Shown here in pieces: positions 1-34,118 of a DNA stretch of 34,118 nucleotides (positions are counted from its first letter, which is position 1; every line of letters starts with the position of its first letter). The DNA comes from Chloroflexota bacterium (GTDB taxonomy: Bacteria > Chloroflexota > Dormibacteria > Aeolococcales > Aeolococcaceae), in contig JAQBPH010000335.1 of the NCBI GenBank assembly GCA_028287625.1, forward strand, positions 1-34,118, written 5' to 3'. The notes under the pieces are model-generated. The model did not search any database. It was not told the origin of the DNA and was given only the letters and a program-made list of their open reading frames with translations. The translations under genes were made by a program, and so were the position numbers.

Positions 1-158
1 TCATCGAGACCGGCAACCTGCGAGCCTTCCTCCAGGAGAGCCTCTACGTGGCCATGTTCTTCTCCGGCTTCACCAGCATGTTCGCGTACTGGCTGGGGAT
101 CGGCATCGGCAAGTGGCTCGCGGTCTACCCGGCGACCAAGTTCCTGCAGCAGGCGTAG
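1..158 (+). CDS. pmoA: CuMMO (methane/ammonia/hydrocarbon monooxygenase) subunit A, 3' end only
   Basis: Not in the ORF track. Frame 3 reads IETGNLRAFLQESLYVAMFFSGFTSMFAYWLGIGIGKWLAVYPATKFLQQA*, with TAG at 156-158. This matches the PmoA/AmoA C-terminus (E-x-G-x-L-R-x-F followed by the last TM helix) and sits 11 nt before subunit B. Confidence 0.9.
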   Translation, partial: IETGNLRAFLQESLYVAMFFSGFTSMFAYWLGIGIGKWLAVYPATKFLQQA

Positions 159-169
159 CGGGTCAGATC

Positions 170-1447
170 ATGAGAAAGCACAAGCACATCAAGCGCATGG
201 CCTGCCTCCTCGTGGGGATGGTGGGTGCCCTCATGCTCGGTGGTCTGCGGGCGACGCCGGCCCTGGCGCACGGCGAGGCCGCACAGCCCGCGTTCCTGAA
301 GGAGGGGACGATCGCGTTCTGGGACGTCAAGTTCTCCTCCAACACGATAAAGATGGGCCAGGATCTCACCATCACCGGGAAGGTCCGCTTCCTCGAGGGG
401 TGGCCGAACAACCTCGCCGATCCCAGCCTGGTGTGGCTGAGCGCGGTCGCCCAGGGGCCGAGGGTCCTGGTGATGGAGCGCTACATCAACGATCAGTTCA
501 CACCGTCCTCGTGGGTCGTCGAGAAGGGCAACAACTACACCTTCAAGGAGGTGCTGCGGGGCAGGTCCCCGGGCACCTACCACGTCCATCCGATGATGGC
601 CACCAAGGGCGCCGGCCCGATCATCGGACCGGGTCAGTACGTCACCGTCGTGGACACCGGGGCCGAGTTCGCCAACAACGTCAACCTGCTGAGCGGTGAG
701 ACGATCGATCTCGAGACCTACGGCCGCGGCACGGTGATCTCCTGGCACTTGATCGTCGTCCTGGTCGCGGTCCCCTGGCTGCTCTTCTGGCTGCTCCGAC
801 CGCTGGTGATCCGTGCCAAGTACGTGGGGACGGGCGCGGAGGCCGAGCGGCGGCTGGTGAGCAAGCGCGACCGCATGATCGGGTATGGAATCGGCGCCGT
901 GATGATCGTGGTGCTCCTCATCGGCAACCTCATCACCAGCAACAGCTACCCGGTGACCATTCCGCAGCAGACGATCCGCATCGCACCGCCCGCGCTGCCC
1001 CCGTCGCCCCAGCTCGCCTCGCTGGATCCCTACACGACGACCGTCACCTATGGACCGACCACCCAGACGGTGCTGGCAACGCTCAAGGTGACCAACACCG
1101 GTCACTCCCCGGTCATACTCGACCGCTTCGCCACCGCGAGCTACGAGTTCGCCAATCAGGCGACGCACCCCAACGCTCAGAACCCCTTCACGGTCGACAA
1201 TCCGAACCCCATCGCCCCCGGCGAGACGAGGAAGCTCCAGGTCACCATGGCCGACGCGGTCTGGCAGACGGACAACCTCATCCCGATCAACGAGGTGCAG
1301 CTGATCCTTCGCGGCGTGTTCCTCTTCCGCGACTCGACCGGGACCGAGGCGCCGGTGGAGATCAACGCTCCGATCAACGTCGACTACAAGGTGCTGCTCG
1401 AGCACGGCAACGCGCGGCTGCCTCAGCTGCACACGAACCAATTCTGA
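170..1447 (+). CDS. pmoB: CuMMO subunit B (PmoB/AmoB/HmoB)
   Basis: Signal peptide ending ALA, then mature N-terminus HGEAAQPAF. Also EGWP, YHVHPM (HxH), GPIIGPG, IDLETYG, two TM helices and a second cupredoxin-like domain (NPIAPGETR). ATG 170 is preferred over the ORF-track start at 113. Confidence 0.96.
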   Translation: MRKHKHIKRMACLLVGMVGALMLGGLRATPALAHGEAAQPAFLKEGTIAFWDVKFSSNTIKMGQDLTITGKVRFLEGWPNNLADPSLVWLSAVAQGPRVLVMERYINDQFTPSSWVVEKGNNYTFKEVLRGRSPGTYHVHPMMATKGAGPIIGPGQYVTVVDTGAEFANNVNLLSGETIDLETYGRGTVISWHLIVVLVAVPWLLFWLLRPLVIRAKYVGTGAEAERRLVSKRDRMIGYGIGAVMIVVLLIGNLITSNSYPVTIPQQTIRIAPPALPPSPQLASLDPYTTTVTYGPTTQTVLATLKVTNTGHSPVILDRFATASYEFANQATHPNAQNPFTVDNPNPIAPGETRKLQVTMADAVWQTDNLIPINEVQLILRGVFLFRDSTGTEAPVEINAPINVDYKVLLEHGNARLPQLHTNQF

Positions 1448-1453
1448 CGTGAC

Positions 1454-2188
1454 GTGGTGATGCTCAGACGACCGACGCGCGCCGCCCTCCTCCTCGCAGG
1501 CCTGCTGGCCGGCGTGGTCTCGATCGCGGGGGCACCTCAGGCCTCGGCCCACGGGGGGGGCATCGGTGATTCCCTTCTCGCCGGCTCGATGTGCGCGCAG
1601 AAGCTCGACGGCGCCGAGGTCGACCTGAACATCTTCCTCGCCGGCGGGGGGCAGCCGTCCTGTGACGGCATGCCCCCCGGTCCGGCCACGCTCACCTTCG
1701 ACCTCGTCGACCCGTGGCTCCGGCAGGTCCCGGTGGGCGTGGAGGTCATTCAGACGGACGCCGGCTCGCGTGGCGTCGCCTCCCTGCCGGCGAAGGTGTA
1801 TCCCGGGGGGGTCGTCTCCCTCCGCGTCAGGCTGGACAGGCCGGGGACGTACACCGCCGCGGTGGTCTCCGGTGGATCGCGGGCCACATTCCCCATCGGC
1901 GTCGGTGGACTCGTCAGCGTGGCCTCGGCGGAGCGCTTCCTCAGCACTCCCATCGGGTGGCTGTCGGAGGCTCTGCTGGCGCTCGTCGTCGCTGGCCTGG
2001 GTTGGCTCGGCTTCCGGCGCCTCCGCGCGTCGAGGAGAACGGAGCGGGCGAGGAGGGGTGCTGCGACGATCCTGGCGGATCGGAGTGGCGCGGTCGCGCG
2101 ACCGCACCAGCTCCCCTCCGACGAGGCATCGGGGCCGACGGTGAATGGAAACGGGGCCCAGAGGAAGAAGACGCTGATCGGGCCCTGA
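1454..2188 (+). CDS. pmoD: PmoD/AmoD-like copper-associated membrane-anchored protein
   Basis: Signal peptide ending ASA, then HGG. Two Cys (SMC...SCDGMP), LTFDLVDPWLRQVPVGVEVI, LPAKVYPGG, PGTY and a C-terminal TM helix match the PmoD pattern. Lies 6 nt after pmoB. Confidence 0.75.
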   Translation: MVMLRRPTRAALLLAGLLAGVVSIAGAPQASAHGGGIGDSLLAGSMCAQKLDGAEVDLNIFLAGGGQPSCDGMPPGPATLTFDLVDPWLRQVPVGVEVIQTDAGSRGVASLPAKVYPGGVVSLRVRLDRPGTYTAAVVSGGSRATFPIGVGGLVSVASAERFLSTPIGWLSEALLALVVAGLGWLGFRRLRASRRTERARRGAATILADRSGAVARPHQLPSDEASGPTVNGNGAQRKKTLIGP

Positions 2189-2238
2189 CCGGGGCTCGCA
2201 GCGAACCGTGTCGTGGCAACAGTAAGCAGGGGAGGTTG

Positions 2239-2550
2239 ATGGTGCTGGCGGAATTCGACGTCAACACTGTGTTGTGGGTGTGGATCGTCTGCACCTTTGC
2301 AACGGCCCTGGGCATCGTCGGTGTGGTGCTGCTCCTCTTCGGGATCACCAGGAGCGCGCTGATCATCGACGAGCACAGTGATTCCATCATCCTCGCCGCG
2401 CTCCGAATCCGTGAGAACACCGGTGCACTCAGCGGACTGCAGACCACGATGGCTGCGGGCCAGGATGTGATGCGCACCGTGAAGGCGGTGGAGGCCGACG
2501 GTGCTGAGATCCTGGGAATGGCGGCAGCCGGACCCGGTGGGGGGCTTTGA
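2239..2550 (+). CDS. Small single-TM coiled-coil protein (array gene 1)
   Basis: GGAGG at 2231-2235. N-terminal TM (VLWVWIVCTFATALGIVGVVLLLFGI), then an amphipathic helix containing IRENTGAL. C-terminal part of ORF 1714..2550. Confidence 0.8.
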   Translation: MVLAEFDVNTVLWVWIVCTFATALGIVGVVLLLFGITRSALIIDEHSDSIILAALRIRENTGALSGLQTTMAAGQDVMRTVKAVEADGAEILGMAAAGPGGGL

Positions 2551-2553
2551 CGA

Positions 2554-2910
2554 ATGCTGGCGATGGCGGATATCGAGGTCTACAGCCTGTGGTGGATCAC
2601 CATCGGCGTTGTCGCCGTGGTGGTCATCGTCGCTGCCGGGCTGCTCCACAACATTCTGCTCGTGACCAGGGACATCGGCCAGAACGTCGCGAGCATCCTG
2701 GGGGTCGGGGCGGACATCCTCGACAACGCGGGCAACCTGCGTGCGCTACCGCGTGTCTACGGGACGGTGGTGACCACCCAGGTCGCCGCGTCGCACGTGA
2801 GCGACGTCACCGAGGCCATCGCACGCCACGCGGAAGCATGCCGGCGCTGCCCGGCCTGCGTCAGTCCCAGGCCGGCCAGCCAGTGGGCCGGGCTCGCCTG
2901 GGACCGGTAG
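2554..2910 (+). CDS. Small single-TM coiled-coil protein with C-terminal CxxCxxC (array gene 2)
   Basis: TM LWWITIGVVAVVVIVAAGLL, heptad helix, HAEACRRCPAC. Starts 3 nt after the previous stop. Confidence 0.8.
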   Translation: MLAMADIEVYSLWWITIGVVAVVVIVAAGLLHNILLVTRDIGQNVASILGVGADILDNAGNLRALPRVYGTVVTTQVAASHVSDVTEAIARHAEACRRCPACVSPRPASQWAGLAWDR

Positions 2911-2959
2911 ACGGCAACGGGTTCGATCTTCTTCGAGTACAACGCCGATCACGGAGGGT

Positions 2960-3244
2960 GTGGACGTGGTGCCAGGACTGCTGCTTGTGTTGACCATGCT
3001 CGCGGCGACCGCGCTGGTGGTGGCCGTGGCTGGATACGTGGTCGCCATCACTCGGGTGCTCGACCGGGTCGGGGCCCGGTCCGGCTCCGACCTCGAAAGG
3101 GTCGCGGGCGCGCTCCGTGGCATCGCCAACGAGACCACCATGCTCACCGCCGTCGCCGACGTCAACAGCGAGCTCCGCTCCCTGGGGGCAACGCTCCAGA
3201 CCATCGACGGCAACCTCGTCGCGTTCGTCCAGGCACAGGGGTAG
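2960..3244 (+). CDS. Small single-TM coiled-coil protein (array gene 3)
   Basis: GGAGGG at 2953-2958. TM plus heptad helix (VADVNSELRSLGATLQTIDGNL). Start may be GTG 2966. Confidence 0.8.
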   Translation: MDVVPGLLLVLTMLAATALVVAVAGYVVAITRVLDRVGARSGSDLERVAGALRGIANETTMLTAVADVNSELRSLGATLQTIDGNLVAFVQAQG

Positions 3245-3251
3245 AAACCGA

Positions 3252-3578
3252 ATGAGAATGCTTGCCTTCATCCCAGGTGACGGCTTTCTTGCGGTCTGGG
3301 CGCTGTTCCTGCTCGCGGTCGCGGTGGCGGTGCTCCCGGTGGTGGCGCTGCTCCTGATCAGGCTCATCGTGGTCACCGTGAAGCTCAGCCGCAACGCGCG
3401 GCTGGCGGCGGAGGCCGCCGAGGACATCCGCGCCAACGTCGCGGCGGCCCCTCACCTCGCCCACACGCTGCAGATCGCCGGCGACCTTCTCGCCGTGGTT
3501 CGGATCCTCGAGGGGCACGGTGTCGTGCTCGAGCGGGTGTTGACCCGCCATCTTCCTCCCCGGTTGGTGCGCCGCTGA
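3252..3578 (+). CDS. Small single-TM coiled-coil protein (array gene 4)
   Basis: ATG 3252, 7 nt after the previous stop. TM FLAVWALFLLAVAVAVLPVVALLLI, helix containing DIRANV. Confidence 0.78.
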   Translation: MRMLAFIPGDGFLAVWALFLLAVAVAVLPVVALLLIRLIVVTVKLSRNARLAAEAAEDIRANVAAAPHLAHTLQIAGDLLAVVRILEGHGVVLERVLTRHLPPRLVRR

Positions 3579-3883
3579 TGCTTGCCTCGCTCAATGCCAC
3601 CACCCTCGGCTACTTCTCCGGCGTCCTCGGCGCGATCGTCGCCGTGGCCCTGCTCGCCTCGCTGGGGATCGTCTACGCGGTCCTCGTCAAGGTGGGGCGG
3701 AGCCTGGCGACCATCTCAGAGACGCTGGGCGATGTCGCCGCCAACACCGATCCCGTGCCCCCCACCCTGGCCGCGGTCAATGAGGGGCTGACCACGGTCG
3801 GCACGGAGTTGCGGGCCGTCGAGAATCACCTGGCGACGGGCAAGGCTGTCTTCGCCGGGTACGCCAACGGAAGCATGGGCTGA
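3578..3883 (+). CDS. Small single-TM coiled-coil protein (array gene 5)
   Basis: TGATG overlap with the previous gene. TM plus helix (VAANTDPVPPTLAAVNEGL). Confidence 0.8.
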   Translation: MLASLNATTLGYFSGVLGAIVAVALLASLGIVYAVLVKVGRSLATISETLGDVAANTDPVPPTLAAVNEGLTTVGTELRAVENHLATGKAVFAGYANGSMG

Positions 3884-3940
3884 CACGCCCGAGCAGCCCC
3901 TCGCACCAGCAGCTCACTCAGGCTCACCAGAGGAGATCCG

Positions 3941-4555
3941 ATGCAGTACCGGCCCTACTCACTGGCACCACGCACCTATGCGCAGTGGCTGTTCGGCTTG
4001 CTGGGGGTGATCGTCGCCATCCTGCTGGTGGTCTTCCTCCTCGCGCGTGTCGTGGTCACCGCCAACAGCATCAACGACAAGGCCGCCGACATCCGGTCGC
4101 TCGGTGGCACCATCAACGAGAGCACCGCCGCAGTGCTGCAGCTGACCAAGACCAACCAGGTGGCCAGCACCATCCTGGGTGATGTCCATCCGCTCAGCGG
4201 GCAGCTCAACACGACCCTCGGTACCGCCTCGGGCATCTCCGGGCTGGCCACCTCGATCAACAACACCGCGGGCTCGATCGATACCGTTGCCGGTCAGATC
4301 AAGGGCTCCGCCGACCTGATCCTCAAGGACACCAACTCGATCGTCGCCTCGGCCGCCTCGATCGACAAGGGGGTGACCGACATCGACGCCAAGCTCAGCA
4401 GCGTGCTCGGCGCCGTCCAGGCGATCAAGGGCGACAGCGGCAACATCCGTGGCACCGCGGTCAGCATCCAGTCCAACGCCAAGGCGATCGACTGCAAGCT
4501 TCCCCCCGCCCTCCTGAACCCGGGCAACACCGTCAACAACTGCGGCGAGGGCTGA
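3941..4555 (+). CDS. Single-TM long heptad-repeat protein with C-terminal Cys pair (array gene 6)
   Basis: AGGAG RBS. TM, then regular 7-residue repeats (ATSINNT-AGSIDTV-AGQIKGS-ADLILKD-TNSIVAS-AASIDKG...), ending IDCKL...NNCGEG. Confidence 0.85.
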   Translation: MQYRPYSLAPRTYAQWLFGLLGVIVAILLVVFLLARVVVTANSINDKAADIRSLGGTINESTAAVLQLTKTNQVASTILGDVHPLSGQLNTTLGTASGISGLATSINNTAGSIDTVAGQIKGSADLILKDTNSIVASAASIDKGVTDIDAKLSSVLGAVQAIKGDSGNIRGTAVSIQSNAKAIDCKLPPALLNPGNTVNNCGEG

Positions 4556-4558
4556 GCG

Positions 4559-5140
4559 GTGACTCGTGCAGGCCTCACCACCCTCTCCTTCGCGGCGTTC
4601 GGCCTGCTGGTCGGCTCGGTGCTCATCGCCCTGGGCCTGACCGGGAACGCGCTGGTCTCGACCAACGGCCGGCTCGGCGACATCGACAAGGCGCTGACCT
4701 CGATCAAGGGCCATGCCGACCCTCTCACGTACCAGGTCGGCAAGGTCAACGACTCGCTGGTGTCCATCGAGCAGGCGCTCCAGCCGCTGCACGCCCAGGC
4801 GGACCAGCTCAACGGCATTCTCGGAGGCGTGCAGCAGACCCTGACCTCGGCCGACGGCAGCCTGAAGAGCATCAACGGCCATGTCACGGCCGCCGAGGCA
4901 GACCTCGTCCCTGCTGAGAGCGACCTTGCGGGGACGGACAGGTACTTCAAGCACATCAACCCCAACGTGGGCGACATCCAGGGGAAGGCCGTCCAGGCGG
5001 TCACCCTCCTGAGATCGATCGAGAATGACCTGGCCACCATCGAGGGCAAGCTCGTCCAGACCCGGGACCATCTGGTGAGCTCCTGCTCCAAGCTGCCCGG
5101 CGGGCTCCCCGGCGCCCAGGGCGGGGCTGCGTGCGGCTGA
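4559..5140 (+). CDS. Single-TM long heptad-repeat protein with C-terminal Cys pair (array gene 7)
   Basis: GTG 3 nt after the previous stop. TM plus heptads, ending SSCSKL...AACG. Confidence 0.83.
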   Translation: MTRAGLTTLSFAAFGLLVGSVLIALGLTGNALVSTNGRLGDIDKALTSIKGHADPLTYQVGKVNDSLVSIEQALQPLHAQADQLNGILGGVQQTLTSADGSLKSINGHVTAAEADLVPAESDLAGTDRYFKHINPNVGDIQGKAVQAVTLLRSIENDLATIEGKLVQTRDHLVSSCSKLPGGLPGAQGGAACG

Positions 5141-5748
5141 TGGCGACCTATACCACCTCCGACCCCATCGACCGCAGGGCGCGGTCGCTCGTCCTCAGCC
5201 TCTGGGTGATGCCGATCGTGGCAGGGGTGGCGGTGCTCGCCGTCGCCGCCGGCATGCTCATCGAGACGCTGGTGCTGGCCAACAGCATCGACGCCAAGGT
5301 CACACCCATCAGGTCGTCCCTGGCGGACATCAAGCTCCACACCGACACCATCGCCGTGCTCAACACCGTGGACGCGTCCGCCAAGGGGATCAAGAGCGCG
5401 GCGCACCCGCTGACCGACCAGGCCGCCAGCATTCTCGGCGTCGTGAGCACCATCCAGTCGACGGTGGGCTCGATCGACGGCTCGGCTGGCAGCATCGACT
5501 CCCACGTTGCGGCCGTCGACGGGACCGTTGGTTCGATCACCTCGGGCTTCACCGTCATCCGTGGCCAGGCGATCAGCATCGACCACGGGCTGGGATCCGC
5601 CGTCTCGCTCGCCGACCAGGTGCTGGGGGTCCTCGGGACGGTGAAGGGTGACACCGGCAGGCTGCTGATGACGCCGCTGCTGCCGACCATCAACGACCAC
5701 GCGAACAGCATCGACTGCAAGCTGGGTTCGGGAGGTGCCTGCCAGTGA
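5140..5748 (+). CDS. Single-TM long heptad-repeat protein with C-terminal Cys pair (array gene 8)
   Basis: TGATG coupling at 5138-5142. Visibly paralogous to 3941..4555 (ANSI, HPL, KGD, IDCKL). Ends GGACQ. Confidence 0.85.
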   Translation: MATYTTSDPIDRRARSLVLSLWVMPIVAGVAVLAVAAGMLIETLVLANSIDAKVTPIRSSLADIKLHTDTIAVLNTVDASAKGIKSAAHPLTDQAASILGVVSTIQSTVGSIDGSAGSIDSHVAAVDGTVGSITSGFTVIRGQAISIDHGLGSAVSLADQVLGVLGTVKGDTGRLLMTPLLPTINDHANSIDCKLGSGGACQ

Positions 5749-6344
5749 ACCCCGGTGAGCGCAAACTGGTGCACGGGCTGGCGATCTTCGAGGGGATCGC
5801 CCTGCTGGGGGCCCTCGTCCTCTTCCTGATCATCATCGGCAACACCCTGGTTCGCATCAACGAGAACCTGGGGGGTACTCGCGACTCCGCGTCGGCGGTC
5901 AACGCCAGCGCCCAGAACCTGCCCGATCTCGTCGACAGCATCACCGCCTCGCTGACGGCCATCGAGCATGACGTCCAGCCGGTCAAGGGCCAGCTCGACC
6001 AGATCAACGGCGGGCTGACGGCCACCTCCGGCGGCCTGGCGACCGCGGATGGCCACCTCAGCAAGATCCAGGGCAACCTGGTCCACATCGAGAGCAACCT
6101 CGTCGTCGCCGGCAAGGATGACGGCCTCAGCATCGTCGCGTCACTGATCAGCATCAACAACGAGGCGGCCGCGGTGGTCTCCCGGGCGGTCGCCCTGATC
6201 AGCTCGGGGGGTGCCATCCAGGGCGACACCTCCAACATCGCAAAGATCGCGGTGCCCATCAACCAGCATCTGGTGAGCATCTCGGGGAAGGCGGGCACCG
6301 TCTGCGTCCTCGGCAAGCTCACCAACCCCACGGCGCCGTGCTAG
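5745..6344 (+). CDS. Single-TM long heptad-repeat protein with C-terminal Cys pair (array gene 9)
   Basis: GTGA overlap. Paralogous to 4559..5140 (GNxLV, SLxxIE, QP, DQxNG, ADGxL). Ends TVCVL...TAPC. Confidence 0.83.
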   Translation: MNPGERKLVHGLAIFEGIALLGALVLFLIIIGNTLVRINENLGGTRDSASAVNASAQNLPDLVDSITASLTAIEHDVQPVKGQLDQINGGLTATSGGLATADGHLSKIQGNLVHIESNLVVAGKDDGLSIVASLISINNEAAAVVSRAVALISSGGAIQGDTSNIAKIAVPINQHLVSISGKAGTVCVLGKLTNPTAPC

Positions 6345-6381
6345 CCCGGATCGGCTTCGACTGACATCAGGACCAACGAAG

Positions 6382-7056
6382 ATGCCTGCCACCGCCGTCC
6401 GTCACGATCATCCATCCCTGAGGCGGACGGCGGCGGTGGCATCGGCGTTGATCCTCGGCGGGGTGCTCGGTGGCTGCGGCAGCGCCGCCAGTGCTCAGCC
6501 CAAGGCCTCCCCATCACCGCGCGCTGCTGCCGCGCAGTGGCTCCGGCACATCGACGAGCGGGCGGGCTTCTCACTCGACTACCCAGCCTCCTGGAACGTG
6601 TACGGGAGCCGTGATCCCGGCGTGCAGTTCCTGGTGGGGCCCGACGACGCCGACTTCGTCCTGGTGCGGGTGATCGCGCCGCTGCCGGTGTGTATCGGGC
6701 CAGGCCAGACGCAGGCGATGAAGCAGATCACCGATGGCCTGCTCCTCGATCAGAAGGTCGAGATCCTGCGGGAGGCGCAGGTGAGCCTGGCCGGCCTTCC
6801 CGGATGGGAGTACGTCTACAGCTTCGCCGACTCCGCGACCCGGGGGACCGGCGTGCACATCCACGTCTTTCTCTTCCAGGGCAACCGGCTTCAGACCCTG
6901 GTCCTCCAGGCGCTGCCGCAGACGCGGCTCCACGACCTGGCCCCCGCCTTCGACCAGGTCCTCGCGCGTTTTCGGACCATGCCGGTCGTTCAGACGGTGC
7001 CGCAGAGCACACCCTGTCCGGGCGTGCCGCAGGCGCCCGGCCCGACCGGCCGGTGA
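6382..7056 (+). CDS. Lipoprotein, PsbP/DcrB-like fold
   Basis: Lipobox-like LGGC, Ala/Pro linker, then GFSLDYPASW and SLAGLPG, typical of PsbP-like proteins. Confidence 0.65.
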   Translation: MPATAVRHDHPSLRRTAAVASALILGGVLGGCGSAASAQPKASPSPRAAAAQWLRHIDERAGFSLDYPASWNVYGSRDPGVQFLVGPDDADFVLVRVIAPLPVCIGPGQTQAMKQITDGLLLDQKVEILREAQVSLAGLPGWEYVYSFADSATRGTGVHIHVFLFQGNRLQTLVLQALPQTRLHDLAPAFDQVLARFRTMPVVQTVPQSTPCPGVPQAPGPTGR

Positions 7057-7706
7057 TCCCGCTCGGCGACCCGGCTGCGATGGACGCCGACGAGGCCCCC
7101 AGCCGTCTGTCCGGTGATGCGCGCACTCAGGTCGGGGCCGCGCACCGCCACGCCATCCTGTACGACAGGGAGCGCTGGCGCCGGGTCCGGCTCCCGCTGC
7201 TGACCCTGGCGACCATCTCTCTCGTGGTCGCCTTCCTCGCCCCACTCGTCAGCCGGCGTGGGGGCGCGGGCCTCGTGTTGAGCCTGCCCGGCGCCCTGTT
7301 GTACGGCATCGCCTTCGACCTCTGGCTGCGCCAGCGGTCCGGATACCTGGCGGTCGAGGGCGGGGACCTCGTGGTGCATCGCATGCGATCGAAGCGATCC
7401 ATCCCTCTGTCCGAGGTGCACCGCGCGAAGGTTGCGCGCGTGGGGGCCACCGTCAACAACAGGGAGCGGCGCGCCACCCTCCCCCGACCGCGGTCCCGGT
7501 GGCTCGAGACCGACGCCCTGACGGTGCGGCTCGACACCGACTCCGAGGCTCTGGAACGGCTGGCTCAGGTGCTGGGCCAGCAGTTCCTCTTCGGGCGGGT
7601 TCTGGTCGTGCCCGTCCTCGACCCGGAGGGCCTGCTCCGGGAGATGGAGGAGAACACACCCCAGGTCGCGCCACCGGCGCCGCCCCGTCGACGGCGCCGT
7701 CCGTGA
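7053..7706 (+). CDS. Hypothetical membrane protein (2 TM plus soluble, possibly PH-like domain)
   Basis: GTGA overlap with the previous stop (alternative ATG 7080). Two hydrophobic segments, then YLAVEGGDLVV...SIPLSEV. Confidence 0.6.
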   Translation: MIPLGDPAAMDADEAPSRLSGDARTQVGAAHRHAILYDRERWRRVRLPLLTLATISLVVAFLAPLVSRRGGAGLVLSLPGALLYGIAFDLWLRQRSGYLAVEGGDLVVHRMRSKRSIPLSEVHRAKVARVGATVNNRERRATLPRPRSRWLETDALTVRLDTDSEALERLAQVLGQQFLFGRVLVVPVLDPEGLLREMEENTPQVAPPAPPRRRRRP

Positions 7707-7805
7707 GCCAGCGCAGCCGCGCCATGGTCCTCGGGTCCGAGGTCTCGCCGGGTGAACGATCATGAACTGCGTTCCCACGCAGTCGCTTCTTGGAGGGACG
7801 GAGCA

Positions 7806-9194
7806 ATGGCGGTGCCAGTGAAGCAGGATCCCACCTTCTACCGCTCACCCACGGAGGCGATGGAGGCACCCACCGAGACCCTGGCCTACCTCGTGACGTT
7901 CGACCGGCAGGCCAGGCGTCCCGACCGCCTGGAGGTGCTCGACACCGACCCCACCTCCTCGACCTATGGGAAGGTGGTGGGCGGGCTGGACATGCCCAAC
8001 GTCGGCGACGAGCTCCACCACTTCGGTTGGAATGCGTGCAGCGCGGCGCTGTGTCCAGACCATGGACCGATGGGCGGGTTGGAGCGCCGCTACCTGATCA
8101 TCCCCGGGTTGCGCTCCTCCCGCATCCACATCGTCGACACCAAGCCCGACCCTCGGAACCCGAGGCTGGTCAAGGTCATCGAGCCCGAGGAGCTGGCTCG
8201 TCGCGCCGGCTACAGCCGTCCCCACACAAGTCACTGTGGAGACGATGGCATCTACATGAGTGCGCTCGGCAACGTGGCCGGCGACAGCCCGGGCGGCATC
8301 TTCGTCATCGACGCCGAGACCTTCCAGGTGCTCGGCCCCTGGGAGGTCGATCGTGGACCGCAGCGCCTCGCGTACGACTTCTGGTGGCACCTCGGGCACG
8401 ACACCATGATCACCAGCGAGTGGGGCACGCCGAACATGATCGAGGGCGGCCTCGACCCCGAGCTGCTGCTCGCCTCGAAATACGGCCACCAGCTCCACGT
8501 CTGGGACCTGGCGCGGCGCCGGCACCGTCAGGTGGTCGACATCGGCGCCGAGTACCAGATGGCCCTCGAGCTGCGTCCGGCGCACGATCCCACCAGGGCG
8601 TACGGCTTCATGGGCGTGGTCGTGTGCCTCAAGGACCTCTCGGCCTCCGTCTGGCTCTGGGACCTGGCCGAGGGTGGCTGCACCGTCCAGAAGGTCATCG
8701 ACATCCCCGCGGAGCCAGCCGATCCGGATCTGCTGCCTCCGCTCCTCAGGGACTTCAAGGCGGTGCCACCGCTGGTCACCGACATCAACCTCTCGGTCGA
8801 CGATCGGTTCCTCTACGTATCCTGCTGGGGAACCGGCGAGCTGCGCCAGTACGACGTGTCCGATCCGCGACACCCGCGGCTGACCGGGTCGGTGCGCCTC
8901 GGGGGGATTGTCCGGCACGCCGCCCACCCCGCCTCGGGACCGCTGAACGGCGGCCCTCAGATGGTGGAGGTGAGCCGTGACGGTCGCCGCGTCTACCTCA
9001 GCAACTCGCTCTACGGCGCCTGGGACGAGCAGTTCTATCCCGAGGGCATCCGCAGCTGGGTGGCCAAGCTCGACGCCTCCCCCGAGGGCGGACTCGACCC
9101 CGACCCGGCCTTCTTCACAGAGTTCGAGCAACGCGCCCACCAGATCCATCTCGAGGGCGGCGACGCGTCGTCGGACTCGTACTGGTCCTCGTGA
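7806..9194 (+). CDS. SBP56 / selenium-binding protein family (methanethiol oxidase-like)
   Basis: DPTFYRSP, GDELHHFGWNACS, GYSRPHT, YDFWW, SEWG, GGPQMVEVSRDG, DEQFYP, GGDASSDS. GGAGG/GGAG upstream of ATG 7806. No signal peptide. Confidence 0.93.
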   Translation: MAVPVKQDPTFYRSPTEAMEAPTETLAYLVTFDRQARRPDRLEVLDTDPTSSTYGKVVGGLDMPNVGDELHHFGWNACSAALCPDHGPMGGLERRYLIIPGLRSSRIHIVDTKPDPRNPRLVKVIEPEELARRAGYSRPHTSHCGDDGIYMSALGNVAGDSPGGIFVIDAETFQVLGPWEVDRGPQRLAYDFWWHLGHDTMITSEWGTPNMIEGGLDPELLLASKYGHQLHVWDLARRRHRQVVDIGAEYQMALELRPAHDPTRAYGFMGVVVCLKDLSASVWLWDLAEGGCTVQKVIDIPAEPADPDLLPPLLRDFKAVPPLVTDINLSVDDRFLYVSCWGTGELRQYDVSDPRHPRLTGSVRLGGIVRHAAHPASGPLNGGPQMVEVSRDGRRVYLSNSLYGAWDEQFYPEGIRSWVAKLDASPEGGLDPDPAFFTEFEQRAHQIHLEGGDASSDSYWSS

Positions 9195-9330
9195 ACATGC
9201 CGGCGCCGCGCCGACGCGCGCTCCGGGTGACCGTGGGTTGTCCATGGTGGGACCGGATGACAGACAGACAGGCGGGCTCGGTGCGCCGCAATGCCCGCGC
9301 AGAGCAGTTTCAGCTGAGGAGGTCAGTGCC

Positions 9331-9654
9331 GTGCCTGGGGTCAAGATGATGGTGATGTACCCGCAGCCGACGGATGTCGACGCCTTCGAGAAGGTGTACC
9401 TGGACGAGCATGTGCCCCTGGCCGTCGAGAAGCTGGCCGGCAAGACGAAGATCGTCGCAACCAGGGTGACGGGCTCGCCGGACGGTGCGCCGGCCTTCTA
9501 CCGCATCGCCGAGGTGCACTTCCCGTCGATGGACGCGTTCAAGGCGTGCGCCGGCTCCCAGGAGGGGAAGCTGACGCTCGCCCACGCCTCGGCCATCTCG
9601 ACCGGGGGCCCGCCCGTCGTGCTCGTCGCCGAGGAGGAGACGTACACCTTCTGA
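9331..9654 (+). CDS. EthD family protein
   Basis: GAGGAGG RBS before GTG 9331. KMMVMYPQPTDVDAFEKVYLDEHVPL and AEVHFPSMDAF pattern. Confidence 0.85.
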   Translation: MPGVKMMVMYPQPTDVDAFEKVYLDEHVPLAVEKLAGKTKIVATRVTGSPDGAPAFYRIAEVHFPSMDAFKACAGSQEGKLTLAHASAISTGGPPVVLVAEEETYTF

Positions 9655-9717
9655 TTGGCCGCGGGTCGCATTGCCGGCCGGCGGAGTGATGCGAGGAGCG
9701 CAGGGGGTCAAACCGTC

Positions 9718-9912
9718 ATGCTTCGTCTGATTCCGAACCCACCGTCCTGGTTTCGGTGGGTGTTCATCGTGTTCGGCTTGCTGTTGGGGGCTCTCACGGT
9801 GGAGAGCATGGGGAGCGGACGCCCCGTCGAGGCATCGTGGGAGGGGATCGTGGCAATCGGCTGCCTGGTCGCCGCCTTCCTCGAGTTCCGGCGCGTGCAG
9901 AGCAAGGGATGA
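9718..9912 (+). CDS. Small hypothetical membrane protein (2 TM)
   Basis: 64 aa with two hydrophobic segments. Its stop overlaps the next ATG (ATGATG). Confidence 0.5.
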   Translation: MLRLIPNPPSWFRWVFIVFGLLLGALTVESMGSGRPVEASWEGIVAIGCLVAAFLEFRRVQSKG

Positions 9913-11192
9913 TGACCCGCGTCCAGACCGATATCGCCAGACCACGCCTCCTCCGCACCGGCGCCGCGCTCTTCCTGCTGGCCCTGCTGTGCGCCGGCTG
10001 TGGAGGGCAGGAGGCACCCCTCCGGATCGGAGCGGTCTTCCCGCTCAGTGGGCCGCTCGCCGGATATGGCCACGAGGAGTACGACGGCGCTCAGATCGCC
10101 GCCGACATGGTGAACGCCGACGGTGGCGTGGCCGGACGTCCCATCGAACTCGACGTCCGCGACCTCCACGACTCCGATTCCGCTCCGGCGCGCATCGCGG
10201 AGCTTCAGCGCGACGGCGTGCCCGCGGTGCTCGGAGCGTACTCGTCGGCCCTCTCCGTCCCCGCGAGCGCCGCCGCCGCGAGCCGGGGGATGGTGTACTG
10301 GGAGGCGGGTGCGGTTGCCGACCGGCTCACCGGGCGCGGACTGGACCGGGTCTTCAGGGTGGGCGCGGCCGGTGCCAACCTCGGCGACAACTCAGGACAC
10401 TTCGCTGCACGCGAGCTTGCGCCGCGCCTGGGTCGCAGCCCCTCCGCGATCCGGGTCGGCCTGGTGGTCGCCGACGACGACTACGCCCACTCGGTGGCCG
10501 ACGCGGCCGCGGCGACGGTGCAGGCGGAGGGGATGCCGCTGGTCGACACCGAGGTCTACAGTCCCTACCTGCCACGCTGGGAGCCGGTGCTCGCCGGGGT
10601 GCGCGCTGCGCATCCCGACATCCTCATCATCGCCACCGATGTCCCTCAGGGCGTCGCCTTCCGGCGAGCCATGCTCGCCAGCGGGATCCATGTCGGCGCC
10701 CTCATCGGGTCGACGATGGCCCAGTGCGGCCCCGAGTTCGGCGCCGAGCTGGGGCAGGACGCGGTCGGGGTCTTCGCCTCCGACCGTCCCGGCCCGGGCT
10801 TCGATCCGTCGCGCCTCGCTGCCGCCGGCCGGCACGTCTACGATCGCTTCAGGGCCCGGTGGCGCGCGCGGCGCGGGGGCATTCCCACCGAGGAGGGGTT
10901 GAGCGGCTTCACCGCTGCGTGGGCGCTCTTCCACCATGTCCTTCCCCGAGCGGGTGCCATCGGCGGCGTCGACCCGGCGCACATCGCGGCCGCCGCCCGC
11001 AGCATCGACCTGGCCGAGGGATCGCTGCCCAACGCCGCCGGGCTGCGCTTCGCCACCACCTCCGACCGGCTCGGCCAGAATCTCCGTGCCGCCGCGGTGA
11101 TCTGGCAGTGGCAGGCGGTTCGGGAGAGCGTGGTGGTCTGGCCGGGTGCGTACGCCACCGGCCGGCTCGCGATGGTGCCGCTGCCGCGGTGA
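9909..11192 (+). CDS. Lipoprotein substrate-binding protein, branched-chain amino acid (LivJ-like) family
   Basis: Lipobox CAGC, LRIGAVFPLSG, VNADGGVAGRPIEL, VLGAYSS, C-terminal VVVWP. Confidence 0.88.
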   Translation: MMTRVQTDIARPRLLRTGAALFLLALLCAGCGGQEAPLRIGAVFPLSGPLAGYGHEEYDGAQIAADMVNADGGVAGRPIELDVRDLHDSDSAPARIAELQRDGVPAVLGAYSSALSVPASAAAASRGMVYWEAGAVADRLTGRGLDRVFRVGAAGANLGDNSGHFAARELAPRLGRSPSAIRVGLVVADDDYAHSVADAAAATVQAEGMPLVDTEVYSPYLPRWEPVLAGVRAAHPDILIIATDVPQGVAFRRAMLASGIHVGALIGSTMAQCGPEFGAELGQDAVGVFASDRPGPGFDPSRLAAAGRHVYDRFRARWRARRGGIPTEEGLSGFTAAWALFHHVLPRAGAIGGVDPAHIAAAARSIDLAEGSLPNAAGLRFATTSDRLGQNLRAAAVIWQWQAVRESVVVWPGAYATGRLAMVPLPR

Positions 11193-11776
11193 CGGCGACC
11201 GTCCCGCGCGACACCGCCGCCACGGTCGGGCGCCTCATGCTCATCGTCGGCGCGCTCGTCGCGGCGATGAGCATCCGCGTCGTCCTCGGCAGCACCTCCT
11301 CGCTGTCGGGCCTCGTCTTCGCCGTCCTCGTCGGGGGAACGGCCGTCGTGGCCGGCTGGCGACCGGCGGCTCCACGACCCATCGCCATCGCGACGGGCGT
11401 CGCCGGAACCCTCCCTCTGTGCGCTGTGCCGCTGGCGCTCCGGCTCGGCGGTCACGCGTTCGTGCTGGGTCCGCTTCCGCTGGCGCTCCTCCCCGGCTGG
11501 GCCGTGCTCATCCTGCTCATCTCCGTCGCCGAGGAGGCGCTGCTCCGGGGAGCGCTCTTCGACGTGATGACCGTCCTGGCCGGAGAGGTGGCGGCCGTCG
11601 CGGTGGCAGCGATGACCTTCGCAGTGCTTCACGTTCCGATGTACGGCTGGTGGGCCGTGCCCATCGACCTCGCCGCCGGCGTGTGGCTCGGCGGCCTCCG
11701 CCTCGCCACCCGCGGTGTCGCGGCGCCGAGCACCGCCCACGCCCTCGCCGACCTCGCATCCTGGTGGCTGCGGTGA
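11189..11776 (+). CDS. CPBP (type II CAAX/Abi) intramembrane glutamic endopeptidase
   Basis: GTGA overlap. Motifs EEALLRG, FAVLH and AHALAD in a multi-TM protein. C-terminal part of ORF 9989..11776. Confidence 0.85.
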   Translation: MTATVPRDTAATVGRLMLIVGALVAAMSIRVVLGSTSSLSGLVFAVLVGGTAVVAGWRPAAPRPIAIATGVAGTLPLCAVPLALRLGGHAFVLGPLPLALLPGWAVLILLISVAEEALLRGALFDVMTVLAGEVAAVAVAAMTFAVLHVPMYGWWAVPIDLAAGVWLGGLRLATRGVAAPSTAHALADLASWWLR

Positions 11777-12519
11777 GCCGGCGGGGGTGGCGCTCCGGGG
11801 GAGTCCTCGCCACCGGGATCCTTCTGCTGGCCCTGGCCTGGTGGCGTGCGCCGCTCGCCTCGCCACCACTCTACGAGGGGCAGCCGGTCGCGGAGCCCTA
11901 CCGCTATCTCCACGCACCGCCGGGGTTGGAGTCCAGGCTGCCGCCGAACACCGGCCACGTCACGCTCCCGCTCTATGGCGGGCAGAGCCCGGCGGTGGCC
12001 CTCGGCACCGAGGAGGCGCCCTCCCAGGCGCAGGTCCTCGCTCCGGCAAACGCCTTCGTCGCGCCTGCGGGAGCGCACTCGATCGACGTCGACGTCGCCG
12101 CGGTCGGGCCCCCGGCGGCGCTGCCGGAGGGCGATCAGCTCGACGGCAACGTGTACTCCATCACCGTCACCGCCGGCACCGTTCCCCTGGCCATCCGCCC
12201 GGGTCAGGTGGTGACCGTGATCCTCCGCAGCCCCGCGGGAGCCCAGAACCCCACGATGCAGCTGTACGCCGGAGGCCACTGGACTACGCTCACCTCCCGG
12301 CCGCTCGGTCTCGGTGGGACCGGTGCCGAGAGCTTTGCCGCCAACGTCCCCATGCTCGGAGCCGTCGCTCTGGTCGCGGCGGGACAGGGGGGAGGCGGCG
12401 GCTCCGGATCCCTGCCGCTCCTCGTGGCCCTCCTCGTCGCCGCGCTCGCGATCGCCGGTGGGGTGCTGCTCCTGATCGGCAGCCGCAGGAGGCGGAGAAG
12501 CCATGAATACGAAGAGTGA
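11773..12519 (+). CDS. Secreted protein with C-terminal TM anchor, function unknown
   Basis: GTGA overlap. N-terminal signal, PPLYEG...EPYRY, beta-rich body, Gly linker, TM helix and RRRRR tail. Confidence 0.7.
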   Translation: MSRRGWRSGGVLATGILLLALAWWRAPLASPPLYEGQPVAEPYRYLHAPPGLESRLPPNTGHVTLPLYGGQSPAVALGTEEAPSQAQVLAPANAFVAPAGAHSIDVDVAAVGPPAALPEGDQLDGNVYSITVTAGTVPLAIRPGQVVTVILRSPAGAQNPTMQLYAGGHWTTLTSRPLGLGGTGAESFAANVPMLGAVALVAAGQGGGGGSGSLPLLVALLVAALAIAGGVLLLIGSRRRRRSHEYEE

Positions 12520-13366
12520 CAAGGGCGAGATGCAGGCCGTGATGATCGATCAGCAGGTGACCCGATCCGCCATGACCAGGACCGCGGAGCGGGTCGTCGA
12601 ACTCATCCGCTCCCTCTCCGGGGACACCGACGTCGCTGTCCCCCGATCCGAATGGACGGTGGGCCAGGCCGCGGCCCACCTCCTGGTCGTCTGCCGGGTG
12701 TTCACCGATGCCGCCGAGGCCCACGAGGGCCGGTGGCTGCCGTACGTCCCCGACATGGCCGAGTGGCGGCAGCGTCTTGCAATGTTCAACGAGCGCACGA
12801 TTGCGCACGTCATGGGAGACACCGACGGGCTCGCCGACGAGCTCGCCACCGCCATGCGGGCCTTCCTCACGGCGACGGACGGTCGATCGGGCGATGACCG
12901 TCTCGGCACCCCCTGGTACGGCACCGGAGCCACCCTCACACTCGATGCGGTGAACGGCCTCGTGCTCGGCGAGCTCACGCTGCACGGCTACGATATGGCC
13001 CGGGCCGTGGGCATCTCCTGGCCGCTCGACCCCGAGCACGCTCGGCTCATCATCGGGGGCGTGTTCCCGGCGATGATTCCGCTGATCGCAAAGCCGGACG
13101 CCATCCGGAGCGTGACGGCGTCGTATGACATCTCGGTCCGCGGCGGACCGCGCTTCGTCGTCGCCTTCGAGCGCGGCCAGGTGTGTGTGGAGCCCTTCAC
13201 ATCGCAGCGAGTGGACTGCCACATTCAGGGCGACCCGGTGACGTGGCTTCTCGTCGGCTACGGGCGAGTGCCGCAATGGGGGCCGATCGCCCGGGGCAGG
13301 CTTCGGGCGTGGGGTCGCAGGCCCTGGCTGGGCCCGAGGTTCAAGGGCCTGCTCTCCAATCCGTAG
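12503..13366 (+). CDS. DinB/maleylpyruvate isomerase (MDMPI) family protein with C-terminal SCP2-like domain
   Basis: WTVGQAAAHL and ELTLHGYDMARA metal-binding motifs. C-terminal VDCHIQGDPVTWLL...GRLRAWG. Confidence 0.85.
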   Translation: MNTKSDKGEMQAVMIDQQVTRSAMTRTAERVVELIRSLSGDTDVAVPRSEWTVGQAAAHLLVVCRVFTDAAEAHEGRWLPYVPDMAEWRQRLAMFNERTIAHVMGDTDGLADELATAMRAFLTATDGRSGDDRLGTPWYGTGATLTLDAVNGLVLGELTLHGYDMARAVGISWPLDPEHARLIIGGVFPAMIPLIAKPDAIRSVTASYDISVRGGPRFVVAFERGQVCVEPFTSQRVDCHIQGDPVTWLLVGYGRVPQWGPIARGRLRAWGRRPWLGPRFKGLLSNP

Positions 13367-13376
13367 GTGGACGCAC

Positions 13377-14270
13377 GTGCTGGCCTTGCGGTATCGCTGG
13401 TGGATGGTGGTCGCGGCGATTGCGATCGTCGCGTCCCTGGCTTTCGTCACCTGTCAGGCGGTCGCCTCACGCGCGTCGGTCACGACCTATGCGGACGGGC
13501 CTGGTCCGAGCAGGCTTCGGGTCCTGTTCATCGGCAACAGCCTCACCTACGTCAACTCGATGCCCGGGATCGTCGCCGGCATGGTCCGATCACGCCACCC
13601 CGAGCTCGCGCCCAGGCTGGTCATGGTTGCGGCGGCCGGGTACTCCCTGGAGGAGCACAACGCGAACGGGCGCGCCGCCGAACTGCTGCGTGAGAACCGG
13701 TGGGACGTGGTCGTGATCCAGGAGCGGGGCGGCTACGCCATCGATCATCCCGCGGAGACGCGTCAGTACGCGGGTCTCCTCGCCGGCGCGGCCCGGCGTG
13801 CGGGGGCGGTCCCGCTGCTGATGGTGGACTGGTTTCAGGCGAGTTCCTCGGAGCCCCCGGGAGCCGCCATCACGGCGATCGCCACGCGGCTGGGCGTGCG
13901 CACGCTGCCGGTCGGACCGGCTCTTGCCCGCATCCACCACGACCTGCCCGACGTGGAGCTCATCGTCTCCGATGGCCAGCACCCGTCCCGGTCGGGCTCG
14001 TATGCGATCGCCTGCATCGCCTACGCGACCATCCTCCATGAGAGCCCCGAGGGGCTCCCCACCCGATTCGACCTTGTCGAGCCCGACGGCCGCGAGCAGG
14101 TCGGCGGAGGGCTCGACGCGGTCACAGGCAGACGGCTGCAGGCTGATGCGTGGCAGGCGATCGCCAGCAGTCCACCGACCGACTGGCGCCCGCAGTCGCG
14201 AGCAGGAAGCCGCCGGCAGGTGGCGCTGCGGACATCGCCGCCACGTCGATGGTCGGGCTCGCTGCCGTGA
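13377..14270 (+). CDS. SGNH/GDSL hydrolase family protein, membrane anchored or exported
   Basis: VLFIGNSLTY, WDVVVIQE, DGQHPS (DxxH). N-terminal hydrophobic segment. Confidence 0.85.
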   Translation: MLALRYRWWMVVAAIAIVASLAFVTCQAVASRASVTTYADGPGPSRLRVLFIGNSLTYVNSMPGIVAGMVRSRHPELAPRLVMVAAAGYSLEEHNANGRAAELLRENRWDVVVIQERGGYAIDHPAETRQYAGLLAGAARRAGAVPLLMVDWFQASSSEPPGAAITAIATRLGVRTLPVGPALARIHHDLPDVELIVSDGQHPSRSGSYAIACIAYATILHESPEGLPTRFDLVEPDGREQVGGGLDAVTGRRLQADAWQAIASSPPTDWRPQSRAGSRRQVALRTSPPRRWSGSLP

Positions 14271-14737
14271 TCGGCGTTCCGGGACTCTGCACAGGGGAAG
14301 GTGGCCAAACGGTCGTTTGCACAGTGAGCGACTGGTGCCGGACCGCTGTCAACTGGACTGCGGCTCCACAATGCGGTAAGCTCTTGCCGGACGCGAGCCA
14401 CCTGCTCGCTCGGCAGCCCTCCACACAATGTCCCGCAGATGGCGTATGTCCTCCAGCCAGATGTTCAGACGAGGCGCGGCAGGTGAGCCCGAAGTGCTGG
14501 ACTGTCGGCGGTCGGCGGGTTCCACTGGTGGTGGAGGCTGCCCCGGTATGGGGTGTCGAAGTTCGGCTCCAATCCGGAGTGGCCGTGACGTCACGGCCTC
14601 GATGCAAACCGAGGAGGACCAGTCATGCGAGCGGATGAAGTCAAGAAGCGCGAGGTTCGGGACCACCCCGCACCCCTGGTCGTTCCCCTGCCTCAGCCGG
14701 TCAAGCTTCCGGAACGAGAGGTCGCAGCACCACGTCG

Positions 14738-15313
14738 TTGAAACCGCCGCTCATCGGGTATCGCTGCTGGGTGGCGGACGCGGACGGCAACCTGACCAGC
14801 CTCGTCTACGAGGACTGCACGTGGCCCGTGCACGAGGACATGGTCGCGACCTGCTACGGCGAGTTGCCCACCCCTGTCGACGAGGAGCACCCGGCTCCCG
14901 GGGAGGCATGCCAATGCGGGATCTACGCATGCACGCGCCCCGAACGGATCATGGTGGAGTATCCGACGTTTCCCCTCCTGGGAGCGATCATCGCCCGCAC
15001 CTACCGCCTCAACACCAGGGGCAGCCGTTGGATCACGGCCCTGAGTAGGAAGCTCAAGTGGCGGTCTCCGACGATGGTGGCCGGGGCGGTCCTGTGCACC
15101 GGCGTCGTCAGCTATGGCGACAACGTGATTCGGGCTTCACGGGCCAGGATTCTGTGCCTGACGGATGGCCCCGCCGGCTCCGCTCCCATGGAGGCCGAGA
15201 GAGAGCGCCTGCACCGGCTTGCGCACTGCACCCGGCGCTACGGAGTCCCCGCTGTCCCCTGGGACAGCCTGGCCAGGTACGCCGCGGAATTTGGGGAGGC
15301 TGCGACTGTGTGA
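14738..15313 (+). CDS. Hypothetical protein with GYRxW...HxAPxxxCxCGIYA motif
   Basis: IGYRCW, ATC, HPAPGEACQCGIYA, VAGAV, IRASRA. Stop coupled to the next ATG (TGATG). Start uncertain (TTG). Confidence 0.65.
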   Translation: MKPPLIGYRCWVADADGNLTSLVYEDCTWPVHEDMVATCYGELPTPVDEEHPAPGEACQCGIYACTRPERIMVEYPTFPLLGAIIARTYRLNTRGSRWITALSRKLKWRSPTMVAGAVLCTGVVSYGDNVIRASRARILCLTDGPAGSAPMEAERERLHRLAHCTRRYGVPAVPWDSLARYAAEFGEAATV

Positions 15314-15963
15314 TGGATGAGTCTGCGATGTCTGAGTGGGGTCGACCGGACGCGAGCGGAGCAGAATCGGATTGCGCGTCCACCAGTTCCCGGCGCACGT
15401 TCCTGATCGGTGCCGGCACGGCCCTGGTCGGGGGCCTCATCACCGTCACCACCGAACGTGTGGGTGCCAGCAGTCGATACCCTGCGGCGGGTGGGAGTGC
15501 GAGCTCGGGAGTCTCGCGGACGCCACTCGGCCGGGGACAGGTGACCCGGGGCGCTCCCATGGTGGTGGAGCAGGGGAGCGACCTGGCGGTCGATGCGGTC
15601 GTCATGGCGCCCGGCGGCACCACGGGCTGGCACACCCATCCCGGTCCTGAGGTCATCGTCGTGAGGTCCGGCGTCCTCACCTTTCGACGCTTCGATGGCA
15701 TCACCTGCCAGACGGAGAAGGTGTCGACCGGGCAGGCCTTCGTCGGGGCGGCCGCACACCAGCTGCATGCAGCCGACAACGAGGGCTCCGAGCCCGTCGA
15801 CTTCATCGCCAGCTTCTTCGACGTCCCCCACGGCGGGGCCACCCGCTCCGACGCCAATCCCCCTCCGGGCGGCTGCCACGGGACTCTGCCATCACCGCCC
15901 GGGCCAGGCATCGCCGGGCCGGCTCACGGTGGCGGAGGTGGACCGTCACCCTCGGGTCGATGA
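15313..15963 (+). CDS. Cupin domain protein with Tat-like signal
   Basis: SRRTFL followed by a hydrophobic stretch. Cupin motifs GWHTHPGPE and HAADNEG. Confidence 0.8.
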   Translation: MDESAMSEWGRPDASGAESDCASTSSRRTFLIGAGTALVGGLITVTTERVGASSRYPAAGGSASSGVSRTPLGRGQVTRGAPMVVEQGSDLAVDAVVMAPGGTTGWHTHPGPEVIVVRSGVLTFRRFDGITCQTEKVSTGQAFVGAAAHQLHAADNEGSEPVDFIASFFDVPHGGATRSDANPPPGGCHGTLPSPPGPGIAGPAHGGGGGPSPSGR

Positions 15964-15969
15964 CCTTCG

Positions 15970-16506
15970 ATGACCACCCTCCCCACCCGATCCCACACGA
16001 ACGAGTGTGAGGCTCCCGCCCGGTCGCTGAGCGCATTGCGCATCTTCTTCGGGCTGGTCTACCTCACCAACGGCCTCGCCAAGGTCACCGGCCTGGGGAT
16101 CTTCACACTCGGCCCCTGGAGATCGTTTCTCATCAACTACGACCGCGCGAGGGAGATCCTCCGTGAGGACGCCGCCACCAGCTTCGGCGCGTACCACGAC
16201 CTCGTCACGAAGGTGGTGCTGCCGCACTACGCCGTCTTCGGAGTTCTCGTCACCGTTGTCGAGGTGCTCGTCGGGGTGGGGCTGATCACCGGTCTGTGGG
16301 GCCGGTTCGCCGCCCTCGGTGGCGCTCTGCACACCCTCAACCTCCAGATCGCCGCCCTCGGCCACGGCGAATGGGCCTTCGAGTACCTGGTGGTCATGGT
16401 GCCGCTCCTGTATCTCGCGGTCGTGCCGTCGGGGCATCTGCGGGTGCTCGACCGCGCCCACGGTCTCGTCCGGCCGACCAGTGGCCAGGGCACGGCAGCG
16501 CCATGA
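15970..16506 (+). CDS. DoxX / TQO small subunit DoxD family membrane protein
   Basis: LRIFFGLVYLTNGLAK, EVLVGVGLITGLWGRFAA, four TM segments. Confidence 0.8.
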   Translation: MTTLPTRSHTNECEAPARSLSALRIFFGLVYLTNGLAKVTGLGIFTLGPWRSFLINYDRAREILREDAATSFGAYHDLVTKVVLPHYAVFGVLVTVVEVLVGVGLITGLWGRFAALGGALHTLNLQIAALGHGEWAFEYLVVMVPLLYLAVVPSGHLRVLDRAHGLVRPTSGQGTAAP

Positions 16507-16700
16507 GCCGCGAGCGCCTCCGGCCGTGACGCCCCTCGCGCCGGAGGTGGTCGTGAGTCGCCGGCTCCGGCGAGGTGCGAGACGGCAGGAGCATCGTCGG
16601 CCTGCTGCTGGCGCGAGAACGTCTCGGTCGCCCGGCCCCCGTGAGCGCCTGATCCGACACGGCTCAGCGAGCAGCCGGCCGGCGCGGAATGCTCACGCAC

Positions 16701-17351
16701 TCAGATCAGATGATGCCTGCGGGCGACCGCCAGGGCTTCGACCCGGTTGCGGGCGTCGAGCTTCTCGAGCAGCGATTGCAGGTAGCTCCGCACGGTGCTG
16801 CGGGTGAGGTTGGCGACCTCGCAGATCTCCTCGGTGGACCGTCCCTGCGCCAGGAGCCACAGCATCTGTCGCTCTCGAGGGGTGAGACCCAGGCTCCGGC
16901 CCTCGTCCTCTCGAGCGGGTCTGGAGCGTGAGGCCAGATCCGGCCGGACACGTGCATCGACCACCAGCGCCCCGGCGTGGATGTCGGTCAGGGCCCGGAT
17001 CAGCTCCCCCTCGCGGGTGTCCTTCACCAGGATCCCAGCCGCGCCGGCGTCGAGACACGCGTCGAGGATCTGGTGGTCGACGAAGCCCGTGAGGATCACC
17101 GTCTTTGCCCACGGGGCCACGGTCCGCAGCTGGTGGCAGAGCTCCGCGCCATACAGATCGGGCAGGGACAGATCGGTGAGGATGATGTCCGGTCGCAGGG
17201 AGGGTGCCATCGCGACGGCATCGCGACCGGTGAGCGCCTTCCCGATCACCCGCATGTGGCTGGCCGCCCGAAGGAGATGCTCGATGCCCTCGAGCACGAG
17301 CGGATGGTCGTCCACCAGGAAGATCCCGATGTCGGGCGCGCCCGTGGTCAC
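16701..17351 (-). CDS. NarL/LuxR family response regulator
   Basis: LVDDHPLV, IILTDLSLPD receiver and LTPRERQML...TVRSY HTH. Confidence 0.93.
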   Translation of the reverse strand: MTTGAPDIGIFLVDDHPLVLEGIEHLLRAASHMRVIGKALTGRDAVAMAPSLRPDIILTDLSLPDLYGAELCHQLRTVAPWAKTVILTGFVDHQILDACLDAGAAGILVKDTREGELIRALTDIHAGALVVDARVRPDLASRSRPAREDEGRSLGLTPRERQMLWLLAQGRSTEEICEVANLTRSTVRSYLQSLLEKLDARNRVEALAVARRHHLI

Positions 17352-18556
17352 TGGTCGGGGTTCACGGGCACCGAGGCCCGGAGGGTCAGGCCGCCGTCCT
17401 CGTTCGTCAGGATGACCAGCCGGCCGCCCATACCCTCGATGCGTTGGGAGAGCCCCACCAGCCCCCAGCCGGTGCTCCCCGCGGGGTAGGGTCGCAGCTC
17501 GAAGTGCGGTGTCAACCCGACGCCGTCGTCCTGGATGATCACGCTGACCTCTGACCCGGTGAAGTGGACGGTGAGGATCACGCTCGTGGCCGCCGCATGC
17601 TTCTCCACGTTGTGCAGACCCTCGCGCACTGCGGTGATCAACGCCACGGCGACGGCGCGGGGAAGGGCGATGGGCGTTCCCAGCACCACGACGTGGACCG
17701 GTACCCCACTTCTCTGCGAGAACGCATCGGCGTCGACGCGTGCCATGATCGAGAGCGCGTCGTCCCCCGTGGCCTCCCCGATGGTGTGGAAGGTCTCACG
17801 GAGAAACGAGGCGGCCCGCGAGGCCTGAGCCTCGATCTCCTGGAGCTGGCAGACGAGGTCCGGAGCCACCTGGGTGGCGCGCTCCTGGCCACGCTGCGCC
17901 GACACGCCGATCCCGAAGAGGATGTGGCCCAGGTGGTCGTGCAGATCGCGGGCGATGCGGTAGCGCTCGGCGTGCACCGCCTGGTTGACCGCCCGCTCCG
18001 CGGTCAGGGCGGCGAACAGCGACGGCGCGAGGCTGCCCGCCAGCCTCAGCTGAAGATCGAGCAGCCGATCGCCCAGCTCGCCCACGGAGCGGCGGGCGGC
18101 GTAGAGCACCCCGAGTGCGTGGCCACCATGGCTGATGGGCACTCCGCTCATTCCTCCCACGCCCTCGCCGTCCACGACCACACTGCAGTAGTCCCTGGTG
18201 ATGGACGGATCGTGGGCGTAGTCGGCGACCGCCACGGGCGCCTCCGTGGCGAGGACCTTCCCGCCGATCCCTGCGCCCCTGTGGACGCGCAGTTTCCCGA
18301 AGGCCTCGGTGCGCCCTCCGGCGACGCCGCGCATCTGCAGAACGCCAGGTGGTTCCTGGATCGCGACGGACACCAGGTCCATGCCCAGGCAATGGCGAGC
18401 CTCCGCGGCCGCCCGCACCGACCAGACGCTGCTCTCGACCAGGCCGTCGAGCCAGCGGCCCATCTCGACGAACTTGTCGAGGTCGGCGAGAGCCTGGTTG
18501 ACGGCGTCATCGTCGAGCTTCCGGCGCCGAAGAGCGGTTCGTAAGGCCGTTCTCAT
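17348..18556 (-). CDS. Cytoplasmic GAF-domain sensor histidine kinase (HisKA_3)
   Basis: GAF (GAGIGGKV...DY), ERYRIARDLHD, EGLHNVEKHA, DDGVG, GWGLVGL. Overlaps the regulator by 4 nt. Confidence 0.92.
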   Translation of the reverse strand: MRTALRTALRRRKLDDDAVNQALADLDKFVEMGRWLDGLVESSVWSVRAAAEARHCLGMDLVSVAIQEPPGVLQMRGVAGGRTEAFGKLRVHRGAGIGGKVLATEAPVAVADYAHDPSITRDYCSVVVDGEGVGGMSGVPISHGGHALGVLYAARRSVGELGDRLLDLQLRLAGSLAPSLFAALTAERAVNQAVHAERYRIARDLHDHLGHILFGIGVSAQRGQERATQVAPDLVCQLQEIEAQASRAASFLRETFHTIGEATGDDALSIMARVDADAFSQRSGVPVHVVVLGTPIALPRAVAVALITAVREGLHNVEKHAAATSVILTVHFTGSEVSVIIQDDGVGLTPHFELRPYPAGSTGWGLVGLSQRIEGMGGRLVILTNEDGGLTLRASVPVNPDQ

Positions 18557-18591
18557 TGGGCTATCCTATCGAGAAGTTCCGAATGCCGAAA

Positions 18592-18607
18592 CTGTCCAAT
18601 CGTGGGG
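18592..18607. promoter_or_regulatory. Candidate operator CTGTCC-AATC-GTGGGG upstream of the GAF kinase
   Basis: Lies 23 nt upstream of a minus-strand TAGGAT -10-like hexamer (18563-18568). Related sites at 19761, 24471 and 30478. Confidence 0.35.
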
Positions 18608-18780
18608 GCCTCCCGGGCAGCCCTGTTCGCGTCGACGGCGAGGCGACGCCTGATGAACCCGGACGGCGGGGTCGCGGCGCGGGAACCCTCCGAGACCGGC
18701 ACGCGACCATGTTCTGGCTGGGTGTCCAGACTGTCGATCGGGTCGACGGACGCGCGCTGAATCGGTACCATTGACCCGAC

Positions 18781-19320
18781 GTGCAACGCATCTCCGTGCC
18801 CTCCATCGTGCCCTGGTCGCATGGGCCCCGCACGCTGGGCCACTGCATCCTCGGTGGCCTGCTGGTTGCCGGTCTGGCGGCCTGTGGCGGTGGTGGCCTG
18901 CCGGGCGCCACGCCCTCCTGCAGCGCCCCGGACAGACTGGTCGTGAGCAACCGATCGGTGGGAAGGACCATCTCGATCACCGTGACCGCTCAGGACGCAG
19001 CGCCCTGCCGCATCAAGCTTCCGGTCCAGGTCTCCGTCGCCGGCGGCTCGCCGGGGGGCGGCAATCCCGAGGTGCGAGGAGATCCGGCCTCCGCCACCGT
19101 GGTGGGAGACGGAATCCTCGACGACGGGCCACCGTTTGTCGAATTCGTCTGGGCGAACTGGTGCGGACCGCAGCAGCCTCCATTCGCGCTGACGGCGATG
19201 GCCGCCCGCGGGCGGGTGGCAGCGACAGATGAGCTTCCAGCGGGGCCGGCATGTGACGACCCGTCGAAGCCATCGACGCTGACCCTTCACAGCACGGGGC
19301 CACCCCGGTTGCAGCCATAG
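18781..19320 (+). CDS. Putative lipoprotein
   Basis: Lipobox LAAC, several Cys, WANWC. Start uncertain. Confidence 0.5.
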   Translation: MQRISVPSIVPWSHGPRTLGHCILGGLLVAGLAACGGGGLPGATPSCSAPDRLVVSNRSVGRTISITVTAQDAAPCRIKLPVQVSVAGGSPGGGNPEVRGDPASATVVGDGILDDGPPFVEFVWANWCGPQQPPFALTAMAARGRVAATDELPAGPACDDPSKPSTLTLHSTGPPRLQP

Positions 19321-19760
19321 AGGGCTCGCCGGCCGGGTTCCAGGCCGGGGTCACCGACGCACGGGTCACATGTTCAGGGCGACGCTGACGATCGTGGAGA
19401 CGAGAGCGCAGACGTAATGACCGACGAGGAAGCCGGCCAGCGTCACAAGGGGAGCGCTCACGAGGAGCACCAGGAGGCGGACACTGGTCCTCCCGAGCAG
19501 CGGACGCCTGCCGGAGGCGCCCCTGACGGCCGTGGGCGAAACCCTCACGCTCATGATGATGTCCCTGTGAGGCCGACGGATGCGGCGCGTTGAGAGGCTG
19601 CAATCCTGCACTGAATTATAAACGACCGAATTGCGGTTGTCTCCCCATTCCCCGGCCGGTATGATCGACCAGAGGAGTCAACGCGGTCGCCGTTGGGGCT
19701 CCGTCGCACGACGTGGGTGCATCACTGTGACGTTCGACACGATTGGTGGAACTACGGTGA

Positions 19761-19776
19761 CTGACGGTCGCGTCAG
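19761..19776. promoter_or_regulatory. Palindromic candidate operator CTGACG-GTCG-CGTCAG upstream of the Fe-ADH/madS operon
   Basis: Perfect 6-bp arms. TACTATGCT -10-like sequence at 19802-19810. Confidence 0.4.
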
Positions 19777-19886
19777 TTAATTGGTCATCCGTGTGGGGGC
19801 GTACTATGCTGTCGGCGCGGGATGGATCCCGGGCGATGTGCGGGGAATGGGCGGGGCCACCTGCCGGTGGTGCGGGGGATGCGGGG

Positions 19887-21065
19887 ATGGTAGCCAGCTT
19901 GGGTAGGCCTCCGGGCGGCGCCCTGACGAAGTTCGTCGCCCCGGAGATTCTCCTGGGGATGGGTGCGCTGAGCGAGATCGGCTTCGCGGTCCGCCGGATG
20001 GGAGCCGTGCGCCCGCTGCTCGTCAGTGATCCCGGGGTGTCGGACGCGGGATGGGCCGATGAGGCGCTGTGCCACCTCAGGGGCGTGGGACTGCTGCCGA
20101 CAGTGTGGACGGGCCTGACCCCGAATCCGAAGGACGTGGAGGTGCACGCCGGATTCACGGTCTACCAGGAGCACGAGTGCGACGTCCTCGTCGTCGTGGG
20201 CGGAGGCAGTTGCATCGACGCTGCCAAGGGCATCGCGATCCTCGCAAGCAACGGGGGCAGGATCCTCGACTACGAGGGCGTCGACAAGGTCGTCCGGCCG
20301 ATCCCTCCGATCGTCGCGGCGCCGTCGACCGCAGGCACGGCATCGGACCTCTCGCAGTTCGCGGTCTTCACCGACACGGCACGCCATGCCAAGGTTACGC
20401 TGATAGGCCACGCCCTGGTCCCCGACATCTCGATCACCGATCCTCGTTTGCTGATGACGATGCCGTCGTGGCTGACCGGGACCACTGGGCTGGATGCCCT
20501 GACACACGGCATCGAGGCGTTCGTGTCCCGCGCCTCCAGCTGCCTGACCGACGATTACGCGCTGAGCGCGATCAGCCTGGTGCATCGCCATCTGCTCATG
20601 TCGCTCGAGCAGCCGGACTCGGTCGAGCACCGACTTGGGATGGCACGGGCGAGCATGTCTGCCGGCCTCGCGTTCAGCAACGCACTCCTCGGTGCCACCC
20701 ATGCGATCTCGCATCAGCTGGGTGGCGCCCTGGACCTGCCTCACGGCATGCTGAATGCGGTGCTGCTTCCCCATGTCATCCGCTACAACGCCGAGGCGGT
20801 CCCCGATCGCTTCCTGCGCGTGGCCACGGCCTTGGGCCTCGATACCGATCGCATCTCGTCAACCGAAGCCGGGGAGGCCGCCGCAGCGGCCGTCACGGAG
20901 CTGGCCACCTGCCTGGGAGTGCCCCGCCGGCTGCGCGACATCGACGTCCGGCGGGAATGGCTGCCCTCCTTCGCCGAGACCGCCCTGCAGGATGCCTGCA
21001 TCACCACCAACCCAAGGCCGGTGACCAGGGAGCATGTCCTGGCGCTCCTCGAAGCCGCTTTCTAG
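19887..21065 (+). CDS. Iron-containing (group III) alcohol dehydrogenase, ErcA-like
   Basis: KFVAPEI, TPNPK, GGGSCIDAAKG, STAGT, GLDALTHGIE, GATHAISHQLGG, PHG, TNPR. Directly upstream of a MadS-like kinase. Confidence 0.9.
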   Translation: MVASLGRPPGGALTKFVAPEILLGMGALSEIGFAVRRMGAVRPLLVSDPGVSDAGWADEALCHLRGVGLLPTVWTGLTPNPKDVEVHAGFTVYQEHECDVLVVVGGGSCIDAAKGIAILASNGGRILDYEGVDKVVRPIPPIVAAPSTAGTASDLSQFAVFTDTARHAKVTLIGHALVPDISITDPRLLMTMPSWLTGTTGLDALTHGIEAFVSRASSCLTDDYALSAISLVHRHLLMSLEQPDSVEHRLGMARASMSAGLAFSNALLGATHAISHQLGGALDLPHGMLNAVLLPHVIRYNAEAVPDRFLRVATALGLDTDRISSTEAGEAAAAAVTELATCLGVPRRLRDIDVRREWLPSFAETALQDACITTNPRPVTREHVLALLEAAF

Positions 21066-21082
21066 GCGGAGGAGCCGACCGG

Positions 21083-22411
21083 ATGAGTGTGGAGGCGGAG
21101 CGCGACGAGGCGCTGGCCCTGCTGACCGGCGTCCGGTCGTACAAACTCTCGTACTACAGCGACTACGTCCACACGGCGAGGAGGCTGGACCGCAACATCC
21201 GCGCTCTGGCCGTGGCCTCTCGAACGCTCACCAGTCTGAGTGGAGGCCCGGCGGAGGTCCTCAGCGTCGCTGTGGTCTCGGCCGTCGAGGTCTTCGGGGG
21301 CGAGTGGGCAGCGGCGGCGTTCGAGCACTCGACTGTCGCGCAGACGCCTCACCTCGTGGTTGCCGAGGCCAGCGGGCTCGTCGACCCGTCGCTGTTGTCC
21401 GACTCGACACGTCAGGTTCTCGACCAGGTCAGGGAGTTGGCGCCGGGCCGCGTGGAGGCCCTCTCGCTGTCAGGTCGACCCACCCTCATCGCTCCATTCG
21501 TCTGGCAGCAGCAGGTCTGCGGATGGCTCGTCGTCGCGCTCCCCCTGTGCCGCGAGATCGAAAACGCCGATCGGGCGCTGCTTGCGACCCTCACCAATCA
21601 CATCATCGCGGCCGCGCAGAGCAGCTTCCTGCTCACGCGGAGCGAACAGTTGCGTGCGGAGGCGGCGCGGTCGTGTGACGAGGCCCTGGCGACGGCCGCG
21701 TCGCTCCAGGCTGCGAACGCTCAGCTGCGCAGGGCTCATGCCGCCCTGGCGGAGGCCCGTCAGCGTGAGCTGATCGAGACCGAGCGTGAACGCCTCGCTC
21801 GGGAGCTCCACGACAGCATCGCACAGCGGGTGCTCACCATCGGGATGAACGCGGAGTGGTGCAGGGTGAATGCGGGTGCGCCCGTGGTCAGCGAGCGGAT
21901 CTCCGAGATCAAGCGGCTGGCGCGAGAGACGGTGGCCGAGATCCGCTCTGCCATCTTCAACCTCTCCGCTGCCGACGAGTGCATCGACGACGATATCGTC
22001 ATCGCAATTCGGAGGCTGGCTCGTGAGCTCCGGAGCTGGGGTGTCCACGTGACGGTACGGCACCAGGGGACGCCGACCATCCTCGGACTTGCGGTCCGCC
22101 GGGCTCTGGTCCGCTGCGCTCGCGAGGCTCTCTTCAACGCGCTCATCCACTCGGGCAGCCCAAGAGTAGCGGTAACCCTGGCCTTCGACCCAGGGCGCCT
22201 GTGCGTCACCGTGAGGGACCAGGGCAGCGGTGACGCCGCGGAGCTTCGTGGGCATCTCCACGCCGCCACCGCATCGCAGGGGGATGGCTATCACCGAGGG
22301 CTTGCGTACGTCGACGCAACTCTCCGTCAGGTGGGCGGCGCACTGGAGATACGGAACGCCCGCCGGAGAGGGATCAGCATCGTGGCAACGGTCCCCCTGG
22401 ACACGCCGTGA
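21083..22411 (+). CDS. madS: MadS-like sensor histidine kinase
   Basis: GGAGGA RBS. N-terminal LTGVRSYKLSYY, GAF-like region, ERERLARELHDS, EALFNALIHS, DQGSG, YHRGL. Confidence 0.82.
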   Translation: MSVEAERDEALALLTGVRSYKLSYYSDYVHTARRLDRNIRALAVASRTLTSLSGGPAEVLSVAVVSAVEVFGGEWAAAAFEHSTVAQTPHLVVAEASGLVDPSLLSDSTRQVLDQVRELAPGRVEALSLSGRPTLIAPFVWQQQVCGWLVVALPLCREIENADRALLATLTNHIIAAAQSSFLLTRSEQLRAEAARSCDEALATAASLQAANAQLRRAHAALAEARQRELIETERERLARELHDSIAQRVLTIGMNAEWCRVNAGAPVVSERISEIKRLARETVAEIRSAIFNLSAADECIDDDIVIAIRRLARELRSWGVHVTVRHQGTPTILGLAVRRALVRCAREALFNALIHSGSPRVAVTLAFDPGRLCVTVRDQGSGDAAELRGHLHAATASQGDGYHRGLAYVDATLRQVGGALEIRNARRRGISIVATVPLDTP

Positions 22412-22669
22412 ACCGCCCGGGCGGACTACCCCTTCGACTCGTTGATCCCGGCGCCCGACGGGTCGGCCGCCGAAGTGCCACGGTCCGTGAGTGCCATGAA
22501 CGCCAGCAGCGCCAGCAACATGACGAACATCACCACGACGACCGCATATGTCGAGCTCATGATACGACCTCCTCTGCGCCAGTTCGTCCATTCCAACCCA
22601 CGCTGCCTGGCTCGTCGCAGCGCGTGCGATCTTCACAAGACGTGTCGTGCTGCACGCCGCGGCTCATCG

Positions 22670-23350
22670 TCACAGAAGGCCCAGCCGCAGGGCTTCGGAG
22701 ACGACGCCCGCCCGCCGTTGGATGCCGAGCTTCTCGCATACGTTGTGCAGATGGAACTTGACCGTCGTTGCACTGATGAAGAGCTCGGAACCGATCTGCT
22801 TGTTCGAGAGCCCGCGGGCGACCAGTCGCACCACCTGCTGCTCCCGATCCGTGAGGGTCAGATGCGCCCCGCTGGTTCCCTGGGTGGCGAGTGACCGGGC
22901 GAGGGCGTCCGCTGTGTGGCTGTCCAGAGCGTGCCTCCCCTCACGCACCGCCTTGATGCTGTCGGCGAGGACCGCGGCATCGACGTCCTTGAGGACATAG
23001 CCCATCGCCCCGCTCTGGAGGGCATCGACGACCAGGCGGTCACTGACGAACGTCGAGAGGATGAGCACCGCGACATCGGGGAACCGGCTGCTCAGATCCC
23101 GACACAGGTGCAGGCCGGAGGTGTTGTCGCCCGGGCAGAGCTGAAGATCAGCCAGGACAACGTGCGGCGATGTCCTTTCCACGACGTCGAGGGCCTCCGC
23201 CGCGGTCGACGCCTCGCCGACGAACGTGATGCTCGGCTCCTGTTCCAGGATCAATCTCAGGCCGTGACGCACGATGGCGTGGTCGTCCACGATCACCAGC
23301 CTGATCAGGTGGGACGCCGTGTCGGGCTCCAGAACGTCACCCACTACCAT
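22670..23350 (-). CDS. madR: MadR-like NarL/LuxR response regulator
   Basis: IVDDHAIVRHGLR, VVLADLQL, GYVLKDVD, LTDREQQV...GLSNKQIG...TVKFH. Confidence 0.85.
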   Translation of the reverse strand: MVVGDVLEPDTASHLIRLVIVDDHAIVRHGLRLILEQEPSITFVGEASTAAEALDVVERTSPHVVLADLQLCPGDNTSGLHLCRDLSSRFPDVAVLILSTFVSDRLVVDALQSGAMGYVLKDVDAAVLADSIKAVREGRHALDSHTADALARSLATQGTSGAHLTLTDREQQVVRLVARGLSNKQIGSELFISATTVKFHLHNVCEKLGIQRRAGVVSEALRLGLL

Positions 23351-23450
23351 CGCCGGCTCAGACCCCCCGCGGGCGACCGTCCGGCGTCACGGCCGGACAG
23401 CGCCTGGTGCCATTATCCCCCCCGTAGCGGAGCATGGGAGCGGTATTCCT

Positions 23451-23720
23451 TCATCCGCCGGTCGCGGGGTCGATGGACACGCGAATCTGCGAGATGCGCG
23501 ATGCCGGGAATCCCCCCCTGCGCGCGTGCTCGCGGATGCTCTCGGCGTCCGGCGCCACGTAGACGCAGTAGATCCGATCGTCGACCACGTAGCTCTGCTG
23601 CCAGTGGACGTTGGGCAGCTCGGCCAGCACGGCGTTCGACCGAGCACTGATCGTCTGCAGTTCGTCAGGGCTGAGATCGCCCGCGCCGGGGATGTCGCGC
23701 TCGATCACGAACTTCGGCAT
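23451..23720 (-). CDS. DUF4242 family protein
   Basis: GGAGGAA RBS. MPKFVIERDIPGAG...SYVVDDRIYCVYVAPDAESIREHARRGGFP. Confidence 0.9.
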   Translation of the reverse strand: MPKFVIERDIPGAGDLSPDELQTISARSNAVLAELPNVHWQQSYVVDDRIYCVYVAPDAESIREHARRGGFPASRISQIRVSIDPATGG

Positions 23721-24206
23721 GGTGGTTCCTCCTGGAGTGCGGTCTCGTCGGATGCGACGGCCGGCGGGATGCCGGCGAAGCGGAGCAGGGCGACGCCCTC
23801 CTCGAGCCGTGCTTCGATCCACATGTGATTCCCTTCGAGAGACGACACCCCACCCGAGCGCCGGCGGCACTCCTGGAGCGCGGCGAGCGCCTCCTCGAAG
23901 GTGAGGAGAGTGGCGGCCCCCTCCTGTCGCAGACGTCGGAGCATGTCGCCACCGCCTGGGGAGGCGCTCTGAGCAGGATCGTTGAAGTGGGAGGTCACCA
24001 CATTCGTCCGTGCCACGTGTCCGTTGGCGGGTCATCGCACCCTGACGGATGAACAAAAGCAGTGGAATGGGCGAGTTGTCAATAGCCGTGGACTGTCTCC
24101 GGTAGGACGGGCAGGCACTGCCTGGTCATTCGCAGGGGAGGCGCCTGTCCAGACAGCCGCCACCGCGACACGGTCCGACCATGGCCTGCCACTCGCGGAT
24201 CCAGGT

Positions 24207-24428
24207 CTAGACCACGGCCGGTGCAAGGGCGACGGCCAGGAGCAGGAAGACGACGCCGGTGACCGCTGCCGCCACGACGCGTTGGCGTCCACGTGGCCGG
24301 GTGAGCGTCCATCCCAGGAGCACAGAGAACATAACCCCACCCGCGATCGCCTCGAACCCCACACCGAGGGTCCGGCCCCATTCTCCACGGCCAGCTCGAT
24401 GGAACGTGAAAGCGATGATCGTCGCCAT
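24207..24428 (-). CDS. Small hypothetical membrane protein
   Basis: 73 aa with hydrophobic segments. Preceded by a TAGAGT -10-like hexamer and a candidate operator. Confidence 0.45.
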   Translation of the reverse strand: MATIIAFTFHRAGRGEWGRTLGVGFEAIAGGVMFSVLLGWTLTRPRGRQRVVAAAVTGVVFLLLAVALAPAVV

Positions 24429-24470
24429 GACTCAGGCAAAACTCTAGCGCACCCGACCATCAGCACGACC

Positions 24471-24486
24471 CTGTCCTTTCGGCCAG
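24471..24486. promoter_or_regulatory. Candidate operator CTGTCC-TTTC-GGCCAG
   Basis: Near-palindrome 24 nt upstream of minus-strand TAGAGT (24441-24446). Confidence 0.35.
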
Positions 24487-24563
24487 TCATTCGGCGCCGC
24501 CACCGCCACCTTGCCTGTCTGCCGACGTTGGGCTAGACTACGTGGGCACCTGTACTCGCACCA

Positions 24564-25103
24564 TTGTGCGCGGCGATGGCCGCGTCACCGCCTCACCCCA
24601 CCATGAGCGCTCGCGCTGATCTGTACGACCCCACCTCTACCGCCAGGCGGACCGCCGCCCTGAGCCGCGAGGCTCACCGCGTCGTCCACCGGGCCGAGAA
24701 GGTGCATGCGGGCGCCATCAGCGCGCTGGAGGAGGTCTCCGCCTCTGGGCCGCGTTCCGACGCCCGCGCAGCCGCCAGGACTCCGATGAGCCACCTCGCC
24801 GCGCCGTCGCCGCGATATCCGGTCCGCAGACGGCGGGGACCGGTGGTCGCGATGGAACGGGAGGTCCCCGCCATCCTGGTCGGCGTCGGATCACTGGCGC
24901 TGACGGCCGCCTGTGTGGCGCTGGCTCTGCACGGACCGTCGGGAGGAGACCCGCTCTCGTGGGTCGCGAACGGCGCGGTGCCGAGCGAGGGGAATGGCGT
25001 CGTCGGGGTTCTGCTGGGGTCGGTCGCTGCTCTCGTCGTCGTCGGCGTGCTTGCCGCGCGCCGTGGGTTGCCTCTTCGGACGATCAGGCACGGCGGTCGG
25101 TGA
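24564..25103 (+). CDS. Hypothetical membrane protein
   Basis: Two C-terminal hydrophobic helices. Start uncertain (ATG 24576-24603 region). Confidence 0.45.
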   Translation: MCAAMAASPPHPTMSARADLYDPTSTARRTAALSREAHRVVHRAEKVHAGAISALEEVSASGPRSDARAAARTPMSHLAAPSPRYPVRRRRGPVVAMEREVPAILVGVGSLALTAACVALALHGPSGGDPLSWVANGAVPSEGNGVVGVLLGSVAALVVVGVLAARRGLPLRTIRHGGR

Positions 25104-25117
25104 GCACCCTCCCGTAG

Positions 25118-25300
25118 TCACCCGTTGCGCTGCCGCCGGCGCCACTCGTGCCATCGGCGGCGCAGGATCCGACGACGCTCGCGCCACCATGGGCCGAAAC
25201 CGCCCTCCTCGTCCCACCGGCTCTCCAACTGCAGCACCCAGAGAAGGATGACGATCATGAAGAACAAGCCGGGAAAGATGAATGGCAACAGTCTACCCAT
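25118..25300 (-). CDS. Small single-TM protein with Arg/Trp-rich tail
   Basis: ATG overlaps the mftM stop region. MGRLLPFIFPGLFFMIVILLWVL... Confidence 0.5.
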   Translation of the reverse strand: MGRLLPFIFPGLFFMIVILLWVLQLESRWDEEGGFGPWWRERRRILRRRWHEWRRRQRNG

Positions 25301-26198
25301 GGCCGCAGCCCTTCTCCGCATCCGCAATCTCCTCCTCCGGCCGATGCGGTGGACCGGGGCGGGTGGAGCTCGTCCCCTCTGTGCAGATTGCATTCTCCGC
25401 ACGGTCGGCAAGGAGCCAGCCACCGTCCGACTCCCAGACCGATGACCTCCAGCCGGCCGCCGGTGCCATGGCGCGAAGCGTGTCGAGCGAGAAGGCTCGC
25501 ACGTGGCCGTACACCGGAGCGGGGGTGTTCTCCAAGGGGACGGTGACGATCACACGCTCGCGGGCCACCCGTGCCATCTCGGTGACCACCGCTGTCCCCC
25601 GGGAGGCGGGGAGGTGCTCGAGGACGTGCGCTGCGACCACGGTGCCGACGGTCGCATCTCCAAACGGTAGACGTGCTCCGTCCGCGGCCACAAAGCGCGT
25701 GCGGCTCGCCCGACCGCTCGCGTTCTGGCCGGCGAGCGCCACCATGGGCGGCGAGATGTCCACACCCACAACGGTGAGGTCCGGAGAACGTTCACAGAGC
25801 AGGAGAGGTAGGAAGCCGAAGCACGAACCGACGTCCACGACGCTGGCACCGAGGACGAGGTCGGCGACCTGCCGGTAGATCCGTGCGAAGGTGGCGATCG
25901 TGCCCGCCATCCTCTCCTTCAGAGGCGCGAGATCGCGGAGACCCCGAAGGGTATTGCGATAGAAGCGGGCCCACGCCTCGTCCACGGTGGGCGCGCCCCT
26001 GAGCACCACCGACACGAACGCTCTCTCGAAGGACCGCACGTCAACCACGAGACCGAGGGGGCCGAGCTCGGACACGAGGTGGTCGCCCAGGTCGTTGTCG
26101 ACGGTGAGCCGTTCCAGGCGAGGGTGGATACGCCCCCCGGCGATCCGGAAGTGCGGGGTCTCGACCATCGACGGTGATCTGCGCTCCTCATCCAGCAC
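25293..26198 (-). CDS. mftM: Mycofactocin-associated class I SAM methyltransferase (MftM-like)
   Basis: VDNDL, AWARFYRNTL, VVDVGSCFGFL, HVLEHL, VTVPLE...YGH. Follows madC. Start is GTG 26198 or ATG 26168. Confidence 0.8.
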   Translation of the reverse strand: MLDEERRSPSMVETPHFRIAGGRIHPRLERLTVDNDLGDHLVSELGPLGLVVDVRSFERAFVSVVLRGAPTVDEAWARFYRNTLRGLRDLAPLKERMAGTIATFARIYRQVADLVLGASVVDVGSCFGFLPLLLCERSPDLTVVGVDISPPMVALAGQNASGRASRTRFVAADGARLPFGDATVGTVVAAHVLEHLPASRGTAVVTEMARVARERVIVTVPLENTPAPVYGHVRAFSLDTLRAMAPAAGWRSSVWESDGGWLLADRAENAICTEGTSSTRPGPPHRPEEEIADAEKGCGHG

Positions 26199-27714
26199 GT
26201 CTGCCGCCCGCCACGGCTGCCATGACCTGGTGCAGGGTGTGCTCCAACCCGTGGAAGTCGCGCACCACCTCGATGCGATCACACCACTCCGCGTACAGCG
26301 GCAGGTCGCACTGGCCGAGCGCCCAGGAATACTGGGGTTCGGGGGTCAGCCACAACACGCTGCGAGCCTGGCGGGCGACGGCCTCGAAGACGGCGAGCTC
26401 GGGGTCGTTGCCGTTCCCGCGACCGTCCCCGAGCACCAGGAGCGTCGACCGGTGCGTCACCGCCGGGAGGTGGTGGTCGCGCAGCTGTCGTAGGGCGCGG
26501 CCGTAGTCGGAGGGAGCCGCGACGTCGATGACGTCGCCACCGAAGAGGAGACCGAGCGCACGCTCCAGGGGCTGGTCGTGGAACAGCTCGGTGACCTCGA
26601 CGAGCTCGTTCACGAAGGCGAACGTCCTCACCCGTGGGACGAGCCGCTGCAGCCCGTGGACCATGTGGAGCGTGAACCGGGCCGAGTTCCGGACCGAGAG
26701 GCTGACATCGACCAGCACCACCAGCCGTGGCCGGTGATGGGTGCGAGCCATGGTGATGGGATGGAATGGGACACCCTCGCTGCGCAGGTTCGCCCTCATG
26801 GTCCGTCCCACGTCGACCCGGCCACGGGGGCCGACTCGCTTCCGATGGGTCAGCGCGCCCTTCAGCTGGCTGGTCAACCGCCGCAGGGCGTCCTCCATGT
26901 GCGCTCTCTCGTCCTCGCTGATGCGTTCGACATACGCTGTCGCGCTCGCGTCGCGGGTCTCGTACTTTCGCCCCTGCGCGGCCAGCCGCTCGAGATGAGC
27001 CTTCAGCAGCTCCGGCAGGTTCTCGATCATGCCCTCGACCTGGCGTCGCCGCGCGGCAGCCCCCTCCGGGGAGTCCGATCCGTCGTCCAGCCAGTCGAGG
27101 AGCGCGTCCTGCTCCGCGATCGTCAGCTCCATGCCGATGCGCGTGGCGCCCGGCGCGGACAGGTCCCGCGCAGACGACGCACCGCGGAGGCGCATCGTGT
27201 CGAGCTGAACGGTCCTGAGGTCGCGGCGGTCGTCGGCCGCGCCCGGCTCCTTGCTCAGGATGAGCTGTTCGGTCAGAGAGGCGATGTCGATCTTCTCCGC
27301 TGGCTGGTGGAGGTTGTACTGGGTGGCGAGGTCGCGCGGGTCGAAGTACTCACGGATGTCGACGGGGTCGTCATGGCTGTGCCCGTCGTCCGGGATGGTG
27401 GAGGGCTCCTCGGACAGCGTGACCCGTGCCACGCTGGACTGGTCGTTGAGATGGTCGTGGCCGTGCTCGCGCCGGTCCTCGGCCTCCTGCCCGAGCAGCG
27501 GCGAGACCCGGAAGTACCGCTCGAAGAGGTCCTCGTACATGGGCCAATCGCGCTGCTCCTTGACGAGCGCGGCACCCAGGCCCTCCTTGAGCGTCTGGCG
27601 GTCGCGGAAGCCGAGCGCCTGTGCGACGGTCATGGCGTCGAGCACCTCGGTGGTCGACACCCGGACGCCGTGGTCACGCAGGAGCCGGGCGAAGCGGTGC
27701 AGTCCCCGTTCCAC
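26188..27714 (-). CDS. madC: MadC / CoxE-like VWA domain protein
   Basis: LHRFARLLRDHGVRVS, GRVDVGRTMRANL, MIDAS DVSLSV, SDYG, LGDGRGN, WLTPE. Confidence 0.88.
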   Translation of the reverse strand: MERGLHRFARLLRDHGVRVSTTEVLDAMTVAQALGFRDRQTLKEGLGAALVKEQRDWPMYEDLFERYFRVSPLLGQEAEDRREHGHDHLNDQSSVARVTLSEEPSTIPDDGHSHDDPVDIREYFDPRDLATQYNLHQPAEKIDIASLTEQLILSKEPGAADDRRDLRTVQLDTMRLRGASSARDLSAPGATRIGMELTIAEQDALLDWLDDGSDSPEGAAARRRQVEGMIENLPELLKAHLERLAAQGRKYETRDASATAYVERISEDERAHMEDALRRLTSQLKGALTHRKRVGPRGRVDVGRTMRANLRSEGVPFHPITMARTHHRPRLVVLVDVSLSVRNSARFTLHMVHGLQRLVPRVRTFAFVNELVEVTELFHDQPLERALGLLFGGDVIDVAAPSDYGRALRQLRDHHLPAVTHRSTLLVLGDGRGNGNDPELAVFEAVARQARSVLWLTPEPQYSWALGQCDLPLYAEWCDRIEVVRDFHGLEHTLHQVMAAVAGGRRAG

Positions 27715-27726
27715 GGACGTGCCGTC

Positions 27727-28944
27727 TCAGCGCCGGCTGAAGGGGGAGGGGTCGGGCCTACCCCAGTATCCTCGGTCGAAGCGCCCGGGCCGGTCCTTCG
27801 CGAGGCGCACCGCGCGGCCATCCTCGGGATCGATGCCGGTCGCCAGGGAGGGGGCCTGTCCCGGCTCGCCGCGACCGTGACCGTCCTTCCCCACCGGCAC
27901 CGTCGTGCGGACACCGCGCGCGCTCTCCTCGGCCGGGTGGGGATGACCGTGATTGCCATGCGGGTGTCCGTGGTCCAGCTGGCCGGTCGCTGCTGCCGAC
28001 CGCCCATCGGGCTCGGAATGCAGGCTCTTCAGACGGGGCAGCGCCTGCAGCGCACGACCGACGTCGCGCTCGTACTTCAGCACCACGCACATCGTCTCCG
28101 CGACGACGGCCGCGTCGAGGTCCTCGACACCGAGCACGGCGAGCGTGTGCGCCCAGTCCAGCGCCTCCGAGATGCTGGGTGGCTTCCTGAGATCGAGAGT
28201 ACGCAGCTCGCGGATGATCGCGACCAGGCTGCGGGTGAGCTCGTCCGAGAGGGCGACACCCTTGGAGCGGATGATCTCGACCTCCCGGTCGGCGCTGGGA
28301 TACTCCAGCGTCAGATGCAGGCAGCGGCGCTTGAGCGCGGCCGACAGATCCCGGGTGTTGTTCGAGGTGAGCACGACGTACGGACGCCGGCTGGCCGTGA
28401 AGGTCCCGATCTCGGGGACGGAGACCTGGAAGTCCGACAGGGTCTCGAGGAGCACGGCCTCGAGGGCCTCGTCGGCTCGGTCCACCTCATCGATCAGCAG
28501 TACCGGCGGCTCAGGGGAGCGGATGGCCTCGAGCAGTGGGCGCGGAGCAAGAAAGCGCTCCGAGAAGAAGACGCCCTGGTGCGCGCCGATCTTGTCGACC
28601 GCAGCCTCGAGAGTGTCCGCGTCCTCGATCAGGGTCTGGATCTTGTCACGCAGGAGCTGGGTGTAGAGGAGCTGCTTGCCGTAATCCCATTCGTAGAGGG
28701 CACGGGTCTCGTCCTGCCCCTCGTAGCACTGCAGCCGGATGAGACGGCGACCCGTGACCCGCGCCAGGGTCTTCGCCAGCTCGGTCTTCCCCACCCCGGC
28801 GGGGCCTTCCAGGAGCAGTGGCTTCTCCAGGCGGCTGAGGAGAAACACTGCGGTGGCGATGCGCCGGTCCGCGATATACCCGTGCTCACGAAAGCCATCG
28901 ACCACCGTGTCGACGCTGGCGAATTGCGGACCGGCATCCAGCAC
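27727..28944 (-). CDS. madB: MadB / MoxR family AAA+ ATPase
   Basis: Walker A GPAGVGKT, RLQCYEG, Walker B LLIDEVDR, LKRRC. His-rich C-terminal extension. AGGAGG RBS. Confidence 0.92.
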   Translation of the reverse strand: MLDAGPQFASVDTVVDGFREHGYIADRRIATAVFLLSRLEKPLLLEGPAGVGKTELAKTLARVTGRRLIRLQCYEGQDETRALYEWDYGKQLLYTQLLRDKIQTLIEDADTLEAAVDKIGAHQGVFFSERFLAPRPLLEAIRSPEPPVLLIDEVDRADEALEAVLLETLSDFQVSVPEIGTFTASRRPYVVLTSNNTRDLSAALKRRCLHLTLEYPSADREVEIIRSKGVALSDELTRSLVAIIRELRTLDLRKPPSISEALDWAHTLAVLGVEDLDAAVVAETMCVVLKYERDVGRALQALPRLKSLHSEPDGRSAAATGQLDHGHPHGNHGHPHPAEESARGVRTTVPVGKDGHGRGEPGQAPSLATGIDPEDGRAVRLAKDRPGRFDRGYWGRPDPSPFSRR

Positions 28945-28976
28945 CGAACGCCCTCCTGAGGAGCGGTGAGCAGGCG

Positions 28977-29012
28977 GTGCCCGGCGCCGGCTCCTGGGCC
29001 TGCGCCGGGCAC
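28977..29012 (-). terminator. GC-rich stem-loop between mdo and madB (attenuator or mRNA-stabilising hairpin)
   Basis: Perfect 11-bp inverted repeat GTGCCCGGCGC / GCGCCGGGCAC just after the mdo stop. No U-tract. Confidence 0.55.
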
Positions 29013-29035
29013 GTGTCTGTGTGTCTGTCGTCGCG

Positions 29036-30325
29036 CTAGAGGAGATCGTCGAGAGAGCCGGTCATGCAGTGCTCGACCACCGGCCGCACGGTCTTGAAGG
29101 TGCACTCCTTGGGGTTCCCCGGGGTGCACGCGTCGCCCAGAACGTGGTTGGTGATGCGATCGACGTCTGCCGCGTCCCCGATGATCTCCTTGGCCTTGGC
29201 GTAGAAGGGCGTCGGGCCCTGACCCAGTCGGTTCTTCACGTAGCTGTCCTGCTTCACAGCCACGAAGTTCTCGGGGATGCCCACGTCGCGGAGCAGCTGG
29301 ATCGAGGCCCGCAGCGCCTCCCTGGCCGCCTGAACCGTCGTCATGCCCCTGGTGTCGACACCCATGACCTCGGCGATGTCCGCGAACCGCTGGTACACGA
29401 CGGGCATATTGAAGGCCCACACCCGGGGGAGAGCGACCGCGTTGTTGAGGCCGTGATGGGTGTCGTAGAAGGCCGACACCGCGTGGGAGATGGAGTTGAT
29501 GATCCCGAGGCCGCCGGAGTTGAACGCCTGCGCCGCGATGTACTGCGCGTACATCATGCCCTCGCGGCCGGCCAGGTCATTCGGATTCCAGGTGGCGGTC
29601 CGCAGGCTCGACACCGTCAGCCGGATGGCGTGGAGGGCGTTGCCGAGCGAGGGGTGGAAGTTCAGCCGCGAGACGTACGGCTCGGACGCGTGGGCGAGAA
29701 CGTCGAAGCCGCACTGCGCCGTGTAGTCCATCGGACAGTCGTAGTACAGCGTGGGATCGTCGATGGCAAGGGACGCGATGCAGGGATCGTCGAAGGCGAC
29801 GTACTTGTGCGGATTGTTGGGATCGGTGGTCGTGTCGGTGATCACGTACGCCCAGGAGGTCTCCGACCCCGTCCCCGCCGTGGTGGAGACGGCGATGTGG
29901 GGCGGATTCTTGGGGTTCTCCGACTTGTTGAAGCCCTCGAACTCATTGACGTTGCGGCCGTCGTGCGCCACGGAGACACGGGCGCCCTTGCATGCGTCGT
30001 GGCTCGAACCGCCGCCGATGGAGACGAAGCTGTCGCACTTCTCGCTCTGATACAGGGCCACAGCGTCCATCACGTTGTAGTCCTTGGGGTTCGACTCCAC
30101 CTTGTCGAAGACCGTGGGCTCGATGCCGTGGTACCTCAGGGAGCCCACGATGCGCTCGACGATGTCCGAACCGCGCAGGCCGGTGGTCATCACCAGGGTG
30201 CGCTGGAAGCCCAGCTTCTTGGCCTCGGGGCCGATGAGCTCGTGAGCGCCGGGTCCGAGAAGGGCCCTGGGGAACGGATGGAACTCCTTGATCGGGAACA
30301 GCCTGATCAGTTCTTCGACTTTCAT
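29036..30325 (-). CDS. mdo: NDMA-dependent methanol dehydrogenase (nicotinoprotein Mdo/Mno/ThcE, group III ADH)
   Basis: FPIKEFHPFPRALLGPGAHE, VESNPKDYNV, GGGSSHDACKG, TTAGTGSETSWAYVITD, FDVLAHASEPY, HHGLNNA, GDACTPGNPK. Confidence 0.94.
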   Translation of the reverse strand: MKVEELIRLFPIKEFHPFPRALLGPGAHELIGPEAKKLGFQRTLVMTTGLRGSDIVERIVGSLRYHGIEPTVFDKVESNPKDYNVMDAVALYQSEKCDSFVSIGGGSSHDACKGARVSVAHDGRNVNEFEGFNKSENPKNPPHIAVSTTAGTGSETSWAYVITDTTTDPNNPHKYVAFDDPCIASLAIDDPTLYYDCPMDYTAQCGFDVLAHASEPYVSRLNFHPSLGNALHAIRLTVSSLRTATWNPNDLAGREGMMYAQYIAAQAFNSGGLGIINSISHAVSAFYDTHHGLNNAVALPRVWAFNMPVVYQRFADIAEVMGVDTRGMTTVQAAREALRASIQLLRDVGIPENFVAVKQDSYVKNRLGQGPTPFYAKAKEIIGDAADVDRITNHVLGDACTPGNPKECTFKTVRPVVEHCMTGSLDDLL

Positions 30326-30408
30326 GGAGCCGGCTCCTCCTCTGACCTCAGACCTCTAAGGCGCACTGTGCTCAGGCATCACTGTCGCAGACGCCTGCCA
30401 ACCTGAGT

Positions 30409-30438
30409 AAGCTAGTGCCCGGCGAGAGGGCCATGCAA
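30409..30438 (-). promoter_or_regulatory. Putative sigma70-type promoter of the mdo operon
   Basis: Minus strand TTGCAT (30438-30433), 18-nt spacer, TAGCTT (30414-30409). Confidence 0.4.
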
Positions 30439-30477
30439 TACCGGGCGCGAAAGACCATCCGGCCAGACGGCGTGGAC

Positions 30478-30493
30478 CCCACCATTTGGACAG
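30478..30493. promoter_or_regulatory. Candidate operator CCCACC-ATTT-GGACAG in the mdo/mftA divergent region
   Basis: Reverse complement CTGTCCAAATGGTGGG resembles CTGTCCAATCGTGGGG at 18592. Confidence 0.35.
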
Positions 30494-30658
30494 GGCGGCT
30501 CAAGCCACAGTGGGAGTTGTGGAGGTGCATCGACGTCGCCTATGGTCTCCACGCCGGGCAGGGCAGTCGCAGATCGTAGTTACATCGGTTCCGAGATGGC
30601 CTTCGGGCGGTGTCGCGGTTGGCCGCTTCACGGGGTTGTCTGTCAGGGGAGGAGTGTC

Positions 30659-30862
30659 TTGGACCGGAGCCATGCTGGCACGCCGGAGCACGTCTCGGAT
30701 GAGGACGCGACGGAGGAGGCCTGCTCGGTCGCCGAGGACGAGGTTCCTGCCCGCTCCCATGCGGTGCCCTCGTCGCCTTCCGATGCCGATTCTGACACGG
30801 AGTCGATTGCCGAGCTCCTGCTGGAGGAGGTGTCGATCGATGGTATGTGCGGCGTCTACTGA
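30659..30862 (+). CDS. mftA: Mycofactocin precursor peptide
   Basis: Ends LLEEVSIDGMCGVY*. GGGGAGGAG RBS before TTG 30659 (start inferred). Confidence 0.93.
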   Translation: MDRSHAGTPEHVSDEDATEEACSVAEDEVPARSHAVPSSPSDADSDTESIAELLLEEVSIDGMCGVY

Positions 30863-30863
30863 T

Positions 30864-31154
30864 GTGGTGCCTCGCTCCCCTGGGCGCGCTCCGTTCAGGG
30901 TGGACGGCGCCTACCGGCTGAGCCCGTCCGCAGCACTGCGCCCGGAGCAGTTCGGTGCGCTCGCGTATCACTACGGGAACCGGCGGCTCACCTTTCTCAA
31001 GTCGCCTCAGCTGGTGTCGGTGGTGCGCGCGCTGGAGGCGCACGCGACTGCGCAGGAGGCGATGGACAGCGTCGGCGTCGATTCCGCGCGTCGCCCGGAT
31101 GTCGAGCGCGCCCTTGCCGGGCTGCTCGAGCTCGAGGTGCTCGATGCTCGCTGA
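30864..31154 (+). CDS. mftB: Mycofactocin RRE chaperone MftB
   Basis: LRPEQFGALAYHYGNRRLTFLKSP. Between mftA and mftC. Confidence 0.92.
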   Translation: MVPRSPGRAPFRVDGAYRLSPSAALRPEQFGALAYHYGNRRLTFLKSPQLVSVVRALEAHATAQEAMDSVGVDSARRPDVERALAGLLELEVLDAR

Positions 31155-32358
31155 TCGGGAGTCGGCGCGGGCGGGTGGGGGGTCTCTCGTCGAGCGGTTG
31201 AAGGTTGGCCTCGACGCCCCCATCTGCCTGACCTGGGAGCTGACCTATGCCTGCAACCTGGCCTGCGTTCACTGCCTGTCCTCGTCCGGAAGGCGCGACC
31301 CGGGCGAGCTGACCACGGCCGAATGTCACCGACTGATCGACGAGTTCCGCCGGATGCGGGTCTTCTACGTCAACGTCGGTGGCGGGGAGCCGACCATTCG
31401 CCCCGACTTCTGGGATCTCGTCGACCATGCGGTGGCGGAGGGGGTGGGGGTCAAGTTCTCGACGAACGGGATTCGCATCGACCGCGACCGAGCCCGGCGC
31501 CTCGCGGGCACGGACTATGTCGACGTGCAGATCTCGATCGACGGCGCCGACGCCACCGTGAACGACGCGATACGGGGTGCCGGCTCGTTTGCCATGGCGC
31601 AGCGGGCCATGGAGCATCTGGCGGAGGCCGGCTTTCAGAACTTCAAGGTCAGCGTCGTGATCACGCGGCACAACGTCGGCCAGCTCGACGCCCTCAAGGC
31701 GATCGCCGACCGCCATGGCGCGACGCTGCGCCTCACGCGGTTGCGCCCCTCCGGGAGGGGGGCGGACGTGTGGGGTGAGCTCCACCCCACGGCGTCGCAG
31801 CAGCGCCATCTCCACGCCTGGCTCCTCGAGCACGGCGAGACGGTGCTGACAGGGGACTCCTTCTTCCACCTGTCGGGTTTCGGCCGGGCGCTCCCCGGCC
31901 TCAACCTGTGCGGCGCCGGGCGCATCGTCTGCCTCGTCGACCCGGTTGGGGATGTCTACGCATGCCCGTTCGCAATCCACGAGGCCTTCCGCGCAGGGAG
32001 CATCCGGGAACCCGGTGGGTTCGCGAGCGTGTGGCGTGACTCGTCGCTCTTTGCCGAGCTGCGCACCCAGCAGGTGTCCGGGCCGTGCACCTCGTGCGGT
32101 GCATTCGAGGCGTGCCAGGGCGGCTGCATGGCGGCGAAGTTCTTCACAGGCCTGCCCCTGGACGGCCCGGACCCCGAGTGCGTGAGGGGATTCGGCGAGC
32201 AGGCTCTGGCCGGTGTCTCGCCAGGCTCGCGGCCGCGCCCCGTGCCCGACCATTCGCGGCCGAGTGTCTCTCGTCCGGGCCTCAACCGGCTGCCCCTGGG
32301 TGATGCCACCCCGGGCCGTGCGTGCAGCACCAGTCCCGTCCTCCCCGGCGGCGGGTAG
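31144..32358 (+). CDS. mftC: Mycofactocin radical SAM/SPASM maturase MftC
   Basis: PICLTWELTYACNLACVHCLSSSG (CxxxCxxC), GGGEP, NLCGAG, CPF, CxxC...CQGGCMAAKFFTG, DPECV. Confidence 0.95.
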   Translation: MLADRESARAGGGSLVERLKVGLDAPICLTWELTYACNLACVHCLSSSGRRDPGELTTAECHRLIDEFRRMRVFYVNVGGGEPTIRPDFWDLVDHAVAEGVGVKFSTNGIRIDRDRARRLAGTDYVDVQISIDGADATVNDAIRGAGSFAMAQRAMEHLAEAGFQNFKVSVVITRHNVGQLDALKAIADRHGATLRLTRLRPSGRGADVWGELHPTASQQRHLHAWLLEHGETVLTGDSFFHLSGFGRALPGLNLCGAGRIVCLVDPVGDVYACPFAIHEAFRAGSIREPGGFASVWRDSSLFAELRTQQVSGPCTSCGAFEACQGGCMAAKFFTGLPLDGPDPECVRGFGEQALAGVSPGSRPRPVPDHSRPSVSRPGLNRLPLGDATPGRACSTSPVLPGGG

Positions 32359-32490
32359 GGCAGCGAGCCGTGTTGACGCAGGATGCGGGCCCCAGCCATC
32401 GGTTCCGGCCAGGGACCACGGTGTTGCCGTTGCCGAGGCAGGTCACCATCGATCGACGCTCGCCCTGGCGAGCGCACACGGAGGAGAGTG

Positions 32491-33006
32491 ATGAAACAGA
32501 GCGTGAGGGTCGACGTGAACGGCGTGCGGCGCGAGGACGCGGTGGAGCCACGCCTGCTCCTGGTCCACTACCTGCGCGAGGTCGCGGGGCTGACCGGGAC
32601 CCATGTCGGATGCGACACCAGCCAGTGCGGCGCGTGCACGGTGCTCGTCGACGGCAGGGCGGTGAAGTCGTGCAGCATGTTCGCGGTGCAGGCGAACGGC
32701 CGCCAGGTGACCACGGTGGAGGGGCTGGCCCAGGGAGGCCTGCTGCACCCGGTGCAGGAGGCGTTCTGGAGCGAGCACGGCCTGCAGTGCGGGTACTGCA
32801 CGCCCGGCTTCATCATGGCGGCAGTCCACCTGCTGGCACAGGACCCCTCGCCCAGCGACGACGACATCCGCAGAGGGCTCGAGGGCAACATCTGCCGCTG
32901 CACCGGCTATGAGAACATCCTCAAGGCGGTGCGCGCGGCGAGCGAGAAGATGGCTGCGGCGCAGCCGGCGCAGCCCGCGGCCGAGCCCGCGGGCGTGGGG
33001 AGCTAG
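32491..33006 (+). CDS. coxS: CoxS/CutS-like [2Fe-2S] subunit of a xanthine-oxidase-family molybdoenzyme
   Basis: GGAGGAG RBS. GCDTSQCGACTV, LQCGYCTPG, GNICRCTGY. Confidence 0.93.
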   Translation: MKQSVRVDVNGVRREDAVEPRLLLVHYLREVAGLTGTHVGCDTSQCGACTVLVDGRAVKSCSMFAVQANGRQVTTVEGLAQGGLLHPVQEAFWSEHGLQCGYCTPGFIMAAVHLLAQDPSPSDDDIRRGLEGNICRCTGYENILKAVRAASEKMAAAQPAQPAAEPAGVGS

Positions 33007-33009
33007 GCG

Positions 33010-34118
33010 ATGGCGGTCACCCAGATGATCGGCGCGCACATCCAGCGGCGCGAGGACCCGCGGCTCATCACCGGCCACGGCAACTACATCGACGACATGA
33101 AGCTGCCCGGCATGCTGCACATGTCGGTGGTGCGCAGCCCCTATGCGCACGCGCGCATCCGTTCGATCGACACCGCCGAGGCGGCGGCGTCGCCCGGAGT
33201 GCACGCGGTGTACACGGCGAAGGACTTCCAGGCCGTGCTCACCGGCGGCATCCCCGCGGCCCCCGCCTTCGTGCCCGACAAGAAGCAGGTGCCCAACCAG
33301 TACCCGATCGCGGACGCCGAGGCCGTGTACCAGGGTGAGCCGGTCGCCGTGGTGCTCGCCGACGACCGCTACCTCGCCGACGACGCCGCCCAGCTGGTGA
33401 GCGTCGACTACGACCCGCTGCCCGCGGTCATGGACCTGGAGAAGGCGCTCGAGCCGGGAAGCCCGACCGCCCACGAGGGCGCCCCGGACAACGTCGCGTG
33501 GGACGCCGTCTTCCCCGGCGGCGACATCGAGGCGGCGATGGCCGAGGCGGAGGTGACGCTGTCGCTGCGCATCACCCAGCAGCGGCTCTTCCCCCTGGCC
33601 ATCGAGGGCCGCGGCTGCGTCGCCGAGTGGGTGCCCTTCGACAACCGGCTGACGCTCTGGACCTCGACGCAGGTGCCGCACTTCGTGCGGCTGTTCCTCA
33701 GCGGGGCGCTGGGGGTCACCGAGGCGCAGATGCGGGTGGTGGCCAACGACGTCGGCGGCGGCTTCGGGTCCAAGATCCGGCCCTATCCCGAGGAGTACCT
33801 CGCCTGCGCCGGCTCGAGGCTGGTGGGGCGGCCGGTGAAGTGGATCGAGGGGCGGACCGAGAACCTGCAGGCGTCCACCCACGGCCGCGGCCAGATGTTC
33901 GACCTCGAGGTCGGCGCGAAGCGGGACGGCACCCTGCTCGGTCTGCGCATCACCCAGCTGCTCGACGCCGGCGCCTACGTCGGCGTCTTCGGCTCCTTCC
34001 AGACCGTGGCCATCCTGCTCGGCGGCGGCTGCTACACCTTCAAGGCGGTGCACGGTCGCAGCCTCGGCATCCTCACCAACCGGGTGTCCACCGACCCCTA
34101 CCGCGGCGCCGGACGGCC
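33010..34118 (+). CDS. Molybdopterin large subunit, form II CoxL-like (partial, runs off the window)
   Basis: Not in the ORF track because it has no stop. MAVTQMIGAHIQRREDPRLITG, RSPYAHARI, DVGGGFGSK, RPVKW, ending TDPYRGAGR. Confidence 0.92.
   Translation, partial: MAVTQMIGAHIQRREDPRLITGHGNYIDDMKLPGMLHMSVVRSPYAHARIRSIDTAEAAASPGVHAVYTAKDFQAVLTGGIPAAPAFVPDKKQVPNQYPIADAEAVYQGEPVAVVLADDRYLADDAAQLVSVDYDPLPAVMDLEKALEPGSPTAHEGAPDNVAWDAVFPGGDIEAAMAEAEVTLSLRITQQRLFPLAIEGRGCVAEWVPFDNRLTLWTSTQVPHFVRLFLSGALGVTEAQMRVVANDVGGGFGSKIRPYPEEYLACAGSRLVGRPVKWIEGRTENLQASTHGRGQMFDLEVGAKRDGTLLGLRITQLLDAGAYVGVFGSFQTVAILLGGGCYTFKAVHGRSLGILTNRVSTDPYRGAGR

Follow-up and report, generated by a model that had tools for sequence, protein, structure and literature searches.

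A soil-bacterium contig carrying CuMMO genes and, 17–27 kb away, a mycofactocin-associated alcohol oxidation module

The window analysed here, a stretch of 34,118 nt that is an entire MAG contig, starts within pmoA and carries CuMMO genes at that end and genes for mycofactocin-associated alcohol oxidation further downstream. This raises the question of whether the two sets of genes are truly linked and, if so, whether they might serve successive steps in the oxidation of a gas. Gene identities were assigned by profile searches (Pfam, NCBIfam) of the window ORF translations, scored against curated cut-offs. The CuMMO genes (Module A) were the following:

3..158, + strand: final 51 codons of pmoA and its stop (bases 3-125 match PF02461 positions 193-233)
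170..1447, + strand: complete pmoB, 425 aa (PF04744, 316 bits)
1454..2188, + strand: PmoD-like gene with signal peptide, beta-sandwich domain and C-terminal membrane helix (predicted fold)

The pmoA gene is only partial because the contig begins inside it; the translated fragment matched the C-terminus of a full-length PmoA on a related metagenome contig (L118), which also shows the A-B-D gene order. PmoB scored 326 against AmoB_BACT, below the cut-off of 336. Its residues H34, H138 and H140 were invariant, and the CuB histidines were kept. When PmoB from the Methylococcus capsulatus Bath pMMO was aligned to it (PDB 3rgb, chain A; homologous over residues 14-402, E 3.5e-71), these three residues fell on the AHGE and HVH motifs, the N-terminal His and HxH copper ligands being common to both proteins. 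The gene downstream of pmoB gave no match in Pfam and NCBIfam profile searches. Its AF2 model (pLDDT 75-93 across residues about 45-150) predicts a PmoD-like fold, the top Foldseek PDB match being the soluble domain of PmoD from Methylocystis sp. Rockwell (6cpd; E 3.5e-8, TM 0.63-0.68). The architecture and the position after pmoB also match that PmoD, but the two proteins are only 17-19% identical, and not every paralogue keeps the His that comes after the predicted cleavage site of the signal peptide. Homologues of the gene adjoin pmoB in L118, L055, L095 and L042. A search for pmoC, as proposed in the sequence-only reading of this DNA, found none in the window or the bin. With no pmoC and little of pmoA in either, the CuMMO is known in part only: of the pmoA-pmoB-pmoD-like set originally described, pmoB stood on its profile score and the PmoD-like gene on its fold, while pmoA was reduced to its last 51 codons.

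Across 185,579 species genomes, no PmoB found exceeded 39% identity to that of the window, the top named matches being from Nocardioides (38-39%) and Smaragdicoccus (38%). In a PmoB tree of 59 rows, the window sequence formed a clade with P0002-P0005 (SH-aLRT 99) that contained metagenome sequences only. This clade lay inside the actinobacterial/Chloroflexota/Dormibacteria side of the tree, which was split from the proteobacterial/Binatia/NC10 side at SH-aLRT 100. The PmoA tree agreed, but via a very short branch. The trees suggested for this enzyme thus group it with the Nocardioides and Smaragdicoccus CuMMOs rather than with pMMOs of the Binatia, NC10 or proteobacterial type, and by sequence comparison it is a new, deep-branching lineage. 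It resembles the actinobacterial hydrocarbon/butane CuMMOs (Nocardioides pBMO, Smaragdicoccus/Mycobacterium HMO types) in tree side and pmoA-pmoB order, but it differs from them in its low PmoB identity (38-39%), its separate branch, the PmoD-like gene after pmoB and its Dormibacteria-like, not actinobacterial, host bin. Proteobacterial pMMO is on the far side of the split with the strongest support in the tree, at about 30-35% identity. Mycobacterial HMO oxidises C2-C4 hydrocarbons. The CuMMO of Nocardioides CF8 does the same, as cited in PMC8262859. Because the window enzyme falls outside the proteobacterial/NC10/Binatia-type group, and with the Nocardioides and Smaragdicoccus enzymes, in the trees of both PmoB and PmoA, short alkanes (C2-C4) would be a likelier substrate than methane.

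The downstream genes, preceded by a sensor kinase with weak MadS/MctS similarity (75 bits), were these:

17348..18556, - strand: GAF-domain HisKA_3 sensor kinase (Pfam GAF, HisKA_3, HATPase_c)
19791..21065, + strand: ErcA-like iron-type (group III) alcohol dehydrogenase (Fe-ADH, ADH_Fe_C; NF041833 457, cut-off 550)
21068..22411, + strand: MadS-like sensor histidine kinase (NF047786 280 bits across the whole model, cut-off 500)
22670..23350, - strand: MadR-like LuxR-type response regulator (Response_reg, GerE; NF047785 255, cut-off 300)
25293..26282, - strand: mftM, mycofactocin oligosaccharide methyltransferase (NF041255 215 bits, cut-off 200)
26188..27714, - strand: madC-like VWA protein (VWA_CoxE; NF047783 261, cut-off 600)
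27727..28944, - strand: madB-like AAA (MoxR-type) ATPase (NF047784 364, cut-off 475)
29036..30325, - strand: mdo/mno, NDMA-dependent (mycofactocin-associated) methanol/alcohol dehydrogenase (TIGR04266 673, cut-off 625)
30542..30862 (ORF), + strand: mftA precursor peptide, ending ...IDGMCGVY (TIGR03969 43.4 bits, cut-off 25, residues 86-106)
about 30903..31154, + strand: mftB (TIGR03967 94 bits, cut-off 33)
about 31189..32358, + strand: mftC, radical SAM/SPASM maturase (TIGR03962 625 bits, cut-off 265)
32383..33006, + strand: molybdenum hydroxylase [2Fe-2S] small subunit (Fer2_2, Fer2), starting 25 bp past mftC
33010..34116, + strand: molybdopterin large subunit, aldehyde-oxidoreductase/CoxL-like (Ald_Xan_dh_C, MoCoBD_1), truncated by the contig end

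The genes claimed for this module were all present; mdo, mftM, mftA, mftB and mftC scored above their cut-offs, while MadB, MadC, MadS, MadR and ErcA are named '-like' because their scores fell below them, so that full family assignment did not hold for these five. The predicted products of mdo, the mad genes, mftM and mftABC make up a bona fide Mdo system. The mftA start is probably downstream of that of the listed ORF. The genes mdo, madB, madC and mftM make up an operon. The mftABC genes diverge from mdo and are followed by the Mo-dependent aldehyde-oxidoreductase-like pair; with 245 bits against a cut-off of 290, glyceraldehyde dehydrogenase gamma was the best NCBIfam match of its [2Fe-2S] subunit, and the part of the large subunit present matched glyceraldehyde DH alpha (335 bits).

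With AAA and VWA genes and then mftM coming after mdo, the window resembles the Mdo/Mno-MftM clusters of Mycolicibacterium smegmatis, Amycolatopsis methanolica and Nocardioides. The pairing of mdo with mftM agrees with published work (excerpts of PMC9679996), mftM accompanying mdo in 99% of mdo-harbouring genomes in the excerpted text of PMC9679996 and PMC11778925, where Mdo is also described as required for ethanol and methanol use. The window differs from those clusters in that mftABC lies directly beside mdo, a Mo-hydroxylase pair follows mftC, a CuMMO is on the same contig and the bin is not from Actinomycetota. A further difference is that MftD and MftF were located elsewhere in the bin. 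Mdo was 82% identical to that of Nocardioides luteus, with 62% identity to Mdo in two genomes of the same phylum; MadB was 70% identical to an mdo-adjacent Nocardioides gene and 58% to its counterparts at the Mdo loci of the same two genomes. The ErcA-like Fe-ADH was 54-55% identical to one Nocardioides Fe-ADH. In a sample of 200 other genomes of the phylum, Mdo exceeded its cut-off in 2. Given the 82% identity of Mdo to a Nocardioides protein, this actinobacterial-type module was probably acquired horizontally.

The PmoD-like gene is separated by 17.6 kb from the first alcohol-module gene and by 26.8 kb from mdo, with some 17 predicted genes on both strands between the two modules; these are unrelated (SBP56, solute-binding protein, DinB/MDMPI, cupin, DoxX). 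The two modules belong to different transcription units, at a distance of 17-27 kb. The claim that they are physically linked was upheld by contigs from another study; the one-operon reading was not. Window positions 11518-29500 are covered by one Logan contig of 18,577 bases that comes from a separate study, which argues against a chimera, and contigs from three further runs tile 9501-29500. Contig depths on either side of the tiled zone agreed within each of the four runs (about 11/13, 11/13, 25/25 and 6/6-7). Among the pieces listed, no single contig crossed 10,490-11,518, where the tiling consists of short pieces with overlaps of about 26-30 bases; the region 10.46-11.55 kb was fragmented in this way in all four runs examined. 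This feeds the suspicion of an assembly or binning artefact, in which the contig would join two organisms or, though well assembled, come from an organism other than that of the bin. Several further observations point the same way. The contig begins at an assembly fork, its first 127 bases being exactly those of bin contig C548, which then diverges. On C548 there is also a second yidC, sharing 76.6% identity with the native copy (the latter 90% identical to a relative's). The GC content of the window is 68.8%, lower than the 72.6% of the bin, and its genes are an outgroup to the genus-wide copies, with homologous genes only about 70-76% identical in nucleotides to those of genus relatives, the native bin contigs being 91-97% identical. 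The bin has native versions of its own for several of these genes, which makes it uncertain that the contig is a member; were the contig from another organism, the bin-level statements (no pmoC, no PQQ-MDH, RuBisCO, MftD/F) would not apply to it. Yet the tetranucleotide profile is no outlier (it ranks 32 among the 133 contigs of at least 10 kb), the share of genes that have paralogues (0.23) is like that seen across other large contigs, and the molybdopterin large subunit at the 3′ end is 88-90% identical in nucleotides to genus-relative genes and to a second bin copy on C442. The independent contig and the matching depths also speak against an artefact, which is judged less likely than not.

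The preferred reading, to which a joint probability of about 0.5 is given, is that the contig is genuine soil-bacterium DNA carrying two separate modules, and that Module A (...pmoA-pmoB-pmoD-like) and Module B, 17.6-30 kb downstream of it, would perform successive gas-oxidation steps; we infer the coupling, the substrate and the electron route. The membrane CuMMO would hydroxylate a small gaseous substrate, more likely C2-C4 alkanes than methane; the cytoplasmic Mdo would oxidise the resulting alcohol with mycofactocin as electron acceptor; the aldehyde would be converted to acid by the Mo enzyme or another dehydrogenase; and reduced mycofactocin would be re-oxidised towards the respiratory chain. 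The observations lent no support to a return of electrons from mycofactocin to the CuMMO. In the excerpts of PMC11778925, the sink given for mycofactocinol is MftG feeding respiration. That the window encodes no PQQ-MDH was borne out by a Pfam scan of its 40 ORF translations, and no such enzyme was found by TIGR03075 across the 88.5%-complete bin, unlike in proteobacterial methanotrophs. With real linkage, a bona fide Mdo system and no PQQ enzyme, a gas-to-alcohol-to-aldehyde route is possible in the host of this contig. These three elements of the proposed CuMMO-to-Mdo pathway, with mycofactocin in place of PQQ, stood; its weaker side is the separation of the units and the presence of Mdo in just 2 of the 16 other CuMMO-bearing genomes tested, on contigs other than that of the CuMMO.

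The basis on which the modules could be coupled is one co-location at 17-27 kb, and it is quite possible that they are coincidental neighbours, independent accessory modules in a variable genome region. Mdo would then serve for external alcohols (ethanol and others), as in mycobacteria and rhodococci, other dehydrogenases taking the CuMMO products. The unrelated genes between the separate units fit this view, as does the distribution of the genes: CuMMO was found in six of seven genus-relative species and Mdo in none (the window Mdo is the sole family member among the 8 genus genomes), and in two genomes of the same phylum Mdo occurs where PmoB is absent. The search for CuMMO-mdo/mft synteny elsewhere came back negative, with no Mdo, Mad or Mft genes in the stored pmoB flanks (up to 6 kb) of 84 other CuMMO loci. 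Mdo is moreover a broad alcohol dehydrogenase acting on ethanol, methanol and ethylene glycol (excerpts of PMC11778925), and the bin encodes a second mycofactocin-linked ADH, of the Rxyl_3153 type, adjoining its native mftC. Yet the two modules of this contig, absent from all seven genus relatives, occur here together, this CuMMO has no other obvious accompanying alcohol dehydrogenase, and the bin lacks a PQQ enzyme. The reading favoured at the outset, a true methanotroph in which a pMMO yields methanol for Mdo/mycofactocin instead of a PQQ enzyme, appears improbable. It draws on the conserved pMMO CuB ligands, the above-cut-off Mdo, the missing PQQ dehydrogenase, the non-PQQ ADH of mycobacterial sMMO methanotrophs (excerpts of PMC12366331, PMC12542659) and, among the C1-assimilation genes sought, the RuBisCO of the bin, by which CO2-level assimilation would be possible. 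It runs against trees that put the enzyme outside the clades of known methane oxidisers, with characterised relatives on its side oxidising C2-C4 hydrocarbons; hexulose-phosphate synthase was not found in the bin, and it is uncertain that RuBisCO and the contig belong to the same organism.

The coupled route would also be less unusual than had been supposed. Ca. Mycobacterium methanotrophicum and strain MM-1, high-GC organisms without MxaF/XoxF, combine an sMMO with a non-PQQ ADH, and pMMO-bearing mycobacteria have not been found according to a commentary (excerpted text of PMC12366331 and PMC12542659). Their enzyme is a soluble MMO, whereas the window encodes a predicted CuMMO whose substrate we infer. 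Binatota MAGs from uncultured soil bacteria pair a CuMMO with a nicotinoprotein MNO/MDO-type dehydrogenase at the genome level; the excerpts of PMC8262859 describe no physical linkage of the two, and mycofactocin has 0 occurrences in that paper. Binatota belong to a different phylum and to other CuMMO clades, the Binatia-labelled sequence P0010 lying across the PmoB tree split. Two Nocardioides genomes, like the window, hold both CuMMO and Mdo, the Nocardioides Mdo being on another contig.

The window corresponds to one complete contig (C201; 34,118 bases, 68.8% GC) of a metagenome-assembled genome whose bin holds 4.92 Mb in 688 contigs (72.6% GC, 88.5% completeness, 3.9% contamination). Because the GC content is high, genes in the window were picked by third-position GC; their identities were assigned with Pfam and NCBIfam. 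No tRNA genes were found in the window, and no integrase or transposase domains among the window ORFs scanned with Pfam. The first 8000 bases contained no promoter-like sites and four unremarkable terminator-like sites. The copper membrane monooxygenase (CuMMO) genes lie at the left end:

3–158: 3′ end of pmoA, last 51 codons only (Pfam AMO positions 193–233 match at 3–125)
170–1447: pmoB, 425 aa, complete (PF04744, 316 bits, cut-off 22.7)
1454–2188: pmoD-like gene, 244 aa, starting 6 bases past pmoB, with no Pfam or NCBIfam match

The contig begins within pmoA, which is therefore incomplete; thus, of the pmoA-pmoB-pmoD-like set proposed in the sequence-only reading, pmoB and the pmoD-like gene stood but pmoA was reduced to its final codons. 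PmoB also scored 326 bits against the NCBIfam model AmoB_BACT, slightly under the cut-off of 336. Its residues H34, H138 and H140 (the N-terminal His and the HxH of the CuB site) were invariant in alignments of 27 and of eight sequences, and aligned with the AHGE and HVH copper ligands of Methylococcus capsulatus PmoB (3rgb_A, E 3.5e-71). Both the family profile and the CuB histidines therefore mark the protein as CuMMO subunit B. The gene pmoC is absent from the window, and the genome-wide search for it that had been proposed came back empty, PF04896 having no match in the bin (88.5% complete). A related metagenome contig (L118) contains a full-length pmoA, but just 102 bases upstream of it. 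A sister contig in the bin, C548, is identical to the window over the first 127 bases and then, in place of pmoB, continues with a paralogue of the pmoD-like gene (71% identical). The split between the two contigs is an assembly fork within pmoA, and this probably explains the missing upstream part.

The protein encoded by the pmoD-like gene comprises a signal peptide, a beta-sandwich domain modelled at pLDDT 75–93 and a C-terminal helix (residues 166–210 in the structure model). A Foldseek search of the PDB returned the soluble domain of PmoD (6cpd) as the top match (E 3.5e-8, TM 0.63–0.68). The gene thus shows the features of the PmoD/AmoD type, namely a cupredoxin-like periplasmic domain, a C-terminal membrane anchor and a position beside a CuMMO operon. 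Homologues of 30–39% identity adjoin pmoB in three other CuMMO loci (L055, L095 and L042), and in L118 an 83% homologue directly follows pmoB. The fold match, the architecture and the homologues beside pmoB therefore support the 'pmoD-like' label originally given to the gene. Two cysteines, C47 and C70, are invariant in the family alignment. A search of 5.8 billion proteins gave just four homologues, and no DNA match was seen in the seven genus relatives. The bin holds three further paralogues, on C548 (locus L122, 71% aa identity), C272 (L119, 64%) and C672 (L120, 50%). Some paralogues have another residue in place of the His that follows the predicted cleavage site of the signal peptide.

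Relatives of the window PmoB were few. Among 5.8 billion proteins, three were 80–86% identical, one 52% and one 42%, the other 62 matches lying at or below 41%. A search of 185,579 species genomes with an alignment of eight PmoB sequences gave a top match of 39% in Nocardioides luteus, followed by Smaragdicoccus and several Chloroflexota MAGs; a scan of the same genomes with the single protein gave no match. A PmoB tree was built from 59 rows (LG+G4, quick search) after 90 of 149 had been dropped, mostly near-duplicate proteobacterial pMMOs and unnamed proteins; this tree and that of PmoA were made without ammonia-oxidizing bacterial (AOB), verrucomicrobial or archaeal rows. The window PmoB and four metagenome proteins (P0002–P0005) formed a clade (SH-aLRT 99) within a group of Nocardioides, Smaragdicoccus, Chloroflexota, Dormibacteria, Acidimicrobiia and Actinomycetota enzymes. 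The opposite group, separated with SH-aLRT 100, comprised proteobacterial pMMOs, Binatia-labelled enzymes, those of Bradyrhizobium and Comamonadaceae, and Methylomirabilota. The PmoA tree, in which the lineage was represented by the full-length PmoA of L118, agreed, showing a long branch on a very short internode (length 0.023). The trees called for by the sequence-only reading thus place the window enzyme on the actinobacterial, Chloroflexota and Dormibacteria side, apart from the proteobacterial pMMOs. The methane-clade rows (Methylococcus, Methylocapsa, Methylocystis, Methylomonas and NC10) split off with SH-aLRT 100 for PmoB and 98 for PmoA. The actinobacterial HMO/pBMO enzymes of Nocardioides and Smaragdicoccus belong to the same large group, yet the window clade is separate from them, at 38–39% identity. 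The window CuMMO is thus a new lineage with its own PmoD-like family. Methane is an improbable substrate for it, and short alkanes are the more conservative guess.

Dormibacteria are placed within Chloroflexota in GTDB. PmoB was present in six of the seven other species of the bin's genus, and in none of the 33 genomes from other genera of the family and order. The genus relatives' PmoB is only about 31% identical to that of the window; in the tree the genus-type proteins (those of G001:C8/L011, G007:C89/L017, G003:C58 and G005:C520) formed a clade of their own that also took in unnamed proteins and one Candidatus Dormiibacterota record, and the pmo operon of the genus relatives was 75–86% identical in nucleotide sequence to that record. 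No copy of this genus-type pmoB was seen in the bin. The native bin contigs C442, C463 and C650 were 90–97% identical to the closest relatives. Window stretches were more distant from all genus members, at about 70% nucleotide identity for a coiled-coil gene cluster, 75% for an SBP56 gene, 72% for a solute-binding protein gene and 71% for mftC, and the bin contains a separate second copy of each of these four. Only the molybdenum-enzyme genes at the end of the contig were close to genus members (88–90%). The sister contig C548 behaved like C201 and, in addition, carried a second yidC. C201 does not stand out from the rest of the bin by its tetranucleotide rank (32 of 133) or its paralogue fraction (0.23, within range). 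The contig is therefore either an accessory, partly xenologous island of the bin organism or a co-binned contig of a related one, and for this reason all statements made at the level of the bin apply to it conditionally.

With that proviso, the wider genome search outlined in the sequence-only reading gave the following. The bin contains no PQQ dehydrogenase; it encodes MftD on contig C584 (722 bits) and MftF on contig C8 (422 bits), although their shared origin with the window is uncertain, and RuBisCO is present. Hexulose-phosphate synthase was absent from the bin, as was pmoC, and the MftG-like genes fell below the cut-off (327 versus 387). The bin also has a native mycofactocin locus at 2675–5466 of contig C314 (L121); its second mftC (583 bits; 65% identity to the window gene) is immediately preceded by the gene for an NDMA-dependent Zn-ADH of the Rxyl_3153 type (541 bits, cut-off 440).

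The alcohol module lies towards the right end of the window. Its genes, with their scores against the family models, are:

Upstream of the mdo module: ErcA-like Fe-ADH (457, cut-off 550)
Upstream of the mdo module: MadS-like kinase (280, cut-off 500)
Upstream of the mdo module: MadR-like regulator (255, cut-off 300)
29036–30325, minus strand: mdo (TIGR04266, 673, cut-off 625)
After mdo, minus strand: madB-like (364, cut-off 475)
After the madB-like gene, minus strand: madC-like (261, cut-off 600)
After the madC-like gene, minus strand: mftM (215, cut-off 200)
Divergent from mdo: mftA, product ending IDGMCGVY (TIGR03969, 43, cut-off 25)
Divergent from mdo: mftB (TIGR03967, 94, cut-off 33)
Divergent from mdo: mftC (TIGR03962, 625, cut-off 265)
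32383–34116, beginning 25 bases past mftC: [2Fe-2S] subunit and molybdopterin subunit (best models glyceraldehyde dehydrogenase gamma and alpha)

The Mdo protein exceeds the Mdo/Mno equivalog cut-off, and its gene is associated with mycofactocin genes, mftM being in the mdo operon and mftC adjacent. The three biosynthetic genes mftA, mftB and mftC are all present in the window. MadB, MadC, MadS and MadR did not reach their equivalog cut-offs, and so are called '-like'; for each, the family named was the best over the full model length. The ErcA regulatory Fe-ADH also remained under its curated cut-off. The set of genes originally listed for this region can therefore be retained for mdo, mftM and mftABC and, as '-like' genes, for ErcA, MadS and MadR, but only in weakened form for madB and madC. 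The module matches the published rule of association and co-occurrence between mdo and mftM, as given in PMC9679996. According to PMC11778925, Mdo is required by M. smegmatis to use ethanol and methanol, Rhodococcus needs a homologue to oxidise ethylene glycol, and the electrons of mycofactocinol are handed to respiration by MftG. The molybdopterin large subunit is truncated by the contig end; judging from the best-matching models, the pair is plausibly an aldehyde-oxidising enzyme. This pair is 88–90% identical in nucleotide sequence to genes of the genus relatives and to a second bin copy (on C442), far closer than other parts of the contig. The similarity ends about 100 bases into the small-subunit gene, the stretch upstream, including mftC, being unshared; this end may mark a recombination point or the edge of an island.

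The window Mdo and MadB were 82% and 70% identical to those of Nocardioides luteus. When 200 genomes of the bin's phylum were sampled, the sole Mdo loci to turn up besides that of the window gave 62% and 58%, and none of the seven other species of the genus had Mdo. The higher identity to Nocardioides and the absence from the genus make the alcohol module look as if it was acquired from Actinomycetota.

Words of the first 10 kb of the contig were found in 20 soil-metagenome runs from 17 coded studies; six rows, belonging to three studies, contained more than 0.9 of the words, and the run with the best match may be the source sample. Four runs (X1, X2, X4 and X5) from three studies supplied Logan contigs that were placed on positions 9501–29500. 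In X2, which belongs to another study, one contig of 18,577 bases corresponded to 11518–29500 with 29 differing letters, so a chimera between 11.5 and 29.5 kb is unlikely. The contigs of X1 and X4 tiled 9501–29500, and X5 showed gaps in cover, being nearly without depth at 14837–16170 and 20173–22840. Many contig joints had sides of 20–30 bases and were put down to repeats or other organisms. The stretch from 10.46 to 11.55 kb was broken into short pieces in all four runs, with overlaps of about 26–30 bases, and no single listed contig bridged 10,490–11,518. This zone (10460–11550; GC about 71–74%) runs from the last part of the solute-binding-protein gene into the ORF that follows, and probably has words in common with paralogues or relatives. 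Within runs, the depths of contigs to the left and right of it were 10.9 versus 12–14, 11.2 versus 12.7, 24.9 versus 17–25 and 5.7 versus 6–7, a match that speaks weakly for a single molecule or organism. The chimera that would have undone the proposed linkage is thus countered by an independent contig over 11.5–29.5 kb, but not over 10.5–11.5 kb; overall, we consider it likely that both modules lie on one molecule.

Whether they belong to one pathway is a separate matter. The distance from the pmoD-like gene to the first gene of the alcohol module is 17.6 kb, and to mdo 26.8 kb, with about 17 genes of unrelated families between. In 84 other CuMMO loci, covering up to 6 kb on either side of pmoB (more in four stretches from genus relatives), no homologue of Mdo, MadB, MadC, MftM, MftB or MftC was found at E 1e-8 or better. 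Among 16 other CuMMO-bearing genomes (six genus relatives and ten from the same side of the tree), Mdo occurred in two, both Nocardioides and on contigs apart from the CuMMO, while two genomes of the same phylum had Mdo without PmoB. The association of CuMMO with Mdo is therefore not general, and C201 is a single observation. A scan of metagenome contigs yielded a single short relative (L118, 2447 bases), and none of the contigs that carry the nearest PmoB and PmoD-like proteins exceeded 6.1 kb. The window-type CuMMO genes and the alcohol module are both absent from all genus relatives and co-occur on C201, where no further obvious alcohol dehydrogenase goes with the CuMMO. The sequence-only reading had linked the CuMMO to mdo and mft genes as a route from gas to alcohol to aldehyde with mycofactocin in place of PQQ. 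The linkage holds on one contig, at 17.6–26.8 kb and with no counterpart within the flanks of up to 6 kb of the 84 loci. The observation is partly confirmed and the interpretation partly supported; we assign a probability of about 0.35–0.4 to both modules acting in one pathway.

The general idea of a CuMMO or other MMO working with a non-PQQ alcohol dehydrogenase is already in print, since PMC12366331 and PMC12542659 describe sMMO paired with such an enzyme in methanotrophic mycobacteria, and PMC8262859, which does not mention mycofactocin, describes CuMMOs and MNO/MDO-type methanol dehydrogenases in Binatota MAGs. According to a 2025 commentary (PMC12366331, PMC12542659), no pMMO-bearing mycobacteria have been found. 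In the papers covered, our literature search found no description of the window CuMMO lineage, of a CuMMO in Dormibacteria (PMC9455692 mentions both without linking them) or of a physical CuMMO-mdo/mft island. Nor did it find mycofactocin together with particulate methane monooxygenase, or with Mdo and methanol dehydrogenase; mycofactocin and methanotrophs appeared together only in papers that, by title and opening of the abstract, deal with RiPPs or genome mining. The CuMMO lineage of the contig is new, has a PmoD-like family of its own and shares DNA with a probably transferred Mdo/mycofactocin module.

The oxidation of methane, ammonia and short alkanes begins with a step that CuMMOs control, and views on the soil consumers of these gases have shifted with every lineage newly placed. 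Nearly identical DNA was present in soil metagenome runs of several studies; with so few protein relatives, the window CuMMO is therefore a rare sequence type from an apparently recurrent organism. If its products feed Mdo, a copper membrane monooxygenase would be joined to the mycofactocin system, providing a testable case of a membrane monooxygenase leading to cytoplasmic, PQQ-free alcohol oxidation. It is a long shot that a widespread Dormibacteria/Chloroflexota soil bacterium oxidises methane or atmospheric trace hydrocarbons via the new CuMMO and the alcohol wholly in the cytoplasm via Mdo and mycofactocin; were it so, CuMMO methanotrophy would here depend on mycofactocin rather than PQQ and lie beyond every phylum with known methanotrophs. 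Even if the modules are unrelated, there remain a CuMMO clade that is new, together with the PmoD-like family belonging to it, and a likely inter-phylum transfer of mdo/mad genes.

The region between the two modules contains further genes. Those at 12503–16506 have no counterparts in the genus; they comprise two unknown ORFs and genes for a cupin, for a DoxX membrane protein and for a DinB/MDMPI-like protein that has an SCP2 domain. The coiled-coil cluster consists of four tandem paralogues of about 200 aa at 3941–6344 (plus 2554–2910 and 6382–7056) with weak similarity to DUF7310; it is a block conserved at about 70% nucleotide identity in every genus member, and its second bin copy is on C463. 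The gene at 7752–9194 encodes a full-length SBP56 protein of the selenium-binding protein/methanethiol-oxidase family (Pfam 621 bits; MtoX equivalog 93, cut-off 650). A 66% paralogue lies on C309, and of the seven genus relatives at least four have a homologue.

What the first reader, a model, noticed from the sequence alone, without database searches (positions are those of the whole stretch)
2239..6344. Nine tandem single-TM coiled-coil genes inside the CuMMO operon: candidate unknown membrane machine
Seen: nine co-oriented ORFs, five of about 95-120 aa and four of about 190-205 aa. Each has one N-terminal TM helix and a heptad-patterned helix. Gaps are 57 nt or less, with TGATG/GTGA coupling, directly after pmoD. 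Established: characterised pmo/amo/hmo operons carry CAB plus pmoD/copCD-type genes, and I know of no described accessory array like this. Inference: a hetero-oligomeric assembly serving the monooxygenase. It could scaffold or shape membranes analogous to methanotroph intracytoplasmic membranes, form a cell-wall-spanning conduit for hydrophobic substrate, or organise CuMMO arrays.
Basis: partly seen in the sequence, partly recalled or inferred. Interest (0 to 1): 0.88.

Follow-up and report, generated by a model that had tools for sequence, protein, structure and literature searches.

The report
Hydrogenase-type membrane scaffold genes beside CuMMO
The nine small membrane-protein genes are real, but they are an expanded relative of the five little membrane subunits known from atmospheric-hydrogen hydrogenase gene clusters, and only this one copy sits next to a copper monooxygenase.

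Summary
Nine co-oriented, tightly packed genes (94-118 aa and 193-205 aa) follow pmoB and a weakly PmoD-like gene. A tenth gene, a PsbP-fold lipoprotein at 6382-7056, belongs to the same block.

The ten-gene block is a conserved module of Candidatus Dormibacteria: 11 of 11 arrays compared have the same gene order, and only the window's copy lies next to pmo genes. Among 374 class genomes, 9 carry the array and 10 carry pmoB. Six carry both, all in one genus.

Genes 1-5 are collinear homologues of the small one-helix genes that lie at the small and large subunit genes of [NiFe] hydrogenases in other Chloroflexota. That arrangement is published as HylTM1-5 of group 1l hydrogenases and has been modelled as a tube-like membrane scaffold. 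Genes 6-9 are elongated paralogues of the same two classes, with heptad coiled coils and paired C-terminal cysteines.

My best reading is a portable hetero-oligomeric membrane scaffold of hydrogenase origin. A diverged second copy has been appended to a CuMMO operon here. Its function is untested. It is a new variant of a known but uncharacterised kind.

The parts
3..125 (+). C-terminal tail of pmoA; the contig starts inside the gene
   Evidence: PF02461 positions 193-233, 23.1 bits, below the 27.5-bit cut-off because only 41 residues are present.
170..1447 (+). pmoB (CuMMO subunit B). The start is uncertain: ATG at 170 or GTG at 113
   Evidence: PF04744 E 3.9e-94. It is only 31% identical to the pmoB of three congeners.
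1454..2188 (+). PmoD-like gene: signal peptide, about 110-aa beta domain, C-terminal TM helix
   Evidence: No Pfam or NCBIfam hit. A profile of 4 paralogues against PDB PmoD 6CPD gives E 0.023, 17.7 bits, positions 42-135 on 2-108. There are three more paralogues in the genome.
2239..2550 (+). gene 1, 103 aa, class A short subunit (HylTM-like)
   Evidence: hhalign with g4 96.3% and with g2 95.8%. Hydrogenase-locus position HMMs TM2/TM4/TM1 score E 4e-8 to 1e-7.
2554..2910 (+). gene 2, 118 aa, class A, HylTM2-like with the C-terminal motif H-x3-C-x2-C-P-x-C
   Evidence: Best hit is TM2, E 1.5e-16. The Cys motif is shared with 5 of 7 hydrogenase-locus TM2 proteins.
2960..3244 (+). gene 3, 94 aa, class B, HylTM3-like
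   Evidence: Best hit is TM3, E 1.3e-15. hhalign with g5 94.0%.
3252..3578 (+). gene 4, 108 aa, class A, HylTM4-like
   Evidence: Best hit is TM4, E 7.2e-14.
3578..3883 (+). gene 5, 101 aa, class B, HylTM5-like
   Evidence: Best hit is TM5, E 1.4e-11. Its start overlaps the stop of gene 4.
3941..4555 (+). gene 6, 204 aa, long class A subunit: TM helix, then a 127-residue heptad helix, then C-x15-C at the C terminus
   Evidence: AF2 monomer has helices 10-54 and 60-186, pLDDT 74.4. hhalign with g8 99.2%. TM2 HMM E 1.1e-12. The family has 140 representatives at E<=1e-30.
4559..5140 (+). gene 7, 193 aa, long class B subunit
   Evidence: hhalign with g9 99.3%. TM5 HMM E 4.8e-11. Periodicity 3.5.
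5131..5748 (+). gene 8, 205 aa, long class A subunit
   Evidence: hhalign with g6 99.2%. Net positive N-terminal flank.
5745..6344 (+). gene 9, 199 aa, long class B subunit
   Evidence: hhalign with g7 99.3%. TM3 HMM E 1.3e-10.
   Evidence: The lipobox-like G-G-C-G-S in the window copy and L-A-G-C-G-G in most orthologues are my reading of the alignment. It follows gene 9 in all 11 arrays. AF2 pLDDT is above 85 for residues 50-200. Foldseek matches PsbP 2VU4 at E 4e-8, and also LpqN and DcrB.

Best explanation
**What it is.** The nine ORFs plus a tenth lipoprotein gene form a conserved ten-gene module of Candidatus Dormibacteria. The module descends from the small single-pass membrane subunits encoded at the small and large subunit genes of group-1l-type [NiFe] hydrogenases (HylTM1-5).

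- Genes 1-5 are collinear homologues of those five subunits.
- Genes 6-9 are elongated paralogues of the same two classes. The order along the array is A A B A B | A B A B.

**How I think it works.** The ten products assemble into a hetero-oligomeric bundle of single TM helices. The helical tails of the short subunits face the cytoplasm, as in the published AlphaFold model of HylTM, which forms tube-like scaffolds that dock a cytosolic enzyme on the membrane. The long subunits point outward as a heptad coiled-coil stalk of roughly 19 nm (127 residues x 0.15 nm), closed by paired cysteines. The PsbP-fold lipoprotein sits with them on the outer face.

**Relation to CuMMO.** The module is not a general CuMMO accessory. 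In this genome a diverged second copy (59-60% identical to the genus copy) sits 50 nt behind pmoB and the pmoD-like gene. It lacks the upstream element shared by four genus-type arrays, so it is probably transcribed with the pmo genes.

**Shown:** the genes are real, the synteny, the homology to hydrogenase-locus small genes, and the lack of a general CuMMO linkage.

**Inferred:** the oligomer, the two-sided topology, the scaffold role and the co-transcription.
For: **Synteny.** g1-g9 plus the lipoprotein occur in the same order in 10 of 10 sources and in L099.

**Paralogue classes.** hhalign gives g7-g9 99.3%, g6-g8 99.2%, g1-g4 96.3%, g1-g2 95.8% and g3-g5 94.0%. A/B cross pairs among the short genes score mostly below 5%; the one exception is g4-g5 at 35%.

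**Link to hydrogenase genes.**
- A profile of the gene 6 family hit about 100-aa ORFs in 13 of 401 Chloroflexota genomes.
- In the 11 loci fetched, these ORFs form runs of 3-5 small genes.
- In 8 of 11 loci the run lies between hydrogenase small and large subunit genes. In one locus the contig is cut and the large subunit gene follows. In two loci the run lies directly beside an adjacent S-L pair.
- Position-specific HMMs from 7 such loci hit g2-g5 collinearly: TM2 1.5e-16, TM3 1.3e-15, TM4 7.2e-14, TM5 1.4e-11.
- The C-x2-C-P-x-C motif is shared by g2 and TM2.
- Arrays or long genes lie next to hydrogenase genes elsewhere: L040 has hylS-hylL-Rieske-hupD-coxD/E and then the array; L042 has HypC 2 kb upstream; L105 and L108 have hupD beside long-type genes.

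**Literature.** HylTM1-5 are described between HylS and HylL and modelled as tube-like scaffolds to the membrane.

**Topology.** In the flanks of the TM helix, K+R counts are about 0 on the N side against 1.1-2.8 on the C side for g1-g5. For g6-g9 they are 1.0-3.2 on the N side, and the C-side flank is net neutral to negative. The long tails have 9-18% E/K/R/Q, 30-39% S/T/N/G and 2 Cys.

**Lipoprotein.** The fold is PsbP-like.

**Operon structure.** I found no terminator-like site between 1 and 6344. The upstream element shared by C463, G001, G002 and G004 is absent in the window.
Against: - No experiment and no RNA data bear on it (see Tried and rejected).
- The topology rests only on the positive-inside rule and on composition. 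Homologous N-terminal regions with opposite orientation in short and long subunits would be unusual.
- The genus that carries the array has only 1h-like hydrogenases: 1094 bits to 5AA5, with S and L genes adjacent and no small genes beside them. The module therefore persists without the enzyme it is thought to scaffold, and its partner there is unknown.
- I did not compare directly with Hymenobacter HylTM sequences. The link goes through Chloroflexota loci of the same arrangement, and I did not place those hydrogenases in a group 1l tree.
- One of the 11 distant loci (L075), which is also one of the 7 loci used for the position HMMs, comes from an unpublished genome (G009).
- I did not exclude a chimeric join at 2188-2239 in this MAG.
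Confidence: 0.6

Rival explanations
1. One reading: the array is a dedicated accessory machine of the copper monooxygenase. It would shape membranes, organise CuMMO arrays or conduct hydrophobic substrate, and it would belong to CuMMO operons as such.
For: It is on the same strand 50 nt after the pmoD-like gene, with no terminator-like site up to 6344. The array and pmoB were each found in 6 of the 7 other genomes of genus g1, and 6 genomes including the window's own have both.
Against: - None of the 9 other arrays with at least 1.8 kb of upstream sequence has pmo genes beside it.
- In G001, G003 and G007, pmoB and the array are on different contigs. The G001 pmoCAB operon is followed by a small one-TM gene and a hydrolase-like ORF, not by an array.
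- Class-wide, 3 genomes have the array without pmoB (G004, G465, G474) and 4 have pmoB without the array (G006, G621, G636, G637). Completeness of these genomes is 67-89%.
- The ancestral context is hydrogenase genes.
Confidence: 0.08
2. Recruited copy, compatible with the best explanation: the window's copy is a neofunctionalised paralogue that now works with CuMMO and the PmoD-like protein. It could tether a partner or electron donor to the monooxygenase, or organise it in the membrane. The genus-wide copy would keep the older role.
For: - It is a second copy in the same genome, 59-60% identical to the genus copy. It branches outside the genus clade on a long branch.
- All ten genes are intact, and dN/dS is 0.30-0.40.
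- The window-type gene 6 is seen at 91% identity in two other metagenome contigs.
- It lacks the upstream element of the genus arrays and abuts the pmoD-like gene.
- The pmoB beside it is itself a distinct type, 31% identical to the genus pmoB.
Against: - This is a single instance.
- The two 91% contigs do not reach the upstream gene, so the linkage is seen once.
- CuMMO is an integral membrane enzyme and needs no anchor.
- There is no expression data.
- I did not exclude an assembly artefact.
Confidence: 0.3
3. Hydrophobic-molecule conduit: the helices form a tube lined with hydrophobic residues that carries quinone (or another lipid) between the membrane and an enzyme. HucM does this for the mycobacterial Huc hydrogenase.
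For: - HucM is a tetrameric coiled-coil tube lined with hydrophobic residues, large enough to hold a menaquinone molecule (PMC10017518, passages).
- HylTM1-5 were modelled as tube-like scaffolds that might allow electron transfer to quinone (PMC13554262, passages).
- The array has four long paralogues, and Ile/Ala recur at a fixed heptad position with many invariant Ile/Leu columns.
Against: - I did not compare the sequences with HucM, and I obtained no oligomer model.
- An Ala/Ile heptad core fits an ordinary packed coiled coil as well as a tube.
- The long tails look extracytoplasmic, where no quinone-using enzyme is evident.
Confidence: 0.15
4. Envelope or stress module unrelated to redox enzymes: membrane-anchored coiled coils of the DUF948/YtxH kind, or an S-layer or cell-wall stalk. 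The neighbourhood to hydrogenase genes would be historical only.
For: - There are weak DUF948 hits (E 0.0012-0.03) and coiled-coil hits such as SlaB and Laminin_II.
- The long tails are rich in S/T/N/G and carry paired cysteines, like surface proteins.
- In genus g1 the array stands alone beside an M50 peptidase gene.
- L099 has lgt directly downstream.
Against: - All Pfam and NCBIfam scores lie far below the cut-offs (19.5 against 37.2 bits for DUF948).
- The short genes lie at hydrogenase structural genes in 11 of 11 distant loci.
- Hydrogenase genes also lie beside the array in L040 and L042, and beside long-type genes in L105 and L108.
Confidence: 0.15

Closest known systems
HylTM1-5, the five short predicted TM proteins encoded between HylS and HylL of group 1l [NiFe] hydrogenases (Ortiz et al., bioRxiv 10.1101/2020.08.06.239558; modelled in PMC13554262)
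   Same: - Proteins of about 100 aa with one N-terminal TM helix and a helical tail.
- Five in tandem. g2-g5 match positions 2-5 of such runs in Chloroflexota hydrogenase loci collinearly.
- A shared Cys motif in the second protein.
- The K+R distribution fits cytoplasmic tails, as in the published model.
   Different: - The array is not between hydrogenase genes. No PF00374 match lies on this contig.
- It is followed by four 193-205 aa paralogues and a lipoprotein, which the passages I read do not mention.
- It is present in a genus whose hydrogenases are 1h-like.
- One copy sits behind pmoB.
- I made no direct comparison with Hymenobacter sequences.
HucM, the scaffold and stalk subunit of the Mycobacterium smegmatis Huc hydrogenase (PMC10017518)
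   Same: A small helical accessory protein of an atmospheric-H2 hydrogenase. It oligomerises into a coiled-coil tube that connects enzyme and membrane. This is the functional analogy for a helical scaffold or conduit.
   Different: HucM is one protein forming a homotetramer that associates peripherally with the membrane. Here there are nine different single-pass proteins. I did not test sequence similarity, and the long helices here are probably outside the cell.
PsbP/Mog1-fold extrinsic and lipoproteins (PsbP, CyanoP, LpqN, DcrB)
   Same: Gene 10 has this fold: Foldseek E 4e-8 to 1e-7, TM-score 0.66-0.74 normalised by target. It also has a lipoprotein signal. Family members sit on the outer face of membrane complexes.
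   Different: Sequence identity is 12-17%. There is no Pfam hit at E<=0.001, and no photosystem or MmpL context.
Mce-family needle proteins (TIGR00996) and DUF948 (PF06103)
   Same: An N-terminal TM anchor followed by long helices, in multigene tandem sets (Mce).
   Different: There is no MCE domain. TIGR00996 scores 18.4 bits against a cut-off of 140.5, and DUF948 scores 19.5 against 37.2.

Membership tests
HylTM1-5 (small TM genes of group 1l [NiFe] hydrogenase clusters) | Proteins of about 100 aa with a single N-terminal TM helix | tested here: met
   g1-g5 are 94-118 aa. The best 19-residue hydropathy is 2.5-3.3, and the hydrophobic span ends by residue 28-38.
HylTM1-5 (small TM genes of group 1l [NiFe] hydrogenase clusters) | Five tandem genes whose members are homologous position by position | tested here: met
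   Position HMMs from 7 hydrogenase loci give g2-TM2 1.5e-16, g3-TM3 1.3e-15, g4-TM4 7.2e-14 and g5-TM5 1.4e-11. g1 hits class A positions at about 1e-7 without a clear best. One of the 7 loci comes from the unpublished genome G009.
HylTM1-5 (small TM genes of group 1l [NiFe] hydrogenase clusters) | Located between the hydrogenase small and large subunit genes | tested here: not met
   PF00374 matches in G000 lie on contigs C482, C635, C361, C657, C667 and C668, none on the window's contig C201. Upstream of the array are pmoB and a pmoD-like gene.
HylTM1-5 (small TM genes of group 1l [NiFe] hydrogenase clusters) | Sequence similarity to the named Hymenobacter roseosalivarius HylTM proteins | not tested
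The link rests on Chloroflexota loci with the same S-small genes-L arrangement.
CuMMO operon accessory genes | Recurrent linkage or co-occurrence with pmo/amo genes | tested here: not met
   One of 11 arrays is next to pmo genes. In the class search, 9 of 374 genomes have the array, 10 of 374 have pmoB, and 6 have both, all in genus g1.
PmoD (for the gene at 1454-2188) | Significant similarity to the PmoD cupredoxin-like domain | tested here: inconclusive
   The single sequence gives E 2.1. The profile of 4 paralogues gives E 0.023, 17.7 bits, covering 2-108 of the 128 residues of 6CPD. The architecture and the position after pmoB fit.
Mce family (TIGR00996 / MCE domain) | An MCE domain and a score above the family cut-off | tested here: not met
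   Only gene 7 matches, at 18.4 bits against a cut-off of 140.5 and only in the helical part. Pfam found no MCE domain.
DUF948 (PF06103) | A score above the Pfam gathering threshold | tested here: not met
   The best score is 19.5 bits (gene 5) against a cut-off of 37.2.
PsbP/Mog1 fold (gene 10) | Fold-level match to solved members | tested here: met
   39 PDB chains match at E<=0.001. The top matches are PsbP 2VU4 (E 4e-8) and CyanoP 2XB3 (TM-score 0.74 by target), on a model with pLDDT above 85 for residues 50-200.
HucM-like stalk | Sequence or structural similarity to HucM, and a tube with a hydrophobic lumen | not tested
   This is an analogy from the literature only. I obtained no oligomer model.

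The most novel reading that the evidence does not exclude
HylTM-type subunits are a portable, two-sided membrane scaffold shared among enzymes that oxidise atmospheric trace gases. The same kit that docks a hydrogenase in other lineages has been expanded in Dormibacteria with four outward coiled-coil subunits of about 19 nm and a PsbP-like lipoprotein. In this organism a dedicated copy has been wired to a copper monooxygenase, physically coupling CuMMO to a partner or to the cell envelope.
Probability: 0.2. Interest if true: 0.85.

Novelty: new variant of a known kind. Interest (0 to 1): 0.6.

Why it matters
HylTM1-5 are known only as predicted ORFs and an AlphaFold model, yet they accompany what is reported as the prevailing atmospheric-H2 hydrogenase of Antarctic soils.

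This finding shows three things about their homologues:
- They exist as an autonomous, expanded ten-gene module.
- The module survives in a genus without a 1l-type hydrogenase.
- It has been duplicated onto a CuMMO operon.

Together these say the proteins are not simply hydrogenase parts. They also give a natural experiment for finding what the module binds. How CuMMOs receive electrons and how they are organised in non-proteobacterial membranes is still open, so a candidate partner module is worth testing. The long subunits also define an unnamed family of at least 140 representative clusters.

Tried and rejected
- **Family libraries.** Pfam and NCBIfam scans of all nine proteins gave nothing above a cut-off. 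I rejected Mce, DUF948, DUF7310, SlaB and chemotaxis-receptor labels as coiled-coil noise. Two JGI names are of that sort.
- **Complex prediction.** Complex prediction on genes 6+7+8+9 with alignments gave no verdict: score 0.30 against a mark of 0.32, and the controls were not run. This is no evidence either way.
- **RNA.** No RNA holder was listed for window 1000-7100. Laying three soil metatranscriptome contig sets placed only three pieces of 18-33 bases from two contigs, all with unlike flanks. This says nothing about expression.
- **Fold search for gene 6.** I did not run one, because a single long helix matches any coiled coil.
- **ESM Atlas.** The nearest clusters for genes 2 and 6 are unnamed 'hypothetical protein' clusters, mostly Actinomycetota and Chloroflexota. 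These are leads only.
- **Promoter scan.** It found 0 sigma-70-like sites in 1-8000. That is uninformative for this phylum.
- **An 11-residue repeat.** I considered it for the long helices and rejected it. The power is at 3.5, not 3.67.
- **Literature.** I found no paper describing HylTM-like genes beside CuMMO, the long paralogues, or CuMMO in Dormibacterota.
  - One search returned 1 paper, which assigns CuMMO to Binatia (passages).
  - I also searched.
  - One search returned 21 papers holding the string 'hyltm', of which 4 listings (3 works) are relevant.
  - PMC9561532 was seen only in a listing.
- **Supplements.** Supplementary Note 1, Fig. S5 and Table S7 of the 2020 preprint, and Figs S17-S18 of PMC13554262, may describe HylTM topology or variants that I could not see.

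Full report
**1. What is in the window**

The window is contig C201 of a 688-contig MAG that is 88.5% complete with 3.9% contamination. Titles of related records name Candidatus Dormibacteria/Dormibacterota, a class of Chloroflexota in GTDB.

The window opens in the last 41 codons of pmoA (PF02461, 23 bits). pmoB follows (PF04744, E 3.9e-94). Six bases later comes a 244-aa gene with a signal peptide, a beta-rich domain and a C-terminal TM helix. It has no Pfam or NCBIfam hit. It matches PmoD (PDB 6CPD) only marginally: E 2.1 as a single sequence, and E 0.023 as a profile of its four paralogues in this genome, covering residues 2-108 of 128. I call it PmoD-like.

No pmoC was found in the genome. 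The assembly breaks exactly here.

**2.

Fifty bases after the pmoD-like stop, nine + strand ORFs follow. They encode 103, 118, 94, 108, 101, 204, 193, 205 and 199 aa. The gaps are 3, 49, 7, -1, 57, 3, -10 and -4 nt, with purine-rich stretches before the three longer gaps. GC3 is 0.79-0.94. Each protein has one N-terminal hydrophobic helix.

The long proteins have a dominant 3.5-residue hydrophobic period, strong in genes 6-8 and weak in gene 9. An AlphaFold2 monomer of gene 6 built from a 20-row alignment gives a TM helix at 10-54 and a single helix at 60-186, with mean pLDDT 74.

In my reading of the alignment it has a lipobox-like motif. Its confident model (pLDDT above 85 for residues 50-200) has the PsbP/Mog1 fold. 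Foldseek matches PsbP 2VU4 at E 4e-8, and also CyanoP, LpqN and DcrB.

No terminator-like site lies between positions 1 and 6344.

**3. It is a conserved ten-gene module, not a CuMMO feature**

A second complete copy lies on contig C463 of the same genome. It is 50-67% identical per gene and lies next to a divergently transcribed M50-peptidase-like gene.

With eight loci from other genomes and one 105-kb metagenome contig, 11 of 11 arrays show genes 1-9 plus the lipoprotein in the same order. pmoB and the pmoD-like gene were found only beside the window's copy. Of the 10 other arrays, 9 have at least 1.8 kb of upstream sequence, and none of them has those genes.

In G001, G003 and G007, pmoB is on another contig than the array. 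In G001 the operon is pmoC-pmoA-pmoB, followed by a small one-TM gene and a hydrolase-like ORF. That genus-type PmoB is only 31% identical to the window's PmoB.

In 374 genomes of the class:
- 9 have the array (gene 6 profile, E<=1e-15).
- 10 have pmoB.
- 6 have both, all in genus g1.
- 3 have the array only: G004, G465 and G474.
- 4 have pmoB only: G006, G621, G636 and G637.

Completeness of these seven genomes is 67-89%, so single absences are soft. A separate search of the two genomes that hold L040 and L042 also found no pmoB. By contig coordinates these are the same genomes as G474 and G465.

The window's array is 59-60% identical to the genus copies, which are 82-99% identical among themselves. 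It is 44-47% identical to the three outlying arrays. It branches between the two groups on a long branch. Window-type gene 6 occurs at 91% identity on two short metagenome contigs. dN/dS against them is 0.30-0.40. The copy is therefore old and kept under selection.

**4. Where the genes come from**

Profile-profile comparison sorts the nine proteins into two classes:
- Class A is g1, g2, g4, g6 and g8.
- Class B is g3, g5, g7 and g9.

The order along the array is A A B A B A B A B.

A profile of the gene 6 family matched the first 80-90 residues of about 100-aa ORFs in 13 of 401 Chloroflexota genomes. In the 11 loci I fetched, these ORFs form runs of 3-5 small genes that match my g1-g5 HMMs. 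In L070 the run lies between a [NiFe] hydrogenase small subunit gene (PF14720, PF01058) and a large subunit gene (PF00374). A NifU-Rieske gene and a maturation protease gene follow.

Across the 11 loci:
- 8 have the run between the S and L genes.
- 1 is cut by the contig end, with the L gene following.
- 1 has the run divergent beside an adjacent S-L pair.
- 1 (L075, from the unpublished genome G009) has the run directly upstream of S-L.

HMMs built by position from the 7 five-gene loci hit the window collinearly: g2-TM2 1.5e-16, g3-TM3 1.3e-15, g4-TM4 7.2e-14 and g5-TM5 1.4e-11. g1 hits class A positions at about 1e-7. g6 and g8 hit class A, and g7 and g9 hit class B. Gene 2 shares the C-terminal motif H-x3-C-x2-C-P-x-C with 5 of 7 TM2 proteins.

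This arrangement is the published hallmark of group 1l [NiFe] hydrogenases:
[quoted passage not shown] **5. Further hydrogenase links**

In L040 the array lies in the same orientation about 3 kb downstream of the last gene of the run hylS-hylL-Rieske-hupD-coxD-like-coxE-like. There the S and L genes are adjacent.

That large subunit is 57% identical to the L070 one and scores 503 bits against the 1h structure 5AA5. The G001 large subunit that I tested scores 1094 bits. The three G001 copies are 94-99.8% identical to one another, and they have adjacent S and L genes with no small genes nearby.

L042 has a HypC gene 2 kb upstream of the array. Of six more distant contigs that carry only long-type genes, two (L105 and L108) have hupD beside them by tblastn. 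Their long proteins show variable numbers of near-perfect heptads.

A full HMMER scan of 1.84 billion representatives with the gene 6 profile found 701, 350 and 140 proteins at E<=1e-3, 1e-10 and 1e-30. The word-index search had shown only 26. The family is unnamed.

**6. How it probably works**

The flanks of the TM helix carry almost no K/R on the N side and 1.1-2.8 on the C side in g1-g5. That pattern points to N-out and C-in, which fits a cytosolic partner as in the Hyl model. In g6-g9 the N side is net positive and the C side is net neutral to negative, which points to N-in and C-out.

The long tails are poor in E/K/R/Q (9-18%) and rich in S/T/N/G (30-39%). They end in two conserved cysteines. 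The tenth protein is a lipoprotein with a fold typical of extrinsic subunits on the outer face of membrane complexes.

I therefore read the module as a nine-helix membrane bundle with a cytoplasmic docking part and an outward coiled-coil stalk plus a lipoprotein. This is inference. The one complex job gave no verdict (see Tried and rejected).

HucM of the mycobacterial Huc hydrogenase is a coiled-coil tube lined with hydrophobic residues that can hold a menaquinone molecule (PMC10017518, passages read). It is a functional analogy. I did not test homology.

**7. The CuMMO question**

Evidence for a link in this one locus:
- The array is on the same strand and only 50 nt away, with no terminator-like site.
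- The window lacks the roughly 70-nt upstream element shared by four genus-type arrays.
- The copy and the pmoB beside it are both divergent types.

Evidence against a link:
- It is seen once.
- CuMMO-bearing class members outside the genus lack the array, and array-bearing members outside the genus lack CuMMO.
- I found no RNA data (see Tried and rejected).
- I could not verify the junction in this fragmented MAG.

**8. Verdict**

The thing is a new, expanded and autonomous variant of the HylTM-type accessory set, with one copy appended to a CuMMO operon. Function is unproven in every case, including the hydrogenase-linked relatives.

Noticed in passing
window 1-177 and G000 contig C548 1-859 (L002): Contig C548 starts at the same point as the window and is 98% identical over the first 177 nt (pmoA tail plus intergenic region). 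It then continues into a pmoD-like paralogue (71% aa identity) where the window has pmoB. This is either a second pmoCA locus followed directly by a pmoD-like gene, or a branch in the assembly graph. Two further pmoD-like paralogues lie on C272 and C672.
   Followed up: partly
window 170-1447; G001:C8 (L033 7907-10874): The window's PmoB is only 31% identical to the PmoB found in congeners, whose operon is pmoC-pmoA-pmoB followed by a small one-TM ORF. G000 itself showed only the window-type pmoB. CuMMO genes occur in 10 of 374 Dormibacteria genomes searched, and I found no paper that reports CuMMO in this group.
   Followed up: partly
window 7752-9194 and 9340-9654: A selenium-binding-protein/methanethiol-oxidase family gene (SBP56, E 2e-186) and an EthD-domain gene lie just downstream of the module. 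A membrane protein ORF at about 7150-7706 lies in between.
   Followed up: no
window 26191-34116: A cluster of CoxE-like VWA, CoxD-like AAA, iron alcohol dehydrogenase, radical SAM/SPASM, CoxS-like [2Fe-2S] and CoxL-like molybdopterin genes. In L040 a coxD/coxE-like pair lies directly between the hydrogenase genes and the array. Such pairs therefore recur near the module.
   Followed up: partly
window 2830-2870 (gene 2 C terminus); L068, L069, L071, L074, L075: The motif H-x3-C-x2-C-P-x-C is conserved between gene 2 and the second small gene of hydrogenase loci. It would be a candidate metal or Fe-S site if it lies on the cytoplasmic side. No passage I read mentions it.
   Followed up: partly
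L006 about 1380-1480 (C463), L038, L037, L041, upstream of gene 1: Genus-type arrays share a conserved element of about 70 nt, located 40-130 nt upstream of gene 1 (ACTAGAGGC...TATTGGCAC...TGATAACGTCC). It may be a promoter or operator. It is absent in the window copy and in L040, L042 and L099.
   Followed up: no
L104-L108 (metagenome contigs): Distant long-type relatives carry runs of near-identical heptads, such as S-I-N-G-S-A-K and D-G-S-L-K-D-T. The number of repeats varies between homologues, which suggests that stalk length can be tuned.
   Followed up: no
G001:C7 and C1 (L089-L091): G001 has three 1h-like [NiFe] hydrogenase large subunit genes that are 94-99.8% identical to one another. 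In the other MAGs of the genus, contigs break at these genes.
   Followed up: no
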